64,000 bases of DNA from positions 3,328,001-3,392,000 of the forward strand of contig OZ245838.1 in NCBI GenBank assembly GCA_965228735.1, written 5' to 3'. Both the position numbers and the translations under genes were made by a program. Position 1 is the first letter of the stretch, and each line of letters starts with the position of its first letter. The stretch is from Planctomycetota bacterium. GTDB lineage: Bacteria; Planctomycetota; UBA1135; UBA2386. Below the pieces are notes generated by a model. That model was not told the origin of the DNA. It worked only from the letters and a program-made list of their open reading frames with translations, and did no database searches. This document shows, one piece after another, positions 1-64,000 of the stretch.

Positions 1-390
1 GCGCAGCTGCGTAGCGACGTGATCCCTGGTCGCGGTGTCGAGCGTCGGACCGTCCAGCATCCCGTCGTAGCCGACGAGACCCTGTTGTTCACCCCGGAGC
101 AGGACCTTGGCAGCGGCCTCTGCGCTGGCGAGCGATGCCGCGCTCGCCAGCACCTGAGCGAAGACGCCCCACGGACCGGACCGCTCCGGCGGTTCACCCT
201 CCGCCAGGACGATCTGACTGCGGAACCACTCGACGGCAGCAGCGTGGTCGTCGCGAATGCGATGCAGCATGCGGGCGAACTCGGGCGCCGTCGCCATCAG
301 ATTGTCGATCGCGAGTTCATAGGTCTCGACGGCGGTCATCTCACCGCGCATCAATGAAGTCAGTGAATCGGTCAATCGTTCGTCAGTCAT
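1..390 (-). CDS. DUF2383/PA2169-like ferritin-like four-helix protein (runs off window start)
   Basis: My translation from ATG 390: MTDERLTDSLTSLMRGEMTAVETYELA...RDDH...SGPWG...LRGEQQG..Y; family-typical LxxLLRGExxAVETY and SGxWG; not in ORF track because truncated. Confidence 0.75.
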   Translation of the reverse strand, partial: MTDERLTDSLTSLMRGEMTAVETYELAIDNLMATAPEFARMLHRIRDDHAAAVEWFRSQIVLAEGEPPERSGPWGVFAQVLASAASLASAEAAAKVLLRGEQQGLVGYDGMLDGPTLDTATRDHVATQLR

Positions 391-403
391 GCCCGTCCAG
401 GTA

Positions 404-418
404 ACAACCGCCATGCCA
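404..418 (-). promoter_or_regulatory. sigma54 -24/-12 promoter for DUF2383 gene
   Basis: TGGCAT-GGCGG-TTGT on minus strand, near consensus TGGCAC-N5-TTGC. Confidence 0.6.
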
Positions 419-550
419 GGCGCGCAAAAGCGGCCAGCGCCCGTCCTGTGGCCGCCCCGATGCGAATCGGAACGCCACCTGCCGGCGCGACCAGAACCGG
501 ACATTCCGAACGACGAACCCGCCGCGCGGCTGCGCGGGCGGCCGCGATCC

Positions 551-565
551 TGGCACGGGGCTTGC
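551..565 (+). promoter_or_regulatory. sigma54 -24/-12 promoter for M20 amidohydrolase
   Basis: Perfect TGGCAC-GGGGC-TTGC 28 nt before ATG 594. Confidence 0.8.
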
Positions 566-593
566 ACCGCCTCCGCGCGGAAGCCAGCACCCC

Positions 594-1961
594 ATGACGA
601 CCGAACGACCTGCGACGCAAGGCCAGGAGCGCATCACGGCCGACCTCTATTCCCCGACGGACCACGTCGAACACCACTTCGCGCGCCTCGCGACGATCGG
701 CGTTCAACCGGACGGATCCATCAACCGGATCGCCTGGACCGACGCCGAGTCGCAGGCCATTGCGATGATCCGCTCCGAAGGCGAGGCCTTCGGGCTGACC
801 GGCCGGTACGACGCGATCGGCAACCTGATCCTGTCACTGCCTGGCAAGGCCGAACGCCGCATCCTGGTCGGCTCCCACCTCGACTCGGTGCCGCACGGCG
901 GCAACTACGACGGCGCGGCCGGCGTGGTTGCCGGGCTCGAAGCCATGCGGCCGCTGGTCGCCGATGCGGAGAAGCTGCAAGCCGGCGTCGATCTCGTCGT
1001 GTGGCGCGGTGAAGAACACACCTACAACGCGGTCTACAAGGGCAGCGCGAGCGCGTTCGGTAACTCCGAGACCCACATCCTGCACAACGCCTACGATGGC
1101 GTGTCGCTGCGGGATGCGATCGCGAGTCAGGGGTTCGATCCGTCCTGCATCGACGAGAGCCGCCCTTCGTTGGGGCGCGACTACATCGATTCGATCCTCG
1201 GCTACTACGAGCTCCACATCGAGCAAGGCGTTCGGCTCGAGCGCGAGAACCTCGACCTCGGTGTCGTCACCAGCATCGCTGGTGACCGCCGCTTCCTCGT
1301 CGTCCTCGAGGGTCGGTTCGACCATTCGGGCGCGACCCCGATGGGCACGAACTTTCGTTGCGACTCCAACCTCGCACTCGGCTACATCATCACGCGGCTG
1401 GACGAACTCAGTCGCGATGCGGCCCGCGCGGGCAACGTGTTCACGCAGACCATCGGGATCGTGAATGCCGACCCGGAGATCGACCGCAAGCACCCGGCGG
1501 TGCACAGCAACTCAGTCACCAAGGTCAGCGGCCTCGCGTATTTCACGCTCGACATCATGTCGGCCGACGACACGTTCATGGACTCCTACTCGGCTGACGT
1601 CCTGCGTGCGGTCTGGCAGACCGCGAAGGAGTTCCACGTCAAGGCGGTGATCGAACAGACCGACACGGCGCGCGGCCTCCGTGAACTCGACCCGCGCCTT
1701 CGGAGTCGCCTGATGGCTGCCGCGCAGGCCCGCGACTTCTCGGCGGTCGAGATGCCGAGCGGCGCGGGGCACGACGCCGTGGCTGTGGCGCACGCGGATC
1801 GCGGCCCCCTGGGGGCCATCCCGGTTGGCATGCTGTTCGTCCCGTGCCGCGCCGGCATCAGTCACGCTCCGGAAGAGTTCGCCGAGGCCGATCACGTCGC
1901 GAAGGGAGCGGCGGTGCTCTCCGACGCAATGCGTGACATCGCGCAGCGAGGCGAGATCTAG
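594..1961 (+). CDS. M20 family Zn-dependent hydrolase (N-carbamoyl-amino acid/allantoate amidohydrolase type)
   Basis: GSHLDSVPHGGNYDG, GEE, ELHIEQG, HSGATPM, SGAGHDA, GISHAPEE motifs. Confidence 0.9.
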   Translation: MTTERPATQGQERITADLYSPTDHVEHHFARLATIGVQPDGSINRIAWTDAESQAIAMIRSEGEAFGLTGRYDAIGNLILSLPGKAERRILVGSHLDSVPHGGNYDGAAGVVAGLEAMRPLVADAEKLQAGVDLVVWRGEEHTYNAVYKGSASAFGNSETHILHNAYDGVSLRDAIASQGFDPSCIDESRPSLGRDYIDSILGYYELHIEQGVRLERENLDLGVVTSIAGDRRFLVVLEGRFDHSGATPMGTNFRCDSNLALGYIITRLDELSRDAARAGNVFTQTIGIVNADPEIDRKHPAVHSNSVTKVSGLAYFTLDIMSADDTFMDSYSADVLRAVWQTAKEFHVKAVIEQTDTARGLRELDPRLRSRLMAAAQARDFSAVEMPSGAGHDAVAVAHADRGPLGAIPVGMLFVPCRAGISHAPEEFAEADHVAKGAAVLSDAMRDIAQRGEI

Positions 1962-2308
1962 TCCGCCCGACTCGCGCGATACGTGCGCCAGAGATCGCGC
2001 AGCGTCAGCTGCATCTGCCGGATCACGACGAGGTTGGCCACCACGATCGGCACCCATGCCCACGGGAACACCGTCGCCGGCAGCATCGCCGTCACGAGGA
2101 AGAACGCGAACAGCACGCCCGTCTGCACGGTGAGCTGCTCCGCTGCCGAACGCTCGGCGCGCACCGGGCGGCGCAACGCGCTGCCCGCGGTGACGCGACC
2201 CCGCTCACTGCGCGCGACCTCGAGTCGAGCCGGCGCAGCGACACGTGTCGCACGCGGATTGTTGGTCGTGGCGGCAGTCGGCATCGGGGTCACCGTAGAG
2301 GTCGGCAT
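1958..2308 (-). CDS. small hypothetical membrane protein
   Basis: 116 aa, hydrophobic C-terminal stretch GVLFAFFLVTAMLPATVFPWAWVPIVVANLVVI; GGAG upstream. Confidence 0.55.
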   Translation of the reverse strand: MPTSTVTPMPTAATTNNPRATRVAAPARLEVARSERGRVTAGSALRRPVRAERSAAEQLTVQTGVLFAFFLVTAMLPATVFPWAWVPIVVANLVVIRQMQLTLRDLWRTYRASRAD

Positions 2309-2515
2309 CGTCTTGGCTCCGTTGAGTAGCTCCGCGACGGCGCTCGTGCCTGCACGACCGTCGTCCGGTTGCGAGTTCTGACGCAGACGAGCACCGAAGA
2401 TTCCCCGGATCCGACGAAGTTGTTCGGATCGCCCGGCAGCCGGGCCGCAACTGCCGAGAGCCCAACGGGCGATTCACCCGCATCACCAACGGCATCCGCG
2501 CGGCCGGACCGCGAC

Positions 2516-3334
2516 TCAGCGCCGCCGAAACAGCGCGATCGCGAGGTCGTCCGGCTTGCCGATTCCGCCGGTGCTCTGCATCCGTTCGACGCAGCGTTCG
2601 ACGAGGCGATCCGCCGCGCGCAGCAGCGGCCCCTTGCGCACGACCTCGGTGACCTCGTCGACGTGCACGTTGTCCCACAGGCCGTCGCTCGCGAGCACGA
2701 CCGTGTCCCGCAGCGCGAGCCGGATCGCGCTCGCGATCTCGACGCGCATGCCCGCCATGCCGACGAAGTTGGAGATCACGTGGCGATCCTCGTGCACGAG
2801 CCCCGCGTCGGCGTCGAGCAGGCCGGACTCGACGGCGTAGCCGACGGGCGAGTGGCTCACGGTCTGGTGCTTGATCTTGCCGCGCTGACCGGTGATCAGC
2901 AGCTCCGAGTCGCCGGCGTGATAGCTGCGAAAGCGCTCGCCTTCGATGACGGCCGCGAGCACCGTCGTCGCGGCCCCGCCGGGTCGCTCGAGCAGCTGCT
3001 GGTTGGCCGCGTCGATCCCCGTGAGGATCGCGCTCTGGATCGACTCGACGGTCCCCTCGCTCGCGGCGACGCGATCCGCGATGCAGCGGAGCGTGAGGCG
3101 CGCCGCGAAGTCACCGTCCCCGTGGCCGCCGAGCCCGTCGGCAACGACGATCGCCGTGCACCGATCGTCCCAACGAAACAACCCAGCGACGTCTTCACAA
3201 GAGTCGTCCGCGGTCCGCGACGGGCTCTTCGCAAGCACGACCGCACAGTTGTCGACGCCGCCGCCGGCCGATTCGCGCACGACGCTCGGCGCGCCGCCCT
3301 CGAGCCAGAGCCGGCTGTGCGTCGGGCCGTTCAT
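2516..3334 (-). CDS. PP2C family Ser/Thr protein phosphatase
   Basis: VVADGLGG, HAGDS, LASDG, DDL motifs; ATG 3334 overlaps kinase TGA (ATGA). Confidence 0.9.
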   Translation of the reverse strand: MNGPTHSRLWLEGGAPSVVRESAGGGVDNCAVVLAKSPSRTADDSCEDVAGLFRWDDRCTAIVVADGLGGHGDGDFAARLTLRCIADRVAASEGTVESIQSAILTGIDAANQQLLERPGGAATTVLAAVIEGERFRSYHAGDSELLITGQRGKIKHQTVSHSPVGYAVESGLLDADAGLVHEDRHVISNFVGMAGMRVEIASAIRLALRDTVVLASDGLWDNVHVDEVTEVVRKGPLLRAADRLVERCVERMQSTGGIGKPDDLAIALFRRR

Positions 3335-4128
3335 CTGCCGCTCCGCCGGCGTTCGAGCCGGCGCAGGGTGAGCTTCTTGGCTTCGAGGAAGGCCTCGTAC
3401 ATGTGCGAGGCGTCCCGAAACCGCCGGCGCGTCTCGACCTGCAGCGCACGCTGCAAGAACGGGATCATGTCCGGCGCCGTTCGACGCAGACGGTCGAGAC
3501 CCGCCATCGGCCACTTGTACGGCCAGTCCGGCAGCTTGCCGCTGAGCATCCGGTAGACGATCAAGCCGGCCGAGAACACGTCCGACCGGGCCGACGGGCG
3601 ACCCATCGCCTGCTCGGGCGCGACGTAGCCGATTGTGCCGGACGACGACGCCTGCAATGTCCGCGTCGAGTGCTTGGCGAGGCCGAAGTCCCCGAGCCGC
3701 AACGCGCCGTCGGCGAACAGGATCAGATTGTCCGGCTTGACGTCACAGTGGATGACGCGGTGCTCGTGCGCGTAGGCCAACGCCTCGATCAGCTGCTCGG
3801 CGAAATCGAGCGCCTTGCTCGTCGACATCCGGTAGCCCAGCCGATCGGCCAGACTGCGCTCGCCCTTCGGATAGGCCATCGTCAGCCGCCCGTCGATCAC
3901 CTCGGCGTTCTTGAGCGACAGGATGTTCGGGTGGTCGAGCTTGGCGCTGACCTGGATCTCGCGCTCGAAGTCCGCACGGGTGTCGGGGTCGCCGTCCGCA
4001 AGGGGCACCTTCAGCGCCACGACGACGCGCTCGAGCGTGTCGTAGGCCTCGAAGACGTCCGCGAACCCGCCGCGCGCGAGTCGTCGCTTGAGCTTGTACT
4101 TACCGAGGCGCTGGCCGACGCGGATCAT
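3331..4128 (-). CDS. cytoplasmic Hanks-type Ser/Thr protein kinase
   Basis: [23 protein letters not shown]; kinase domain only, no TM segment. Confidence 0.92.
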
Positions 4129-4204
4129 CCGAGGGCGTCAGTCTGCCGAACGGAGTGCGTTCTTTCCATGTCCAAGTACCGGCGGGTGCCCCTACATTGC
4201 AGCG

Positions 4205-5764
4205 ATGCCGGACGAAATCGACCTCAGTCAGTTCGAGTCCAACCTCAAGCTCGTGAAGCTGCAGGTCGACGATTTCGAACGGATCGTGGACCTGCAGCGA
4301 CGCTGCTTCCCGGGCATGCCGGTCTGGACCAAGGCGCACATCGAGAGCCAGGTCGAGCACTTCCCGGACGGCCAGCTCGGCATCACCTACGACGGCAAGC
4401 TCGTCGCGTCGTCGTGCAGCCTGATCGTCGACTACGACCTGTGCTCCGACTGGCACGACTGGAAGGCCGTGAGCGACGGCGGCTACATCAAGAATCACGA
4501 CGAGAAAGGCGACGTGCTCTACGGCATCGAGATCATGGTCGATCCGGAGTATCGCGGCATGCGGCTCGCGCGCCGGCTCTACGACGGCCGCAAGGAGCTC
4601 GCCCGGGAGCGCAACCTCAAGGGCATCGTGATCGGCGGCCGGATCCCGGGCTACGCCGCCCACAGCAGCGAGATGACGGCGCACGAATACGTGCAGAAGG
4701 TCGAGGCCAAGGTCCTCGTCGACCCGGTGCTCACGGCGCAGCTGGCGAACGGCTTCGAGCTGCGGCAGGTGATCCCCGACTACCTGCCGAGCGACGAGGA
4801 CAGCGCCGGCTGGGCGACCCACATGGAGTGGACCAACGTCGACTACCGCCCGTTCCGCAAGCGGACGATGCAGCCGACCCAGGTCGTCCGGATCTCGACC
4901 GTGCAGTACGGGATGCGCGCCATCTCGACGTTCGAGGACTTCGAGCACCAGTGCGAGTTCTTCGTCGACACGGCGGGGGACTACAAGTGTGACTTCATCA
5001 CGTTCCCGGAGCTGTTCACGACCCAGCTCCTGTCGCTCGTCGAGGCCAAGCGCCCCGGCAAGGCGGCGCGCGCCCTCGCCGACTTCAACGAGCGCTACCT
5101 CGAGTTCTTCACGTCGTTGGCCGTGCGCTACCACGTCAACATCGTCGGCGGGAGCAACTTCGCGGTCGAGGACGAGAAGCTCTACAACGTCGCCTATCTC
5201 TTCCGCCGCGACGGCTCGATCGACAAGCAGTACAAGATCCACGTCACGCCCGCGGAATGGCGCTGGTGGGGCGTGAACGGCGGCAGCACGGTCGAGGTGT
5301 TCGACACCGACTGCGGCCGCATCGCGATCCTCATCTGCTACGACATCGAGTTTCCCGAGCTCGCCCGCATCGCGGCGAAGAAGGGTGCCCAGATCATCTT
5401 CGTGCCGTTCAACACCGACGAACGCTACAGCTACCTGCGCGTTCGCCACTGCGCGATGGCGCGCTGCGTCGAGAACCACGTGTACACGGTGCTGTCCGGC
5501 TGCACCGGCAACTTGCCGCTCGTCGACAACGCCGACCTGCACTACGCCCAGTCGGGCATCTACACGCCGGCGGACATCGCGTTCTCCCGCGACGGCATCG
5601 CGGCCGAGTGCACGGCCAACGTCGAGACGATGATCATGCAGGACCTCGACATCGAGCAGCTGCGCAAGCACCGCTACAAGGGCACGGTGCAGAACTGGCT
5701 CGACCGCCGCACGGATCTGTATCGGGTGCGATACCGCGAGGCGGGCAGCGACTTCGAGGTGTGA
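4205..5764 (+). CDS. bifunctional GNAT acetyltransferase / carbon-nitrogen hydrolase (YhcX-like)
   Basis: [11 protein letters not shown] acetyl-CoA motif; nitrilase triad [16 protein letters not shown]. Confidence 0.92.
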
Positions 5765-5785
5765 ACGCCAGGGGCGGACCGGCGC

Positions 5786-6322
5786 CTACTGAATTGTGAA
5801 CGTCTCGCGGGCGCCGTGGCTCGTGAGCAGCCCCTGCAACGCGTCGGCTCCGACACCTTCCCGCGTTCGGCACGATACGAGACAACCGCCGCGACGCACC
5901 TGCTCGACGCGCAGCGCGGCCTCGTTCTCCGGAATCCCGAGCCCGACGAGCGCGCCGAGCAAACCGCCGGCGCCCGCGCCGGCGGCCGCGCCGCCCATGG
6001 CGGCGAGGAACGGGCCGACGGTGAGCACGCCGAACGGCCCGGCCAGCGCCGCCGCCGCGAGCCCGAACAGGGTCGCGCCGACCGCGGATCCGATCGCAGC
6101 GGCTTCCTCTGGCTTGCCCGGCCCATTCTCGAGCAGACCTCGAGCCGCGCCGCTGTCGGCCATGACGATGCCGATGTCGTCCGCATCGACGTCGAGTTCA
6201 CGGAGCTTGGCGACGGCCGCGCCGGCCGCGCGCGGCTCTTCGAAAACCGCGACCACGGTCGCCGCGGCGGCTGGAGTCGGGTGATCGGAGAACTCGTCGG
6301 AGGGGGTGGAGTCGGTGTTCAT
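5786..6322 (-). CDS. general stress protein 17M/YflT-like membrane protein with glycine zipper
   Basis: VVAVF..A..AV..L, Gly/Ala-rich GGLLGALVGLGIPE..A, GGCLVS pattern; start at ATG 6322. Confidence 0.75.
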   Translation of the reverse strand: MNTDSTPSDEFSDHPTPAAAATVVAVFEEPRAAGAAVAKLRELDVDADDIGIVMADSGAARGLLENGPGKPEEAAAIGSAVGATLFGLAAAALAGPFGVLTVGPFLAAMGGAAAGAGAGGLLGALVGLGIPENEAALRVEQVRRGGCLVSCRTREGVGADALQGLLTSHGARETFTIQ

Positions 6323-6368
6323 GGCTTCTACGGGCGGTGCTTCGTTCGGTTGGCGGCCGCGGTTGCGG

Positions 6369-6710
6369 TCAGCCTGACCCGGGCGACGGCCGCGCGAACG
6401 CTGCCGGGGCGGCCATCGCCAGCTGCACCGACTGCCAGGCCTCGGCGAGGTCGTGGAAACTGCGTTCGATGCGCCGCTGCGAGTCCTGCCAGCCCTCGAG
6501 GCAACGCTGCAGGCGCAGGATCGCGTTCTCCGCGCGGTCGCAGCGATCCTGGAACTCCTGCAGGAACGCGGCGCCGACCTTGCGGCGGTCGGGGTTGAGG
6601 TCCGGGTCGCGGGCGAACTCGCGCGCGTCCTCGAGACGGGCGCGCCAGCGCTCGAGGCGACAGTGCAGGGCGTCGACCTCGAGACGCAGTTCTTTGGCGG
6701 ATTCACTCAT
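6369..6710 (-). CDS. small coiled-coil hypothetical protein
   Basis: MSESAKELRLEVDALHCRLERW... helical 113 aa, directly after a sigma54 promoter. Confidence 0.6.
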   Translation of the reverse strand: MSESAKELRLEVDALHCRLERWRARLEDAREFARDPDLNPDRRKVGAAFLQEFQDRCDRAENAILRLQRCLEGWQDSQRRIERSFHDLAEAWQSVQLAMAAPAAFARPSPGSG

Positions 6711-6723
6711 GGAGCAGGAAGTC

Positions 6724-6738
6724 ACAAGATCCGTGCCA
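6724..6738 (-). promoter_or_regulatory. sigma54 -24/-12 promoter
   Basis: TGGCAC-GGATC-TTGT on minus strand, 13 nt before ATG 6710. Confidence 0.7.
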
Positions 6739-6854
6739 GAAGTAGCGTCAGAACATCGGTGAGCGCGGAGCTGGTTCGAACTGGCCTTGGGAACCGGGTT
6801 GCGGCACCGTAGGAACATCGGAGACCGGCAGTTCGCGTTCCTCCGACCGGCCCC

Positions 6855-8342
6855 ATGACTTCCGATTCCGACTCTCGCCCTTCCCGTCGGCCGCGCATCA
6901 CCATCGCGCTGCCGAACGGCGCGCTGCGCGACCGCCTGCTCGAGGCGCTGCAGAAGGCGGACGTCGACCTCGACGTCGTCGACGCCGCCTCGGCGATGTC
7001 CGGGGTGGAACAGGCCGAGGGCGACATCGTGCTGCTCGGCCCGGGCCAGGTGCGAAAAGCGAACCTCGACGAGCTCGGTGAGGTCGCGCGCTCGGACGAC
7101 GAAGCCGGGCTCGCCGTCGTCGGTGAAGACGACCCGGCCAAGCGCGCCAAGCTCGTCGCCGCGGGGTTCTCGAGCGTGCTCAGTACTGATCAGTCCGAGG
7201 CCGACCTCGCGGCGTCGCTCGAGGCGCTCGCGGCGGCGGAGGCCGAGGGCGGCGTCGGTGGGCCCGAGGTCGGCGGCGCCGGGGTCGAACCGCGGCTGGC
7301 CGATTTCCTCACGCGCAGCCCGCGCATGCAGGAGTTCGTCGAACTCGTGCGGCGGGTGATCCCGGCGGACACGACGCTGCTCATTCTGGGACCGACCGGC
7401 GTCGGCAAGGAGCACCTCGCGCGCGCCATCCATGGCGAGAGCACCCGCGCGAAGCGACCGTTCGTGACCGTCAACTGCGCGGCGCTGCCCGAGCAGCTGC
7501 TCGAAGCCGAGCTGTTCGGCCACGCGAAGGGCGCGTTCACCGGCGCCGAGCGCGCGCGCAAGGGCCGCTTCGAGCTCGCAAATCGCGGTACGCTGTTCCT
7601 CGACGAAATCGGCGAGATGCCGCTGCATCTGCAGGCCAAGCTGCTCACCGTGCTGCAGCGCCACGAGGTCACGCCGATCGGCTCCGACCAACCGATCAGG
7701 GTCGACGTGCGCGTCGTCGTCGCGACGAATCGCGATCTGCAGGAGGAAGTCGCGGCCCGGCGCTTCCGCGAGGACCTGTTCTTCCGCCTCAACGTCGTGC
7801 CGCTCGAGATCCCGGCGTTGGCCGCACGCGCTGACGACATCCCGGAGCTCGTAGGCCGCTTCATCCAGCACTTCCGCGCCACGATGCCGGTCTCGAACGT
7901 CACCGCGATCGCCGACGACGCGCTCGAGCTGTTGATGCACTACTCGTGGCCCGGCAACATCCGCGAGCTCATCAACGTGATCGAACGCGCGATGCTGCTC
8001 GGGCGCGGAACTCGCATCGAGTGCGCCGATCTGCCGGCCGCCGTCACCGGCGGGAGCCCTGGCGACAGCGACGGCGACGAAGCGGGGTCGGCGTCCGCGG
8101 CGACGTCGCCACTCGGGCCGTCGTTGCCGCGATCACCCGCGCCGGACCTCGACCTCGAGCAACCGATCAAGGCCACCCGCGAACGCGCCGTCGCGAACGC
8201 CGAACGCGCCTACCTCGACGCGGCGCTGCGCCGGACGGGCGGCCAGGTCGGCGAGGTCGCGAAGATCGCCGGCATCAGTCCGCGCGCGCTCTACGAGAAG
8301 ATGAAGCGCTACGAGCTGCGCAAAGAGGATTACCGCGGCTGA
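6855..8342 (+). CDS. sigma54-dependent enhancer-binding protein with degenerate receiver domain
   Basis: GPTGVGKE, ELFGHAKGAFTGA, LFLDEIG, WPGNIREL, C-terminal Fis HTH; N-terminal REC-like segment reads DIVLLG where the phospho-Asp is expected. Confidence 0.93.
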   Translation: MTSDSDSRPSRRPRITIALPNGALRDRLLEALQKADVDLDVVDAASAMSGVEQAEGDIVLLGPGQVRKANLDELGEVARSDDEAGLAVVGEDDPAKRAKLVAAGFSSVLSTDQSEADLAASLEALAAAEAEGGVGGPEVGGAGVEPRLADFLTRSPRMQEFVELVRRVIPADTTLLILGPTGVGKEHLARAIHGESTRAKRPFVTVNCAALPEQLLEAELFGHAKGAFTGAERARKGRFELANRGTLFLDEIGEMPLHLQAKLLTVLQRHEVTPIGSDQPIRVDVRVVVATNRDLQEEVAARRFREDLFFRLNVVPLEIPALAARADDIPELVGRFIQHFRATMPVSNVTAIADDALELLMHYSWPGNIRELINVIERAMLLGRGTRIECADLPAAVTGGSPGDSDGDEAGSASAATSPLGPSLPRSPAPDLDLEQPIKATRERAVANAERAYLDAALRRTGGQVGEVAKIAGISPRALYEKMKRYELRKEDYRG

Positions 8343-8443
8343 TCGGCGGACCGGTGGTCCCGGTTCCGAAGCTTCGGAAGCGCTCGTTCTGACGTCGTCG
8401 CGCGCGAGCGCCGAATGACCGATGCCGTGGCGATGTCGGTGCA

Positions 8444-8458
8444 TGGCACGCCCCTTGC
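8444..8458 (+). promoter_or_regulatory. sigma54 -24/-12 promoter
   Basis: Perfect TGGCAC-GCCCC-TTGC, 14 nt before ATG 8473. Confidence 0.8.
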
Positions 8459-8472
8459 GACTGGAGGGGGCG

Positions 8473-9465
8473 ATGAGTCATTCCAGCCCCAATTGGACCC
8501 TAGACACCTACGGCTGCTCGCGCGCCGGAACGCGCTCCGGGCCGAACGGCACGCAGCCACTGAACGGCGATCACTTCCTCGTGACCGAGCTGAGGCGCGC
8601 GGCCGAAGTGCGGCGGGCAAGCCCGGACCGCGTGTCCGAAGGACGGCACGACGGTACGAGTCAGGCGCACGCGCTCGTCGTCGCCGACGGCGTGAGCGGT
8701 CACGCCGGCGCCGCGGAGGCGAGCGCGCTCGTCGTCGACGAGATCATGCACCAGATGCTCAACGCGGTGCCGTGGCAGCGCGACCTCGACCTCGACGCCG
8801 AGACCGCACTGCGTCGGGAGCTGCGCAACGCCGCCGAGCAGTGCAGTCGTCGCCTCGCCGCCGAGGCGCGCGAGCATCCCAGGCTCGACGACATGGGCTC
8901 GACGCTCACGATGGCGTTCGTGCGGCCGCCGTACGCGTTCTTCGTGCATGCCGGCGACAGCCGCGCGTATCTCGTGCGCGACGGCGAGATCCGGCAGCTG
9001 ACGCGCGATCACACGCTGGCCAACCGCCTCGCGGAGCGCGGCATCCTGTCGATCGAGGAAGCCCGCCGCTCGCCGTTCGCCAACTCGTTGTGGAACGTCA
9101 TCAGCAGCCACGGGACGGTCGAACCCGAGACATCGTCCATTCAGCTCCAGAAGGGCGATGCCCTGCTCCTGTGTTCGGACGGGCTCACCCACGAACTCGA
9201 GGACGCCGACCTGCTCCGCGCGATCACGGCGCACGGCTCCGCGCAGGCCGCATGCGAAGCACTCGCCGATGCCGCGCGCGACCGCGGTGAGTCCGACGAC
9301 GTCACAGCGACGATCGCGAGAGTCGTCGACGACGCCCGGGCGAACGAAACGTCGGCGACGCCCCCGAAGCGCCGACGTGCGGAACGGCGATCGCCACCGA
9401 CCCCGACGCCGAATTTCGTCGCGGCCGCGAACCGACCCCGAGAGGCCCGCGCCGCAGGCCAGTAG
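8473..9465 (+). CDS. PP2C family Ser/Thr protein phosphatase
   Basis: VVADGVSG, HAGDSRAY, QLTRDH, LCSDGL, DDVT. Confidence 0.9.
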   Translation: MSHSSPNWTLDTYGCSRAGTRSGPNGTQPLNGDHFLVTELRRAAEVRRASPDRVSEGRHDGTSQAHALVVADGVSGHAGAAEASALVVDEIMHQMLNAVPWQRDLDLDAETALRRELRNAAEQCSRRLAAEAREHPRLDDMGSTLTMAFVRPPYAFFVHAGDSRAYLVRDGEIRQLTRDHTLANRLAERGILSIEEARRSPFANSLWNVISSHGTVEPETSSIQLQKGDALLLCSDGLTHELEDADLLRAITAHGSAQAACEALADAARDRGESDDVTATIARVVDDARANETSATPPKRRRAERRSPPTPTPNFVAAANRPREARAAGQ

Positions 9466-9490
9466 CCAGCAGCTCTCCACGCAGGAATCC

Positions 9491-9991
9491 TTGCCCCTAC
9501 CCCACCTCGACACCCGCGCTGCCCCTGACGTTCTCGAGGCCGCCGTCCAGCTCGCGGTCAGGCTCGTCCGCCGCGAGACACCGGCCCATGCGCCGGGCAC
9601 ATTGCTGACGCTCGGCGACGCCAACGCCGTCGTGCGCTGCTCCCGCCATATGGAGGGGCTCGCGCGCGCCGGCGACGAACGGCCTCCGGAGTTGGCATCC
9701 GCCCACCTGCTCGACCCGATCGCGCAGAGCACGATCGAACGCCTGGCCCCGCCGCCGCGCGCCATCGTCGTGCGCGCAGCGGGTCAGATCGAGTCGATCG
9801 TGCGCGAGGCCGACGACCCGGACCAGACCCCCTGGCTGCCGCCGACCACCGTCTCCGCGGTCATGGTCACGCGCGCCACCGACACGATCGCGATCGCCGT
9901 GCCCGCGGACGAAGACAGCATCCGCCTGTTCCACGACGGCCGACTCGTGGACCAACTCACCGCCGACGCCGGTAGCATCGCGGATGCGTGA
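9491..9991 (+). CDS. degenerate diadenylate cyclase (DisA_N/DAC)-fold protein
   Basis: VLEAAVQLAV..GTLLTLGD..V..SR..AIVV..G.I..A..TRATDTIAIAV..IRLFHDG scaffold; DGA and RHR motifs absent; TTG start after AGGA (start uncertain). Confidence 0.65.
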   Translation: MPLPHLDTRAAPDVLEAAVQLAVRLVRRETPAHAPGTLLTLGDANAVVRCSRHMEGLARAGDERPPELASAHLLDPIAQSTIERLAPPPRAIVVRAAGQIESIVREADDPDQTPWLPPTTVSAVMVTRATDTIAIAVPADEDSIRLFHDGRLVDQLTADAGSIADA

Positions 9992-11145
9992 GCGAGCGCC
10001 CGACAACGACCCGGCAATTCTGGCGACCGCGCCGCATCGCGCTCGCTCTGCTCGCGCTGCTGCTCGGCGCGGCCGCCACGTGGCTCGCCTGCCGCTGGAC
10101 GTTCGTCGTTCGCCTGCTGACCTACCCCTACGAGGCGCCGACGACCACGGTCGACTGGTATCAACCGGTCGAACCGATCCCGGGCGATGGCACCGCGCAA
10201 CCGATCGCGACCGAATCGCCGGCGCAACTCGGCCTCTCGCTCACCGCACTCGAAGCCGCCGCCGACTGGGCCGACCGCCACAACACGACGGCGTTCCTCG
10301 TCGCCCGCGCGGGTCGCATCGCCTTCGAACGTTACAGGCGTGGCGGTTCGGCCACGACGCCGACGATCTCCCACTCGATGGCCAAGACGCTGCTCGCGCT
10401 GCTCGTCGGCATCGCGATCGAGCGTGGGGAGATCGCCGGCCTCGATGAGCCGATCGGCGAACTGCTGGCCGAGTGGCGCAACGACCCTCGCGGCGCGATC
10501 ACGCTGCAGCAGCTGCTGACGATGACGAGCGGCCTCGAGGGCGACAGCCTCGAGGATGGCTGGCTGCCGCCGATGGCGCGGCTGCACCTCGAAACCGACC
10601 TGCTGCCGACGCTGCTCGCCCATCCGGCCACCGGCCCGCCGGGCGTCGTGTTCGACTACAACAACTTCAACAGCCAGCTCGTCGGCCTCGCACTCGAACG
10701 CGCGACCGGGCAACGCTACGCGGAGCTGCTGTCTCGCCGCCTCTGGCAGCCGATCGGCGCGCGCGATGCCGGCATCTGGCTCGATCGGCCCGCGGGCAAC
10801 GCCAAGATCTACGGTGCGGTGATCGCGACCGCCCGCGACTGGTTGCGCATCGGCGAGCTCGTCCGCATGCGCGGCCGCGCGCACGGGATCCAGGTCGTTC
10901 CCCGCGCGTGGTTCGAGACGATCGAGCGGCCCTCGGCGCTGCAGGCCGAGTACGGCGTTCACATCTGGCTCGGCGGCGGTCCACCGACCGACCTGCCGCG
11001 GTACGTGTATCTCGACGGCAAGTCGAAGCAGCGCGTGTTCGTCGTGCGCTCGCACGAGCTCGTCATCGTCCGCACGGGCGAGAACGCGCGCGGTTGGCGC
11101 GACGACGAGCTCGTGGCGCTCGTGCTCGCCGCGGTCGAACGCTGA
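9988..11145 (+). CDS. serine hydrolase, beta-lactamase class C-like
   Basis: SMAK (SxxK), LLTMTSG, FDYNN (YxN); N-terminal hydrophobic anchor. Confidence 0.88.
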   Translation: MSERPTTTRQFWRPRRIALALLALLLGAAATWLACRWTFVVRLLTYPYEAPTTTVDWYQPVEPIPGDGTAQPIATESPAQLGLSLTALEAAADWADRHNTTAFLVARAGRIAFERYRRGGSATTPTISHSMAKTLLALLVGIAIERGEIAGLDEPIGELLAEWRNDPRGAITLQQLLTMTSGLEGDSLEDGWLPPMARLHLETDLLPTLLAHPATGPPGVVFDYNNFNSQLVGLALERATGQRYAELLSRRLWQPIGARDAGIWLDRPAGNAKIYGAVIATARDWLRIGELVRMRGRAHGIQVVPRAWFETIERPSALQAEYGVHIWLGGGPPTDLPRYVYLDGKSKQRVFVVRSHELVIVRTGENARGWRDDELVALVLAAVER

Positions 11146-12525
11146 TCAGGTCGGCAACAACCAGCTGGTACTGCTCTGCTTGCTGTCCGTCGCGAGCGGC
11201 ACGTGCACGACGAACGCCGCGCCGCCGAGCGCGGAGTCCTCGCACCAGACGTGGCCGCCGGAGCGTTCGGCGATGGCGCGACACACCGCGAGGCCGATGC
11301 CCGCGCCGGCCGGCTTCTCCGTGAGGTGATCCGACAACTGCGTGAACTTCTCGAAGATCGTCGACCGGTCGTCGGCGGGCACGCCGGGTCCGGAGTCCTC
11401 GACGCGCAGCTCGAACTCGTCGCCGATGACGCGCCCGGCGATCCGCACGTCGCCCCCCGACGGCGTGAACTTGACCGCGTTATCGACCAGCTGAAAGACG
11501 AGCTGTTGCCATTGACGTTCATCGAGCTTCGCTTTGCGCTCGCCGACCGGCAGGTCGAGTTCGAGCTCGATGGCGCGCGTTGCCATCCGGCCCGCCAATC
11601 CGTCGACGACGCGTTGCACGACGGCGTTGGCGTCGAGGGCCGTCACGGCGAACTCGGCCTCGCCCGACTGCAGCTGCAGGAAGTCGAACAGGCCGTCGAC
11701 GAGGTTGGAGATGCGCACGCTCTCGTCGTGGATCACGCTCACGAACTCGTCCCACTCCATGCTCTCGCCGGGAACCATCGTGCCGAGGATCTCGGAGTAC
11801 GCGCGGATGCTCGTGAGCGGCGTCCGGAGCTCGTGCGAGACACTCGACAGGAAGCGATCCTTGAGCCGCTGCAGCTCGTGGTTGCGCGTCGTGTCGACGA
11901 ACAGGAACACGGTGCCGAAGTCCTGGCCCGTGACGCTCGAACGGACCGGCACGGCCGCCAGGTCGAACATGCGATCACCGCTCGGGACCGAGGCGTGCCG
12001 GACCGTCGGGCGTTCGCCGGCTCCGGTGGCGGCATCGCCGTCGAGATCGCGCAAGGCCTCCCACGATTCGCGCGTGCGATCCGCCAGTTCGTCGGGCAGC
12101 ACGTCCCACAACGTCTGCCCGATCGGCTCGACCCCGGCGTCGATCAGCCCACGGCACGCCGCGGGGTTGGCGAGCACGATCTCGCCCGCGGGATCGACGA
12201 CCACGACACCCTCGAGCAGCGACTCGACGACCGACTCCGAACGATCGCACGCGAGTTCGAGCGCGAGGATGCGCGCCGCGGCCTCGCGATCGTCATCGGA
12301 GTAACTGCGCGACGCGTGGCCATCCCGGAGCCCGCATCGGCGTTCGACCACCGCGACGAGAGCCGCCGCGAGGCCACAAGACACGGCCCCCATCGAGCTC
12401 GCCCCGAGACCGTGGGCGACCGCGCCGAAGACGAGCCCGAATCCGACCGTACGCAGCGCTGCCGCGAGGCCGTGTCGACGACCTTCCCTGGCCCGCGCTG
12501 CGGGCTCTGGGCGGGTTCTGGGCAT
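11146..12525 (-). CDS. membrane PAS sensor histidine kinase
   Basis: SHELRTPL, DNAVKF, DSGPG, GAGIGL; PAS EGVVVVD..ANPAA; start trimmed to ATG 12525 with GGAG. Confidence 0.92.
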   Translation of the reverse strand: MPRTRPEPAARAREGRRHGLAAALRTVGFGLVFGAVAHGLGASSMGAVSCGLAAALVAVVERRCGLRDGHASRSYSDDDREAAARILALELACDRSESVVESLLEGVVVVDPAGEIVLANPAACRGLIDAGVEPIGQTLWDVLPDELADRTRESWEALRDLDGDAATGAGERPTVRHASVPSGDRMFDLAAVPVRSSVTGQDFGTVFLFVDTTRNHELQRLKDRFLSSVSHELRTPLTSIRAYSEILGTMVPGESMEWDEFVSVIHDESVRISNLVDGLFDFLQLQSGEAEFAVTALDANAVVQRVVDGLAGRMATRAIELELDLPVGERKAKLDERQWQQLVFQLVDNAVKFTPSGGDVRIAGRVIGDEFELRVEDSGPGVPADDRSTIFEKFTQLSDHLTEKPAGAGIGLAVCRAIAERSGGHVWCEDSALGGAAFVVHVPLATDSKQSSTSWLLPT

Positions 12526-12654
12526 AAGGGCTCCAGTCCGAGTATCGATCCCCCCGGCAGACCCCTTGACGGGGGATTCCCCTGGGTCGGAACGCCTGTA
12601 GTCCGGGGTCGCATCGCGCCGATGAACGAAGCCGATCCAGCGAGGAACTCCGAA

Positions 12655-15348
12655 ATGGTCGTGCTCGAACTCTGCCTTCTGCCCGTGCTGTCGTTCCAGG
12701 AACCCGTCCCGGCCCAGCCGGCGACGACGACTCCTGCCCAAGAAACGCCCGTCGCATCGGCCGATCCGAAGCCCACGATCGACGCCACCGATCCGGCCCG
12801 CTGGCTGCCCGCGTCGACGTTGTTCGCGGTCACGTTCCGGCTCGGCAACGACACGGACCTGTCGGGCCTGCGCGCGCGCCTGCGGGACCTCGACCCGATG
12901 GGCACGATGGACCAGGCCGTCACCGAGATGGAGTCTCATCTCGGGCAACACGGCGTCGCGATGGACGACGTCATGGAACTGCTGCGTGGCGGCGTTGCGA
13001 TCGGCGTCACGGAGCTCGGCCCGAAGCCGCAGTTCGTGTGCGTCGCCGATCTCTCGCAGTGTGAGGATCCGATCCGGATGAAGGCGCAGGAGTTCCTCGC
13101 GAACAACACGGCGGCGGACTCCCACGGTGGGATCCGCGGGGACCGGATGATCGTCGCGAGCTCGGCCGAGCTGCTGGACGCGACGGCCCAAATCGCGGAC
13201 TCCCAGAGCGCGGACTCGGGCAGCCAGTCACTGGCCGCAACGGACGGGTACCGGAGTGCCTGCGACCGCGCTCCGCTCGCCGGGTCTGCCGCGATGACCG
13301 TCTTCGTGCAGCCGAACGCGCTCGTGGCACAGCTCATGGCGATGGTGCCGGAAGCCCAGCGAGCCGCGGCCGAGCGCGTCACGAACGCCCTGCAGATCGA
13401 GGCCATGGACCACGTCGTGTTCCGGGCCCAGGTCGACGCGCGAGATCTGCACTTCGCCGCAAGCTGCGCGCTGCCCGAAGGCGACAGCCTGCTCGGCGCG
13501 TTCTTCGGCAACCCGCAGATGCTCAGCGAGTCGCTCGCGGGCTACGTCCCGAAGAGCGCCACGGAGTTCACGTTCGCCGCCACCGACATCAGCGCGGTCG
13601 TCCGCTCGAGCCTCGAGCTCCTGAAGACGGCCGAGCCCGGCATGGGCGTCATGGCCGACATGATGGTGCAGCAGATCGGTGAGAAGGCCGAGATCGACAT
13701 CATGGACGTCGTCGTCGACGGTTTCTCGGGTCGCTCGATCGGCCTGCGGGTACCCGCCGGCACGGCGACGATGATCGGCCTCGAGGATGGCAAGGAGTTC
13801 GCAGGCGCGATCGCGAAGCTGGTGGCCGCGGCGGAGCTGCCGGTCGAAACGACGACCGCGAACGACGTCACGGTCTATCAGTTCCCGGAGGGTCAGCTGC
13901 CCGTCCCGATCTCGTTCGCGACGCTCGGCAACTGGTTCTGCATCACGGAAGGCGACGCCACGCTCGCCGCGATCGCGAAGCAGATCGACCACCCGACCAA
14001 GAACGAGGCCGCGTTCAGCGCGCTGCGCGATCGGCCGGCCGGCGCGACGATGGTTCTCGGCGCGACCGAGTGGTCGACCTCGATGACGTCCCGTCGCACG
14101 GCGAACGGAGTCGTCTGGCAGGGGACCATCGGCCTAGTGCCCGGTGGCGGCGACATCGACCTGACGATGGATTCGCCGGCGCCGCCGGAGCAGGTCATGG
14201 CGCTCGAACAGGCCGAGAACGACGCCGAGTCGACGACGGTCCCACAACTCCTGCGTCTCGCCAAGGCCGAGCACGCCGGCGTCGCCGCGCGCGCGACGTG
14301 GCTGCTGCGCCGGCGCGAGTCACCCGAAGCGCGCAAAGCACTCGGTGATCTGGCTACCGACAGCAAGCACGCCGAGGTACGGGTCCAGGCGTTCCACGCG
14401 CTGCTGCGCCTCGGCAACGCGCAGAGCGTGCCCGTCGCGCTGGCCGGGATCGACGACGAGAGCGTCGAGGTCCGCACGCTCGCCGCGCAGCTGCTCGGCA
14501 AGCTGCGGCGCCCCGAGGCGAAGGGCGCGCTGCTTGCGCTCGTGTCGGAACGCGCCAAGATCGCGGGCCCGGGAGAATCGACCACCGACCTGCAGGCGGC
14601 TCTGCTCGCGCTCACCGATCTGGAGGCCGCCGACGAACTGCTGCCGGTGGCGACCGTGCTCGACGGCAGCCGCGCCGAAGGCTTCGGCGAGGCCCTGACG
14701 TTCTACTTCCAGACGCTGTCGCCGCAGCTCGAGCCGAACGACGAGACGCCCGTCATGGTCGCGGTCCTGTCGCACAGCGAACCGGTGCTGCGACGCTACG
14801 CGATCGGGCGACTCAGCGAGCTGCGTGACCTCACGACCGTGCGCGCGCTCGAGGCGCGCCTCGCGTCGGAGGGCCCGGAGCTGCAGCCGCTCGTGGAGCT
14901 CGCGCTCGCCCAGATCCGCCGGCAGAAGCACGGTGAGGCGGAGGCCTCGGAGTCGTTCGTGGCGCAGACCAAGGCGCGCTGGAACGCGCTGACGGCGCAG
15001 CAACGGCTCATCGCCTCCGCGGTCGGCGGCGTCGTCGGACTCGGCGTGCTCATCTGCCTCGTCGTGATCGTTCGCCGCGGCAGCAGCCGCCGACGCGGGC
15101 GCAGGAGCGCGAGCGACCTGGTCGCGCCGTCGGAAGAGTACCTCGACGACCTCGAGGCCGAGTCCGACGAACTCGCGGACGAGGCCGAGGGCATCTACGA
15201 CGAGGCCGAGTCCTACGGCGAGGGCGACGACGACGAAGAGTGGCAGGACGGCGAGTACGAGGACGACGGCGAGGTCGACGAGATCTACGGCGACGATTCG
15301 TACGACGAGTCGGAAGAACTGGAAGAGCAGGACGCGCGCTACCACTGA
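12655..15348 (+). CDS. exported HEAT-repeat protein with C-terminal TM helix and acidic Tyr-rich tail
   Basis: HEAT-like VRVQAFHALLRLG, VRTLAAQLLGKL, LRRYAIGRL; TM GGVVGLGVLICLVVIV then RR; D/E-rich tail; GAGGA before ATG 12655 (12622 alternative). Confidence 0.75.
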   Translation: MVVLELCLLPVLSFQEPVPAQPATTTPAQETPVASADPKPTIDATDPARWLPASTLFAVTFRLGNDTDLSGLRARLRDLDPMGTMDQAVTEMESHLGQHGVAMDDVMELLRGGVAIGVTELGPKPQFVCVADLSQCEDPIRMKAQEFLANNTAADSHGGIRGDRMIVASSAELLDATAQIADSQSADSGSQSLAATDGYRSACDRAPLAGSAAMTVFVQPNALVAQLMAMVPEAQRAAAERVTNALQIEAMDHVVFRAQVDARDLHFAASCALPEGDSLLGAFFGNPQMLSESLAGYVPKSATEFTFAATDISAVVRSSLELLKTAEPGMGVMADMMVQQIGEKAEIDIMDVVVDGFSGRSIGLRVPAGTATMIGLEDGKEFAGAIAKLVAAAELPVETTTANDVTVYQFPEGQLPVPISFATLGNWFCITEGDATLAAIAKQIDHPTKNEAAFSALRDRPAGATMVLGATEWSTSMTSRRTANGVVWQGTIGLVPGGGDIDLTMDSPAPPEQVMALEQAENDAESTTVPQLLRLAKAEHAGVAARATWLLRRRESPEARKALGDLATDSKHAEVRVQAFHALLRLGNAQSVPVALAGIDDESVEVRTLAAQLLGKLRRPEAKGALLALVSERAKIAGPGESTTDLQAALLALTDLEAADELLPVATVLDGSRAEGFGEALTFYFQTLSPQLEPNDETPVMVAVLSHSEPVLRRYAIGRLSELRDLTTVRALEARLASEGPELQPLVELALAQIRRQKHGEAEASESFVAQTKARWNALTAQQRLIASAVGGVVGLGVLICLVVIVRRGSSRRRGRRSASDLVAPSEEYLDDLEAESDELADEAEGIYDEAESYGEGDDDEEWQDGEYEDDGEVDEIYGDDSYDESEELEEQDARYH

Positions 15349-15349
15349 G

Positions 15350-16528
15350 ATGCGTGCGCTCCGCGCCGTCCTGACCGCGGGGCTCGCGATCGCCGCGATG
15401 CTCCCCGCGCAAGCCGCGACGTCGAACGATCCGACGATCGAGTTGGCCATCGCGCCGGCCAGTCTGCGCGGTGACCTGCCGGCGCTGCTCTGGCTCTGCA
15501 GCTCGGCGCTCCCCGCGCGGAACGAGTGGCCGGACGGCTTGCAACCGGACGACAGCATCGTCGTTCGCCTGAGCCCGAACGGCCTCGCCATCGAGAAGAA
15601 CCGCGTGCTGCTGCCGCGCAATGCCGCGCTCATCGGTTCGGTCGAGTGGCCTTCGGGACCGCGCATACTGTGCGCGTGCACGGCGACCGGCTCCGAGGAC
15701 TGGTACGTGCCGCGCGAAACGCGACTCGCGCCGGAATGGCACGAGCTCCTCGATCGACTGCGAGCCGGCGAGACCGGGCGGACGCGAACGATCGACCTGC
15801 CGGTCGCGGTCGGGCACCTGCTCGGCGCGAACGCGCTCGGTGACCCGGACCGTGAACCAGTCCAGTTCGGGGCCGCGCTCTGCGGCGAAGTGACCTGGCG
15901 GTCATGGTGGACCGCCGATCACCTGCGGATTCGCGCCCGCAGCAGCGGCGGGTTGCTGCTGCCCGCGACCCTGCTCGCGCTCGCCAAACGGCTCGGGAAC
16001 GGCAGCGTCGCGGCATTGCCGATGCGGGCGTTCACCGCGCGCGACGGCGACCGCGAGGAGGCCGTGCGCCAACTCTCGCGTTCCGGCGCGCTCGACGACC
16101 GCGACGTGCTGCAGGCCATGCTGCACGGCCCGGACGAGCTGCGCCTCACGGCGATCGACAGCCTCGTTCGCCTCAGCGCGTTCGACGCGCTGCCCGCGAT
16201 CGTGGATGCGGCCGCGGTCGAGATGCCGCTCGCATCCGTCGCCGCGGTCGACGCGGTGGCGACGCTGTGGCCCCGGGCGCCGGAGACGACCCGCGACGCC
16301 ACCCGTGTGGCGCTCGATCGGAGCGAGGTCGACGCACTGCGCGAGCTCGGCGGCGCCACCCCGACGACCGGCGCGCCCCGGCCGAACCAGCTCGTGTCCG
16401 CGTCGAACGGCATCGGAGAGCCGTTCATCGTCCGCCGCTGGCGGCTGATGCTCGGTCTGTTCGTGGTGTTCGTCCTGATGTTCGGCCTGTGGCTGCGAGA
16501 ACGAGCCCGCGCTGCGATCTTCGCCTGA
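15350..16528 (+). CDS. exported hypothetical protein with HEAT-like repeats and C-terminal TM anchor
   Basis: Signal peptide ending LPAQ; LRLTAIDSLVRL; TM LMLGLFVVFVLMFGLWL; starts 1 nt after upstream stop. Confidence 0.7.
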   Translation: MRALRAVLTAGLAIAAMLPAQAATSNDPTIELAIAPASLRGDLPALLWLCSSALPARNEWPDGLQPDDSIVVRLSPNGLAIEKNRVLLPRNAALIGSVEWPSGPRILCACTATGSEDWYVPRETRLAPEWHELLDRLRAGETGRTRTIDLPVAVGHLLGANALGDPDREPVQFGAALCGEVTWRSWWTADHLRIRARSSGGLLLPATLLALAKRLGNGSVAALPMRAFTARDGDREEAVRQLSRSGALDDRDVLQAMLHGPDELRLTAIDSLVRLSAFDALPAIVDAAAVEMPLASVAAVDAVATLWPRAPETTRDATRVALDRSEVDALRELGGATPTTGAPRPNQLVSASNGIGEPFIVRRWRLMLGLFVVFVLMFGLWLRERARAAIFA

Positions 16529-16574
16529 CCCGCTTGGCTCACCGGCCCGCGCGCACGGTAAGCTGCCGCCCCCC

Positions 16575-18518
16575 ATGGCGACGCTGCTACCGAAGCGATT
16601 CCGCACGCTGCCGTTCTCGATCGGCCTCCTCGGCCTCGTCGGGCTGACGGCGGCGGCCACGGCGCAAGGAGCCGAGCCGGAGAACGAGTCACGCCAACCG
16701 AGCGGGAGGGTGCGACCCGACGCCGACTACGCGCGCGCGATCACGAACGGGACCCGCACCGCCGACGGCCGGCCCGGGCCGAACTCGTGGACCGACCATG
16801 CGCGCTACGTGATCACCGCCCAGCTGCTGCCCGCGGAGCACAAGGTGCGCGGCTCGGTCGCGATGACCTACCACAACCGTTCACCCGAACCGATCGAAGA
16901 GCTCGCGATCCACCTGCGGCAGAACCTGCACGCCCCGGGTGCGCGCCGCAACGTCCCCGTCGAGGTTACCGGCGGCATGACCATCGACCGCGTGCAGCGC
17001 GACGGCCGTGACGCGTTGTACTTCGTCGACGGCACCGTGATGCTGGTGGGTCTCGGCGACGGCGTCGCTCCGGGCGAGACGACGACCGTCACGATGGACT
17101 TCGCGTTCACCGTTCCCGCGGGCGAAGCACCGCGCATGGGCCGCGAGGGCGAGGAGCTCTACTTCCTCGGCTACTGGTATCCGCAGTTCGCCGTGCGCGA
17201 CGACGTCCGCGGTCTGGTCGCGGAGCAGTACCTCGGCGCGAGCGAGTTCTACATGGGCTACGCCGACTACGAGGTCGAGCTCTCGGTGCCGGCCGGCTAC
17301 CTCGTGCAGGCCACGGGCACGCTGCAGAACGAAGGCGAAGTGCTCACGGCGAAGGCGCGCGCGGCGCTCGCGAACGCCCGTTCGGGCCAGCGACCCGTCG
17401 CCATCGTCGACGCCGCGGATCTCGAGGCCGGGCAGGCGACCCAGCCCGGCACCGGTGGCCGCCTGACCTGGAAGTTCCTGGCCGAGAACGTGCGCGACTT
17501 CGCCGCTTCGGTCGCGAACTGCTACGTCTGGGACGCGATGCCGACGCCGGTCGGTGATCGCGACGGTGACGGCGCCGTCGACACCTGTCTCGCGCAGTCG
17601 CTCTATCGGCCCGAGGCCGCGAGCTGGCGCCGGTCGGTGCGGCATGCGGCCCACGCGATCCAGTGGCTGTCCGAGCATGTCGTCCCGTATCCGTGGCCGC
17701 ACGCGACCGTCGTCGAGGGCATCCTCGGCGGCGGCATGGAGTATCCGATGATCACGCTGTGCGGCGACCAGGGCAGCCCCGTCGCGCTGCAGAGCCTCAT
17801 CGCGCACGAGCTCGCGCACATGTGGTTCCCGATGCTCGTCGGCAGCAACGAGAAGGCCCACGTCTGGCAGGACGAAGGACTCGCGGACTTCTTCACCGAG
17901 TATCTCGAAGGCAGCTACTGGCGGCGCAAGGCCACGGGGCTGCGGACCGTCGGCCTCTATCGGTCGGTCGTCGAGGTCTCGGGCGACGCCCAGCCGCTGC
18001 TCACGCACTCCGACTTCCTGGTCGATCAGGACGACTACTACTACGTCGGCTACATCAAGCCGGCCGCCGCGCTCTTTCAGCTCGTCGGGCTGTTCGGCGA
18101 GGAGGCCGTTCTGGGCGCGATCGCGGACTACACGGCGACGTGGCGCTACCGGCATCCGCAACCGCTCGACTTCTTCCGTTCGATGGAGCGATCCCTCGGC
18201 GCGGACCTGAGCTACTACTGGAGCTCGTGGTATGCGAGCAACGGCACGTTGTCGCACGCGATCGCCGACGTCGAGGCGTCCGCGGATGCGACGATCGTCA
18301 CGGTCGAGGACCGGGGTGACGCCATCCTGCCAGCGGTCGTGCAGGCCACGTTCGCCGACGGCTCGACCGCAGAGCGGCGGATCCCGGCCGCGACCTGGCT
18401 CGCCGGCAAGAGGCGCGCGACCGTGCGCTTCCGGCCGGGTGTGCAGCGCGTCGTCCTGCATCCGTCGCGCTTGAGCCTCGACCTCGACGACTCGGACAAC
18501 GTGTGGCGCAAGCGATGA
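16575..18518 (+). CDS. M1 family metallo-aminopeptidase, secreted
   Basis: GGMEYP, HELAH-x18-E (DEG), signal peptide. Confidence 0.92.
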   Translation: MATLLPKRFRTLPFSIGLLGLVGLTAAATAQGAEPENESRQPSGRVRPDADYARAITNGTRTADGRPGPNSWTDHARYVITAQLLPAEHKVRGSVAMTYHNRSPEPIEELAIHLRQNLHAPGARRNVPVEVTGGMTIDRVQRDGRDALYFVDGTVMLVGLGDGVAPGETTTVTMDFAFTVPAGEAPRMGREGEELYFLGYWYPQFAVRDDVRGLVAEQYLGASEFYMGYADYEVELSVPAGYLVQATGTLQNEGEVLTAKARAALANARSGQRPVAIVDAADLEAGQATQPGTGGRLTWKFLAENVRDFAASVANCYVWDAMPTPVGDRDGDGAVDTCLAQSLYRPEAASWRRSVRHAAHAIQWLSEHVVPYPWPHATVVEGILGGGMEYPMITLCGDQGSPVALQSLIAHELAHMWFPMLVGSNEKAHVWQDEGLADFFTEYLEGSYWRRKATGLRTVGLYRSVVEVSGDAQPLLTHSDFLVDQDDYYYVGYIKPAAALFQLVGLFGEEAVLGAIADYTATWRYRHPQPLDFFRSMERSLGADLSYYWSSWYASNGTLSHAIADVEASADATIVTVEDRGDAILPAVVQATFADGSTAERRIPAATWLAGKRRATVRFRPGVQRVVLHPSRLSLDLDDSDNVWRKR

Positions 18519-19978
18519 GCTCGCCGCCGGAACCGGAGACGCCGGCAACCGAAGCCCCGCAGGCGGGCGGGTTCTGGCATCACGTCAGGAGCAGCCTGCG
18601 CGGCGAGCAGCACGACTTCACCAAGGGCAGCCTGCCGAAGGCGATCCTGCTCCTCGCGGTGCCGATGGTGCTCGAGATGTCGCTCGAGTCGACGTTCGCG
18701 CTCGTCGACATCTGGTGGGTCAACCGCATCGACGACGGCTGGTTCGGCTCGACGCCGACGGACGGCGCCGCGGCCGCCGCGGTCGGCTCGACGGAGGCGA
18801 TGCTGTCGATCATCTACGCGATCGCGTTCGGCCTCGGCATGGCGGTGACTGCGATGGTCGCGCGCCGCGTCGGCGAGCAGGATCTGCCGGGTGCTGCGAC
18901 CGCGGGATCGCAGGCGATCGGGCTCGGCATCGCGCTCGGGGTGCTGATCGGTCTACCGTGCCTGTTCTTCGCCCCGGACCTGCTGCACTGGATGACGTCG
19001 GGCAACGCGGCCGTCGTCGAGACCGGCAGTGGCTACGCGCGCTGGATGCTCGGCGGCAACGTGATCATCACGCTGCTGTTCCTGCAGAACGCGATCTTCC
19101 GCGGCGCGGGCGATCCGATCCTCGCGCTCAAGACCCTCGCGGTCGCGAACGGCATCAACCTGATCCTCGATCCCTGCCTGCTGTTCGGCTGGGGACCGTT
19201 CCCGCAGCTCGGCGTCACGGGCGCCGGCGTCGCGACGACGATCGGTCGGTCGACCGCCGTGATCTACCAGTTCTGGCTGCTGCGCCACGGCAGCGGCCGC
19301 GTGAAGCTCGACCGACTCGTGCGCATCGATCTGCAGCCGATGCTGACGCTGGTGCGGCTGTCGTGGGGCACGATCGGGCAGTTCCTCATCGGCACGACGA
19401 GTTGGGTCGCACTCATGGCGTTCGTCAACTCGTTCGGCGAGGCCGAGGCCGCGGGCTACACGACGGCGATCCGCATCCTGTTGTTCTCGCTGCTGCCGGC
19501 CTGGGGCCTCGCGAACGCGGCCGCGACGCTCGTCGGCCAGAGCCTCGGCAGCAAGCAACCGGACCGCGCCGAGCGCGCGGTCTGGCTCACGGGCTTCTAC
19601 GACATGCTCTTCCTCGGCGGCGTGACGTTCGCGATGGTCATCTGGCCCGAGGAGATCGCCGCGCTGTTCGTCACCGATCCGACGATCGCCGGCCACTGCG
19701 TCGACACGATGCGGATCGTCGCGTCCGGCTACGTGTTCTACGCCTGGGGCATGGTCGCCGTGCAGTCGTTCAACGGCGCGGGCGACACGATCACCCCCAC
19801 CTGGCTGCACCTGATCTTCTTCTGGCTGCTCCAGATCCCGCTCGCCGCAATGCTCGCGTTCTGGGGCGAATGGGGCCTCCACGGCATCCTGTGGGCGATT
19901 CCGGTCTCGGAAGCGCTGTTCGCGATCGCCGCGGTCCTGCTCTTCCGCCGCGGCCGCTGGCGCACCGTGAAAGTCTGA
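18515..19978 (+). CDS. MATE family efflux transporter
   Basis: LAVPMVLE, FRGAGD, NLILDP, LGVTGAG, FNGAGDT; about 12 TM. Confidence 0.93.
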   Translation: MSSPPEPETPATEAPQAGGFWHHVRSSLRGEQHDFTKGSLPKAILLLAVPMVLEMSLESTFALVDIWWVNRIDDGWFGSTPTDGAAAAAVGSTEAMLSIIYAIAFGLGMAVTAMVARRVGEQDLPGAATAGSQAIGLGIALGVLIGLPCLFFAPDLLHWMTSGNAAVVETGSGYARWMLGGNVIITLLFLQNAIFRGAGDPILALKTLAVANGINLILDPCLLFGWGPFPQLGVTGAGVATTIGRSTAVIYQFWLLRHGSGRVKLDRLVRIDLQPMLTLVRLSWGTIGQFLIGTTSWVALMAFVNSFGEAEAAGYTTAIRILLFSLLPAWGLANAAATLVGQSLGSKQPDRAERAVWLTGFYDMLFLGGVTFAMVIWPEEIAALFVTDPTIAGHCVDTMRIVASGYVFYAWGMVAVQSFNGAGDTITPTWLHLIFFWLLQIPLAAMLAFWGEWGLHGILWAIPVSEALFAIAAVLLFRRGRWRTVKV

Positions 19979-19981
19979 ACG

Positions 19982-20104
19982 CCGATGGCGGTACCGAACC
20001 CGTTTCGAATCCGCCACGCCGCAGCCCGCCCGACCGCGATTCCCGCATCGACCTGACGCTACTCGCCGGTGGCGGAGCTGAAACGGGTTCGGTACGGCCA
20101 TCGG
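19982..20104. repeat. REP-doublet (REPIN/MITE-like) inverted-repeat element, copy 1
   Basis: Arm GGCGGTACCGAACCCGTTTCGAATCCGCCAC (19987-20017) with imperfect inverted copy at 20069-20104; same arm at 42053. Confidence 0.8.
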
Positions 20105-20146
20105 TGACGTGCAGCGGGCTACCTGGCGCGCTACCCTGTTCGGCCC

Positions 20147-20890
20147 ATGCAGACAGGCCTTCGCAAAGTCCTGATGGCGTCGTTGCTCGCGGCGTTCGTC
20201 GGGCAGACGACGCTGGTCTACGCGGACGACACCGCGGACCGCACGCCACCGCTCACGGGGGATGCGCTCCGTGGCCGCGAATTGTGGCACGAGCACAACT
20301 GCCAGGCGTGCCATCAGATCTACGGCTTCGGCGGCTTCCTCGGCCCCGACCTGACGAACGCGGGCTCGCGCCTCACGCAGTCGCGCTACGACGAGATCCT
20401 CACGCAGGGGAACGCGCAGATGCCGGCGTTCCACCTGGAGCCGGGCGAGATCAACGCGATCAAGGCGTTCCTCGTCGCGCTCGACAAGACCGGCATCGGC
20501 GTGCCGCGCGCGACGCTGCCGCCCGAACCCGCGAAGGTCTACGACGCGCTCACCGAGCTCACGGCCAACGCCGATTCCAACGTGCAGCAGGGCCTGCAGC
20601 AGTTCCGCGCGATCTGCGCCGCGTGCCACACGCCGCTGTGCGCGACGCCGCTCGGCCCCAACACCGCGCCCGATCTCAGTGACGTTTGCGACCGGCTCGA
20701 CAACGCGGCGATCGCCAAGGTGATCGCGGAAGGGCGACCGCTCCGCGGCATGCCGCCATGGCCCCTCGGCGACGTCATCGGCGAACAGCTCGTGCCGTTC
20801 CTCGAGTGGCTGCGTGACAACCGCGCGACGCTGCGCGACTCGGTCGGTGATGCCACGCGCTCGGGCCTGCCCTGGTGGGAGTTCAAATGA
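20147..20890 (+). CDS. membrane-anchored diheme cytochrome c, NorC-like
   Basis: GRELWHEHNCQACHQIYGFGGFLGPDLTN...MP resembles NorC; second heme CAACH..APDL..GMP. Confidence 0.85.
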   Translation: MQTGLRKVLMASLLAAFVGQTTLVYADDTADRTPPLTGDALRGRELWHEHNCQACHQIYGFGGFLGPDLTNAGSRLTQSRYDEILTQGNAQMPAFHLEPGEINAIKAFLVALDKTGIGVPRATLPPEPAKVYDALTELTANADSNVQQGLQQFRAICAACHTPLCATPLGPNTAPDLSDVCDRLDNAAIAKVIAEGRPLRGMPPWPLGDVIGEQLVPFLEWLRDNRATLRDSVGDATRSGLPWWEFK

Positions 20891-22305
20891 CCAGCACCGC
20901 TGACCCTTCCACGGCCACGCAGCCACTCGGCGATTCGCCGACGCCGGCCGCGACCGACGAGACCCCGCGATGTGATGCGACCGTCGTCACATCGCTCAAG
21001 ATGGCGCTGTCGTGCATCGTGCTCGCGGTGATCGGCGGCGCGGTCGCCGCGCTGCACTACATCCCGTCGCTGTCGACCGCGCTCAACGACCTCGGGCTCG
21101 GCCTCGCGCAGCTGCGACCGATCCACACGTCGTTCGCCTCGCTCTGGATCTTCGGCGGCTCGATCGCCGTCGTCTATCACTGGCTCTCGACGACGAACGG
21201 CGGACTCACGGCCGGCGACCGTGGGCGCTTCAAGTTCCACACGGTCTGCTGGATCCTCGCCGGCCTCGGCATCTTCGTTTCTCTGTTCGCCGGCGTGTCG
21301 TCGGGCCGCGAGTACCTCGGCTTCCACCCCGCGTTCAGCGCCGTGCTGCTGTTCGGCTGGCTCGCGTTCGCGTGGAACTTCCTGCGTCGTCTGCGCCACG
21401 GGTTCTGGGCCCAGCCGATCTACCTGTGGTTCTGGACGATCGGCACGCTGTTCTTCGTCTACACGTTCGTCGAGGGCCACAGCTACCTGCTGCCCGCCGT
21501 GTTCGAGCAGCCCGTGCGCGACCTGCAGGTGCAGTGGAAGTCGTGCGGCACGCTCGTCGGCTCGTTCAACTTCATGATGTACGGCTCGCTGACGTACATC
21601 GGCGAGAAGCTGTCGGGCGACAAGGGCTACGCGCAGTCCCCTACCGCATTCTGGCTGTTCGGCGTCGGCTGCCTCAACAGCTTCACCAACTACGCGCACC
21701 ACACCTACCACCTGCCGCAGGACACGACGATCAAGTGGATCGCGTTCCTCGTGTCGATGGCCGAGGTGATCATCCTGTTCAAGATCATGTTCGATCTCGG
21801 CAAGATGGTGCGAGTCAGGGAGAAGAAGCCGTTCTGCGGCCGCGGCAGCTGGCTCACCCACGCCAAGTGGTGGACGGGCGCCATGCTCCTCACGTCGATC
21901 GTGATCTCGGTGCCCAACCTCAACAGCGTCGTGCACGGCACGCACGTGATCGTCGGTCACGCGATGGGCGCGACGATCGGCATCGACACGCTCGTGCTGC
22001 TCGGCTGCGCGAGCTGGCTGATCTGCGAGTATCGCGGTGAACGCGGCATCGCGACGATGAACGCGCCGCTGACCAGACGGGTCCTGCACGGCATCAGCCT
22101 CGCGCTCGCCGTGCTCGTCATCTGGCTCAGCGTGGCCGGCACCGCGCACGGCTGGACCCGCTTCCACGGCGAAGCGACGCCGCAGTGGGTCGTCGACAGC
22201 CGCTTCGTGCTGCCGGTGTTCGGCTCGCTGCTCGGAGTGTGCCTGCTCGTCGGAGCGTTCCGGATGCTGGGTCTGCTGCGCGGGAAGAGCGTGGCGGGGT
22301 CGTGA
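20887..22305 (+). CDS. divergent heme-copper oxidase superfamily subunit I, NorB-related
   Basis: About 12 TM; LRPIHT, GREY, AHHTYH, SMAE, HGTHVIVGHAM in NorB order; ATGA coupling to cytochrome c. Confidence 0.85.
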   Translation: MTSTADPSTATQPLGDSPTPAATDETPRCDATVVTSLKMALSCIVLAVIGGAVAALHYIPSLSTALNDLGLGLAQLRPIHTSFASLWIFGGSIAVVYHWLSTTNGGLTAGDRGRFKFHTVCWILAGLGIFVSLFAGVSSGREYLGFHPAFSAVLLFGWLAFAWNFLRRLRHGFWAQPIYLWFWTIGTLFFVYTFVEGHSYLLPAVFEQPVRDLQVQWKSCGTLVGSFNFMMYGSLTYIGEKLSGDKGYAQSPTAFWLFGVGCLNSFTNYAHHTYHLPQDTTIKWIAFLVSMAEVIILFKIMFDLGKMVRVREKKPFCGRGSWLTHAKWWTGAMLLTSIVISVPNLNSVVHGTHVIVGHAMGATIGIDTLVLLGCASWLICEYRGERGIATMNAPLTRRVLHGISLALAVLVIWLSVAGTAHGWTRFHGEATPQWVVDSRFVLPVFGSLLGVCLLVGAFRMLGLLRGKSVAGS

Positions 22306-22353
22306 CGTGTAGCGGCTCGATCGCCGACGCGCGCGAACGGCCGCAGCGCCGCG

Positions 22354-22917
22354 CTACGGCGCCCGGACGATCTCGTCACACAGCGCAGCACACGCGCGCA
22401 GCAGATCGCCGTAGAACCCGGGGCCGGCGTTCGGCGCCGACGACTTGCTGACCCACGCGAGGTGCGTGCTCGCGAACTTCCCAGCAAACTCCGCGTCGCG
22501 ATCCCGCAGCTCGGCCCACAGCGTCAACAGACACCCGAGGTGATCCGGCGGTGCCCCGCGCGCGCCGGCCGCGAGCTGCAGACCGAGTCCTTCGGCGACG
22601 CGCCGAACGTCGACCGCGGCGTCACCGTCGTACTTGCCTTCCCGCCACAGCGAATGCACGAGCGGCGGCCGCCCCGCGGGCTGCAGCACCGTCTGGAAGA
22701 ACTCGGCACCGAGCTCATCCAGGTCGTCGGACTCGGGCAGCGTGACCCCGGCTTCTGCCAGAGCACCCGCCACGTCGGGCGCGCGCAGCTCCGCGAGCGA
22801 CTCGGCATCGAGCTCGCGCAGCAGCAGCCGGCCGAACAGCCGCGCCACGAACGTGCGCGGATCGGTCGCCGGCGTCGGCGCTCCTTCGGCGCCGGCCGAG
22901 GTTTCGGGCTCGCTCAC
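22354..22917 (-). CDS. TorD/DmsD family molybdoenzyme chaperone
   Basis: PLVHSLW, PPDHLG, THLAW, PGFYG; GTG 22917 overlaps stop of Mo subunit. Confidence 0.85.
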   Translation of the reverse strand: MSEPETSAGAEGAPTPATDPRTFVARLFGRLLLRELDAESLAELRAPDVAGALAEAGVTLPESDDLDELGAEFFQTVLQPAGRPPLVHSLWREGKYDGDAAVDVRRVAEGLGLQLAAGARGAPPDHLGCLLTLWAELRDRDAEFAGKFASTHLAWVSKSSAPNAGPGFYGDLLRACAALCDEIVRAP

Positions 22918-25748
22918 GTGACCTTGCGAACCGTCACGACCGTGTCGTTGAACGCCTGCTGGCCGGAGATCGGATCCGGGCAGATCGGCAGCACGTTGTT
23001 CTGCGCCCAACCCGGCCCGGTGTTGCGAACCCACTTCTTCGGATCGCCGCCGGAGCGGTCCTCCCACCACATGTTGCGCTCCCAGTCCGGGTCGCGCATT
23101 TCCTGGTTCTGCATGCCGGCGGCCTCGGAACCGAGGTCGCGCTTCTGCTTCGCCATCGCGACGCTCGTGTAGGCGCTGTGCCCGAGCGAGTTGCTGATCG
23201 CGATCGCGCGCGGGTGGACGGCCTTGGTCACGACGACCGGGATCTGCAGCTTCCGACTGATCTCGCCGTCGCCGAGGCCGAGCTGCGGCGAGATCTTGTG
23301 CAGCATCTTGCTGCGGTAGCCGGTGAGCTCGACGAAGTCGCCGCTCTTCAGCCCGAACCGCTTCGCCGTGTCCGGATGGATCCACGCCGGGTTGCTGTGG
23401 ACGATCTCGCTGCACCACTTGAGGTTCGCCGTGCGCCCGTGGTTGTGCACGTTCCACTTGAACGACGTCATGATGAGCTGGTCGTCACGCATGCCGACGT
23501 GCTCGTCGATCTGGCGGTACGTCGGCCACTCGGGGATCTCGACGTCGTTGCCCTTGTGGTAGCCGGGGCGGTTCTTGCCCTTGCTGTTGGCGAGCGCGGT
23601 CAGCTCGGACGTGTCCTCGTTGCGCCCCGTCATCGCGACGAACTTGGACCGCACCTCGAGCTTGCGCGACGGCGTCTTGAAGCCGCGCACGGCCACGCCG
23701 TCGTGCATGATGCCGATGCCCTTGCCGTCCTTGGTGATGATGCCGGTCTTTGGATCGGTCGCGCTGCCGTCGAGTTCGTCCGCTGACAGCTTCGCCATGT
23801 AGGGCTCGTAGTACGGCTTCTGGTTGGGATCCTCCCACGCACCGACATCCTCGAGGAACTCGAACGCCGAGGCGTACTTCGACCCGTCGTGCGGCACGTC
23901 CTTGACGAACTCCCGCATGTAGTCCTCGGTCGTCCGCTCCGGATAGTACTTCGCCGCCTCGCCGCCGACGCGCCGCGCGATCTCGGGAAAGATCTCGCGC
24001 ACGTCCTTGGCCTCGCCCAGCGGCGCCACCATCGGCCGGCGCATCGAGATGTACGGCTTGAGGTTGTAGGCCCCGCGCGCATCGACGTCCCAGCGCTCCA
24101 TGAACGTCGTCCACGGCAGCACCATGTCGGCGTAGGTCCCCGTCTCGTTGAGGAACGGGTTGATGCAGACGTGGAAACCGATCTTGTCCTCGTCGAGCAG
24201 GACGTTCTGCGTGACGTCCATCTCGGGCCACGTGAGCGGCGAGTCGAGGTTGTAGGTCATGTAGACCTGGATCTTGCGGCGCTCCTGCTTCAGGTACCAG
24301 TAGACCAGCTCGCCGACCTTCATCTTGTTCCAGACGTTCGCGAGCGCGATCTCGGGCGGGTCCGCGAGCAGCGACGGCGTCTTCGGCTTGGGCGCGGCCT
24401 TCGGCGGCTTGAACCGCTTGTTGTCGTAGCCGCCCGTGAACATCCAGCACCAGCCGCCGACCTTGCCGACCGAACCGACCAGCACGTTGAGCAGCCCGAT
24501 CGCGCGGTCGTTGTAGTAGCCGTTCATGTGCGCCGAGCTGCCGCGATTGCACATCGTCGTCGCGAGCGGCGCCGCGGCCGCGAACTCGCGCGCGATGCGG
24601 CGGATGTCCTTCGCCGGCACCGTGCTCTTCTGCTCGGCCCACTCCGGCGTGAACTCGGCCAACTCGGCCTTCAGCTCGTCGACCGAGCAGTTGGCCCAAT
24701 CGCCGAAGAACTTCGCGTCGTAGAGATCCTCGCTGAGGATCGTGTGCGCCATCGCGAGCGCGACCGCGCCGTCCGTGCCGGGCGCCGGCATGAAGAACTC
24801 GTCGCTGTTGCCCGCCGTGTTGGACATGCGGACGTCGAACGTGACGAACTTGGCGCCGTTCTTGAAGCGCCCGCGCTGGATGCGCTGCGCGCCCGCGACG
24901 TGACCCTGATGCGCCTCGAACATGTTCGAGCCGAAGTTGAGGATGTACTTCGCGCGTTCGTAGTCGCCGAGATCCCAGTCGCTCTCGAACAGATACGTGA
25001 GGTTGGCCGCGCGCCGCGCCGCCGAGCACAGCCCGCGGTGATTGAGCGCCGTGTTGGTCTGCATCGCGTTGAGGAACGCCCCCACCGCGTCCTTGCTGCG
25101 GTTGCGACCCTGGTGGAACGCGAACTCCTCGTGCTTGCCCTCGTCGTGCACCTTCTTGATCCGGCGCCCGATCTCGTCGAACGCCTCGTCCCAGGTGATG
25201 CGCCGCCACTTGCCTTCACCGCGCTTACCGACGCGCTTCAGCGGGTAGAGCAGGCGCTCGGGGTGGTACTGGTGATTGAGCGCAGCCTGCCCGCGCGCGC
25301 ACAGCCGCCCGCGCGAGTTGGGGTCGTTGGGATTGCCGTCGACCTTGAGGATGCGGCCGTCCTTCACCCAGCCCGTGATCCCGCAGATCGTCGAGCACAG
25401 CTGACACAGGCCGTGCACCGCCTTGGCCCCCTTGTACTTGTCGGGGTCGGGGAACTTGTGCTTCTTGTTCGGCCCGGGCAGCTCGCACACGCCCGGCACC
25501 TTCATGCCCGTGAGCTCGTAGGGCACACCGCGGCCCTGCTCCCAGATGGCCATGCTCTCGGCCTTGGTCGCCGGCGCGCGGCCGCCGCCAGGACCCTGAC
25601 CCTTCGGAGCACCCGCGCAGCCGGCAACCGAACCGGCCGCGAGCACCCCGGCGAGACGGAAGAACCCGCGGCGCGTCGGGGCGCCTGCCGCTTTCGGCGA
25701 GGGAACGGGACCGGTGTCGGGACCACGACTGTCGGTGGGCGCGCTCAC
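22914..25748 (-). CDS. Tat-exported Mo/W-bisPGD oxidoreductase catalytic subunit (Psr/Ttr/Arr clade, substrate unassigned)
   Basis: TRRGFF; CQLCSTIC..GRLCARG 4Fe-4S; ERLLYPLKR; NHRGLCS; ETGTYADMVLP; C-terminal WIHPDTA, DPISG. Confidence 0.92.
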   Translation of the reverse strand: MSAPTDSRGPDTGPVPSPKAAGAPTRRGFFRLAGVLAAGSVAGCAGAPKGQGPGGGRAPATKAESMAIWEQGRGVPYELTGMKVPGVCELPGPNKKHKFPDPDKYKGAKAVHGLCQLCSTICGITGWVKDGRILKVDGNPNDPNSRGRLCARGQAALNHQYHPERLLYPLKRVGKRGEGKWRRITWDEAFDEIGRRIKKVHDEGKHEEFAFHQGRNRSKDAVGAFLNAMQTNTALNHRGLCSAARRAANLTYLFESDWDLGDYERAKYILNFGSNMFEAHQGHVAGAQRIQRGRFKNGAKFVTFDVRMSNTAGNSDEFFMPAPGTDGAVALAMAHTILSEDLYDAKFFGDWANCSVDELKAELAEFTPEWAEQKSTVPAKDIRRIAREFAAAAPLATTMCNRGSSAHMNGYYNDRAIGLLNVLVGSVGKVGGWCWMFTGGYDNKRFKPPKAAPKPKTPSLLADPPEIALANVWNKMKVGELVYWYLKQERRKIQVYMTYNLDSPLTWPEMDVTQNVLLDEDKIGFHVCINPFLNETGTYADMVLPWTTFMERWDVDARGAYNLKPYISMRRPMVAPLGEAKDVREIFPEIARRVGGEAAKYYPERTTEDYMREFVKDVPHDGSKYASAFEFLEDVGAWEDPNQKPYYEPYMAKLSADELDGSATDPKTGIITKDGKGIGIMHDGVAVRGFKTPSRKLEVRSKFVAMTGRNEDTSELTALANSKGKNRPGYHKGNDVEIPEWPTYRQIDEHVGMRDDQLIMTSFKWNVHNHGRTANLKWCSEIVHSNPAWIHPDTAKRFGLKSGDFVELTGYRSKMLHKISPQLGLGDGEISRKLQIPVVVTKAVHPRAIAISNSLGHSAYTSVAMAKQKRDLGSEAAGMQNQEMRDPDWERNMWWEDRSGGDPKKWVRNTGPGWAQNNVLPICPDPISGQQAFNDTVVTVRKVT

Positions 25749-26722
25749 TTCTCACCTCCCGGGCCGAGCGGCCCCTCGTTGTGCTTCTTCTCCTGCCACT
25801 GATAGACGCTGTAGGCCTCGGGGTCGTAACTCTGCCCCTCGCGCGGGACCTTCGGCTCCCACTCGCTGACCGGCCGATCCTTGCTCGCGGCGAACCACAT
25901 GCGCGGCTTCGTGCCCTTCTCCGGCCGCAGCTGCTCGAGCACACCTTCGGACTCGAGCTGGCTCTTCATCTTGCTGACGTCGGAGTTCGGGTCGTTGAGG
26001 TCGCCGAAGTAGAGCGCCTCGCTCGGGCACGTCGACTGACACGGCGGCGCCATGCCCATGTCGACGCGGTGCGTGCAGTTGTGACACTTCACCGCCTGAT
26101 TGGCGACCGGGTCGATGTAGATCGCACCGTACGGGCAGGCCTCCTTGCAGGCGCCGTGACCCGAACACACGTCGTAGTCGACCGCGACCGTGCCGCCGGA
26201 TGCCTTGTGCAGCGCGCCGCACGGGCACGCCTTGAGGCACGGCGCGTCCTCGCAGTGCTGACACGCCATCGGCACCATGATGCGCGCCATGCCGTCGCCG
26301 GTGCCGCCATCGCCACTCTTCTCGTAGTCGTGGTAGATCGTCTGGCGGATGTAGTTGCCGAGCGGGACGTCGTTCTCCGCCTTGCACGCGACCTCGCAGC
26401 CGTGACAGCCGAAGCACCGGCGCGCGTCGACGACCCAACCGTACTTCTTGCCGTCGTCGGGCGCCTGCATGCGATCGCGCCAGTGCTCTTCGGCGAGGAA
26501 GAGATCGGACCGCACGTTGTCCTGGCCCTGCGGGGACTGCGCCGACACGGCACCCGCACCGAGGGCAGCGGCGCCACCGGCCAGGAACTGGCGCCGATCG
26601 CGGATCGACGCCTGCCGATCGGGGGTCGACGCCGAACTATCCGTCTTGGACTCGGACGCCGCCTGATCGGGCGCTGGACTCGTCTCGCACCGGCAACCCG
26701 GGCGTTGGCAACGGTTCTGCAT
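25745..26722 (-). CDS. 4Fe-4S ferredoxin subunit (DmsB/TtrB/NrfC type) with its own Tat motif
   Basis: DRRQFL; CFGCHGCEVAC, CQHCEDAPCLKAC, CSGHGACKEAC, CHNC..PPCQSTC. Confidence 0.92.
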   Translation of the reverse strand: MQNRCQRPGCRCETSPAPDQAASESKTDSSASTPDRQASIRDRRQFLAGGAAALGAGAVSAQSPQGQDNVRSDLFLAEEHWRDRMQAPDDGKKYGWVVDARRCFGCHGCEVACKAENDVPLGNYIRQTIYHDYEKSGDGGTGDGMARIMVPMACQHCEDAPCLKACPCGALHKASGGTVAVDYDVCSGHGACKEACPYGAIYIDPVANQAVKCHNCTHRVDMGMAPPCQSTCPSEALYFGDLNDPNSDVSKMKSQLESEGVLEQLRPEKGTKPRMWFAASKDRPVSEWEPKVPREGQSYDPEAYSVYQWQEKKHNEGPLGPGGEK

Positions 26723-26944
26723 CTGTAAGTTGTCCTAGCTGTGCGGCCATCAGGGGCTCAACAGGCGAAAGACAACTCCGAAGGAGCACGACCGTGCCGA
26801 GACCGTCAGGCCAACGGCACTCAGCCGAAGGGAAGGCGGCCGTCGGAAAGGCGGCCGTAGGGAACGGGATCGACCTGCACCGCGCCGCTGCTCCGCCCGG
26901 CGAACGGGCCGGATGGTCGGATCGTGGTGCGCTCCATGCCTGTG

Positions 26945-26973
26945 GTTATGGCGGGTCGTAGCTCCCACGGCAA
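26945..26973 (-). promoter_or_regulatory. candidate sigma70-type promoter of the molybdoenzyme operon
   Basis: TTGCCG-N17-CATAAC on minus strand; palindrome GCGTCCC-A-GGGACGC at 26983-26997 just upstream. Confidence 0.45.
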
Positions 26974-27027
26974 GGGGGCGACGCGTCCCAGGGACGCAAC
27001 GCCCGATTCCTCCTCACGTCGCGTTCC

Positions 27028-27684
27028 TCACACCACCTTCATCACATCATCCAACGGCCGCCGCTCGAGCGCCTTGCTCGGCACCTCGCAGTCGTCCGTC
27101 GGATAACCAACCGGGATCAGCAGGAACGGGCGTTCGTGCTTCGGGCGGCCGAGGATGTCGCCGAGGAACGCCATCGGACTCGGGGTGTGGGTCAGCGTCG
27201 CGAGGCCGGCCATCTGCGCGGCCGCGAGGAACATGCCGCAGGCGAGTCCCACCGACTCCTTGAGGTAGTAGACCTGGCTGCCGTCGTCCATCTTGCTCAT
27301 CTGGAAGACGACGACGAGCCACGGCGCGATCTCGAGGAACTCCTTGTGGTCATCGGTGCCGAGCGGCGCGAGGTCCCGGAGCCACTCCTCGTTGGCGCGG
27401 CGTTCGTAGAACTCGCGTTCCTCGGCCTCGGCACCGAGGCGGATCTCCTTCTTCTTCGCGGGATCCTGCACGCAGACGAAGCGCCACGGCTGCTTGTTGG
27501 CGCCGCTCGGCGCGCTGTGCGCGCAGCGGACGAGATTCTCGATGGTCTCGCGGCTGACCGGCCGATCGCTGAACATCCGCACGCTGCGCCGGCGCCGGAG
27601 CACGTCGTAGAACTCCGCCGCGGCCTGCTCCGGCGGAACGTCGGGAACGAATCGGTCGGGGTACGGCACGAACGGCGCGGTCAT
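27028..27684 (-). CDS. nitroreductase family, iodotyrosine deiodinase-like
   Basis: RRSVRMFS, APSGANKQPW, AEEREFY, YYLKESVGLACG, LTHTPSPM, PVGYP. Confidence 0.85.
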   Translation of the reverse strand: MTAPFVPYPDRFVPDVPPEQAAAEFYDVLRRRRSVRMFSDRPVSRETIENLVRCAHSAPSGANKQPWRFVCVQDPAKKKEIRLGAEAEEREFYERRANEEWLRDLAPLGTDDHKEFLEIAPWLVVVFQMSKMDDGSQVYYLKESVGLACGMFLAAAQMAGLATLTHTPSPMAFLGDILGRPKHERPFLLIPVGYPTDDCEVPSKALERRPLDDVMKVV

Positions 27685-27752
27685 GCGCTCACTGGGCCGT
27701 TGCGGCCCCGGAAGGTCAAGCCCGTATGATCGCGCCGCGACGAACCGCGCCG

Positions 27753-30278
27753 ATGACCGACGTTCCAAAAAGCCCCTCCGAGAGCAACCCGGCCGATCTC
27801 CCCGAGGCCGTCGAGGACGAGGTGCTCGCGATCCTCGAGGGCGACGACGCGGTGCGCGACACGGCGCTGCGCGATCTGCTGCAGCAGCACGCGGGCCACG
27901 CGCGCACGATCCGGGCCTGGCTCACGCGCGCGGGCGTGGCGGTCCCCGCCGTCGTGACGACGGGCGGCACCGTCGTCGAGGGCGAGGACCTCGATGCCCT
28001 GCCCACTCGCATCGGTCGCTACCTGCTGCAGGAACGGATCGGGCGCGGCGGGTTCGGCACGGTCTATCGCGCCGAGCAACAAGAACCGTTCCGGCGTCCG
28101 GTCGCGGTCAAGGTCCTCAACCCCGGCATGGACTCGCGCGAGATCCTCGGGCGCTTCTCGGCCGAACGCGAGGCGCTCAACCGCATGGATCACCCGGGGA
28201 TCGCCCGCCTGCTCGACGCCGGATCGACGGCCGCGGGACGCCCGTTCTTCGTGATGGAACTCGTCGAGGGCGCCTCACTCGCGACGCACTGCCGGCAACG
28301 CGGGCTCGGGCTGCGACGACGCCTCGAGCTCTTCCTCAAGGTGCTCGACGCGATGCAGCACGCGCACCAGAAGGCCGTGCTGCATCGCGACCTGAGCTCC
28401 AACAACGTGCTCGTCACCGAGGTCGACGGACGACTGCAGCCCAAGATCATCGACTTCGGGATCGCCAAGTCGATGGCGGACCCGCTGCTGTCGGGCGGCG
28501 CGCGGACGTTCACGGGCACGATGCTCGGCACGCCCGAGTTCATGAGCCCGGAACAGGCGGCCGGCGACGTGCGCGACGTCGACACCCGCGCCGACGTGTA
28601 TGCGCTCGGAGTGCAGCTCTACGAACTGCTCACCGATCAGCTGCCGATCCCGACGCACGAACTGCGGGCACAGGGCATCGCCGGCATGGCGCAGATCGTG
28701 CGCGACTACACGCCACGGCCGCCGAGTGCGGCGGCCGTGCATCGCTTCGCCGACGAGCTCGAGGGCGACCTCGACGCGATCACGATGCGCGCGATCCAGA
28801 AGCGCCGCGACGAGCGCTACGCGACGGTCGCCGAGCTCGCGACGGACATCCGTGCGTTCCTCGATCATGAACCGATCCGCGCACGCCCGGCCTCGCGCTG
28901 GTATCGCCTCGTCAAGTTCGTGCAACGGCGCCGGGCGGAGAGCGTCGCGATCGCGGCGGTCGCGATCGGCCTCATCGCGACGAGCGGAGCGCTGTGGTGG
29001 GCGCTGGCCGTCACCAACCAGGCGCTCGCGGACGCCGAGACCCAGAAACAGCAGATCGAGCAACGCGCGGACGCCGGCTTCCGGCTGCTGGCCAACGCGG
29101 AGAAGCTGGTCGCCGCGCGCGCGACCGCAGCCGAACTGCCGCCGCCGTGGCCCGAGAACCGCGCCGCGTTCGAGGCCTGGCTCGAGGATCGCGGCGAACC
29201 GCTCGTCGATGAGCTGCCCCAGGTGCGCGGCAAGATCACGGAGCTCGAACAACGCAACTCGGCCGACATCGTCGATCGACATCTCGAGTCCGCGCTGCGC
29301 CGACTCGCGACGAGCCTCGACCGCTTCGAGCACACCACGCTGCGGCGCGTGCGCAGCAAGCTCGCGCTGCTCGAATCCCTCGCGGCGGCTGCTGATCACG
29401 CCGCGGCGTGGGACCGGGCGATCGTCGCCGTGCAGCAGCGATACGACGGCATCACGCTGCCGCGCGTGCCCGGCCTGCTGCCGCTCGGCGAGAACCCGAA
29501 CACCGGCCTGCAGGAGTTCCTCGACCTCGCGAGCCATGCGCGCGGTGCACCGCCGCCCGGTCGCCACCCCGACAGCGGCGAGCTCGAGCTCACGCCCAGA
29601 ACCGGCATCGTGTTCGTGCTCGTTCCGGGTGAGGGCTTCCGCATCGGCGTCGCGCCGTCCCCGGGACTGCCGCTGTTCGACCCCGCGGCCGAGCCCGACG
29701 AGCACGACGGGGATCGCATGCTGCTCGACCCGTTCTTGCTGGCCAAGACGGAGGTCACCAAGGCGCAGTGGGCGCGACTGACCGGCGATGCACCGCCGCC
29801 CGACGACGGTGCGATGCTGCCGATCGCGAACCTGTCCTGGGCCGACGCGCGCGTCCTGCTGCGCCAGTTCGATCTCGATCTGCCGACGGAGGCGCAGTGG
29901 GAGTTCGCGTGCCGCGCCGACGCGGCAACGGGGCCGGGGACCGAACCGTCGACCGCCGCGGCGCACCTCACGCTGCGGTTCCAGGCGAGCAGCCCGGCAC
30001 CCGTCGCGTCGTTCCCGCCCAACGGGTTCGGGCTGTTCGACCTGCGCGGCAACGTCGCCGAGTGGTGCCTCGACGAGAAACTCCCCTACGACCAGTTCGC
30101 GGCGCGCGACGGCGACGGCCTGCGCCGCCGGCTCACCGAACGCGACGCCACGGCGCGCGTCGTGCGCGGCGGGCGATTCTACGACCCGCTCGAGAAGACG
30201 CGGCCGACGAGCCGGCACGCGATCCCGGCCGAGACGCACAACGACGGCGTCGGCGTGCGGCCGGTTCGCCACTACTGA
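27753..30278 (+). CDS. membrane Ser/Thr kinase with C-terminal FGE-sulfatase (SUMF1) domain
   Basis: GRGGFG, VAVK, HRDLSSNN, DFG, GTPEFMSPE; TM; TEVT, LPTEAQWEFACRA, PNGFGLFDLRGNVAEW, RGG. Confidence 0.9.
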   Translation: MTDVPKSPSESNPADLPEAVEDEVLAILEGDDAVRDTALRDLLQQHAGHARTIRAWLTRAGVAVPAVVTTGGTVVEGEDLDALPTRIGRYLLQERIGRGGFGTVYRAEQQEPFRRPVAVKVLNPGMDSREILGRFSAEREALNRMDHPGIARLLDAGSTAAGRPFFVMELVEGASLATHCRQRGLGLRRRLELFLKVLDAMQHAHQKAVLHRDLSSNNVLVTEVDGRLQPKIIDFGIAKSMADPLLSGGARTFTGTMLGTPEFMSPEQAAGDVRDVDTRADVYALGVQLYELLTDQLPIPTHELRAQGIAGMAQIVRDYTPRPPSAAAVHRFADELEGDLDAITMRAIQKRRDERYATVAELATDIRAFLDHEPIRARPASRWYRLVKFVQRRRAESVAIAAVAIGLIATSGALWWALAVTNQALADAETQKQQIEQRADAGFRLLANAEKLVAARATAAELPPPWPENRAAFEAWLEDRGEPLVDELPQVRGKITELEQRNSADIVDRHLESALRRLATSLDRFEHTTLRRVRSKLALLESLAAAADHAAAWDRAIVAVQQRYDGITLPRVPGLLPLGENPNTGLQEFLDLASHARGAPPPGRHPDSGELELTPRTGIVFVLVPGEGFRIGVAPSPGLPLFDPAAEPDEHDGDRMLLDPFLLAKTEVTKAQWARLTGDAPPPDDGAMLPIANLSWADARVLLRQFDLDLPTEAQWEFACRADAATGPGTEPSTAAAHLTLRFQASSPAPVASFPPNGFGLFDLRGNVAEWCLDEKLPYDQFAARDGDGLRRRLTERDATARVVRGGRFYDPLEKTRPTSRHAIPAETHNDGVGVRPVRHY

Positions 30279-30314
30279 TTTCCCCGCTGCGGGCGAACCC
30301 GCCCGGCGCACGCG

Positions 30315-31361
30315 CTACTCGAGCCCGAGCGCCCGCCGCACCGCGGTCTGATCGATCTCGCCGCCCGCGAAGTCGTCGAAGGCCTTCTCCGCGGGCTTGA
30401 TCATGTGCGCGGCGATGAACGGCGCGCCTTCCTCGGCGCCCTGCTGACCGTCCTTGAAGCAGCACTCCCACTCGAGCACGGCCCAGCCCTCGTAGCCGTA
30501 CTTCGTCAGCTGCGTGAAGATGCCGGCGAAATCGACCTCGCCGTCGCCCGTCGAACGGAAGCGACCCGCGCGGTTCTTCCAACTCTGGTAGCCGCCGTAG
30601 ATGCCGACGCGACCGTTGGGCCGGAACTCGGCGTCCTTCACGTGGAACGACTTGATGCGGTCGTGGTAGAAGTCGATGAACTCGAGATAGTCGAGCTGCT
30701 GCAGCACGAAGTGGCTCGGGTCGTAGAGCAGGCACGCGCGGGCGTGGCCGTCGACCTGCTGCAAGAACTCCTCGTAGCTCGCGCCGTCGTGGATGTCCTC
30801 GCCCGGGTGCACCTCGAAGCTGCAGTCGACACCGCACTCGTCGGCGTAGTCGAGCAGCGGACGCCAACGGCGCGCGAGCTCCTTGAAGCCCTCTTCGACG
30901 AGTCCCGCCGGCCGCTGCGGCCACGGGTAGACGGTGTGCCACATGAGCGCGCCGGGAAACGTCGGCATCGACGTGAGCCCCATGTTCTGGCTCGCCTTCA
31001 GGCACCACTTCACCTGCTGGCTGCCGTACTCGTGCATCGCTTCCGGGGTGTTCACGCCGTCCGGCGCGAACGCCTGGAACATCGACGCATAGGCCGGGTG
31101 CACCGCGACGAGTTGCCCCTGCAGGTGCGTGCTGAGCTCGGTGATCTCCACGCCGGCGGCCTTGCTCTGCCCCATGAGCTCCTCGCAGTAGGCCTTGCTC
31201 TCGGCGGCCTTCTGCAGGTCCATGCAACGACCATCCCAGGTCGGCACCTGCACGCCGATGTAGCCGAGGCCGGCAGCCCAGCTGCAGGCTGATTTCCATT
31301 CGTTGAGCGGCGCGTCGTCGCTCATGAACTGGGCGAGGAAGATTCCGGGTCCTTTCATCAT
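30315..31361 (-). CDS. sugar phosphate isomerase/epimerase (xylose isomerase-like TIM barrel)
   Basis: EVHPGED, YDPSH, FHVKDAEF, VLEWEC. Confidence 0.9.
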   Translation of the reverse strand: MMKGPGIFLAQFMSDDAPLNEWKSACSWAAGLGYIGVQVPTWDGRCMDLQKAAESKAYCEELMGQSKAAGVEITELSTHLQGQLVAVHPAYASMFQAFAPDGVNTPEAMHEYGSQQVKWCLKASQNMGLTSMPTFPGALMWHTVYPWPQRPAGLVEEGFKELARRWRPLLDYADECGVDCSFEVHPGEDIHDGASYEEFLQQVDGHARACLLYDPSHFVLQQLDYLEFIDFYHDRIKSFHVKDAEFRPNGRVGIYGGYQSWKNRAGRFRSTGDGEVDFAGIFTQLTKYGYEGWAVLEWECCFKDGQQGAEEGAPFIAAHMIKPAEKAFDDFAGGEIDQTAVRRALGLE

Positions 31362-31430
31362 GGCCGTCGCACAGTAGCCGCCAGCTCTCCCAGCTGCCAG
31401 CCAACCCGCTGCCAGTCAACCGGGCGACGG

Positions 31431-32597
31431 CTACTTCGGGATCTTGACCCAGCCGCCGCTCTTCACCGACTGCTGCGCCGACTCGAGCACGGCCTGCACC
31501 CGCACCCCATCGTCGAAGTTCGGCGCGAACTTCGACTTGTCGTGCAGCGCGGTGACGAAGTCGGCGAGGTGGTGCACGAACGTGTGCTCGTAGCCGACGA
31601 TGTGACCGTCCGGCCACCAGTTGGGCGCGTACGGGTGCACGTCGTCCATGCACATCACCGTGCGGAAGCCCTGCGCGTCACGCGGATCCTTGGTCGAGAA
31701 GACCTCGAGCTCGTTCATCCGTTCGAGGTTCCACCGGATCGAACCGGTCTCGCCCGAGATCTCGAGGCAGTTGTAGTTCTTGCGCCCGGGTGCGGTGCGG
31801 GTCGCCTCGAACGTGCCGATCGCACCGCCCTTGAACTTCGCGAGGAAGCAGAACGCGTCGTCGACCGTCACCTTGGCCTTCTCGCCCCGCTTGCCGGTCG
31901 GCCGCTCCTTGGTGAACGTCTGCTGCATCCCGCACACGGCGTCGAACTCGAGCCCCGTGATCGCGCGCGTCAGATCGATGAGGTGTGCGTTGAGGTCGCC
32001 GTGCGCGCCGCTGCCGCACGCCTTCTTGTCCGTCCGCCAGCTCGCCGGCACCTTCGGATCCGCGAGCCAGTCCTGCAGGTAGACCGCGCGCACCTGGCGG
32101 ACCGCCCCGATGTCGCCGCGCGCGACCATCTTCGCGGCCAGCGCGGTCGCCGGCGCGCGGCGGTAGTTGTGCCACAGGCCGACCCGCACCCGCTGCTTCT
32201 TCGCGAGCGCGGCCATCGCCTTGGCCTCCGTGAACGTCATCGCCAGCGGCTTCTCGCAGAGCACGTTCTTCTTGGCCTGCAGCGCCGCCATCGTGATCGG
32301 GTAGTGGCTGTCATTGGGCGTCGCGACATCGACGACATGGATGTCGGGATCGGCGAGCACGGCGTCGAGGTCCGTCGTCGCGGACTCGAAACCGAGCTTC
32401 TGCGCCGCGGCAGCCGCGCGCTTCCGATCCCGCCCGACGATCACCTTCGGCACGATCTGGAACGGCAGATCGAAGAACCGGTTGGCCTGCCGGGCAGCGT
32501 TGGCATGGGCCCGGCCCATGAAGGCGTGGCCGACCATGGCGATGTTGAGAACGGACCTGCTGCGCTGGGCAGCGTTCGATTGCGACGCGAGGCTCAT
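31431..32597 (-). CDS. Gfo/Idh/MocA family oxidoreductase
   Basis: VGHAFMGRAH, TPNDSH, CEKPLA, GDLNAHLID, GHIVGYEHTF. Confidence 0.92.
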   Translation of the reverse strand: MSLASQSNAAQRSRSVLNIAMVGHAFMGRAHANAARQANRFFDLPFQIVPKVIVGRDRKRAAAAAQKLGFESATTDLDAVLADPDIHVVDVATPNDSHYPITMAALQAKKNVLCEKPLAMTFTEAKAMAALAKKQRVRVGLWHNYRRAPATALAAKMVARGDIGAVRQVRAVYLQDWLADPKVPASWRTDKKACGSGAHGDLNAHLIDLTRAITGLEFDAVCGMQQTFTKERPTGKRGEKAKVTVDDAFCFLAKFKGGAIGTFEATRTAPGRKNYNCLEISGETGSIRWNLERMNELEVFSTKDPRDAQGFRTVMCMDDVHPYAPNWWPDGHIVGYEHTFVHHLADFVTALHDKSKFAPNFDDGVRVQAVLESAQQSVKSGGWVKIPK

Positions 32598-32639
32598 GGG
32601 CCGCGCACGATACGCACCGGCACCGCGCCGCGCGACCGC

Positions 32640-35600
32640 TTATCGGGCGCCGCCGAAGAGGACGCGGACGTTGCGATCCAGCGGTCCGAAGTTGGTATCC
32701 CAGCCGATGAACAGATCCAGCACCCGGTCGCCGTTGTAGTCGCCGAGGTCGAGCGCCATCGCCGCGGCGCGATCGCCGAGGCGCGAGGGGGACACGAAGC
32801 GCGCATCGCCGAAGACGCCGGGCTCGGTGCTCAGGTAGAACGCGACCGCGGTCGTCGTCGGAAGGGCGGCGTCATCCGTGATCGCGATCACCACGTCGAT
32901 CGCGCCGTCACCGTTCACGTCGCCGAGCGCGAGCCGGGTCGGGTCACCGGGCACGATCGCCCGCGGTGACGAGAGGCTCTCCTGGAACGCCGCGACATCC
33001 ACCTCGGCGCCGGGTCCCGCGACCGGCTGCGCGACGTTGCGATACACCCGCAACGTGCTGTCACCCGCAGCGGCAACGAGCAGGTCGATGCTGCCGTCGC
33101 GATCGAAGTCGTCGGCGACGATCCGGGTCGGCGCGCTGCCCGCGACGAGGAATCGCGGCCCGGGCTGCACGAAGCTCGGCACGAAGCGGTCCTCGGCCGG
33201 CGACCCGCCGGGCAGGTACCGGAAGAACCGCACGTGGTCGCCATCCAGCGGATCGCCCACGGTCGCAAACGGCACGGCGAGCGCGAGCTCGAGTTCACGG
33301 AACCCGATCGAGTTCGCCACGAAGTCGCCGAGCGCGAAGTCCGTCGCTTCTCCGTGCACCACGGTCGCCGCGATCGGATCGTGGAACGGGGTCTGACCCG
33401 GCGTCGGGTTCGCGCGGCCGCGCAGCAGGACGAGCAGCGCGGTGTCGGCAGCCGGCGGCACTGCGAAACGCAGCAGCGCGGTGACGTCGTAGATGCCGTC
33501 GCCATCGACGTCCGCAACCTCGACGATCGAGTTCGCGGACAGCGTCGCCGTGCGCAGTTCCGGCTTCGGACTGATCGCGCGAAGCTCGGAGGTGAAGCTC
33601 AGCTCGAGCGGCGTCTGGTACGGCCGCCAATACCCGAGCCGCGACTGCGCGTCGAAGAAGACGAGGGCCTCGACCGTTCCCGGGTCCGCCGGCACGCGCT
33701 TGACCGTCGTCGGGACGATGTTCGGAGCGGACAACGAGCCACCGGGAATCGGGAAACCGCCGGACCCGTCGTTCTCGAGCAGATCGATGCCGCCGGCTCG
33801 CCCCACCGCCAGATCACGCACGCTGTCCTCGCCGGCGATCGCCGGGTCGCTCCAGTTGCCGCCGACGATCGCCTGGACCTGCTCGTTCCAGCGGCCGCCA
33901 CCGTCCGGCGGCAGGAGCACCGGCCCTTGCTGCGCGTTGAACACGAGCAGCGTCGACAGTCGACGCTCGATCTCGCCGTCGACGAGGCTCTCGTGCACGG
34001 CGAACACCGCCTGGGCGCCACGCGGCAGGGACGGCGACGCCGGGAACGCGCGACTGAAGTCCAACGAGCGCACGGTCCGGATCTCCGTGCCATCGTCCGG
34101 GATGCCGCCCGACACGGGGAAGAAGCCCGAGCCCGTGAACTCGAACACACCGACCGAAACGACGGTGGCGAACACCTCGTCACGGATCGCGACGACGAGT
34201 TCGAGTTCTTCGGAACTCTCACCGTCGAGGTCGGCGATCAGGCTCGTGCCACGCGGATCGGCGCCGAGCGGAAAGACGGACACCGGACCTTCGTACGACC
34301 GCGGCACGCTCTGCTGCAGGGTCGCGATGAGCGCCTGCGGATCGGCCCCGACGCCGTCGTCGTCACCGCCGAGCACGAGCCCGAGCGATTGGTGCGGTTC
34401 GTCGCCGCAGGCATGCAGCCCGATCGCGGGCGAACCGGGATCGGGCGTGTAGCCGGGCACCGCGAGGTCGAGCTCGACCGCGGGATCGAACGTGCCATCG
34501 CCACGGCCATAGGCGACGTCGAGGCGCATCTGCACCCCATCGGTGACGGCGACATCGAGGAACCCGTCACCGTCGAGATCGGCGACCTCGACGGCCTGGT
34601 ACTCCATCGCGCGCACGGGCACGTCGATCGGCTGCGCGAACCCGGGCTGCCCCACGCCGAGGGGCCGTGACAGCAGGACCTGCGGCCTCACGGCGGGCCC
34701 GGCGCCCGGTCCGGGCACGAGCAGCAGGTCATCGAGGCCGTCGCCGTCGAACTTCCCGATCCGGCACGAGGCCATGCCGGCCGCCCCCGACACCCGGTGC
34801 AGCGCGCCGAGCGGGGTCGCGGGCTTGGCCTGCCCGAGCACCACGTGGTGCACGGCGTCGAGCTCGCCCGCGTTGACGACGAACAGGTCGGGGATCGCGT
34901 CACCGTCGAAGTCCGCGGCGCACAGGTCGCGCGGGTTGCGTTCGGCCGCGACCTCCGGGTCGCCGATCCGGCGGCGCGCGCCGAAGCGCAGGAACATGCC
35001 GTTCTCGAGCGCGACGAGCAGCTGCACGAAGCCGGCTCCCGCTTCCTCGGTCAGCACGGCGAAGTCGGGCGCATCGGTCGTGATCGGCGCGTTGTCGATC
35101 GCGATCGGCGCGACGGACACGGGAAACTGGTCGAGCACGGCACCGCGCGGTCCGAAGAACGGATCGGGGTTCGCGAACAGGAACACCTGGCTCGCGACGA
35201 CCGGCGCGGTGACCTCGCCGAGGTCGACACCGAGCTCGATGTCGACCTGACCGGGCCGACCGTCGGGCGACGCCGGCATGCGGAACACGAGCCGGTCGAG
35301 CCCCGAGATCTCCTCACGAAAGTCCTCGCGCGCGAGATCGACCCGCCGCTCGCCCTTGGTGAAGGACAACTCGACGCCGTCGAACGACAGCTGCGGCGGG
35401 TTCACGGAGAAGTCGTAGGTCGCGAGCGCCGTGCCGATGAGCGTGACGAGATTGCCGCCCGTCGTGACGCCCTGGCTCGGCAGCGCGAGCGTGATCTCGG
35501 GCCGGTAGTGCACCAGCACGCGCGTCGACTCGCCCGCCACCGCATCGCGCACGAACAGCTCGGCGCGATCGGCGAACCCGTGACCGGGAACGGTCGCGGT

Positions 35601-36324
35601 CAGGGTCGCAACGCCCACCCCGGTCGCCGTCACGTCGAGGTTGGAACACGGCCGCACGAGGATCGCCGGGCGCGCCCGTGGGGTCCGCGTTCGCGGGGTC
35701 GCGCGTGGCGACCAGCATCTCGAGGTTCTCGGGCTCGACGGATGGCAACCCACTCACGACGAGCGTGACGGTCTCGCCGAGCGGCGACAGGAACTTCGTC
35801 TCGCCGAGGATCGGGTCGAACTCGAACCGTGGCTGACGCACGAGAACGATCGGCACGGGCGCCGCGATCGCGACACCGTCGACGAGGACCGACAGCTCCG
35901 CGTCGACGTCGCCGGACGCCGGATTGCCGATCACGGCGCGGATCGGCGCCGTGTCGAGCCCGAACGTGATCGACGTCGATCCGCCCTGGCCCGCGATCGA
36001 CGGCGCGGGCTGGTCGACGACGACACCCGCGGCGGCGATCGTCACGCGCACGGGCGCGGACGCCGGGATCTGCGCGTTGGCGACGACGACCGTGCGCGTG
36101 GAGCCCGGGACCGGCGCGAGCGGCAGGAGCGGCGAGAGCGTGAGCTCGGGCGGACGCAGCTCCGGGGTCTCGCTGCCGTTGTTCTCGTTCGCCGCGATGC
36201 CGGTGATGAGGCCGGCTCCACACGCAGCGAGCGGCAGCAGCGCCACGAGTGCCAACCACGACCGGACCGGTCTCGGGCCACGGCGACGCCGGGCGCGGAA
36301 GCGCGTTCTCGAGCAGGGAGGCAT
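32640..36324 (-). pseudogene. large FG-GAP/VCBS-repeat lipoprotein, frameshifted near 35669 (pseudogene or sequencing error)
   Basis: Lipobox LAAC in ORF 35314-36396; DFDGD/DLDGDG/DVNGDG repeats in ORF 32640-35753; removing one base in GGG 35668-35670 joins TGAP to AILVRP. Confidence 0.75.
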
Positions 36325-36429
36325 ACCCGAGAAGTCTACCCGGTCGAGCGCATCGCGGCGGCGATGGGGCCCGGCGCGCCGTGATCGCGATGGCACGGGA
36401 TCGACCGCGCCCCGAAGGCGGCCAGCGCG

Positions 36430-36846
36430 CTAGAGCGCCAGGTGCTGCTCGAACATCGCCGTGAGGTCGCCGGCGACCTCGTCGGGCCGGCGACCCTCGA
36501 TACGCTGCCGCGTCAGGAGGTCGACGAGCCGCCCCCCGCGAACGAGCGCGACCGCGGGACTCGACGGCGGCGCGTCCGCGAAGTGTGACCGCGCCTGCGC
36601 CGTCGCGGCCGCGTCCTGACCGGCGAACACGGTCGCCAGTCGGGCCGGGCGAAGCCCGCTCTGCATCGCGAGCACGATGCCCGGTCGAGCGGAGCGGGCG
36701 GCGCAATCGCAGACCGAGTTGAAGACGAGCAACCCGCTCCCCGCGTCGCTCATCCACGCATCGACGTCCGCCGCCGTCCGCAGCTCGCGCGCACCGATGC
36801 GCACGAGCTCGTCACGCATCGGCTGCACGAGGTCTCGCGGATACAC
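36430..36846 (-). CDS. BrxA/BrxB (YphP/YqiW) bacilliredoxin family
   Basis: YP..VQPMRDEL, NSVCDCAA..ARPG, TVFAGQD, PPSSP, RQRIEGR. Confidence 0.88.
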   Translation of the reverse strand: MYPRDLVQPMRDELVRIGARELRTAADVDAWMSDAGSGLLVFNSVCDCAARSARPGIVLAMQSGLRPARLATVFAGQDAAATAQARSHFADAPPSSPAVALVRGGRLVDLLTRQRIEGRRPDEVAGDLTAMFEQHLAL

Positions 36847-36893
36847 GCCGAGCACGATACGGCAACGCGCCCGATCGGCGCGGACAATCCCGC

Positions 36894-37493
36894 TCAGCCA
36901 GCGGCCGCCAGCGCGGCCTCGATCGCGGCCTGCGTCTGCTTGCCGCGCAGGCCGAATCGCACGACGCCCTGCGCGTCGACGACGTAGGTCACCGGCGTGA
37001 CCTGCGACCACGCGACCTTGTGGAACTCGTCCATGAACTTCGCGTCCGCCATGAGGATCGGTCGCGCGTAGTTCTTGCGTTCGATCGTCGCCGTCGTGAG
37101 CTCGTCGTCGAACTCCATGACGACGTCCGTCATGACGTGTAACAGCACGACGTCGGCGGGCAGCGCGGCCTCGAGCGCGCGAATCTCCGGCGCCTCGATC
37201 TCACACGATCCACAGCGCGACCGGAAGAAGTGCAGCACGGCCCGGCGACCCTGCAGGTCGGCGTGCGTCCACTCCTTGCCGGTGCGGTCCGCGAGCCGGA
37301 ACTCGGGAACGGGTCGGTCGACGGCGTTCTCGATGAGGCCATCGACGTGCGCCCGCACGGCGGCCATGACACCGAAGTAGGCGGCGACGACCACGCCGAT
37401 CCCGATCACGGCAACGAGCGGACCGCGGCGGCGGCTGCGGCGACGCGGGGCGTTCGGCGGCTGCTGGGCTTCTGGCTGGGAAGAGTCGCTCAT
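36894..37493 (-). CDS. membrane-anchored TlpA/redoxin family thioredoxin-like protein
   Basis: TM, PEFRLAD, CGSC..E.P, TPVTYVVD..G. Confidence 0.85.
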   Translation of the reverse strand: MSDSSQPEAQQPPNAPRRRSRRRGPLVAVIGIGVVVAAYFGVMAAVRAHVDGLIENAVDRPVPEFRLADRTGKEWTHADLQGRRAVLHFFRSRCGSCEIEAPEIRALEAALPADVVLLHVMTDVVMEFDDELTTATIERKNYARPILMADAKFMDEFHKVAWSQVTPVTYVVDAQGVVRFGLRGKQTQAAIEAALAAAG

Positions 37494-37542
37494 GTCCGAG
37501 TGCTACGACGCGGGCCGGGGAAAGTCACGAAAACGGGTCCAC

Positions 37543-38553
37543 TCACCCACCACGCACGAGGTCGACGAGTTCGGTCGCCGGGGTCGGGCGACGCCCCAGG
37601 GGCCGCCGGTAGATCGCGAACAACGCCCCGGCCGGCACGAGGTCGACGGGCAGCCGGCGCAGGGCCGCCCCCCGTTCTCGCGCGAGCACGTCGGGCAGCA
37701 CCGCGAGCAGCGGCAGCGCCACGCAGATCTCGAGACCGACGCGCACCTGGTCGACGACCATCGCGATCGTGCGCGGCATTGTGCCGGGCCAGCCGTCGAC
37801 CGAGACCCGCGCGCCGTCGCCCGGCGCGGCGACGAACTCCGCGCCCTCGAGGTCGTCGAGCGTGACGTTCTCCTGCTCGAACAGCGGGTGCGCGCGGCCG
37901 CAGTAGACGCCGCGCGAGATCGTCGTGACCTGTTCGGTCACGAGGCCATCGTGCGAGACCTCGGCTTCCTGGAACGCAACGTCGAGTCGACCGCCCAGCA
38001 GGTCCTGCGCCGTGCGCGACGCGTCCGGCGAGATCACGTGCGGCACGAGCTCGGGATGACGCGCCCGCAGTTCCGCGAGTCGGGGCGCGACGACCGCGGT
38101 CGTGCCCGCCCCGCTGCTCGCGACCTTGAAGTCACCGCGATGCCCCGCGCCCGCGATCCGCACCACGCCGTCCTCGACCCAGCGCATCGAATCGCGCACC
38201 GCCGCGAGCAGGAGCCGCCCGTTCGCGTCGAGCCGCAGGTTGCGGCCCGTGCGTTCGAACAACGGCTTGCCGAGCGCGCGCTCGAGCCCGGCGATCGCGC
38301 GCGAGACCGTCGACGGGGTCACCCCCAGCACCTCGGCCGCCGTCGGCAGGTGCTCGCTCTCCGCCACGACGCGGAACGCCGGCAGGAAGGCCCAGAGCGG
38401 CGCGATCCGCCGCAGTCGCTCGGCATTCGGGTTCGAATCCCTCGGATTCGAACGGGTCGGGTTCGAATCCCTCGGATTCGAACTGGTCGGGTTCGAACTC
38501 TGGTTCGAACTGGTCGGGCTCGAATCGTTCGTTGCGCTCACCGCAACAGACAT
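37543..38553 (-). CDS. LysR family transcriptional regulator
   Basis: FRVVAE..AAEVLGVTPSTVSRAI..LE..LG..LFERTGR HTH; GRLDVA; start uncertain (38553 or 38541). Confidence 0.9.
   Translation of the reverse strand: MSVAVSATNDSSPTSSNQSSNPTSSNPRDSNPTRSNPRDSNPNAERLRRIAPLWAFLPAFRVVAESEHLPTAAEVLGVTPSTVSRAIAGLERALGKPLFERTGRNLRLDANGRLLLAAVRDSMRWVEDGVVRIAGAGHRGDFKVASSGAGTTAVVAPRLAELRARHPELVPHVISPDASRTAQDLLGGRLDVAFQEAEVSHDGLVTEQVTTISRGVYCGRAHPLFEQENVTLDDLEGAEFVAAPGDGARVSVDGWPGTMPRTIAMVVDQVRVGLEICVALPLLAVLPDVLARERGAALRRLPVDLVPAGALFAIYRRPLGRRPTPATELVDLVRGG
38427..38526. repeat. tandem 30-bp palindromic repeats in the 5' end of the LysR gene
   Basis: TCGGGTTCGAATCCCTCGGATTCGAAC(G/T)GG x2 plus degenerate copies. 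Confidence 0.85.
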
Positions 38554-38663
38554 ACCAAGACATTGCAAGGATCGACATGCCCCGCGCCATCTACCAGCAC
38601 CACGCGCGCCGCCGGAACCCCGCCCGCGGCGCATCCAACCCTCTCCCAAGCCAAGGTAATCGC

Positions 38664-39767
38664 ATGTCACTTCGCAACTTCAGCCTCATTCGTACCCTCG
38701 CCCTGACCGCCACCCTGGCCGCCCCGACCGCGGTCACGGCCCAGGGCTTCGGCGCCGTCTACACCCTGTCGAACGACGCGGCCGGCAACACCGTCGACGT
38801 GTCGCTGCGCCTGCCGAGCGGTCGCCTGCTGCCGTTCGCCGACTACGCGACGGGTGGGGACGGCACCGGCGCGGGCCTCGGCTCGCAGGGCGCGATCGCG
38901 CAGACGCGCAACGGTCGCTTCATCCTCGCGGTCAACGCCGGCAGCGACGAGGTCGCCGTGTTCCGCGCGTTCTTCAACGTGTTCCTGTGGCGCACCGACA
39001 CGGTGAGTTCGGGCGGCGATCAGCCGACGAGCGTCGCGGTGTCGGGTCGACTCGTCTACGTGCTCAACGCGGGCAGCGACGAGGTCACGGGTTTCCGCCT
39101 CCGGCGCTCCGGCCTCGAGGCGATTCCGGGCGCGACGTATCCCCTGAGCCAGAGCGGCGCCGCGGGCGCGCAGGTCGGCTTCAGCCCGAACGGTGAGTGG
39201 CTCGTCGTGTCGGAGCGCGCGACCAACACGCTGACCGTGTTTCTGGTCGAACCGGGCGGCACGCTCGGCACCGCGCAGCACAACACGTCGGCCGGCGACA
39301 CACCGTTCGGCTTCCAGTTCCGGAACGACGGCCTGCTCGTCGTCAGCGAAGCGTTCGGCGGCGCGCCGGGCGCGAGCGTCACGTCGAGCTACCGCGTCAT
39401 GCCGAACGGCCAGCTCATGACGATCACGGGTGCTGCCGCGACCAACCAGACCGCGGCGTGCTGGATCGCGATCCCGCGCAACGGGCGCTTCGCCTACACG
39501 ACGAACACCGCGAGCGGCACGCTCAGCGGCTACTCGATCATGGGCGGCCAGCTGAGCCTGCTCGATCCGAGCGGCGTCACGGGCGACCTCGGCGCGGCGG
39601 CGCGCCCGATCGACGCGGACTTCGATCGTTCGGGTCGTTACCTGTTCGTGCTCGATTCGGGCGGCGACGAGATCGCGACGTTCCGTCGGAGTCCGAACGG
39701 TGACCTGACGCTGCGTCCGGGTGCGATCACGCTGCCCGATGGCGCGGCCGGGTTGATCGCGCGCTGA
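38664..39767 (+). CDS. secreted lactonase-family beta-propeller (6-phosphogluconolactonase-like)
   Basis: AVYTLSN, TGGDGTG..LGSQG, VNAGSD, ACW, YTTNT.SG; divergent from LysR. Confidence 0.85.
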   Translation: MSLRNFSLIRTLALTATLAAPTAVTAQGFGAVYTLSNDAAGNTVDVSLRLPSGRLLPFADYATGGDGTGAGLGSQGAIAQTRNGRFILAVNAGSDEVAVFRAFFNVFLWRTDTVSSGGDQPTSVAVSGRLVYVLNAGSDEVTGFRLRRSGLEAIPGATYPLSQSGAAGAQVGFSPNGEWLVVSERATNTLTVFLVEPGGTLGTAQHNTSAGDTPFGFQFRNDGLLVVSEAFGGAPGASVTSSYRVMPNGQLMTITGAAATNQTAACWIAIPRNGRFAYTTNTASGTLSGYSIMGGQLSLLDPSGVTGDLGAAARPIDADFDRSGRYLFVLDSGGDEIATFRRSPNGDLTLRPGAITLPDGAAGLIAR

Positions 39768-39833
39768 GCGCCTCGCCATCGCGCGGGCTCACGCGGACTG
39801 GCTTTCGCCGCGCCGCCGCCGCATGCTGCTCGC

Positions 39834-40589
39834 GTGCCGCGGCGGCGTCTACGAATCGGTGGTGTTCCCTATGGCGTCGGCGCGCCGCTCGTCGGCGGCC
39901 TCGAGACCGCCGATGATGTCGACTTCGTCGCGGCCCACCCGACGACGCTGATCCCGATGCTGCGTGCGGGCGAGCTCGACACCGCGCTCGTCTCGACGAT
40001 CGAGGCGATCCGGCAGCCCGGCTATCGCATTGCGCCCGGCCTCGGAATCGCGTGCAAGACCGAGATCCGGTCGGTGCGCGCGTTCCATCGGCCAGGCCCG
40101 ATTCGCACCGTCGGTGTCGATCAGAGTTCGGCGACGTCCGTCGCGCTGCTGCGCCTGCTGCTGCAGAACGTGCGCCGTGATGCGGTGCCGGGCGGTGACG
40201 TCGGCGCACTGCAGTTCGAGACGATCGTGCCGACGCGGACGCCGGCCGACCTGCCGCACGACCTCGTGATGATGATCGGCGACATCGGCCTCGCCGCCGA
40301 CCCGGGCGATCGCGAGCCGTGGGATCTCGGCGCGGACTGGGTCGACTGGACGGGGTTGCCGTTCGTGTTCGCCGCGTGGATCACGCGCGGCGATGTCGAA
40401 CCCGAACCGCTGCTGACGGTCCTGCGCCGCGCCCGCGAGGTCGGCCGCGACATCGGCGCCGTCGACGGCACGCGCGACGCGGCGCACTACGACCTGGATG
40501 CCGACGACGCGCGTGGGTTGCGGCGGTACTGGGCGGAGTGCCGCAAAGCCGGCCTCGCGGATCACCCGGACGCCGACTGGCTGATGTGA
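39834..40589 (+). CDS. mqnA: chorismate dehydratase, futalosine menaquinone pathway
   Basis: RIGGVPY..PL, SV, SSATSVAL, IGD..L, DLG..W..WTGLPFVFAAW. Confidence 0.85.
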   Translation: MPRRRLRIGGVPYGVGAPLVGGLETADDVDFVAAHPTTLIPMLRAGELDTALVSTIEAIRQPGYRIAPGLGIACKTEIRSVRAFHRPGPIRTVGVDQSSATSVALLRLLLQNVRRDAVPGGDVGALQFETIVPTRTPADLPHDLVMMIGDIGLAADPGDREPWDLGADWVDWTGLPFVFAAWITRGDVEPEPLLTVLRRAREVGRDIGAVDGTRDAAHYDLDADDARGLRRYWAECRKAGLADHPDADWLM

Positions 40590-40664
40590 CCACAGCGTTG
40601 CATTGCGGACGCGCACCGCCCGGAAGGCCAGGGCTATGCTGACAGCTCCACCGGAGGTTGCACC

Positions 40665-42026
40665 ATGCGCACTCGTCTGCCGTCGGCCACGATCGGCCTG
40701 TCTTCGTTCGTCACCGTCCTGCTGACCGCCACGGCCGTGAGTGCCCAGACCGAGTTCTGGGTCGACCCCGTGAACGGCAGCAACGGCAACACCGGCGCCT
40801 ACGACCAGCCGCTACTGACCGTGACGACCGCGCTCTCGCTCGCGGGCGCCAACGACCGGATCATGCTGCTGCCCGGCCTCTATGGCCCCACGTTCAACGG
40901 CGAGACGTTGCCGCTGTCCGTCGGTCAGGCGACGCAGCCCGGCGTCGAGATCCGCGGCGTCGGACGCACCGGCGACGTGGTGTTCGATCTCGCTGCCGGC
41001 GCGACCGCCGTGTTCCGGCTCATGAACGGCGCGGACGGCGCGCGCATCACCAACATCACGATCCAGAACATGGATCAGGTCGGCTGGTGGACGCGCGCGA
41101 TCAACAGCGGCAGCGGCGCCAACTCGGGCAACGCGGCCGACAACGTCGAGATCGATCGCTGCCAGTTCGTCGGCATCAACCGCGGCATCGTGCTGTGGAC
41201 CGCGGACAACTGCACGGGCTGGCAGGTGCACGACAACCTGTTCGTGAACTGCGCCAACGACGCGATCCTCGAGTACGTCGGCACGAACGAGTTCTCGCAC
41301 AACACGTTCTACTCCGGCGCGCAGAAGGCCTACATCAGCGACAGCTCGACGTCGACGTTCACCAACAACCTCATCGTCAACTACAACATTGCGTTCGAGA
41401 ACAACACGCCAGGCGCGCTGCTGAGCCGCTATCAGGGCAATTGGCTGTATCAGTGCACGACGAACCAGCAGGGCGCCGGCATGACCGGCACGCTGCCCCC
41501 ATCGAACGTGATCGGTACCGACCCCTTGTTCGTCAACGCCGCCGGCGGTGACTATCACGTGCAGCCGGGCAGCCCGACGATCGATGCGGGGGTCCTCCCC
41601 GCGATCGCGGGCGCCGACCTCGACGCGGTCTCGCGCCTCGTCGACGGCGACCTCGACGGCGTGCTCGAAGCCGACATCGGCTGCTACGAGGTCACGCCGC
41701 TCGATCTCGACATCAACTACGACCGAACGAGCGGCCTCATGCTGCTCGACGGCACGACGACGTTGTCGGGCGCCTACGCGTTCGTCGTGTTCTCGTTCGA
41801 CGACGGCGTCACGAGCTTCCCGGGCCAGGGCCCGATCCTGCTCGAACAGGCGTTCGTCGTGCCGTTCACGCTGCAGGGCCCGCTGCCGCAGCAATGGGCG
41901 CTGTCGTTCGCCAGCTACACGCCCCCGCCGGGCCAACGCCTCGTCTGCCAGATCCTCGGCGTCGCGAGCCCGACGCACGTCGGCGGCGCGGTGTTCGGCG
42001 GCAACCAGGTCTGGGTGCAGCTCTAG
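40665..42026 (+). CDS. secreted right-handed beta-helix protein (DUF1565-like N-terminus, choice-of-anchor Q-like segment)
   Basis: WVDPVNGSN..G..QPLLTV..A, LPGLY..GETLPL, DPLFV..GDYH..GSPTIDAG, DIGCYE; GGAGG SD. Confidence 0.8.
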   Translation: MRTRLPSATIGLSSFVTVLLTATAVSAQTEFWVDPVNGSNGNTGAYDQPLLTVTTALSLAGANDRIMLLPGLYGPTFNGETLPLSVGQATQPGVEIRGVGRTGDVVFDLAAGATAVFRLMNGADGARITNITIQNMDQVGWWTRAINSGSGANSGNAADNVEIDRCQFVGINRGIVLWTADNCTGWQVHDNLFVNCANDAILEYVGTNEFSHNTFYSGAQKAYISDSSTSTFTNNLIVNYNIAFENNTPGALLSRYQGNWLYQCTTNQQGAGMTGTLPPSNVIGTDPLFVNAAGGDYHVQPGSPTIDAGVLPAIAGADLDAVSRLVDGDLDGVLEADIGCYEVTPLDLDINYDRTSGLMLLDGTTTLSGAYAFVVFSFDDGVTSFPGQGPILLEQAFVVPFTLQGPLPQQWALSFASYTPPPGQRLVCQILGVASPTHVGGAVFGGNQVWVQL

Positions 42027-42052
42027 CCCGGCCAGCGGCGATACCGACGGCC

Positions 42053-42165
42053 GGCGGTACCGAACCCGTTTCGAATCCGCCACCTGCGAACCGGTCGGAG
42101 CGCGGAACGGAACCAGGGTTGGAGCGCCGCGGTGATGGCGGATTCGAAGCGGGTTCGGTAACGCC
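42053..42165. repeat. REP-doublet element, copy 2
   Basis: 31-nt arm identical to 19987-20017, inverted arm TGGCGGATTCGAAGCGGGTTCGGTAACGCC; different spacer; lies between convergent genes. Confidence 0.8.
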
Positions 42166-42224
42166 AAGAACGCCCGGGCTCGCGGTTTCGCGAACCCGGG
42201 CGTCGGCGGTCGCTCGCGCTGGAG

Positions 42225-43445
42225 CTACAGGCCCTGGAGCACCCAGCTCTGGCAGTTGCTCAGCGCGGTGCCCGTGACACCGCCGCAGAGGACGACGCAC
42301 TGCGACGCGATCGGCAGACCGGCGAACGCGGGCACCGGCGGCGTCGCCACGTTGAACGTCGTCGAACCGTTGCAGCCCGCGACGCCGGACGTGATGTTGA
42401 AGCCGAGCGTCGGGCCGGGGCCGACGAGCAGCGGGCCGCAGAGCGGCGGGACGGTCGGAGCACCCGCCGAGCACGAACCGATCGACAGCAGGCACCACGC
42501 GAGCGCCGCTTCGGGCGCCTGGTCGAGGCCGAGCTGGATCGTGTTGCCGAGGATCGGCGCGTTGCGCAGGCTGTGCCAGTTGGTGCAGGTCGGGCACGTG
42601 CCGTTGGCGCACGGGTTGCCGGCCGGCGAGCTGCCGCGCGGGTGGAGCGTCAGATCGGTGTAGGGATCGTTCGGCGACTGCACGAACGGGCAGCACGTGA
42701 CGGGGCCGTAGGTGATCGCCGGGCCGGCTGCGACGTAGGCGTAGTTGAACGAGTAGGTGCTCGGGCCGTCGGTCCAGTAGAGCGTGGCGGCGCCCCAGTC
42801 CGCGGCCACGCCCTGCGGCGGGGTGAACGCGGCCGTGCACGACGGCATCGGCGAGACGGTGAACGGCGAGCACGGCGTCGCGATCTGCGCGACGTAGAGG
42901 TTGCCGCCGGTGGCGTTGATCGCGGTGTAGAACACGAGGCCGTTGCCGTCGTCGACGGCGACGCCGCTGATGCGGTCACCGGGCAACGTGTTGATCATGC
43001 ACTGCGCGACGATGACGGGCGGGCAACCGATGATGCACTGCGTGAGCCAGTTCTGGTCGTCGACGATCCAGAGCTGGTTCATCGACTCGACGACGTCGAG
43101 GCCGCTCGCGTTCGCGGCCGCGGAAGACTTCGGGCACGGCATCGGCGGGCACACGATCGTGCAGCCGGTCGTGCCGGTGTAGCTCGCGAGCACCTGGCCA
43201 CTCGTCGCCCAGGTGTCGTTCGTGGTGCCGTCGAACGCGGTGCCGCCGGCCGCGAAGCTCGTGTGCGGCGGCATGCCCGGCGCCGGGCAGCCCGGCATCG
43301 CGACGCAGGCACCGTGCACGGTGCGCGCGAGCGACTGCGTCGTGCGGGTAAGGCCATTGAGGGAGTAGCCCTGCGCCGCGACCGTGCCGGCCGTGAGCGC
43401 GATGGCGAAGAGGGAGGACGTGAGAACGTGGAAGTTGTTGGCCAT
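42225..43445 (-). CDS. secreted Cys-rich protein with YWTD-like beta-propeller
   Basis: Signal ending VAAQ; 22 Cys by my count; PQGVAADWGAATLYWTDG. Confidence 0.75.
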   Translation of the reverse strand: MANNFHVLTSSLFAIALTAGTVAAQGYSLNGLTRTTQSLARTVHGACVAMPGCPAPGMPPHTSFAAGGTAFDGTTNDTWATSGQVLASYTGTTGCTIVCPPMPCPKSSAAANASGLDVVESMNQLWIVDDQNWLTQCIIGCPPVIVAQCMINTLPGDRISGVAVDDGNGLVFYTAINATGGNLYVAQIATPCSPFTVSPMPSCTAAFTPPQGVAADWGAATLYWTDGPSTYSFNYAYVAAGPAITYGPVTCCPFVQSPNDPYTDLTLHPRGSSPAGNPCANGTCPTCTNWHSLRNAPILGNTIQLGLDQAPEAALAWCLLSIGSCSAGAPTVPPLCGPLLVGPGPTLGFNITSGVAGCNGSTTFNVATPPVPAFAGLPIASQCVVLCGGVTGTALSNCQSWVLQGL

Positions 43446-43672
43446 GGGAGTGGGTTGGGTCAGGAGTCACCTCGGAAGGACCACCCCGGGCCGAGCGCAC
43501 GCGGAATCACCACGGATCGAACGCAATTCCGGCGGCTCTTGCGGACCTGGCCGATTGCGAACCGAATTCACCTCGAGAGCCGATTCTCGGGGCCACGGGC
43601 GATCCGCTGCCCGGACGTCGCCGTGCCATCGGGGCTTCACGGGACGGCAGGATTCGGTCACCATGCCGAATC

Positions 43673-44389
43673 ATGACCGAGTTCGGCCCGAGAACCGAAT
43701 CGACGTTCGTCGCCATCATCGCCGCCCGCGCGGGCCCCGATCGCCCCGATCGGCAGGATCCGCTGCGGCGCGCCGCGGACACGCTCAGCCGCGACCCGGA
43801 ACTCCGCCCCGCGCTCGCCGCCGACATCGAGGTGACCGCCGGGGACGCAGTGCAGGCGCTGCTCGCCTCACCGGTCGCCATCGTGCCGGTGTTGCAGCGA
43901 CTCAGTGACGCGATCCACCCCGAGCAGTTCGCGTTCGGGATCGGGGTCGGCTTGCTGAGCACGACGCTGCCGGCCGCGCGCTCGGCGCGCCGGCCAGCCC
44001 GGCTCGACGGTCCGTGTTGCCACGCCGCCCGCACGGCACTCGGAGCGGCGCAGAAGCGCGGCGCCTGGGCGACCGTCGCCGGGTTCGGCGCGCTCGACGA
44101 ACCGTTGACCGCGCTGCTCGAACTGATCGGCCGGCTGCGACAGCGCTGGACGGACAAGCAGGGCAGCTACGCGGTCGCGACCCGAACCGCGGCGCAGAAG
44201 GACGTCGCGGCGGAGTTCGACGTCAGTCCGTCGGTCGTCAGCGAGAGCCTCAAGGCCGCCAACTTCGACGTCGTGCGCCGCGGCGAGGCCGGCGCGATCG
44301 CGTTGTTCCGCCACTACGCCGGGCTCGAGCCGACCGCGCCAGAGAGCGACCCGGGCGCGCCCGCAGACAGCCGTCCGACACCCTCCTGA
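43673..44389 (+). CDS. SatD family protein with C-terminal HTH
   Basis: TAGDAVQ, FGIGVG, DGP..HAAR, WTDKQ, QKDVA..VSPSVVSESLK. Confidence 0.8.
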   Translation: MTEFGPRTESTFVAIIAARAGPDRPDRQDPLRRAADTLSRDPELRPALAADIEVTAGDAVQALLASPVAIVPVLQRLSDAIHPEQFAFGIGVGLLSTTLPAARSARRPARLDGPCCHAARTALGAAQKRGAWATVAGFGALDEPLTALLELIGRLRQRWTDKQGSYAVATRTAAQKDVAAEFDVSPSVVSESLKAANFDVVRRGEAGAIALFRHYAGLEPTAPESDPGAPADSRPTPS

Positions 44390-44442
44390 TCCTCGCAAGC
44401 GGCGCCGGTTTTCCGACCGCACCCGCGATACGATGCGCAGCC

Positions 44443-47400
44443 ATGTCTCGACGTCGGGTCGCGCGACTCGCTCTCGCCGCGCTGCTGCTGGCCAATGGTT
44501 CGAACGCGCAGCGCGTGCTGCGTAGCTTCACGGCCGACGATGGCTTGCCGCAGAACACGGTGAACTGCCTGCTGCAGGATCACCTGGGGTTCCTCGTCTT
44601 CGGCACGCAGAGCGGCATCGCGTGGTACGACGGCAAGCGGTTCACGACGTATCGCGCCGACCCGGCCGACCCCGACAGCCTGCCGATCGACAACGTCTGG
44701 GCCATGGTCGAACGCAGACCCGGCGAACTCTGGTTCGGCGGCCACCAGGGCCTCGCCGTGCTCGACCGGCGCACGGGCCGGGCCCGCCGGATCGAGACGC
44801 CGATCGCCAACCTGTCCGTCTACGCGCTGATGGTCGACGCCAGCGAGCGGCTGTGGGTCGGCGCGGCCCAGGGTCTGCTCTTGATCGGCGACGACGACCG
44901 GTTCATGCAACGCGAAGGGGCATTGGACCGGGCTTACGTCACCGGCCTCGCCCCGGCGCGGGACGGCGGCCTGTGGGTCGCGACCAACGGCCAGGGCCTG
45001 CACTACTTCGACCCGCTGGCGGGGACGTCGCGGCCCTACCGCCACGACGACGAGGACCCGCGTTCGCTGTCGAACGACCGGGTCTGGAGCGTGCTCGAGA
45101 CGAGCGACGGCACCGTATGGGCCGGCACGCGCGTCGGCCTCAACCGGCTCGATCACGAGACCGGCGCGTGGGACCACTTCCGGCACCATCCCAACGACGC
45201 GACGAGTCTGCCGAGCGACTGGGTGTGGCGGATGCTCGAAGACTCCGGCGGCCGACTCTGGGTCGGCACGCGCCAAGGCGGCCTCGCCCTCTACAACCCG
45301 GCGACCGCCACGTTCGAAGCGTTCCGGCGCAGCAATGCCGAGCCGAGAGCACTGATCGGCGATCGCGTCGCCTCGCTGGCCGAGGATCGTCGCGGCCGGC
45401 TCTGGGTCGGCACCACGGGCGGCGTATCCCTGATCGCTCCACGGCCAGCGCCGTTCGAGCCATGGGGCCCGGAAGCGAAGACCGCCGACACGTTGCCCAA
45501 CACGACGACGTGGGGCATCACGGACGCGCAGTCGCGCTTGTGGATCTGCACCTACGAGGGACTCTGGGTCGTCGACCCGCAGGCCGGAACACAGCAAGCG
45601 TTCCGCCATGACCCCGAGGATCCGACGTCGATCAACTCCGACTCGGTTTACCACGTCGCCGAAGACGCGGAGGGCCAGGTGTTGGTCGGAACCGCGCGGG
45701 GGCTCTGCCGGTTCGACTCGGCGACCGATACGTTCACCCGGTTCGAGAACGACCCCGAGAACCCCGACTCGCTCCACCTCGGTGGCGTCTATCGGCTGTA
45801 CCGCGACCGGCGCGACCGCCTGTGGATCGCTGCCGGCAGCAGCCTCGACCGCTGGCTCGGGAACGGTCGCTTCGCGCACTGTCGACCTGATGCGCGCAAG
45901 CGCCGGGCGATCTACTCCATCACGGAGGACACTGCCGGCCGCATCGTCTTCGGCGGCCACGACGGCCTGTGGCGACGGCACGATGACGGCACGATCGAGC
46001 GGCTCGGCGAGCACGTCGATGCGTTGCGACGTGGCGTCCTGACCATCGAACCCACGGGCGACGACCAGCTCTGGGTCGGCGGCCAGCTCGGCCTGGTGCA
46101 CCTCGATCTCGCGACGGGCAAGACGCGCACGATCGACGAGAGCGACGGCCTGCCGAGTCCCATCGTGAACACCGTGGTCGAGTCACCGACCGGTGAATTG
46201 TGGGTCTCGACCAACTGGGGCCTCGCGCGGATCGTCGACGTCAACACCGCGACCGAACGGATCTTCCGCTACACCGGCAGCGACCTGCTACCCGGCAACG
46301 AGTTCAACATGGGCTCGGCGTGCCTCGACTCCCGGGGTCGCCTGCACTTCGGGGGCATCGCCGGCATCATCAGTTTCGACCCCACGCGCATCCCGGTGCC
46401 GATCCCCGACCCGGTGGTCATCGCGACGGCGAACGCGGGAATGAGCGGCCGACCCGTGACCGCCGGCTCCCGAACGCGACCGCGATCGAAGAACCTGCTC
46501 CTGCCGCCGTACGCGGCCCACCTCGAGTTCGGGTCGGAGCACAGCCTGGTGAAGTTCCAGTTCGCCGTGATGCAGTTCGAGCATACCGACCGCAGTCGCT
46601 TCGAGTACCGGCTGGCCGGCCTCGACGACTGGGTCGCCGTCGACGAAGACTCGGTGACCTACGCCAACCTGCCGCCGGGCGAGTACGAGTTCGAGGTGCG
46701 CGGCCGCAACAACGCCGGCGTGTGGGCCGACGCCGTCAACAGCATCCGGGTCACCGTGCTGCCGGCGTGGTGGCAGTCGACCTGGTTCTTCGTGTTCGGC
46801 TCGTGTGCTGCAGCCGTGCTGCTCGCCGGCGCGTGGCGCTTGCGCACCCGGCAGTTGCGCCGCCACACCGATCTACTCGAGCTGCGCGCGGCCGAGCGCA
46901 CGGAAGAGCTCAGCACGACGGTCGAGTCGCTGCGCACGGAGATCGTCAACAGCCGGCAACTGCGCGGCCGCCTCGAACAGGCGCGCAAGATGGAGACGTT
47001 CGGCGTGATCGCGGCCGGCGTCGCGCACGACCTGAACAACGCGCTGTCCGGCATCGTGACGCTGCCGGACCTGCTGCTGGCCCGAATGCCGGAGGACGAT
47101 CCGATGCGGAAGTCGATCGCCGACATCCGCGGAGCCGGCGAACGGGCCGCGACCATCGTCCGCGAGCTGCAGTCGATGGGCCGTCGGCGACCGCTGTCGC
47201 TCACGCCGACCGATCTCAACGAACTCGTGACGAGCTACTGCCGTTCTCCGGAGTTCGAGCAGCTCGCGGCCAATCATCCGGACGTCGCGGTCGTCGTCGA
47301 CGTGCCGAAGGGCGAGGACGCCGAGCCTGTCACGATCGCCGCGGCGCCGGAGCAGCTCGTCCGGGCGCTCGCGAACCTCGCACTCAACGGCTTCGAGTGT

Positions 47401-48135
47401 CAGCCGGGCGGCGGTCGGCTGACGCTGTCGACTCGCATCGAACACGTCGTGGAACGGCGCGTGCGTTACGAGGTCATCGAGCCCGGGACCTACGCGGTCA
47501 TCGCGGTGGCAGACGTTGGGACGGGTATCGAACCGGACGATCTGCGGCGCTTGTTCGAGCCGTTCTTCAGCCGCAAGTCGCTCGGCAGCAGCGGCACGGG
47601 CCTCGGGCTGACGATCGCGTGGAACACGGTGCACGAACACGATGGCGTGATCGACGTCGAGAGCACGCCCGGCAAGGGCACGTGCTTCGAGCTCTACCTG
47701 CCGCTGCTGCACGCGCCGACCCCGAGCACGGCGAACGAACCGCCGGCGCCGCGCGGCAACGGCGAGTCGGTGCTCGTCGTCGACGACGAGTCCGAGCAGC
47801 GCCGCCTCGCCGTGGCCGCGCTCGAGGGCCTCGGCTATCGCGCGACGGCCGTCGCCACCGCCGCCGACGCGGTCGACCTCGCGAACGATTCGACGTTCGA
47901 TCTCTACGTGCTCGACGTGATGCTCGGCCCCGACTCCGACGGCATCGCGGCGTTCCGTGCGATCCGCGAAGTCGCACCCGACGCGCGCGCGATCCTCGCG
48001 ACCGGCCACACGGACGAAGCGCGTTCGGCGCTCGCGCGCGAGCTCGGGATCACGACCCGGCTCGACAAGCCGTACACGATCGCGGCGCTCGCGATCGCCG
48101 TGCGGCAGGGTCTCGACGGCGCGCGCCTGACGTAG
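44443..48135 (+). CDS. hybrid sensor kinase (Reg_prop beta-propeller, Y_Y_Y, HisKA, HATPase, REC)
   Basis: DGLPQNTV, repeated ED..G.LWVGT, YANLPPGEYEF, AHDLNN, GTGLGL, VDDE..LDVML. Confidence 0.93.
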   Translation: MSRRRVARLALAALLLANGSNAQRVLRSFTADDGLPQNTVNCLLQDHLGFLVFGTQSGIAWYDGKRFTTYRADPADPDSLPIDNVWAMVERRPGELWFGGHQGLAVLDRRTGRARRIETPIANLSVYALMVDASERLWVGAAQGLLLIGDDDRFMQREGALDRAYVTGLAPARDGGLWVATNGQGLHYFDPLAGTSRPYRHDDEDPRSLSNDRVWSVLETSDGTVWAGTRVGLNRLDHETGAWDHFRHHPNDATSLPSDWVWRMLEDSGGRLWVGTRQGGLALYNPATATFEAFRRSNAEPRALIGDRVASLAEDRRGRLWVGTTGGVSLIAPRPAPFEPWGPEAKTADTLPNTTTWGITDAQSRLWICTYEGLWVVDPQAGTQQAFRHDPEDPTSINSDSVYHVAEDAEGQVLVGTARGLCRFDSATDTFTRFENDPENPDSLHLGGVYRLYRDRRDRLWIAAGSSLDRWLGNGRFAHCRPDARKRRAIYSITEDTAGRIVFGGHDGLWRRHDDGTIERLGEHVDALRRGVLTIEPTGDDQLWVGGQLGLVHLDLATGKTRTIDESDGLPSPIVNTVVESPTGELWVSTNWGLARIVDVNTATERIFRYTGSDLLPGNEFNMGSACLDSRGRLHFGGIAGIISFDPTRIPVPIPDPVVIATANAGMSGRPVTAGSRTRPRSKNLLLPPYAAHLEFGSEHSLVKFQFAVMQFEHTDRSRFEYRLAGLDDWVAVDEDSVTYANLPPGEYEFEVRGRNNAGVWADAVNSIRVTVLPAWWQSTWFFVFGSCAAAVLLAGAWRLRTRQLRRHTDLLELRAAERTEELSTTVESLRTEIVNSRQLRGRLEQARKMETFGVIAAGVAHDLNNALSGIVTLPDLLLARMPEDDPMRKSIADIRGAGERAATIVRELQSMGRRRPLSLTPTDLNELVTSYCRSPEFEQLAANHPDVAVVVDVPKGEDAEPVTIAAAPEQLVRALANLALNGFECQPGGGRLTLSTRIEHVVERRVRYEVIEPGTYAVIAVADVGTGIEPDDLRRLFEPFFSRKSLGSSGTGLGLTIAWNTVHEHDGVIDVESTPGKGTCFELYLPLLHAPTPSTANEPPAPRGNGESVLVVDDESEQRRLAVAALEGLGYRATAVATAADAVDLANDSTFDLYVLDVMLGPDSDGIAAFRAIREVAPDARAILATGHTDEARSALARELGITTRLDKPYTIAALAIAVRQGLDGARLT

Positions 48136-48156
48136 GGCCGAGCAGCCGCACGCGAC

Positions 48157-49965
48157 TCAACGCCGAACGAGCACCTGCACCGAGTTCGTCGCGTAGAGCT
48201 GCCCCGTCGCGGCCTCGTACGAGAAGCCCTGCACGTGGAACCGCAGACCCTCGAGGCTCGGATCGGCCGGGATCGGCACGGTCAGCGACGCGGTCGGCGC
48301 CGCGGCCGAGAAGCCGCCGAGGCCGAGCGGGACGACGGGCGTCGCGAGCAGGATGCGGCCGGACCAGCCGTAGAGCGGCTGGTTGTCGGGCGTCACGCTG
48401 CCGAGGAACGACCAGAGGTCGTTCGCCCCGGCACTGAACGGCGGCACGAGGTCGACGTAGGACGACAGCCCGGTGCGCGGTTCGCCGCGCAGCTTCAGAC
48501 CGCGCGCGATCCCCGTGGCCGCCAGCAACTCGGCGGCGTCCGGGCGGTTGCCGATGATCGGGATCGTCGGCGTGCCGGTGGTCTGCAGCAGACTGCGGAT
48601 CGCGGCGCCATCCAGCGCGGCCGCCGCCGCCGGATCGAGCTGCGCGACCGCGGCGCCGCGCAGACCGGCGACGACGCCCGTCACGATCGCGCTCGCCGAC
48701 GACGTGCCGCCGAACCCCGAGGCGTAGAGCTGGCGCGGATCACCCGGGTCGAACATCGTGCCGTAGCCCGCGGTCGTGACCCAGTAGCCCCAGCCGTTGC
48801 AGTCGATGCGCGAACCGTAGTTGCTGAAGTTGGCACGCGACGCGATGCCCGCGCCCGACGCCGCGACGACGATCGCCCCCGAGTCGCGCACGTTGCGATT
48901 GAACAGCCCCCCGAGCTGCGGATGGTCGAGATCGACGCTGCCGTTGCCCGCCGCCTCGACGACGATGATGCCGAGCCCGGTCGCGGTCTCGATCGCGTCG
49001 TAGATCAGCTGGTCCCACTCCACGGGCAGATACAGGAAGCCGATCGGCCCGGCGATCTGCTGCTCGATCAGCAGCACGTCGCCGGCGGACAGAACCGTCA
49101 ACCCGGTGAGGATCGCGCCCGCGACGTCGGGCCAGCCGAACGCTTCCGACGTCGACACGTAGAACTCGACATCGGGCGCCAGACCCGTCACGCCGTAGCG
49201 GTCCGGATCGGCAGCGATGATGCCGGCGACCGCGGTGCCGTGGTCCTCGTAGAAGCCGCCGAACGGCAGTCCCACGTTCGAACTCGGCCGCAGTGCCGAG
49301 ATGTCCTCGTGCTGCAGCTGCCAGCCGTACTCGACGTCGACCACGCGGATGCCGTTCCCCGAACCGCCGGTCAGGAACAGTAACGCCGCGGCATCGACGC
49401 CCGACGGTGCGGGCATGCGGTGCCCCTGGAACGTCGTGAAGTCGGGCGTCGTCGGCGGGATGTCGCCGAACGGCCGCGCAGCCTCGGTCGAGAGCACGCC
49501 GGGCGGCGGCGCGGGCAGCGACCGGACGTAGGCGAGCTCGACGACCGCGAGTTCGTTGAGTGCGCGCACGAGCGCGCGTGAATCGTGACCGCCGGTCGTC
49601 GTCACCTCGAAGTAGAGCCCGAAGTCGACCGCGGGCCGCGCCCCGTCCGGCAGCGAGGCGAGCTGGCGGGCGCGCAACGCCGCGAGCTCACGCTCCTGGC
49701 GTTCGAAGAACGGCCGCACCTGCCGGCCGCCGAGCACCTCGCGGATCGAGGCATCGACGATGCGCCGGTCGCGCACGAGCTCCGGCCGGCCCTCGACGAG
49801 CTTCACGAGCACCCGATCCTGCGCCGCCGCGACGGGCAGGTCGTTGGCGATCGCCTTCGGCATGACGACGCGCCGCGGCATACCTGCCTGCGCGCAGAGC
49901 GGACCGAGACCGGCGGAGAACGTCATCGCGAACGCGGCGACGCCGAGCAGGGAGCAGCGGTTCAT
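48157..49965 (-). CDS. secreted S8 (subtilase) serine peptidase
   Basis: VDVEYG, DHGTAVAG, AAGNG, FSNYG, GGTSSAS. Confidence 0.92.
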   Translation of the reverse strand: MNRCSLLGVAAFAMTFSAGLGPLCAQAGMPRRVVMPKAIANDLPVAAAQDRVLVKLVEGRPELVRDRRIVDASIREVLGGRQVRPFFERQERELAALRARQLASLPDGARPAVDFGLYFEVTTTGGHDSRALVRALNELAVVELAYVRSLPAPPPGVLSTEAARPFGDIPPTTPDFTTFQGHRMPAPSGVDAAALLFLTGGSGNGIRVVDVEYGWQLQHEDISALRPSSNVGLPFGGFYEDHGTAVAGIIAADPDRYGVTGLAPDVEFYVSTSEAFGWPDVAGAILTGLTVLSAGDVLLIEQQIAGPIGFLYLPVEWDQLIYDAIETATGLGIIVVEAAGNGSVDLDHPQLGGLFNRNVRDSGAIVVAASGAGIASRANFSNYGSRIDCNGWGYWVTTAGYGTMFDPGDPRQLYASGFGGTSSASAIVTGVVAGLRGAAVAQLDPAAAAALDGAAIRSLLQTTGTPTIPIIGNRPDAAELLAATGIARGLKLRGEPRTGLSSYVDLVPPFSAGANDLWSFLGSVTPDNQPLYGWSGRILLATPVVPLGLGGFSAAAPTASLTVPIPADPSLEGLRFHVQGFSYEAATGQLYATNSVQVLVRR

Positions 49966-50046
49966 GGCTTCCCGCACATACTCCGGCCGGAGCGCGCGGT
50001 AACGCAACAGGGCGCACCTGGCCGCATGGAGAACGAGCGGAAACGC

Positions 50047-51504
50047 TCAGCGCATCGCCGCGCGGCAGCGGGAGACGATCCCGGACGCGCGCTCGACCTC
50101 GCGCGGGCCGACGCCGCGGGATCGGCCGGCGAGCTCGGCGGCCCGCTCCGCGTGATCGAGCGCGCGCGTCGGCTGATCGCCGGCGAGCAGCAGCTCGGCG
50201 AGGGTGAGGCGGAGCAACACCTCGGTCTCGGGACAGCGTTCGACGATCGCCGCGAGCTCGCGCTCGAGTCGGTCGATCGTGGCGACCGCGATCGTCACGG
50301 ACTCCGCGGCGAGCGCGACGAGGCTGCGTTCGTAGGCCGCAGCGGCCTGCCGCGCCTGCGTGTGCGCGCCCCAGCCGAGGCTCGCCTCCGCCTGCGCCTC
50401 GCGGCGCCCGAGATGCGCCGAGATCCAGCCGACCGCGAGCGCGAGCACGACGGCAGCGGCGAACGCGAGCGACCAGGAGTGGCGCCGCGCGAAGAGACGC
50501 GAACGCCGCAACGCATCGACCGGCCCCGCTCTCACCGGCTCGTGCGCGAGAAACCGCCGCAGGTCCGCGCCCATCGCAGAAGCGGACGGGTACCGGTCCG
50601 CCGGCCGGGCCGCGGTCGCGCGTTCGACGATCGCCCGCAGATCCGCTTCGGTGACGCGGCCGTCGGGATCGCCCGTGAGCAGTTCCTGCAGCAATCGACC
50701 GAGTGCGAACACGTCGCTTGCCGCGGTCACCGGGGCTCCGGTCAGTTGCTCGGGACTCGCGTACGCGGGCGTCATCGGCGCCGACCCATCGCCGGCACCG
50801 TCGTCGAGCATCGTCGCGATCCCGAAGTCGAGCAGGCGCGGCGCACCGTCGCCCAGAACGAGCACGTTGGACGGTTTGAGATCGCGATGGACGACGAGCT
50901 GCGTGTGCGCGTACTGCAGCGCATCCGCAACGCGAGCGCCGAGCGCGACTCGCTCCGCCACGGACCTCGCCTCTGCCCAATCCAGCGCCGTCATGCCGTC
51001 CACGAACTCCATCGCGAGGAACGGGCGACCGTCCGGCAACGCTCCGACATCGAGGAACGTGACGATGAGCTCGTGGTCGAGCCGCGCGAGCGTCGCACGT
51101 TCGCGCTCGAAGCGCCGCAGGAACGCGGCCGAGTCGAGCCCTTCGCGCAGCACCTTGAGGGCGACGCGACGCCGCGTCCCGGCGACGATGCGAACGGCGC
51201 GGTAGACGTGCGCCATGCCGCCCGTCGCCACGTGCGCCTCGATCTCGTAGCCGCGCTCGCCGTCGCCGATCACCGTGCCGCAGAGCGCCTCGGGGTCGTC
51301 GTCCTGCTGCAGCCGTTCGAGCAAGTCACCGGCACCGCGTTCGAACTCGGCCAACGGTCGGCGCGCCGCGGTGAGCATGGCGCGCAGCTCGGAAGCCAGG
51401 GCCGGGTCGCCGTCGCATCGTTCTCGCAACAGCCGTTCCTGCTCGGACACCGGCAGGTCCACCCCTCTGTCGAACAGCTCCGTGAGTCTCTGGAAGCGGC
51501 TCAT
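50047..51504 (-). CDS. membrane Ser/Thr kinase with TPR-like C-terminus (ECF-associated)
   Basis: GGMAHVY, VALK, HRDLKPSN, DFG, TPAYASPE; ATG 51504 overlaps ECF stop. Confidence 0.9.
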   Translation of the reverse strand: MSRFQRLTELFDRGVDLPVSEQERLLRERCDGDPALASELRAMLTAARRPLAEFERGAGDLLERLQQDDDPEALCGTVIGDGERGYEIEAHVATGGMAHVYRAVRIVAGTRRRVALKVLREGLDSAAFLRRFERERATLARLDHELIVTFLDVGALPDGRPFLAMEFVDGMTALDWAEARSVAERVALGARVADALQYAHTQLVVHRDLKPSNVLVLGDGAPRLLDFGIATMLDDGAGDGSAPMTPAYASPEQLTGAPVTAASDVFALGRLLQELLTGDPDGRVTEADLRAIVERATAARPADRYPSASAMGADLRRFLAHEPVRAGPVDALRRSRLFARRHSWSLAFAAAVVLALAVGWISAHLGRREAQAEASLGWGAHTQARQAAAAYERSLVALAAESVTIAVATIDRLERELAAIVERCPETEVLLRLTLAELLLAGDQPTRALDHAERAAELAGRSRGVGPREVERASGIVSRCRAAMR

Positions 51505-52013
51505 CGATCCTCCTCGAGCATGTGCTGTTGCAACCACGCGGCGGCGAGCTGCCACCGGCGCTTCACCGAGCGCTCCGACAGGTGCAGCGTCACGGCGAGC
51601 TCCGCCACCGACTGCCCGCCGTAGAACTTCAGCTCCGCGAGCCGCGCGAGCTCGGCGTCGATCCCGGCGAGAGCCGTGAGCGCGGCGTCGAAGTCGAGCG
51701 CGAAGTCCTGCGGCTCGGGCCGCGCGGCGAGTCCGCTGATCGTCGTGCGACGCAGGCCGGCGCCGCGCTTGCCCGCCTGTCGCCGGCGCGCGTGATCCGT
51801 GAGGATCCGCCGCATCGCCTGCGCCGCGAGACCGAGGAACGCGCCGCGCTCGAGCTCGGGCGCATTGCGGCTCCGGCTGAGCCGCAGCCAGACCTCGTGC
51901 GCGAGCGCGGTCGGCTCGAGCGTGTGGTCGGACCGTTCGCCGGCCATCGCGGCGTCGGCCAGCTGGCGCAGCTCGGCGTAGACCACGGGCAACAGGTCGG
52001 TTTGCTCGGACAT
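51501..52013 (-). CDS. ECF sigma factor, TIGR02999 (planctomycete/verrucomicrobial kinase-associated) type
   Basis: LLPVVYAELRQLA, HTLEPTALAHEVWLRL, AMRRILTDHARR..KRG, SERSVKRRW..AWL. Confidence 0.92.
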   Translation of the reverse strand: MSEQTDLLPVVYAELRQLADAAMAGERSDHTLEPTALAHEVWLRLSRSRNAPELERGAFLGLAAQAMRRILTDHARRRQAGKRGAGLRRTTISGLAARPEPQDFALDFDAALTALAGIDAELARLAELKFYGGQSVAELAVTLHLSERSVKRRWQLAAAWLQQHMLEEDR

Positions 52014-52132
52014 CTCGGTGGACACAGTCTCGGGAGGAGAGCGCGCGGGGGCAGGGTGGCGGGCCACTTTTTCGGCGATTGGCCCGCGCCGCGACGATCG
52101 GGCGCTCTTGCGGCGGATACCCGACCAAGGCC

Positions 52133-53578
52133 ATGAACGTGAACCGCCGCCAGCTCATCTGCTCGTTCGGAACGACCCTCGCCTACGCCCGCCTGCGCCC
52201 GCTGCTGCGGGGTCGCGAACCGGCCGCGGGCGCCGCGCCCTCGCTCACAGGACCGGCCGGCACCGACCCGTTCCTCGCCGCCGTGATCGCGGGCGACCTG
52301 GAGCGCGTGCGAGCGCTGCTGGCGGACGACCCGAAGCTGGCCACGTGCCGCGACGACCGCGACCGCTCCGCATTCGTGCTCGCGTTCGTGCACGGCCACC
52401 TCGACGTGGCCGAGGCGATCCAGGACACCGGCATCGAGCTCGACACCATCGAGGCCGTGCTCGCCGCGGATTGGGACCGCTTCGCGGCGTGCGTCGAGGC
52501 CGACCGCGAAGACCTCACACGCGCGCACCCGATCGGCGGCACGCCGCTGCACGCGGCTGCGCTGAGCGGGTGCACGTCGAACTGGCGGCTGCGCAGCGCG
52601 GGCTGCGAACCCGACGCGATCCCCGCGGGCGGCAACGGCTTCACGGCCGCGCGCACCGCGATGGACGCGGCGCACCCGCACTGGGCGCGCATCGCGCTCG
52701 CGGACCTCTGCAGCAACGGCGCCGACGTCAATGCAGCGCAACGAGGCGGCAGCTCGGTGCTGCACGGTGCGGTCCGGCACCGCGACGAGAAGCTGGTGCG
52801 ACTCGCGGTCCGCAAGGGCGCGGACGTCACGGCCAAAGACGCCGAAGGTCGCACCGCCGCGGACCTCGCGACCGCGAGCGGCTGGGCCGCGGGCGCGAAG
52901 TTGCTCGGCAACCACGCCACGCTGCCCCGCGACAACCGCGCATCGCGCTTCGCCCTCGATGCCAATCGCGAGCCGATCGAGTTCCCCGACATGAGCGCCG
53001 TGCCGCAAGAACTGCAGAGCCGCGTGACCGGTAACTCGCACTTCCGGCTCCCCGTCGTGCGCGACCTCCTGAAGCAGAACCCGCAGCTCACGTTCTCGAT
53101 CTCGACCGACGACGAGCTCGCGATCGAAGCGTCCGCGCACATCGGCAGCCGTGACATCATCCGCCTGCACCTCGACCACGGCGCGCCGCTGTCGTTGCCG
53201 ACCGCGGTCTCGCTCGGTGACCTCGAGAGCGTCAAGTTCTGGCTCGACCGCGACCCGACCCTCGTGCACGAACGCGGCGCGCACGACTTCCCGCCGCTGT
53301 TCTTCGCGGTCTTCGGCGAAGGCTCCGTCGAGATGGCCGAACTGCTGCTCGCCCGCGGCACCCCGATCGACCAGGACAGCGCCGGCCACACCGCGCTGCA
53401 CTGGTGCGTGAAGCGCCGCGAGCACGACCTCGCCGCGTTCCTGCTCGAGAACGGCGCCGACTCCGAACCCGTCGGTCACCTCTGGGAACGCGCCGGCGAG
53501 ACGCCGCTGCAGGTCGCCCGTGCCGCCGACGACCAGAAGATGATCGCGGTCCTCGAGGGCGCGGGCGCCCGCCGCTGA
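52133..53578 (+). CDS. Tat-exported ankyrin repeat protein
   Basis: NRRQLI; GTPLHAAA, SVLHGAV, GADVT, GHTALHW, GETPLQVA. Confidence 0.85.
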   Translation: MNVNRRQLICSFGTTLAYARLRPLLRGREPAAGAAPSLTGPAGTDPFLAAVIAGDLERVRALLADDPKLATCRDDRDRSAFVLAFVHGHLDVAEAIQDTGIELDTIEAVLAADWDRFAACVEADREDLTRAHPIGGTPLHAAALSGCTSNWRLRSAGCEPDAIPAGGNGFTAARTAMDAAHPHWARIALADLCSNGADVNAAQRGGSSVLHGAVRHRDEKLVRLAVRKGADVTAKDAEGRTAADLATASGWAAGAKLLGNHATLPRDNRASRFALDANREPIEFPDMSAVPQELQSRVTGNSHFRLPVVRDLLKQNPQLTFSISTDDELAIEASAHIGSRDIIRLHLDHGAPLSLPTAVSLGDLESVKFWLDRDPTLVHERGAHDFPPLFFAVFGEGSVEMAELLLARGTPIDQDSAGHTALHWCVKRREHDLAAFLLENGADSEPVGHLWERAGETPLQVARAADDQKMIAVLEGAGARR

Positions 53579-53704
53579 GCGTCGCCTCCCCGGCGCGCCG
53601 TCCACCAAATCCGGTCTGGACGAACGCCCCCTCCGGTCAGTAAGACTGCGTCGTTCCCGGTGGTTGCCGGGGCGCTCCATGCCACCATCAGGAGGGGGCA
53701 CCGA

Positions 53705-55453
53705 ATGACGAGCCACGGTAGCGGACAGGGTCAGCTGTTCGCCGGTCCAGACAGCAGCAAGGCGGCAGACGACATGGCGACGAAGAAGGCGGCCAAGGCG
53801 CCGTCGAAGGGCAAGCGTTCGCGCACCGAGACGGCCGAGTCGATGGCCAAGCGCCAGCGCGAGATCTCGGTCAGCGAGTTCTTCACCAAGAACCGTCACC
53901 TGCTCGGGTTCGACAGCCCGCGCAAGGCGCTGCTCACGGCGGTCAAGGAGGCGGTCGACAACAGCCTCGACGCGTGCGAGGAAGCGCGCATCCTGCCCGA
54001 CCTGCGCGTCGAGATCCGGCGCGTGAAGGGGCAGGACAACCAGTTCACGATGATCGTCGAGGACAACGGCCCCGGCATCGTGAAGCAGCAGGTGCCGAAC
54101 GTGTTCGGCCGGCTGCTCTACGGCAGCAAGTTCCATCGCCTGCGGCAGAGCCGCGGCCAGCAGGGCATCGGCATCTCGGCGGCGGGCATGTATGGCCAGC
54201 TGACGACGGGAAAGCCGGTGCGCGTGCGCAGCAAGACCGGGCCGCGCGCCGTCCCCCACCAGTTCGACATCCGGATCGACACGGCGAAGAACAAGCCGAT
54301 CACGACCGACAAGGCGATCGAGTGGGAGAAGAAGCGCGGCACCGAGGTCGCGATCGTGCTCGAGGGTGAGTACCGCCGCGGGCAGCGCTCTGTCGAGGAG
54401 TTCATCAAGCTGTGCGCGGTGGCCAACCCGCACGTGACGTTCACGTTCGTCGACCCCGACGGCAACGAGACGGTCTACGAGCGCGGCACGAAGGAACTGC
54501 CGAAGGAGGTCGAGGAGATCAAGCCGCACCCGCACGGCGTCGAGCTCGGCATCCTGCAGAAGATGATGCAGGACAGCGAGAACCGCACGGTCTCGGCGTT
54601 CTTGCAGAGCGACTTCTCGCGCGTCGGCGGCACGGTCGCGAAGAAGATCTGCGAGACCGCGGGCATCAAGCCGACGACCAACCCGCGGCGGCTGGCGACC
54701 GCGGACGCGCAGAACCTCAAGAAGGCGATCGACGCGACCAAGATCAAGGCGCCGCCCTTGAGCTGCATCGCGCCGATCGGCGAGGAGCTGATCATCAAGG
54801 GGCTCAAGAAGGAGGTCGAGGCCGACTACTACATCGCGAGCTCGCGCAACCCGGTCGTCTACCGCGGCCGGCCGTTCGCCGTCGAGGTCGGCCTCGCCTA
54901 CGGCAAGATCGGGCAGTCGCTCGAGATGACGGAGACGGGCAAGATCGTCCAGGTCACGAAGAAGCAGCAGAACCAGGACGCGCTCATGGGTGACGCCGAC
55001 GACCCGGTGAAGCTCATTCGCTACGCCAACCGCGTGCCGCTGCTCTTCCAGCAGTCGGCGTGCGCGGTCACCAAGGCCGTGATCGGCACCAACTGGCGCA
55101 ACTACGGGCTGAGCCAGCCGCGCGGCGCGCTGCCCGTCGGCCCGATGGTCATCTTCGTGCACATCGCGTCGGTGTGGGTGCCGTTCACGAGCGAGTCGAA
55201 GGAGGCGATCGCCGGCTACGACGAGATCCAGGCCGAGCTGCGGCTCGCCCTGCAGGAGTGCGGCCGCAAGGTCGGCATCCACGTGCGCAAGGGCAAGAAG
55301 CTCGCCAACGAGTTCAAGAAGCGCAACTACATCGAGACCTACATCCCGCACGTCGTCGAGGCGCTCAAGGACATCCTGTCGCTCGACGAGAAAGCGACGA
55401 CCAAGGCCACGAGCAACCTCACCGAAGTCCTCGAGAAGAGCCGCAAGCTCTAG
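53705..55453 (+). CDS. top6B: DNA topoisomerase VI subunit B
   Basis: [68 protein letters not shown]. Confidence 0.96.
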
Positions 55454-55462
55454 GAGTCACCC

Positions 55463-56632
55463 GTGGCAGCAAGGAAGAAGAAGGCCATCAAGAAGGCGGC
55501 TCCCAAGAAGCGCAAGAAGCCGATGACCAGGCTCGACAAGGTCACGGTGGAGCAGATCGACGACTGCGCGCAGCACGTCTACGGCAAGATCAGCAAGCGC
55601 GACAAACCGGAGCTCAAGTACCCCGAGCGCTCGCTCAAGAACGCGCGCTACGACAAGAAGAAGGGCGGCTTCCAGATGGGTCGTGGCCGCGTCGAGCGCA
55701 CGCTCACGGTCAACACCGTCAAGACGTTCGCGCAGTCGCTCAAGCTCATGGCGATGAGCAAGGAGATGGTCGTCCAAGACGACTTCGCGACCAAGCGAGA
55801 GGCCTACTACGTCAGCAAGAACTGGGGCGAGGCCAAGTTCAACGAACAGCACGAGTCGGACACCGCGATGGACGACATCGAGGCGCTGTTCAGCCTGCAG
55901 GGCGTCACGCGCGAGCAGCTGCGGTTCCGCCCCGAGGACCACGGCGGCAACGTTGCCGGTTCGCTGGTCGTCATCGATCGTGACCGCGAGACCGGTGCCG
56001 AGGAGCGCATCGACTGCACGCGCTTCGGCAGCGGCTCGTACACGATCCCCAATTCGGTCGAGCACTTCCGGTTCGAGACCAACGCCAAGTTCGTTCTCGT
56101 GATCGAGACCGGCGGCATGTTCTCACGCCTGCACGAGCACAAGTGGTGGCGCGACAGCAACGCGATCATCATCGGCACGAGCGGCGTGCCGACGCGCAGC
56201 ACGCGCCGCTTCATCCGCAAGCTGTCGGACGACAAGAAGCTGCCGGTCTACTGCTTCAACGACTGCGATCCGTACGGGATCAGCAACATCTACCGCACGC
56301 TCAAGGTCGGCTCGGGCAACGCGGTGCACCTCAACAAGTTCTTCTGCGTGCCGCAGGCGCGTTACCTCGGCGTGACGCCGCAGGACATCCTCGACTTCGA
56401 GCTGCAGGACGCGACGCACAAGCTCAAGGAGGTCGACATCAAGCGCGCCAAGGACGCACTCAAGAACGACCCGTTCTTCCAGGCGCACAAGGAATGGCAG
56501 AAGGCCATCCAGCAGATGCTCAAGATGGGCGTCCGCGCCGAGCAGCAGGCGCTCGCGAAGTGGGGCCTGAACTTCGTCATCGACGAGTACCTGCCGCGCA
56601 AATTGGCCGAGCCGAAGAAGTTCCTGCCGTAG
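55463..56632 (+). CDS. top6A: DNA topoisomerase VI subunit A (Spo11 family)
   Basis: TKREAYY catalytic Tyr, QHESD, IETGGMF TOPRIM Glu, DCDPYG, AEQQAL. Confidence 0.96.
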   Translation: MAARKKKAIKKAAPKKRKKPMTRLDKVTVEQIDDCAQHVYGKISKRDKPELKYPERSLKNARYDKKKGGFQMGRGRVERTLTVNTVKTFAQSLKLMAMSKEMVVQDDFATKREAYYVSKNWGEAKFNEQHESDTAMDDIEALFSLQGVTREQLRFRPEDHGGNVAGSLVVIDRDRETGAEERIDCTRFGSGSYTIPNSVEHFRFETNAKFVLVIETGGMFSRLHEHKWWRDSNAIIIGTSGVPTRSTRRFIRKLSDDKKLPVYCFNDCDPYGISNIYRTLKVGSGNAVHLNKFFCVPQARYLGVTPQDILDFELQDATHKLKEVDIKRAKDALKNDPFFQAHKEWQKAIQQMLKMGVRAEQQALAKWGLNFVIDEYLPRKLAEPKKFLP

Positions 56633-56739
56633 CGGGGCCTGCCGGCGGCGCCGCGACGGTTCCGGGTGACCTCGGGCCCCACCCGGGGCTATCGTGGCCC
56701 GGGAAGGGTGGGGAGAAGCTCCACGTTCGGATCCCGACC

Positions 56740-58146
56740 ATGCCGACCCGCTGCCCCGTCGTGACGGCTGCCGCCGTCCTGCTCACCGCTTCGTCCGTCA
56801 CAGCCCAGCTCGACTGGCTGCAGGCCGCGATCACGAATCGACCGATGGCGCGTCACGAAGCTGCAATGACGGCGGACGCCACGGGCTCGGGCGTGCTGCT
56901 GTTCGGTGGCAGCACCAACGGCGGCGTCGCCAACGACACCTGGCGCTGGAGCGGCAACGCGTGGCAGCAACTCACACCGGCCAACAAGCCCCCGGCGCGG
57001 TACGGCCCGCGCATGGTCACGGACACGACGCGAAACGTAGTCGTCATGTTCGGCGGTGTTGATCAATTGCTGCTGACACCGTTCGGGGACACCTGGGAGT
57101 GGAACGGCCAGGACTGGACGCAGCGGACACCGGCCGGTTCGCCGGCTCCCCGGAGCGGCCACGCGATGGCGTTCGACAACGCGCGCTCTCGCACGGTGCT
57201 GTTCGGCGGGCGCGCCGGCACGATCCTCCTCGATGACACGTGGGAGTGGGACGGGACACAGTGGCAACAGCAGACGCCAACGGCCGCCCCGCCCGCCCAG
57301 GAGGGTCACGACATGGCATACGACGCCGCGCACGGCTTCGTGGTCATGGCCGGCCTGACGGACATCGTGCCCGTGGGCTCATCGCCCACCATGCCAGGGA
57401 CGTACAAGTGGAACGGCACCCGGTGGTTCTTCGTCGGCGAGCGCCCGCCGGGCAACGGCGGACGGCTGACGTATGACGCAGCCCGCGAACGCGTGGTCCT
57501 CTACGGCGGCGAGGGCGGCAACGGCGTGCCGGCGCCCGTCGGCGTGTGGGACTGGGACGGTCGGCTGTGGCACAGCCGCACTACGGCGACCAACCCGCCG
57601 CTGCGGTTCTGGCACATGCTCGCCTACGATCCGAGCGCCGAGACGATCGTCGCGTTCGGCGGCCGCGATGACACGCAGCCGCCACTGCAGATCCGCAAGA
57701 ACGACACCTGGCTGCTAGGGCCCGTCACGCCGGCCAGGACCCAGATGTTCGGCACCGGCTGCAGCGGCAGTCAGGGCATCCTGGAGCTCGACGCTCCCGG
57801 CCGACCGTGGCTCGGCAGTCCGTTCCTCGCGGAATGGCGGAACACTCCGAGCGCCACGCTCCTCGCTGCGATCCTCGGCGGTTCGAACCAGAGCTGGGGC
57901 ACCACACCGCTGCCGCTCGACCTCGGCGCGTTCGGCATGCCGGGCTGCGACCTGCTCGTCGCTCCCGACGCCATCGCCGCGATCTTGCCATCGAGCCACG
58001 GCTACACGCTGACGATCCGAATCCCGGCCAACACCGCACTGCTCGGTCAGACGCTCTACCTGCAGGGCATGGCCCTCGACCCGACCGCGAACGCCGGCGG
58101 CGCCATCGCGAGCAACGGCCTCGAGTTCACGATCGGCAGTCGGTGA
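56740..58146 (+). CDS. secreted Kelch/galactose-oxidase-like beta-propeller protein
   Basis: Repeated P.AR..HAM.D....LFGG....DTWEW.G..W; signal ending VTAQ. Confidence 0.88.
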   Translation: MPTRCPVVTAAAVLLTASSVTAQLDWLQAAITNRPMARHEAAMTADATGSGVLLFGGSTNGGVANDTWRWSGNAWQQLTPANKPPARYGPRMVTDTTRNVVVMFGGVDQLLLTPFGDTWEWNGQDWTQRTPAGSPAPRSGHAMAFDNARSRTVLFGGRAGTILLDDTWEWDGTQWQQQTPTAAPPAQEGHDMAYDAAHGFVVMAGLTDIVPVGSSPTMPGTYKWNGTRWFFVGERPPGNGGRLTYDAARERVVLYGGEGGNGVPAPVGVWDWDGRLWHSRTTATNPPLRFWHMLAYDPSAETIVAFGGRDDTQPPLQIRKNDTWLLGPVTPARTQMFGTGCSGSQGILELDAPGRPWLGSPFLAEWRNTPSATLLAAILGGSNQSWGTTPLPLDLGAFGMPGCDLLVAPDAIAAILPSSHGYTLTIRIPANTALLGQTLYLQGMALDPTANAGGAIASNGLEFTIGSR

Positions 58147-58246
58147 GCTCGGCGGAGTCGACGTAGAACCGGAACCGCTGCCCCGGAACAGGCCACCGAT
58201 ACGGTCCGATCGATCACGATCGTGCCAACTTGTCACCTTAGACATT

Positions 58247-58275
58247 TTGTCATTTTCAAGATGACAGGCTATGTT
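58247..58275 (+). promoter_or_regulatory. sigma70 promoter overlapped by an inverted-repeat operator of the AbiE pair
   Basis: TTGTCA-N17-TATGTT; TGTCAT-N7-ATGACA at 58248-58266; AT-rich island. Confidence 0.7.
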
Positions 58276-58312
58276 ACGTGCCAACAATAGACGATGACAG
58301 AAGGGACTCCTG

Positions 58313-59365
58313 TTGCCCCCCATGATCGATGGCCTCGAACTCATCCACGCGATCGCCGCGCGAGTCGACCCCGCCAGAGGTGCGGCCACTCCGCACACGC
58401 GAGCCACGAGGCCTGATCAAGACGGGGGTTACAGCGGCTCGATCCAACTGCGGAACGGCCGCCGCGAACCCGCGGTGCTCTACCCGATCCGAGGCGCTCT
58501 CGGGATGCTTGCCGTCGATCGACTGGCCAACGTCACCAGCGGTGAAAGGCGCCCGCGGATCGTTCTGGCCACGCTCATCGGCGCCAAGGTCGGCGCCGCC
58601 CTCGCTCGCCATGGGATCGGCTACCTCGATCTCGCGGGCAATTGTCACCTGGAACTCGACGGCGGCGAGGTAACGATCCACATCGAAGGTCGGCGCCAGC
58701 CCGAGCACACACGCGCTTCGGCCGGAGCCCTGCGCGAAGCCGGCTATCGGGTGTTGTTCGCCCTGCTCGCCGATGAGAGCCTCCTGGCACAGACCGTTCG
58801 CGAACAAGGCGACGTGGCCGGCACGAGTCGGCACGCCGCCCACACCCTGCTCACGCGGCTTCGTGACGAAGGCCTGCTCATTCGCACCGGCCGTAGCGCT
58901 CACGTGTTTGCGCCCCACGGTCGCGCCGCGTGCATCGATCGCTTCACGAACGGCTGGGCCGACGTCCTGCGGAGCCGACTCGACCTCGGCCGTTTTCGAC
59001 TGCGCCAGTCCGACCCGGACGCGGCAGCACAGCATGTCGCAACCGTCATGCGCGCGACGGGAATACCATTCGGCTTCGGAGCGACGCGGGGTTCCGCGCG
59101 TTGGTTGCACCACCTGGAGAGCAACGAGACGACGATCCATGTGACCGATTGGCCTCCTGACCTGGCGCGACGCCTCGACGCGGCGCCGGATCGCGATGGC
59201 ACGCTGCAGGTGTTTCGAACGATGTCGATCCATGATCTATCCGCAGAGTTCGAGGAAACAGCGCATCCGTTGCTCATCCACGCCGAGCTCGCTCGCTCCA
59301 GTGATCCACGCGCCCGGGAGACGGCGATCCTGATGGCCGGACACCTGCGAACGGAACCTGGTTGA
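58313..59365 (+). CDS. abiEi: type IV TA AbiEi-family antitoxin
   Basis: GIGYLDLAGNCHL, wHTH RVLFALL..TVRE..AG.S, C-terminal HPLLIHAEL..DPRARETA. Confidence 0.82.
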   Translation: MPPMIDGLELIHAIAARVDPARGAATPHTRATRPDQDGGYSGSIQLRNGRREPAVLYPIRGALGMLAVDRLANVTSGERRPRIVLATLIGAKVGAALARHGIGYLDLAGNCHLELDGGEVTIHIEGRRQPEHTRASAGALREAGYRVLFALLADESLLAQTVREQGDVAGTSRHAAHTLLTRLRDEGLLIRTGRSAHVFAPHGRAACIDRFTNGWADVLRSRLDLGRFRLRQSDPDAAAQHVATVMRATGIPFGFGATRGSARWLHHLESNETTIHVTDWPPDLARRLDAAPDRDGTLQVFRTMSIHDLSAEFEETAHPLLIHAELARSSDPRARETAILMAGHLRTEPG

Positions 59366-60168
59366 TGGCGCCCGATCACCACGCACTGCTCGCGCGACTC
59401 GCCAGCTCGGTGCCCGGCCGTCGCATCGTCGTGGTCGGCGCAGCCGCACTGCGTTGGCATTTCCCGTCGTTCCGTGCGACCCTCGACCTCGATGTCTGCA
59501 TCGCGATCGATCGCCTCGAACTCGATCGTGCCGACCGGTTGCCGAGCGAATGGTCGCGACACTCGACGCTACCACACCGTTGGACGACACCGACGAACGA
59601 GATCGTCGACGTCTTGCCCGCGGCGCCCGATCTGCTCGACACGGGCAAGGTGTCGTGGCCAGACGGCACGACGCTGGATCTCACCGGCATCGATCTCGCG
59701 ATGCGGGACAACACGACCTACAGCGACCAACTACCGCCGGATGTTCGCGTGGCGACCCGCCGTGCCTTGTTCCTGACCAAGGTGGCCGCGTTTCTCGATC
59801 GGCCGCACGAACGCCAGAAGGACCTCGGCGACCTCGCGTTGCTCATCGATCGTTACGTCGAAGACGACGATCCGAGGTGCTTCGACGCGCCAGAGCTCAG
59901 ACGGGCAGCGGACCACGGCCACGACATCGAGTGGGATCTGCGACCGGCGTTCCTGCTCGGCGCCGACCTACGAGCCGTCTGTACTCGGCGTCACACGGCC
60001 CGCCTGCGAACGTTCAGCGATCAAGTTCGCGATCCACAACATCGCGAACACCACTGGCTCCGGCAGTCCGCTCCCGCCTCGTGGCAATCCGATCCCGCGG
60101 CGCTATCGGACCGGATGAACGCGCTCACATCCGGGTTCGACGGCTTCTCGAATCACGGCCGGTCGTAA
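59365..60168 (+). CDS. abiEii: type IV TA AbiEii-family nucleotidyltransferase toxin
   Basis: VVGAAAL, RATLDLD, VDVLP, KVAAFLDR, KDLGDL; TGATG overlap with antitoxin. Confidence 0.82.
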   Translation: MAPDHHALLARLASSVPGRRIVVVGAAALRWHFPSFRATLDLDVCIAIDRLELDRADRLPSEWSRHSTLPHRWTTPTNEIVDVLPAAPDLLDTGKVSWPDGTTLDLTGIDLAMRDNTTYSDQLPPDVRVATRRALFLTKVAAFLDRPHERQKDLGDLALLIDRYVEDDDPRCFDAPELRRAADHGHDIEWDLRPAFLLGADLRAVCTRRHTARLRTFSDQVRDPQHREHHWLRQSAPASWQSDPAALSDRMNALTSGFDGFSNHGRS

Positions 60169-60217
60169 CGGCCGCCCCGGTGTCGCAACCGCCAGCGACC
60201 CCGTATCCTCGCCGGCG

Positions 60218-62017
60218 ATGCGCGCGCTGCCTCTCTCGCTCCTGCTCACCGCCTGCGCGACCGCGCCGGCGCAATACCCGCCGGGACTGATCCTGCCGCC
60301 GCGTTCGCCGAACGCGGTCACGGGCACGCAGCTGCGTCCCGCGCTCTCGAACCTCGCGCTCGCGGACCGCGAACAGCTCCTGTGGCACGAGCTCGCGGCC
60401 GGAAACGTGCCGACGTTCTTGCGCACGCTCGTGCCGATCACGACGTCCGCGGTGATCCAGGGCCAGACGCGCACCGCGACGTTCTGGTGCACGCCCGACT
60501 ACGTCGGCATCGGCCGGGACAGCGACTGGTTCCGCATGCCGATGACGCCGACGCTCGCGCAGCAGCTGGCCGATCGTCTCGAGTGCGTGCTGCCGACGCG
60601 CAAGATGGTCGACGCGATCTGGACGCACGCGCCGGTCAAACTCGCGCCGTTCCCCTACCACCCGTCGTCCTACAACATCCTCTCGAGCGACCTGTTCCAT
60701 CAGCACCACCTGCAGATCGAATCGCAGCGCGGTGGTGCTCAGCAGAACCTGCTGACCGCGGGCATCAAGAAGGACGTCGTGAGCTCGGCGCGCATCGCGA
60801 CCAACCCGGGGCGCGTCTGCATCTACGGCTGGCACTACCAGAGCGGCACGCCGATCCAGCCGCTCTACAGCGGCCACACGATGTCACACGTCGACTACAG
60901 CCACGGCATCCGGCTCGTGGCCCGCGCGATGGAAGTGGACGGTCAGCGCACGACCGTGGACTCGGTGCTCGCCGATCCGCACCTGCACGTGCTGCTCAGC
61001 GACGAAGGCGCGTTCAGCAGCTGGCGCTATGCGACGGGCACGGTCGAGTCGTTCCCGTTCCGCGATCGCTTCCCGGCGGGCGGGCCCGAACGCACGAGCT
61101 GGCGCGCGAAGTTCACGAGTCCCGTGTCCGTACCGGCTCCCGCGACCGCACCGGCGCCGAGCGGCGATCCGACCGTGCTGCGCATCATGGACCCGGCGGG
61201 CGGCACCGACACGCTGCGCGTCTCTCCCGGACTCGTGACGGACGTCGGCTTCGAGGCGGACCTGCTCTGCCTGCACCGACCGCAGCTGACGGCCGACGGC
61301 TTCGAACGGATCGGCATCTTCGTGCGCGACCGGGCGAACGGTGCGTTCGAGGGCACGTTGTCACAACAGGGCGCGTGCTTCGCGCTCACCTGGGACTCGC
61401 ACACCGGCCGCCTGCAGTGCCTGCGCGCGCACGGCGGCGCGGTCGTCGACCTGTTGCCGGCGCCGCGATTCGTTCCCGGCACCGCGTGGCGCCGCTTTCG
61501 CATCGAGGCCGCGGGATCGGCGCTGGCGTTCTTCCTCGACGGCGAACGGCTGCTGTCCGTGACCGACGGCTCGCACCCGCACGGCGACTTCGGCATCGGC
61601 TACCACGAATACTTCGCGACCAACGCCAACATGCGCGGCACGCTCGTCGACCGCTGCCACGCCGACGTGCCCGGCGCGTTCGCCATGTCATTCCGCCCCG
61701 GCCCGCTGCCCGGCTCGCTCGTGCTGCGGCGCCGCCGCGGCATCCCGGGCGACCCGACGTTCACCGCGATCACGACCGTGCCCGGCCAGTTCCCGAACGG
61801 CTGGTTCTTCGGCCTCGACCCGACGCCGGCCGACCTGCTGTGGCAGGCGCAGTCCGGCCACCCGCTCTTCGTCACGAACCTCGACAGCTCGGGCAATCGC
61901 GACTTCTTCGCGAGCGGGCTGCCGCTCGGCCTGCCCGTGCAGGGGGTCGCGCTCGATCTCGACCCGTCGCTAAGGCGCTGGCAAGCGAGCCGGCCGACGG
62001 CCATCACCGTGCGCTAG
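60218..62017 (+). CDS. secreted multi-domain hypothetical protein (uncharacterised N-domain, ConA-like beta domain)
   Basis: Signal/possible lipobox LTAC; GNVP.FLR, PDY..IG, PMTP, KKDVV, IYGWH, VDYSHGIRLV; W.R.RIEA.G..FLDG. Confidence 0.8.
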   Translation: MRALPLSLLLTACATAPAQYPPGLILPPRSPNAVTGTQLRPALSNLALADREQLLWHELAAGNVPTFLRTLVPITTSAVIQGQTRTATFWCTPDYVGIGRDSDWFRMPMTPTLAQQLADRLECVLPTRKMVDAIWTHAPVKLAPFPYHPSSYNILSSDLFHQHHLQIESQRGGAQQNLLTAGIKKDVVSSARIATNPGRVCIYGWHYQSGTPIQPLYSGHTMSHVDYSHGIRLVARAMEVDGQRTTVDSVLADPHLHVLLSDEGAFSSWRYATGTVESFPFRDRFPAGGPERTSWRAKFTSPVSVPAPATAPAPSGDPTVLRIMDPAGGTDTLRVSPGLVTDVGFEADLLCLHRPQLTADGFERIGIFVRDRANGAFEGTLSQQGACFALTWDSHTGRLQCLRAHGGAVVDLLPAPRFVPGTAWRRFRIEAAGSALAFFLDGERLLSVTDGSHPHGDFGIGYHEYFATNANMRGTLVDRCHADVPGAFAMSFRPGPLPGSLVLRRRRGIPGDPTFTAITTVPGQFPNGWFFGLDPTPADLLWQAQSGHPLFVTNLDSSGNRDFFASGLPLGLPVQGVALDLDPSLRRWQASRPTAITVR

Positions 62018-62220
62018 GAGCCCGGTCTACGAGAAGAGCCCAGCCAGGTCGCTACTGGCGCTCGGCGACTTCGTCCGTCTCGGTTGGCAAGTGGGTCGAC
62101 GTGGACCGCGGCCCGCCAGCTGGCCTGCATCGAGCACCCCACCTGCGTCGATTCGCGACGAAATCCGGTGCGGCGCGGCGGTCGTCTCACGCTCATCGGG
62201 AGGAACCCAGAGGTCGCCCG

Positions 62221-63357
62221 ATGAAACCGACTGCCATCCTCACGCTCGTCGTCCTGCTCTCCTCGGCCGCCGCGGCCCAGACCTTCGTCGTCGATGCGAA
62301 CAACGGGCCGGGCGCGAGCTTCACCTCGATCGCCACGGCCGTGGCCGCGGTCCCCGATGGCGCCGTGCTCGAGGTGCGCGCCGGCGCCTACGACTCGTTC
62401 GCGATCCAGAACAAGAGCCTCACCGTGCTCTGCGACCCGGGCACGTCCGTTGCCGCGACCGGGCTCTTCGCCAACGCGTTCGCGAACGTCTCGGACCTTG
62501 CGGCCGCCCAGAGCGTCACGATTGCGGGGCTCTCATTCAGCGGGTTGCTCGTCACGGGCATCATCGCGTGCGTAGACTGCGCGGGTACGGTCGTCATCGA
62601 TCGTTGTACGATAGGCAGCAGCTTCGGCCCGATGGGCCGCGTCCAGGCGACGGACTGCGACAACGTGGTCGTGCGCGACTGCATGGTCGCGTCACGGGAG
62701 ATCGGGCCCGGCGCCATCCAGTGCGTCGACAGCAACATGCTTCTCTCGGGCTGTGACATCGACGGCGAGTCGTTCGCGATCCGACTCGGTGGCGGCCGCG
62801 TACACGTGACCGACTGCATCCTCGCGAGCACGCCACAGAACATCCAGTTCGCGACGGCGGTCTGCTTCCTCACCGGCGGCGAGCTCGTGCTCAACGGCAG
62901 CACGCGGCTGAGCTCCACCGCGAGCACACCGCAGCCCGCGGCGGTCGGCAACGGCTTCGTCGCGCTCGATCCGAGCACGGTGTTCTCGGGACTCACGAGC
63001 CCGCCCTTCGATCCGAACCTCACGGTCACGACGCGCCCGATCCCGCGGCTCACGTCGTCACGTGGCCTGCTCGGCGGCGTCGCGAACGCTTCGCTCGCGG
63101 TGCCGATCGGCGGCAGCGGCGTGCTCTGCGTCGGTTTCGCCGGCGGTCCGGCGGCGGTGCCCGGCGTGATCGATCCGATCTGGCTCCAGACCGGCGCTGT
63201 GCTCGAAGCACTGGGCAGCGGACCCGTTCTCGCCGGTGCCTACGCGGTGCCCAACGCGCCGTGGGTGATCGGCGTGCAGATCGCGTGGCAGGGCGTCGTG
63301 CTCGATCCAAACGGCGCCGTGCGGGCGAGCAACGCGGCGGTGTATACGCACTACTGA
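62221..63357 (+). CDS. secreted beta-helix protein
   Basis: Signal ending AAAQ; VVDANNGPGASFTSIATAV..GAVLEVRAGAY; repeated V..C.I; GAGG SD. Confidence 0.8.
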   Translation: MKPTAILTLVVLLSSAAAAQTFVVDANNGPGASFTSIATAVAAVPDGAVLEVRAGAYDSFAIQNKSLTVLCDPGTSVAATGLFANAFANVSDLAAAQSVTIAGLSFSGLLVTGIIACVDCAGTVVIDRCTIGSSFGPMGRVQATDCDNVVVRDCMVASREIGPGAIQCVDSNMLLSGCDIDGESFAIRLGGGRVHVTDCILASTPQNIQFATAVCFLTGGELVLNGSTRLSSTASTPQPAAVGNGFVALDPSTVFSGLTSPPFDPNLTVTTRPIPRLTSSRGLLGGVANASLAVPIGGSGVLCVGFAGGPAAVPGVIDPIWLQTGAVLEALGSGPVLAGAYAVPNAPWVIGVQIAWQGVVLDPNGAVRASNAAVYTHY

Positions 63358-63458
63358 TCTGCTCGCTGGTCGCAATTCTCCTACGACCACCGCACGCTGC
63401 CGCCCACCGTGGCGTCCGGAGCGAAGCCCGCGACATCCCTCGCCGGACGGACGCCGAC

Positions 63459-63914
63459 TCAATCGAACACGAACGGCGGCCGCCCGCGCTTTTCCCGCAT
63501 GCCGTTCATCGCGCGCAGGATCGCGGGGCGGCGCACGATGCGGCGCTCGAGCGCGTGCTTGCCCGGGAAGTCCATGATCAGCAGCCCGACGAGGATCATC
63601 AGCAGGCCCTGGCCGGGCAGCAGCAGCAGGATGAGGCCGACGATCACGAGCACCGTGCCGAACGTGTTGCGCAGGACGAGCCAGAGCCAGCCGAGCAGCG
63701 ACCGTTGCCGTGCGCGCGCCGCCGTCGAAATCGCGAAACGGTCGGCCGGCAGCCGCGCGACGAGCAACGGCAGGAACACGATGGCGAGCAGGACCGTGCC
63801 GACACCCGTGCCGAACATCGTCCAGAACACGACGGGGCTCGCGAGCCAGTCGAGCACCGGCTCCCACCACGCGGACGGTGCCGCGGGGTCGCCCGTCGCC
63901 GGGTCCTGCGTCAA
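63459..63914 (-). CDS. PGPGW-domain membrane protein
   Basis: RLPADRF, RN..G.VL..G..LLPGQGLL, DFPGK, RGRPPF. Confidence 0.85.
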   Translation of the reverse strand: MTQDPATGDPAAPSAWWEPVLDWLASPVVFWTMFGTGVGTVLLAIVFLPLLVARLPADRFAISTAARARQRSLLGWLWLVLRNTFGTVLVIVGLILLLLPGQGLLMILVGLLIMDFPGKHALERRIVRRPAILRAMNGMREKRGRPPFVFD

Positions 63915-64000
63915 CTCCCGACCGTCGCGCGACCGGCGTCGGAGGCCGTGACGCCCGCAGCGTTGCCCGCGAGCGGGTCGAACACCGCGGCCTGCACGTA
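63911..64000 (-). CDS. C-terminal end of a secreted protein (runs off window end)
   Basis: My translation YVQAAVFDPLAGNAAGVTASDAGRATVGS-stop, matching the shared C-terminal domain; stop overlaps TTG 63914. Confidence 0.75.
   Translation of the reverse strand, partial: YVQAAVFDPLAGNAAGVTASDAGRATVGS

Follow-up and report, generated by a model that had tools for sequence, protein, structure and literature searches.

A 64,000-nucleotide stretch of a Planctomycetota bacterium genome (assembly GCA_965228735.1, contig OZ245838.1, positions 3,328,001 to 3,392,000; hereafter the window) probably carries part of a σ54-dependent osmotic and general-stress regulon with an aspartate-less activator, a reading that is well supported by sequence comparison. 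In the explanation that we prefer as a whole, at a probability of roughly 55%, the activator would bind ATCGGAR-N7-YTCCGAT palindromes and then switch on σ54 stress promoters, and its most likely input would be a small ligand or ion that the pseudo-receiver senses directly, and not the neighbouring kinase. In view of the outputs, cytoplasmic K+/glutamate or an osmolyte would be a suitable signal. The predicted targets, which may respond to osmotic or general stress, are the DUF2383-USP, M20 amidase, coiled-coil plus YflT, and PP2C-2 plus dead DAC genes in the window (Table 1), and the PII-SSS-carbamoyltransferase-amidotransferase, BON and DUF1328 genes outside it. The original prediction comprised a σ54 stress regulon outside the His-Asp relay, a σ54-driven PP2C and an activator gated by a linked kinase and PP2C phosphatases or by a partner protein; the first two parts stand, with PP2C-2 a likely direct target, and gating by the kinase and PP2Cs is not supported as the main mechanism.

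Table 1 Features of the cluster in the window (positions within the window).
Feature	Position	Strand	Basis or remark
DUF2383/PA2169-like four-helix-bundle gene, 5' part	1-390	-	230 aa, runs beyond window edge; PF09537 26.6 bits, below cut-off 30.8
σ54 -24/-12 site TGGCATGGCGGTTGT	404-418	-	TGGCAT-N5-TTGT; intergenic
Predicted enhancer palindrome	466-486		Palindrome scan, 11.4 bits
Predicted enhancer palindrome	490-510		Palindrome scan, 16.0 bits; common to two divergent promoters
σ54 -24/-12 site TGGCACGGGGCTTGC	551-565	+	Perfect consensus; intergenic
M20 hydantoinase/carbamoylase-family amidase	594-1961	+	TIGR01879 230.9 bits, cut-off 204
PP2C-1, second gene of kinase-PP2C module	2516-3334	-	PF13672
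Soluble Hanks-type Ser/Thr kinase (HCD, non-RD)	3331-4128	-	PF00069
GNAT + carbon-nitrogen hydrolase fusion	4205-5764	+	PF00583, PF00795; putative regulon member at most
YflT-like small membrane protein	5786-6322	-	PF11181 17.1 bits, below cut-off 26.2
113-aa helical (coiled-coil) protein	6369-6710	-	Likely target
σ54 -24/-12 site TGGCACGGATCTTGT	6724-6738	-	TGGCAC-N5-TTGT; divergent from activator; intergenic
Predicted enhancer palindrome	6846-6866		Palindrome scan, 11.2 bits; overlaps activator start codon
σ54 enhancer-binding protein (activator), 495 aa	6855-8342	+	Pfam, motifs, profile alignment, AlphaFold model
Two predicted enhancer palindromes	8350-8393		8350-8370 (11.4 bits), 8373-8393 (15.2 bits)
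σ54 -24/-12 site TGGCACGCCCCTTGC	8444-8458	+	Perfect consensus; intergenic
PP2C-2, metal-binding motifs intact	8473-9465	+	PF13672 68.5 bits, alignment
DAC-fold protein without DGA and RHR motifs	9491-9991	+	NF041371 34.9 bits, cut-off 430

The activator and its family

The activator consists of a pseudo-receiver (residues ~13–130), a linker with the motif LADFLTRSP (148–156), an AAA+ domain (PF00158, 237.9 bits) and a Fis-type HTH (PF02954/HTH_8 match), with no FHA or kinase domain found by Pfam. Walker A, GAFTGA, Walker B, the arginine finger and sensor II lie at residues 179, 226, 247, 303 and 365, and the GAFTGA motif (226–231) is intact, as had been claimed. The N-terminus had been described as REC-like, without the acidic pair and with DIVLLG at the phospho-Asp position. 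Pfam REC scoring, proposed at the time as a check, gave no match over the activator at E ≤ 0.1. The receiver fold is nevertheless supported by alignment of the family profile to solved receivers (E 1e-6), by an AlphaFold model (pLDDT 79.7) of five strands and five flanking helices, and by Foldseek, whose top matches to the modelled N-terminus are receivers (E 2.5e-5). Alignment to DrrD puts Leu19-Pro20 at the DD positions, Gly62 of DIVLLG at D, Gly90 at T and Thr111 at K. None of the five residues of the active site, DD, D, T/S and K, that define a canonical receiver in the excerpted text of PMC12632262 is kept, and the activator is a pseudo-receiver, aspartate-less protein. A canonical NtrC-type response regulator is excluded by these losses and by the lack of a cognate histidine kinase. 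The PAS histidine kinase at 11146–12525, once named as a possible partner, was rejected as unrelated; it occurs in five of five family genomes, two of them without a detected activator, and in G013 a distance of 2.8 Mb separates it from the activator.

The activator subfamily is present in 47 of 401 genomes of the phylum, and a search of 1.84 billion proteins returned 272 representatives at E ≤ 1e-10; 'DNA-binding NtrC family response regulator' is the database label of its members. In a quick tree with midpoint root its sequences group as a single clade, separate from 12 canonical activators of the present genome. The 58 rows of the family alignment fall into 43 type A and 15 type B, the latter being the closest activators. 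At the D position the residues are R40/H20/D13/G7% in type B and D36/S36/E16/G9% in type A, and the four residues seen most often at the K position include Lys in none of the groups. The family is pseudo-receiver throughout, yet D is kept in 36% of type A rows. The linker motif LxDFx[ST]xSP is conserved across the family, and the α4-β5 motif RAxLLAAGxxxVL is its best-conserved receiver surface. A second paralogue with a similar recognition helix is encoded 15 kb upstream of the window and may serve the same sites. This paralogue was overlooked in the original prediction, as was the extension of the cluster for about 16 kb further upstream.

Promoters, predicted enhancers and cluster genes

All four -24/-12 sites proposed earlier were recovered at their positions, each starting 28, 43, 28 and 29 bp, in map order, from the start codon that it faces. 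Over the whole window, matches with at most one mismatch are not above chance (5 versus 2.96 expected; 19 of 100 shuffles reach 5), and the 404–418 site, with two mismatches, lies outside this list. The clustering is above chance, at four sites in 10 kb versus 0.056 expected for a region picked post hoc, and the genome-wide scan suggested at the outset, run with TGGCAY-N5-TTGY, returned 40 sites versus 10 and 17 with spacers of 4 and 6. Across the family, a σ54 motif within 450 bp upstream of the activator occurs on the divergent strand at 21 of 57 loci and on the same strand at 0 of 57 (control, 50 hits in 2280 random windows). Two rpoN genes are present in the genome. It also has 23 AAA+ matches of the σ54-activator class, so another activator could serve some promoters of the island. 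Contigs from three public runs (X2–X4) each cover positions 1–12,500 in two overlapping pieces with 0 letter differences, so the region is not an assembly artefact.

The predicted enhancer was derived from 55 activator loci of other genomes, about half of which score below 10 bits. In the present genome 7 of 9 island promoters have an upstream match above 11 bits, versus 3 of 71 other intergenic σ54 sites (p=1.3e-6), and the enrichment holds for spacer 7 only. The two island promoters without it are that of a USP gene (G000 3314119) and that at 3327596. Two of the three matches outside the island precede a six-BON protein gene and a DUF1328 gene, and the next (9.8 bits) a Dps-like ferritin gene. 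General-stress markers with both a σ54 site and a palindrome are the BON, DUF1328, Dps-like and DUF2383-like genes, whose regulation is predicted.

The DUF2383/PA2169-like gene is probably a direct target of the 404–418 site; a USP gene comes after it. The M20 amidase is likewise a likely direct target behind the 551 site, and its orthologue beside a type B activator in G002 has a σ54-like site too. This gene and the GNAT-nitrilase fusion, which has no σ54 site, had been missed. From the 6724–6738 site the YflT-like gene is likely co-transcribed with the coiled-coil gene, 47 bp away. DUF2383 and YflT proteins had been put forward as stress outputs; the matches exist, and these labels, like the coiled-coil label, stay below threshold. 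Similar small proteins, one of the Sll1863 family, flank several type B activators; the similarity of the 113-aa protein to them is not significant (best 6.6 bits). PP2C-2 has both a σ54 site and a predicted enhancer, which makes it a likely direct target, and the DAC-fold gene is likely co-transcribed with it. DAC enzymes carry the catalytic motifs DGA and RHR. The protein here has PRA and PPTT versus DGA and GARH in a relative's DAC, and an active diadenylate cyclase was rejected. Catalytic motifs are intact in the Hanks kinase and in both PP2Cs, and none of the three proteins contains a strongly hydrophobic segment; the soluble kinase, two PP2Cs and dead DAC of the original prediction are all in place.

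In relatives, the neighbours of the activator include OtsAB and dodecin (G002), aspartokinase-EctA-EctB (G349), an OpuAC betaine ABC transporter with PA2169 and Sll1863 family proteins (G380), Dps and YjbJ/CsbD (G387) and an OsmY-like BON protein (G063), as well as MscK-like channels, sucrose-phosphate synthase and USP, among 30+25+17 annotated proteins selected by eye. Many type A loci have no recognisable stress gene.

The input to the activator

The kinase and PP2C-1 form a pair of their own: PP2C-1 lies directly downstream of the kinase at 45 of 65 kinase orthologue loci in several phyla, and the fetched flanks of all 65 are free of the activator family. Among 16 other sampled genomes with both, the pair is linked to the activator in one, although most are drafts, in which separate contigs are no proof of distance. 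A search for the kinase found none in 5 of the 9 genomes of type B (86–92% complete), among them two that encode a pair of type B activators, and a PP2C-1 match is absent from 30 of 46 family genomes. Loss of this linkage had itself been named as evidence against gating, and it is largely what we observe. That the kinase (3331–4128) phosphorylates Thr153 or Ser155 of the linker, with the PP2Cs as reset and PP2C-2 as σ54-driven feedback, is thus weakly supported and unlikely, and the full design with Hanks-kinase phosphorylation of a linker Ser/Thr (Thr153) and a regulon-encoded PP2C for reset is rather improbable. The points in its favour are the two cluster PP2Cs among the three detected in the genome, the promoter and enhancer of PP2C-2, and linker position 145, where all 15 type B rows and 93% of those of type A have Ser/Thr, whereas Gly prevails in canonical activators. 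A PP2C-1 orthologue also occurs in 16 of 46 genomes that have the activator family versus 48 of 354 that lack it, and 7 of 9 genomes of type B have one, kin not being independent. In G071 the pair sits upstream of a different activator, at a distance of 50 bp, and that activator carries Ala at the D position; at locus L078 the pair follows an MscK-like gene orthologous to the one after the type A activator of G013. In G013 itself the pair lies 6–7 kb from that activator, at the distal end of a unit behind a σ54 site, and is an output there. Two further points speak against gating: in G349 and G387 the PP2C-2 homologues next to type B activators have lost catalytic motifs, and the genome has 79 Ser/Thr kinases, which makes a nearby kinase commonplace. 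In the present genome the kinase has no upstream σ54 site. Myxobacteria have FHA- or kinase-fused activators, and GlnR of Streptomyces is a pseudo-receiver regulator modified on Ser/Thr in the portion of PMC12632262 that treats it. Both are precedents for Ser/Thr input to a receiver-like or σ54 regulator, unlike the present activator, which lacks such domains and a conserved kinase linkage. The kinase-PP2C-1 pair is an independent module, and the neighbouring kinase and phosphatases are more likely to be passengers or targets in a stress cluster than to switch the activator.

Within 6 kb of 55 other activators we counted two histidine kinases, five unrelated Ser/Thr kinases, two PP2C-2-like genes and no PP2C-1, with incomplete flanks at about ten loci on contigs under 11 kb. 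No partner gene is conserved beside the family in the loci surveyed, which favours a signal read by the activator alone; direct allostery, based solely on this absence, is our tentative choice for the input. A partner in trans, or a target such as the coiled-coil protein, PP2C-2 or the dead DAC, might instead bind the activator and hold it off. We regard this as unlikely, since the genes opposite type A activators (43 of 58 rows) encode secreted proteins or enzymes and no cytoplasmic partner, and the small helical genes, which lie immediately upstream of type B activators in at least 7 of 13 cases, vary in orientation and resemble Sll1863-type stress outputs. Those genes, the conserved RAxLLAAGxxxVL surface and the PP2C-2-like genes behind the divergent promoter or beside a type B activator, catalytically degenerate in two of three cases and so fit for a binding role, speak for a partner. 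The activator could also be constitutively active once made, the regulon being set by its level through another sigma factor, autorepression or proteolysis. Constitutively active pseudo-receiver regulators under abundance control are described in part of PMC12632262. In many loci a palindrome precedes the start of the activator by 10–110 bp, and the one overlapping the start here makes autorepression possible; the island also encodes an ECF sigma factor with its anti-sigma. Control by level alone is nonetheless doubtful: no regulator gene is conserved nearby, and the conservation of pseudo-receiver and linker across the family suggests a regulated conformational input. Quite improbable is a narrow regulon for amide, carbamoyl and γ-glutamyl compounds that senses a pathway metabolite, with incidental stress markers. 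The strongest predicted enhancer of the genome does precede the PII-SSS-carbamoyltransferase-amidotransferase genes, and deiminase-like and ATP-grasp/GGT genes recur alongside the M20 carbamoylase. However, the osmolyte routes and stress proteins encoded beside the activator differ between relatives and are unrelated to one another, and G022, in which no activator was found, has the five-gene operon too.

Relation to known systems and meaning

The activator resembles NtrC and ZraR in its AAA+ core (best structure match ZraR, E 3.5e-77) and the divergent σ54 promoter, and differs in the missing DD, D, T and K and cognate histidine kinase. PspF, which has no N-terminal domain, is held off by PspA, as FleQ is by FleN. 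The likeness to PspF-PspA is an activator divergent from a σ54-driven helical protein gene; unlike PspF, our activator has an N-terminal domain, and the small protein had no PspA match in profile scans. The excerpts of PMC12632262 present FleQ of Pseudomonas aeruginosa as a σ54 activator that has a pseudo-receiver and is under the control of FleN and c-di-GMP. The two share the order pseudo-receiver, AAA+ and HTH without His-Asp input, and FleQ structures match residues 54–492 (E 3e-68), whereas recognition helix and palindrome differ and the targets here are stress rather than flagellar genes. Membership in the FleQ family was rejected (PF06490, no match at E ≤ 0.1), and the gene lists show no FleN-like neighbour.

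General stress regulons of σS, σB and EcfG share outputs with the present one (Dps, OsmY/BON, CsbD/YjbJ, DUF1328, USP, trehalose synthesis), which would here depend on σ54 and an enhancer-binding ATPase. To our knowledge, known general stress responses use alternative σ70-family factors. A σB-type partner switch was rejected, as the kinase is Hanks-type and no STAS or RsbW-type gene is found among the 15 proteins of 1–16.5 kb or 19 upstream proteins. Uncultured Planctomycetota probably have a general stress response of a fourth design, with σ54, a dedicated aspartate-less activator family and its own enhancer.

The excerpts of PMC12632262 describe the switching of bacterial pseudo-receivers as an open question. 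In the present activator a pseudo-receiver is joined to an ATPase whose output is easily read, through a σ54 promoter and a 21-bp site, so a single gene and a single reporter would suffice to study its switching in E. coli. In addition, the enhancer flags unstudied enzymes, possibly osmolyte-making. In Planctomycetia, σ54 sites before MscS and USP genes and a possible link of rpoN to general stress genes in Rhodopirellula baltica have been predicted (PMC12316311, PMC2754498); the excerpted parts of these papers name no pseudo-receiver activator or enhancer, and the activator family would supply both where it is carried. If true, our reading would explain those sites and give Planctomycetota a testable master regulator of osmotic and general stress.

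A family of activators with an aspartate-less receiver

The sigma54 enhancer-binding protein retains every AAA+ motif in addition to the HTH domain. For its N-terminal domain, a profile of 33 homologues aligns with solved receivers, and in the AlphaFold model strands and helices follow the (beta-alpha)5 order, with matches to receiver folds. This bears out the original prediction of a receiver-like N-terminus without the acidic pair, as the DD, T, and K positions are occupied by Leu19-Pro20, Gly90, and Thr111. The motif DIVLLG had been assigned to the phospho-Asp position. The acceptor is indeed lost, that position being Gly62; the Asp of DIVLLG, where beta3 begins, is a structural residue. 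Because DD, D, T, and K are lost, the domain is an aspartate-less pseudo-receiver according to the definition in the relevant passages of PMC12632262. The same passages present FleQ, which like our activator is a sigma54 activator with a pseudo-receiver, and GlnR, an example of pseudo-receiver regulators that can be modified on Ser/Thr.

In the alignment, the loss of the phosphorylation residues runs through the whole family, which was found in at least 47 of 401 phylum genomes, a lower bound because only nine candidates were scored per genome. A quick tree separates the family as a clade from canonical activators; type A is a well-supported group (43 rows), and type B, with the window protein, is a grade (15 rows). 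The conserved features are RAxLLAAGxxxVL on alpha4-beta5, the linker LxDFx[ST]xSP, and a near-constant recognition helix. The host genome has 23 AAA+ matches of the activator's class, and the family profile strongly matches only two paralogues there (131 and 106 bits; next best 35). The upstream type A paralogue has kept D and lost DD and K. The gene divergent from it is sigma54-driven and encodes a secreted Lys-rich protein without a Pfam match; many type A activators face similar small secreted proteins. Two rpoN genes scored above the family cut-off.

A word-based homologue search yielded only two relatives. Scanning metagenomes with the linker region returned none, and the whole protein returned three family members in 80 loci, with no kinase or PP2C match in their flanks. 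The Atlas pointed to a sigma54-regulator cluster (0.91) in which 18% of members have REC, which we treat as no more than a lead. A term search of the main text of PMC4395418 found no passage on pseudo-receiver activators of this kind. No paper listed in our literature searches, which covered few subscription journals, describes the family, its enhancer, or its regulon. We conclude that these pseudo-receiver sigma54 activators are a genuine subfamily that had not been annotated before, for which an enhancer and an osmotic or general-stress regulon are predicted.

The candidate stress island and its predicted enhancer

The host genome is a single contig of 7.19 Mb with 69% GC, and positions 1-12,500 of the window are tiled by contigs of three public runs (two overlapping pieces each) with zero differences. 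The four predicted -24/-12 promoters are present, all intergenic and 28-43 bp ahead of start codons. The total across the window is unremarkable (5 sites found vs 2.96 expected); the sites are clustered, with 4 of the genome's 40 lying within 10 kb and 7 within 24 kb. Domain and motif searches recovered the activator, kinase, two PP2Cs, and dead DAC fold as originally described, while the DUF2383 and YflT labels correspond to matches that are present but below cut-off. Active c-di-AMP synthesis by the DAC-like protein was ruled out from its catalytic motifs; a weak search did not find a longer, fused form, and a sequence comparison with solved structures found no match. The cluster reaches about 16 kb further upstream than the window edge.

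Coordinates of features in the window (plain numbers), the host genome (G000:C1), and fetched loci (L-numbers)
Feature	Coordinates	Remarks
Activator	6855-8342	495 aa
Kinase	3331-4128(-)	Hanks-type Ser/Thr
PP2C-1	2516-3334(-)
PP2C-2	8473-9465(+)
DAC-like protein	9491-9991(+)
M20 carbamoylase	594-1961
sigma54 sites	404-418(-), 551-565(+), 6724-6738(-), 8444-8458(+)
Hydrolase	9988-11145	serine beta-lactamase fold (PF00144); overlaps DAC-like stop; below the class C cut-offs
Histidine kinase	11146-12525
Large HEAT-repeat protein	~12600-15348	acidic tail; divergent from histidine kinase
Respiratory-looking genes	20174-26548	read by eye: cytochrome c and heme-copper/NorB-looking; molybdopterin oxidoreductase with iron-sulfur and TorD-like genes
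Two topoisomerase-like genes	53705-56632	read by eye: resemble DNA topoisomerase VI subunits B and A
Paralogous activator	G000:C1:3312655-3314097 (L002:2655-4097)	upstream part of cluster
Upstream part, other genes		two USP, deiminase-like, DinB, ECF sigma + anti-sigma, cyanophycinase
Upstream operon, behind best enhancer	G000:C1:3321336-3327098 (L002:11336-17098)	PII-like, 179-aa, SSS, carbamoyltransferase (ATCase-like), asparagine-synthase-like (AsnB-like)
rpoN genes	G000:C1:258549, 6643601
Other sigma54 activators	G000:C1:5901281, 6165111, 1972883	read by eye: one kinase-fused, two with FHA/GAF-looking N-termini
PP2C pseudo-phosphatases	L166:4862-5860, L168:15110-16030	beside type B activators; metal-binding motifs lost
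Kinase-PP2C pair of G071	L218:9339-12467

At 21 of 57 family loci, a sigma54 motif lies upstream on the divergent strand, compared with none on the same strand and 2.2% of random windows. The palindrome ATCGGAR-N7-YTCCGAT was learned from 55 loci of other genomes, with the host genome outside the training set; the top word pair occurred in 12 loci, vs at most 7 across 10 shuffles. In the host, it exceeds 11 bits at 7/9 island promoters, including all four in the window, vs 3/71 other intergenic sigma54 sites, and the signal at promoters appears only with the 7-bp spacer. Outside the island, the palindrome was picked up for a six-BON protein, for DUF1328, and for an unnamed 145-aa gene close to a second DUF2383; the match for a Dps-like ferritin is weaker. 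A similar sequence scoring 11.7 bits separates the kinase from the GNAT-nitrilase at 4149-4169. It was rejected as an enhancer: no sigma54 site adjoins it, and its score is within background (3.3% of random intergenic windows exceed 10 bits and 1.3% exceed 12).

Candidate switches of the activator

The original prediction had the kinase and PP2C gating the activator through Ser/Thr phosphorylation, a minority hypothesis that we regard as unlikely. The island holds two of the genome's three PP2Cs, and the linker Ser/Thr of the activator family is conserved. PP2C-1 is also enriched in family genomes (16/46 vs 48/354; 7/9 for type B), a comparison confounded by kinship and genome size, but among those 16 other genomes, most of them drafts, linkage to the activator is seen only in G013. 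There, a sigma54 site precedes a unit of secreted-protein, kinase, and PP2C genes, so the pair would be an output. Moreover, the kinase is paired with PP2C-1 in a separate module: at 45 of 65 orthologue loci, PP2C-1 lies within 1.1 kb downstream of it. The 65 loci come from Planctomycetota, Gammaproteobacteria, Acidobacteriota, Myxococcota, and others (80 loci minus 15 dropped as distant kinases, 31-41% identity), and no flank fetched for them contains a member of the activator family. Of the type B genomes, 4/9 yielded the kinase. It also occurs in G002, where its contig carries neither of the two activators, and in G022, where the activator was not found. In G349 and G387, the PP2C-2 homologues adjoining type B activators have degenerate catalytic motifs. 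On the other side, one of seven further kinase loci fetched, in G071, places the pair 50 bp before a different sigma54 activator with Ala at the phospho-Asp position.

The G071 region contains several sigma54 motifs. Many kinase orthologues (L082, L123, L140, L220) have C-terminal double zinc ribbons, which the window kinase is without. As the module is often found among ATP-grasp, CorA, and MscK-type genes, it may belong loosely to the same stress kit, and the kinase-fused and FHA/GAF-looking activators suggest further links between Ser/Thr signalling and sigma54 in this genome.

The histidine kinase was ruled out as the cognate sensor by distribution and distance: its orthologue occurs in 5/5 tested genomes of the taxonomic family, two of which yielded no such activator, and in G013 the distance between it and the activator is 2.8 Mb. 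A complex prediction for the activator (alignment, receiver + AAA+) with the helical 113-aa protein scored 0.00, which counts neither way.

Proposed mechanism and regulon

Enhancer-binding proteins loop to the sigma54 holoenzyme and open the promoter. The most economical model is that the activator would bind the predicted palindrome 50-120 bp upstream of -24, loop to the holoenzyme, and open the promoter, with its pseudo-receiver switched by something requiring no linked gene. It may also repress its own gene via the palindrome at its start. Given the outputs, our first guess for the input is a cytoplasmic ion or osmolyte (probability about 0.4). The remaining probability is divided among a trans-acting partner, phosphorylation on Ser/Thr, and abundance control.

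The genome's best enhancer and a sigma54 site lie ahead of a five-gene operon 1-7 kb upstream of the window. Of the 151 genomes of the order, only G022 has these five genes as well. The operon's ATCase-like protein keeps the carbamoyl-phosphate motifs and has NSIAW in place of the aspartate-binding TRIQKER. Speculatively, the operon and the M20 carbamoylase could make and recycle an N-carbamoyl amino-acid amide osmolyte, e.g. N-carbamoyl-glutamine amide, a compound named as an osmolyte in a passage of PMC7824335.

Sigma54 motifs also precede CsbD-like genes adjoining PP2C-2 homologues at L181 and L191 (family f13 genomes). As the activator family was not found in these genomes, the sigma54 stress regulon may extend beyond the activator. 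PMC12316311 reports that sigma54 sites are enriched for the MscS and USP genes of Planctomycetia, and PMC2754498 suggests that rpoN controls some of the general stress genes in Rhodopirellula baltica.

In relatives, the activator's neighbours, a subset picked by eye from gene lists, include stress-type proteins (Dps, OsmY-like, YjbJ/CsbD, PA2169, Sll1863-family, DUF1328-type, USP), ATP-grasp/GGT clusters, and osmolyte and transport functions (trehalose, ectoine, and sucrose-phosphate synthesis, OpuAC transporter, MscK-like channels); many type A loci have no recognisable known stress gene. Such varied osmolyte routes under one predicted regulator argue for an osmotic or general-stress role of the regulon rather than a single pathway.

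Follow-up and report, generated by a model that had tools for sequence, protein, structure and literature searches.

The T2SS (type II secretion system) exports cargo that has folded in the periplasm, and its known signals are composite and substrate-specific; in PelI and Pel3 the signal is a loop of a seven-stranded Fn3 domain that contacts GspC and GspD (PMC7949064). The type A C-terminal domain of the type IX secretion system (T9SS; TIGR04183; PF13860) is an Ig-like sandwich that occurs once per protein, at the end of hundreds of unrelated Sec substrates, and works with the SprA translocon, the PorV shuttle and the C25 sortase PorU, which itself bears the domain. The PEP-CTERM/exosortase and GlyGly-CTERM/rhombosortase systems co-occur with the more widespread T2SS and are marked by many-to-one terminal homology, sporadic distribution and interchanged tails (PMC3237569), and in other Planctomycetota type I dockerin (PF00404) has expanded, with one small module at a terminus of each of many exported proteins. 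Here we describe a domain on secreted proteins of a planctomycete that shares features with each of these systems.

Tailed proteins within the window

The analysed window is a stretch of 64,000 nucleotides. An earlier note on this DNA had quoted the ends of seven secreted proteins as copies of one C-terminal domain, and all seven tails do occur there, each within an open frame that reaches its stop codon:

40665..42026, + strand: secreted beta-helix protein (DUF1565), 453 aa; probable diverged domain copy at ~41676-42026
42225..43445, - strand: secreted Cys-rich protein without a Pfam family, 406 aa; domain at ~42225-42620, E 1.2e-11
48157..49965, - strand: secreted S8 peptidase (PF00082), 602 aa; domain at ~48157-48543, E 3.3e-12
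56740..58146, + strand: secreted Kelch propeller (Kelch families), 468 aa; domain at ~57742-58146, E 1.3e-24
60218..62017, + strand: secreted protein without a Pfam family, 599 aa; strongly diverged probable copy at ~61667-62017
62221..63357, + strand: secreted protein with a weak beta-helix match, 378 aa; domain at ~62974-63357, E 2e-6
63911..64000 in the window and on to 65302, - strand: edge gene, secreted propeller protein, 463 aa; domain at ~63911-64315, E 2.7e-19

The portion of the edge gene inside the window comprises its last 29 codons and the stop. Five of the seven tails fit the genome-wide profile (E 1e-24 to 2e-6), while 40665 and 60218 are connected to it only by profile-profile comparison. 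In tail-only searches against the family profile, these two gave E 5.8 and E 100, respectively. A profile of the 40665 ortholog tails aligned with the family over 79 columns (HHalign 74.7%, E 2.6e-5). The 60218 profile had no significant direct match to the family (HHalign 8.8%) and was linked to it through an intermediate subfamily, which it matched at 76.8% (E 2.1e-5) and which itself matched the family at 89.5%. Judging from these alignments, both tails are probably diverged members of the domain family, with 60218 the weaker of the two. Folding of full-length 60218 without an alignment gave a pLDDT of 33, and the mature chain of 40665 contains a single lysine. Describing the cargo as unrelated was an overstatement, as 56740 and the edge gene have the same propeller repeat (DTWEWDG). 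The literal consensus proposed for the tails fits four of the seven in the window; when anchored to the protein end, it picked out 108 of the 5,367 called proteins, all 108 of them family members, versus 4 matches on reversed sequences.

The domain family across the genome

The genome count proposed in the earlier note was obtained with a profile seeded from the Kelch tail alone, with trimmed re-alignment, and a position-blind search of 84,343 six-frame ORFs at E<1e-3. The search matched 308 ORFs and no reversed ORFs, each with one domain and never in tandem (308 domains in 308 ORFs), and the domain ended 15 residues or fewer from the stop in 282 of them. With a length of ~130 residues, the domain is found on ~300-380 carriers, about 6% of the genes of this genome (6-7%). 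Its conserved positions include a Gln (96%), a Pro (92%) and a Gly (89%), and the near-invariant Gln is substituted in the intermediate subfamily.

That the domain is always terminal proved wrong genome-wide. Among 306 called genes, 280 have it at the end, 13 continue for another 16-50 residues, 12 carry it N-terminally, directly behind the signal peptide, and one has an internal copy. About seven proteins consist of a signal peptide and the domain alone, with loops that vary among these stand-alone copies, and such proteins are hard to explain if the domain is purely a tag. Secretion of the cargo and the lack of a transmembrane helix were both upheld, with a signal peptide in 272 of 297 carriers versus 1,797 of 4,313 other proteins (by a heuristic, not SignalP) and no predicted helix beyond residue 50 in 299 of the 306 carriers. 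Carrier genes also tend to lie side by side (79 adjacent pairs, against an expectation of 25), and a look at seven loci with secretins and three with Omp85 showed no fixed tie between carriers and a machine.

A tail of the PEP-CTERM, GlyGly-CTERM or LPXTG type was rejected on the missing helix and on a median net charge of -3 for the domain, which, unlike the PEP-CTERM and GlyGly-CTERM tails, is folded and has neither membrane helix nor basic cluster. The one exosortase of the genome sits apart, in a locus of the polysaccharide type, and just a single PEP-CTERM-like protein was noted.

The proposed lineage restriction is borne out by the phylum, Planctomycetota, in which 66 of 301 genomes have the domain and whole families have or lack it together. 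In a distant carrier genome (G166, 86% complete), 4 of 34 domain copies lie far from the protein end. One carrier conserved there is a peptidoglycan amidase, typically a periplasmic activity, which does not sit easily with a type II secretion tag.

Predicted fold and comparison with the T9SS tail

As had been suggested from the sequence, the domain is predicted to form a beta-sandwich, of the Ig-like type (pLDDT 95.4 for the 56740 Kelch copy), and its last predicted strand ends at the protein terminus. A homodimer prediction scored 0.32 against a mark of 0.42. The domain is uncatalogued: Pfam yielded no useful domain match on the window proteins and 45 domain copies (one weak GO-like_E_set, E 0.044), NCBIfam no domain match on six window proteins, the PDB by sequence no close match (best E 0.4), Foldseek with the domain model nothing at E<=0.001, and the listings of open-access literature searches no paper on it. 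The matches from VIA-align were to Ig-like folds in general (Z 8.4 at best, with rmsd 3.3 and 109 aligned); a T9SS tail was not among the matches listed and may stand further down the ranking. In the ESM Atlas, the domain matches 30 unnamed Planctomycetota clusters, and it has 27,746 relatives at 50% clustering. For a domain with that many relatives, marking so large a share of genes, the lack of a family model is a large annotation gap, and the domain lends itself to flagging the probable exoproteome in planctomycete lineages that have not been cultured.

The tails had also been likened to those of the T9SS. Like those, the domain is a predicted Ig-like sandwich present once per protein, mostly at the end of unrelated Sec substrates, and S8 peptidases homologous to the carrier have a T9SS-like tail in its place; in its specifics the comparison is not supported. 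The domain has 130 positions versus about 72 and also occurs N-terminally and alone, and T9SS tail models gave no match on six window proteins (NCBIfam) or 45 domain copies (Pfam), whereas with S8 homologs as queries the same models recognised genuine FlgD_ig/T9SS-like tails. PorV (PF19572) is absent from this genome (G000) and from 34 further carriers, or 0 of 35, with the control matched in B. thetaiotaomicron, and the only C25 peptidase gene of the genome carries no copy of the domain and is unmatched in the 2.31 Mb of G166 that were covered. Searches for SprA (PF14349) and, genome-wide, for TIGR04183 gave no matches, and neither did their controls.

A T9SS-like but unrelated system, in which an outer-membrane barrel translocon would read the C-terminal strands and a peptidase would remove the domain, is consistent with the mostly terminal position, with a last strand that ends at the terminus, and with the FlgD_ig/T9SS-like tails that replace the domain on S8 homologs. 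We consider it improbable given the absence of PorV, the C25 result, and the existence of 12 N-terminal copies with lysine just as low. A heuristic barrel screen found no large barrel candidate common to G000 and the 86% complete G166, Omp85 has only three matches in the genome, and inspection by eye recognised no SprA-sized barrel among 19 proteins of >1,300 aa.

Composition and probable location of the cargo

The carriers fall into 111 cargo clusters, which include S8 and M14 peptidases, a sulfatase, beta-lactamase-like proteins, multicopper oxidase, di-haem peroxidase, Vps10 and Kelch propellers. Lysine reaches a median of 0.37% in them (n=348), against 2.6% in the other proteins with a signal peptide (n=490). 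Carrier-to-other ratios are 0.16 for K, 0.44 for E and 0.52 for R; depletion is strongest for lysine, and K/(K+R) is 0.09 versus 0.24. This bias persists when the cargo alone is counted, is repeated in G166 (0.84% versus 4.39%), and separates carriers from non-carrier paralogs in five families (0.47 versus 2.38, 1.07 versus 2.42, 0.86 versus 2.38, 0.17 versus 1.38 and 1.56 versus 3.93%). By thresholds picked after the carriers were seen, carriers account for 257 of the 312 soluble proteins of a K/E/R-poor composition class, and among the remaining 55 are FlgE, of the hook, and pilins. As the carriers resemble these flagellar hook and pilin proteins, they are probably extracellular, located outside the outer membrane. 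Low lysine is apparently a general extracellular trait, because S8 homologs without the domain contain just as little lysine (0.61% versus 0.56%) once GC-type composition is matched. Neither the domain nor a lipobox is present in at least 20 soluble members of the K/E/R-poor class, an observation that speaks against a type II tag.

Lysine depletion and the conserved Gln together bring up covalent attachment, in which a transglutaminase-like enzyme would use the Gln as acyl donor, and carriers would avoid lysine so as not to become cross-linked to themselves. An exported transglutaminase-like protein is indeed common to G000 and G166, but it is fused to an esterase-like domain, Glu and Arg are reduced as well, the Gln is substituted in the intermediate subfamily, and the domain-less S8 homologs are just as poor in lysine; we therefore regard this explanation as very improbable. 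Amino-acid cost explains little of the composition (21.96 versus 22.58 ATP per residue). N-terminal pyroglutamate was likewise dropped as a carrier feature, with [AGS]Q near the signal end in 243 of 269 carriers and also in 731 of 1,544 other exported proteins; PF05096, searched along with this idea, was absent.

A candidate tag for type II secretion

The reading that we tentatively favour, at a little short of an even chance, is that the T2SS may read the domain as an export tag that is folded and is not cleaved off. The cargo would be exported by Sec into the periplasm, where it would fold and load its cofactors and where a disulfide would likely form between two partly conserved Cys. The type II machine would then recognise the conserved surface with the Gln, Pro and Gly, and the protein would cross the outer membrane through the secretin channel and come to lie outside it with the domain still attached. 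The contact between domain and machine is a prediction. CxxCH motifs for c-haem occur in eight carriers, one of them confirmed as a di-haem peroxidase. As c-haem proteins must fold in the periplasm first, this cargo fits type II secretion.

GspD/E/F/G/J/K-like genes are present in the genome, with scores below cut-off for GspD (263 versus 351 bits) and GspK (31 versus 130 bits), and GspL (PF05134) had no match in the genome, with the control recognised. A putative ATPase and a putative three-helix protein adjoin gspD, and there are putative pseudopilin genes, contiguous in G166, all of them named from position and motifs. Co-occurrence with outer-membrane machinery holds on one side only: a GspD-type secretin is present in 33/33 multi-copy carriers tested, but also in 24/41 non-carriers (5/41 at E<1e-100), by a model built from two carriers and counting related, not independent, genomes. 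A second system, a twin secretin with ExbBD, fits equally well (33/33 multi-copy carriers and 30/41 non-carriers), and neither of these two secretins, which phylogenetic profiling covered, is confined to carriers. A comparison of G000 with G166 gave 982 reciprocal best hits, and the envelope candidates among them (77 searched in Pfam, 27 in NCBIfam) included no dedicated partner for the domain; Pfam had no family for 8 of these 77.

Like the Fn3 domain with loop 3 in PelI and Pel3, the domain would be an accessory sandwich by which an intermediate folded in the periplasm carries its secretion determinant, and each multi-copy carrier tested has a GspD/E/F-like locus; unlike those signals (PMC7949064), one homologous domain is here found on hundreds of cargoes. 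The structural match to the Pel3 Fn3 domain (Z 7.3, rmsd 2.7, 82 aligned, rank 46) is no better than that to many Ig folds. If the type II system does read the domain, the long-open question of the T2SS signal would become directly testable with one portable domain, which could also serve for exporting proteins already folded and loaded with their cofactors.

Tail replacement on homologous cargo

As judged from homologous sequences, the domain occupies the slot of known export or anchor tails. S8 homologs elsewhere end in FlgD_ig/T9SS-like, RTX, 3-coathanger or CBM tails, and the slot is also filled by CBM2, CBM64 and Cys-plus-membrane-helix tails. The latter three would suit a surface tether, in which the domain, once the protein has been exported by any route, binds a lipid-anchored scaffold, LPS or a surface layer non-covalently and keeps enzymes on the cell, much as a dockerin or a lipid anchor does. 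Such a tether could hold together with a type II export tag, and would define a new cell-surface display system. It is compatible with domains at either end and alone, and with two cargo pairs in which a carrier corresponds to a domain-less lipoprotein (1245429/2655148, 57% over 585 aa; 2321269/3255024, 34% over 783 aa). These lipoprotein paralogs share the composition of carriers and suit an anchor better than a type II tag. A lipobox is rarer in carriers (7/315 versus 171/1,151 other exported proteins, by a heuristic).

Dockerin expansions (>=12 matches) occur in 0/33 multi-copy carriers versus 5/47 other genomes, with no co-occurrence in the 80 genomes searched, an exclusion based on five genomes from four families. 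Dockerin itself (PF00404) gave no match in this genome, where the control was recognised, or on the domain copies, and differs in fold and in its cohesin-like partner, for which no counterpart was found. Many binding modules occur in tandem. This domain never does, export-signal tails (T9SS-like, RTX) fill the slot too, and no scaffold or receptor was found among the envelope proteins common to G000 and G166, so that we hold the tether to be a serious but doubtful explanation.

CBMs in the same slot, variable loops in the stand-alone copies and an Ig-like fold common to many accessory domains would also agree with a ligand-binding or folding/stabilising, CBM-like domain that spread through extracellular proteins and is not a sorting device. 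Such a domain would need to work equally on peptidases and on oxidases, peroxidases and propellers, and with strictly one copy per chain and whole-family presence or absence, this explanation is quite unlikely.

Extending the type II reading, a portable folded tag might send the whole soluble exoproteome of several planctomycete lineages through a secretin exporter, with a W-x-x-Y tail in the same role in Sumerlaeota, which we put forward as possible though far from assured. A tag of this kind would be to this machine, the signal of which has resisted definition until now, what the T9SS tail is to its own. On the 60218 cargo, a short W-x-x-[YF] end replaces the domain in 26 of 52 homologs of shorter coverage.

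A terminal domain family on secreted proteins

The seven window proteins that the earlier note described as ending in one shared domain (genes 40665, 42225, the S8 peptidase at 48157, the Kelch protein at 56740, 60218, 62221 and the gene at the window's edge) do carry genuine terminal tails, which are scarcely similar to one another in pairwise comparison. A profile built up from the tail of the Kelch protein was searched, blind to position, against all six-frame ORFs of the genome (G000; a single contig of 7.19 Mb, 69% GC, 93% complete, with the window at 3328001-3392000), and at E<1e-3 it matched 308 ORFs compared to 0 reversed decoys, with one domain copy in each and the domain ending within 15 residues of the stop in 282. 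The shared domain was thereby recovered directly in five of the seven window genes, and 40665 and 60218 gave no direct match. Tail profiles built from 54 and 66 orthologs of these two matched the family in HHalign at 74.7% for 40665 (internal control segments, 0.2-0.4%) and, for 60218, at 8.8% directly and 76.8% via an intermediate subfamily. When searched in G000, 22 of 26 and 15 of 22 of their matches at E<1 were family members, well above the 8% base rate. Including diverged copies, the family comprises ~370-380 genes, in sets that come from tail-only searches and are left out of the position statistics.

The domain spans ~130 columns with a median pairwise identity of 23% and a median net charge of -3, conserving a glutamine (96%), a proline (92%), a glycine (89%) and two cysteines (62% and 69%). 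The proposed beta-sandwich is supported by a confident all-beta AlphaFold model (pLDDT 95.4), whose final strand reaches the C-terminus and which retrieved generic Ig-like folds only in structure searches. No sequence match was found in Pfam, NCBIfam or PDB, and no description of the domain in the open-access literature searched. Representatives matching at E<=0.001 number 27,746 (50% clustering), and the three ESM Atlas clusters shown for the domain are from Planctomycetota, as are nearly all named full-length homologs of the window proteins (identity up to 75%). Within the phylum, the domain occurs in 66 of 301 genomes, including 17/17 of the window's order besides G000, mostly in entire families together and as a single match in six genomes.

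The window holds 5 clear carriers compared to 3.3 expected in 64 kb, and is therefore an ordinary sample of the genome. Other window genes include:

43673-48135: SatD-like gene, then a hybrid sensor kinase
50047-52025: Ser/Thr kinase adjoining what is presumably an ECF sigma factor
59365-60168: AbiEii-family nucleotidyltransferase

Cargo and position of the domain

Carriers are secreted-type proteins, as had been claimed: 299/306 have no membrane helix, and a signal peptide is found at one of the starts around the called start in 272/297 compared to 1,797/4,313 other proteins, using a non-standard hydrophobicity heuristic that over-calls among background proteins (the 5,367 genes were likewise called with a non-standard tool, a custom hexamer model). 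Across the genome, signal peptides very often end in A-x-A with Gln next, on carriers and on other exported proteins; a search for a PF05096 glutaminyl cyclase gave no match. The cargo forms 111 clusters, the largest of 104. A domain scan of 20 proteins, 4 of them non-carriers, found Vps10, sulfatase, beta-lactamase, multicopper oxidase, di-haem peroxidase, S8, M14, amidase, Kelch and beta-helix families, and no family match in 5. One carrier, L191 (G000 741402-744449), with GerMN, Golvesin-like and Amidase_3 domains, is kept at 44% identity in G166, a distant carrier genome, and is a periplasmic exception or else a wall-lytic enzyme that is secreted.

The domain is not always terminal: 280 copies are terminal, 13 have a short extension, 12 directly follow the signal peptide and 1 is internal; ~7 proteins, counted by eye, consist of signal peptide and domain only. 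The 13-gene subclass (e.g., G000 4294128, 2282327, 2026848 and 5417970) continues 16-50 residues past the domain and ends in a hydrophobic, strand-like stretch. A signal cut off at the C-terminus is not expected at N-termini, where 12 copies occur, and export through an unknown barrel translocon with cleavage of the domain is unlikely.

Composition and location of carriers

Lys, Glu and Arg are depleted along the whole length of carriers, and Asn, Thr, Ser and Gly are enriched, a bias that persists within five paralog families. In G166, which is from another family outside the window's order (median ortholog identity 41%, 59% GC) and has 34 ORFs with the domain, 30 of them terminal, lysine makes up 0.84% of carriers, a value taken over the domain and at most 250 residues upstream of it, compared to 4.39% of exported orthologs. 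Carriers account for 257 of the 312 soluble proteins in a composition class (K+E+R <10%, T+N+S+G >28%) whose thresholds were chosen after the carriers were seen. Among the remaining 55 are the FlgE hook, three pilin-like and several barrel-like proteins, 11 proteins with a lipobox hit, and more diverged tails. In several planctomycete lineages, this large uncatalogued family marks most of the soluble proteins that have an extracellular composition and are not lipidated.

An exception inside the window, and five lysine-poor secreted proteins elsewhere in G000, lack the domain:

38664-39767 (+): 367 aa, signal-peptide-like start, zero lysine, extracellular-type composition
891893, 2954019, 5690029, 5970101, 7038004: MAM-like C-terminal domain (PF00629 match on one of the five)

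A preference of extracellular proteins for cheap residues, Gly and Ser among them, is known from passages that do not treat lysine (PMC2932507, PMC3223724). Homologs of the window S8 peptidase that lack the domain in other organisms are equally lysine-poor, and the trait therefore points to location and not to lysine-specific chemistry; covalent attachment through the conserved Gln is extremely unlikely. We infer that the carriers' final place is outside the outer membrane.

Candidate export machinery

The suggested type IX-like behaviour was not upheld: PorV is absent from all 35 carrier genomes searched, and the C25 peptidase of G000 lacks the domain and has no match in the 2.31 Mb of G166 that were covered. 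The domain belongs to none of the T9SS, tripartite and dockerin signal types. We tentatively favour an export tag, which would be read by a type II system. C-haem motifs in eight carriers require a route for folded proteins. Type II secretion offers one, and a loop of an Fn3 domain is documented as a determinant for it (PMC7949064).

G000 has seven secretins and three Omp85 matches, and shares with G166 a gspD/E/F and pseudopilin set, pilMNOQ, a second pilin operon and a twin-secretin/TPR/ExbB/ExbD operon; no GspL was detected. In profiling for co-occurring machinery, with secretin models built from two carriers, a GspD-like secretin was found in 33/33 multi-copy carriers, 4/6 single-match genomes and 24/41 non-carriers, and the twin secretin in 33/33, 6/6 and 30/41. 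Both secretins are compatible, and neither is specific to carriers.

The twin-secretin loci L161 (G000 6769699-6784599) and L045 encode two large secretins, TPR proteins, an ExbB/TolQ-like and two ExbD-like proteins, are weakly similar to Akkermansia Amuc_1098, and have secretin matches in 69/80 Planctomycetota genomes. Inside the L161 operon lie an ankyrin gene and a 132-codon domain copy without a signal peptide. L165 (G000 1395519-1414788) and L055 are a pilin-type operon kept in G166, with a 1,735-aa GspK-like protein, several N-methyl pilins, a TPR protein and an Amuc_1101-like PilM.

Alternatives in the same slot

Among S8 homologs, 23/120 bear the domain, terminal in all 23; in others the end is taken by RTX repeats, a 3-coathanger domain, CBM2, CBM64 or an FlgD_ig with weak T9SS-tail scores, the positions of alternative tails being verified on 9 and 9 proteins. 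A role as an accessory binding module is very unlikely. Two cargo types in G000 exist both as carrier and as domain-less lipoprotein (in a third pair the lipobox is doubtful), and dockerin expansions occur in 0/33 carriers compared to 5/47 other genomes. Together with the tail swaps on S8 homologs and on homologs of the 60218-62017 protein, these patterns indicate that export signals and anchors can both be exchanged for the domain. A surface tether is a possible, somewhat less likely reading beside the favoured export tag.

The S8 homologs P0343-P0351 and P0360 have a C-terminal tripartite sorting signal, made up of a Cys-Gly-Leu motif, a hydrophobic helix and an Arg cluster; NCBIfam gave no match to it on the three scanned. 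Among 60218 homologs covering ~80% or less of the query (P0277-P0325), 26/52 end in W-x-x-[YFH] after a short Ser/Thr-rich linker; the five that were scanned had no match in NCBIfam. The set includes two proteins named Sumerlaeota, of which one (Ca. Sumerlaea) has the motif. This tail appears to be another terminal tag that lacks a description.

Three large, lysine-poor probable lipoproteins of G000 (2655148-2660505, 2691436-2703361 and 5166246-5169569) include one with a Big_5 match, and those tested had no G166 match at E<1e-4. The three appear to have a C-terminal module of their own in common, which is also present on two proteins bearing the domain N-terminally or internally, and they are a possible surface scaffold.
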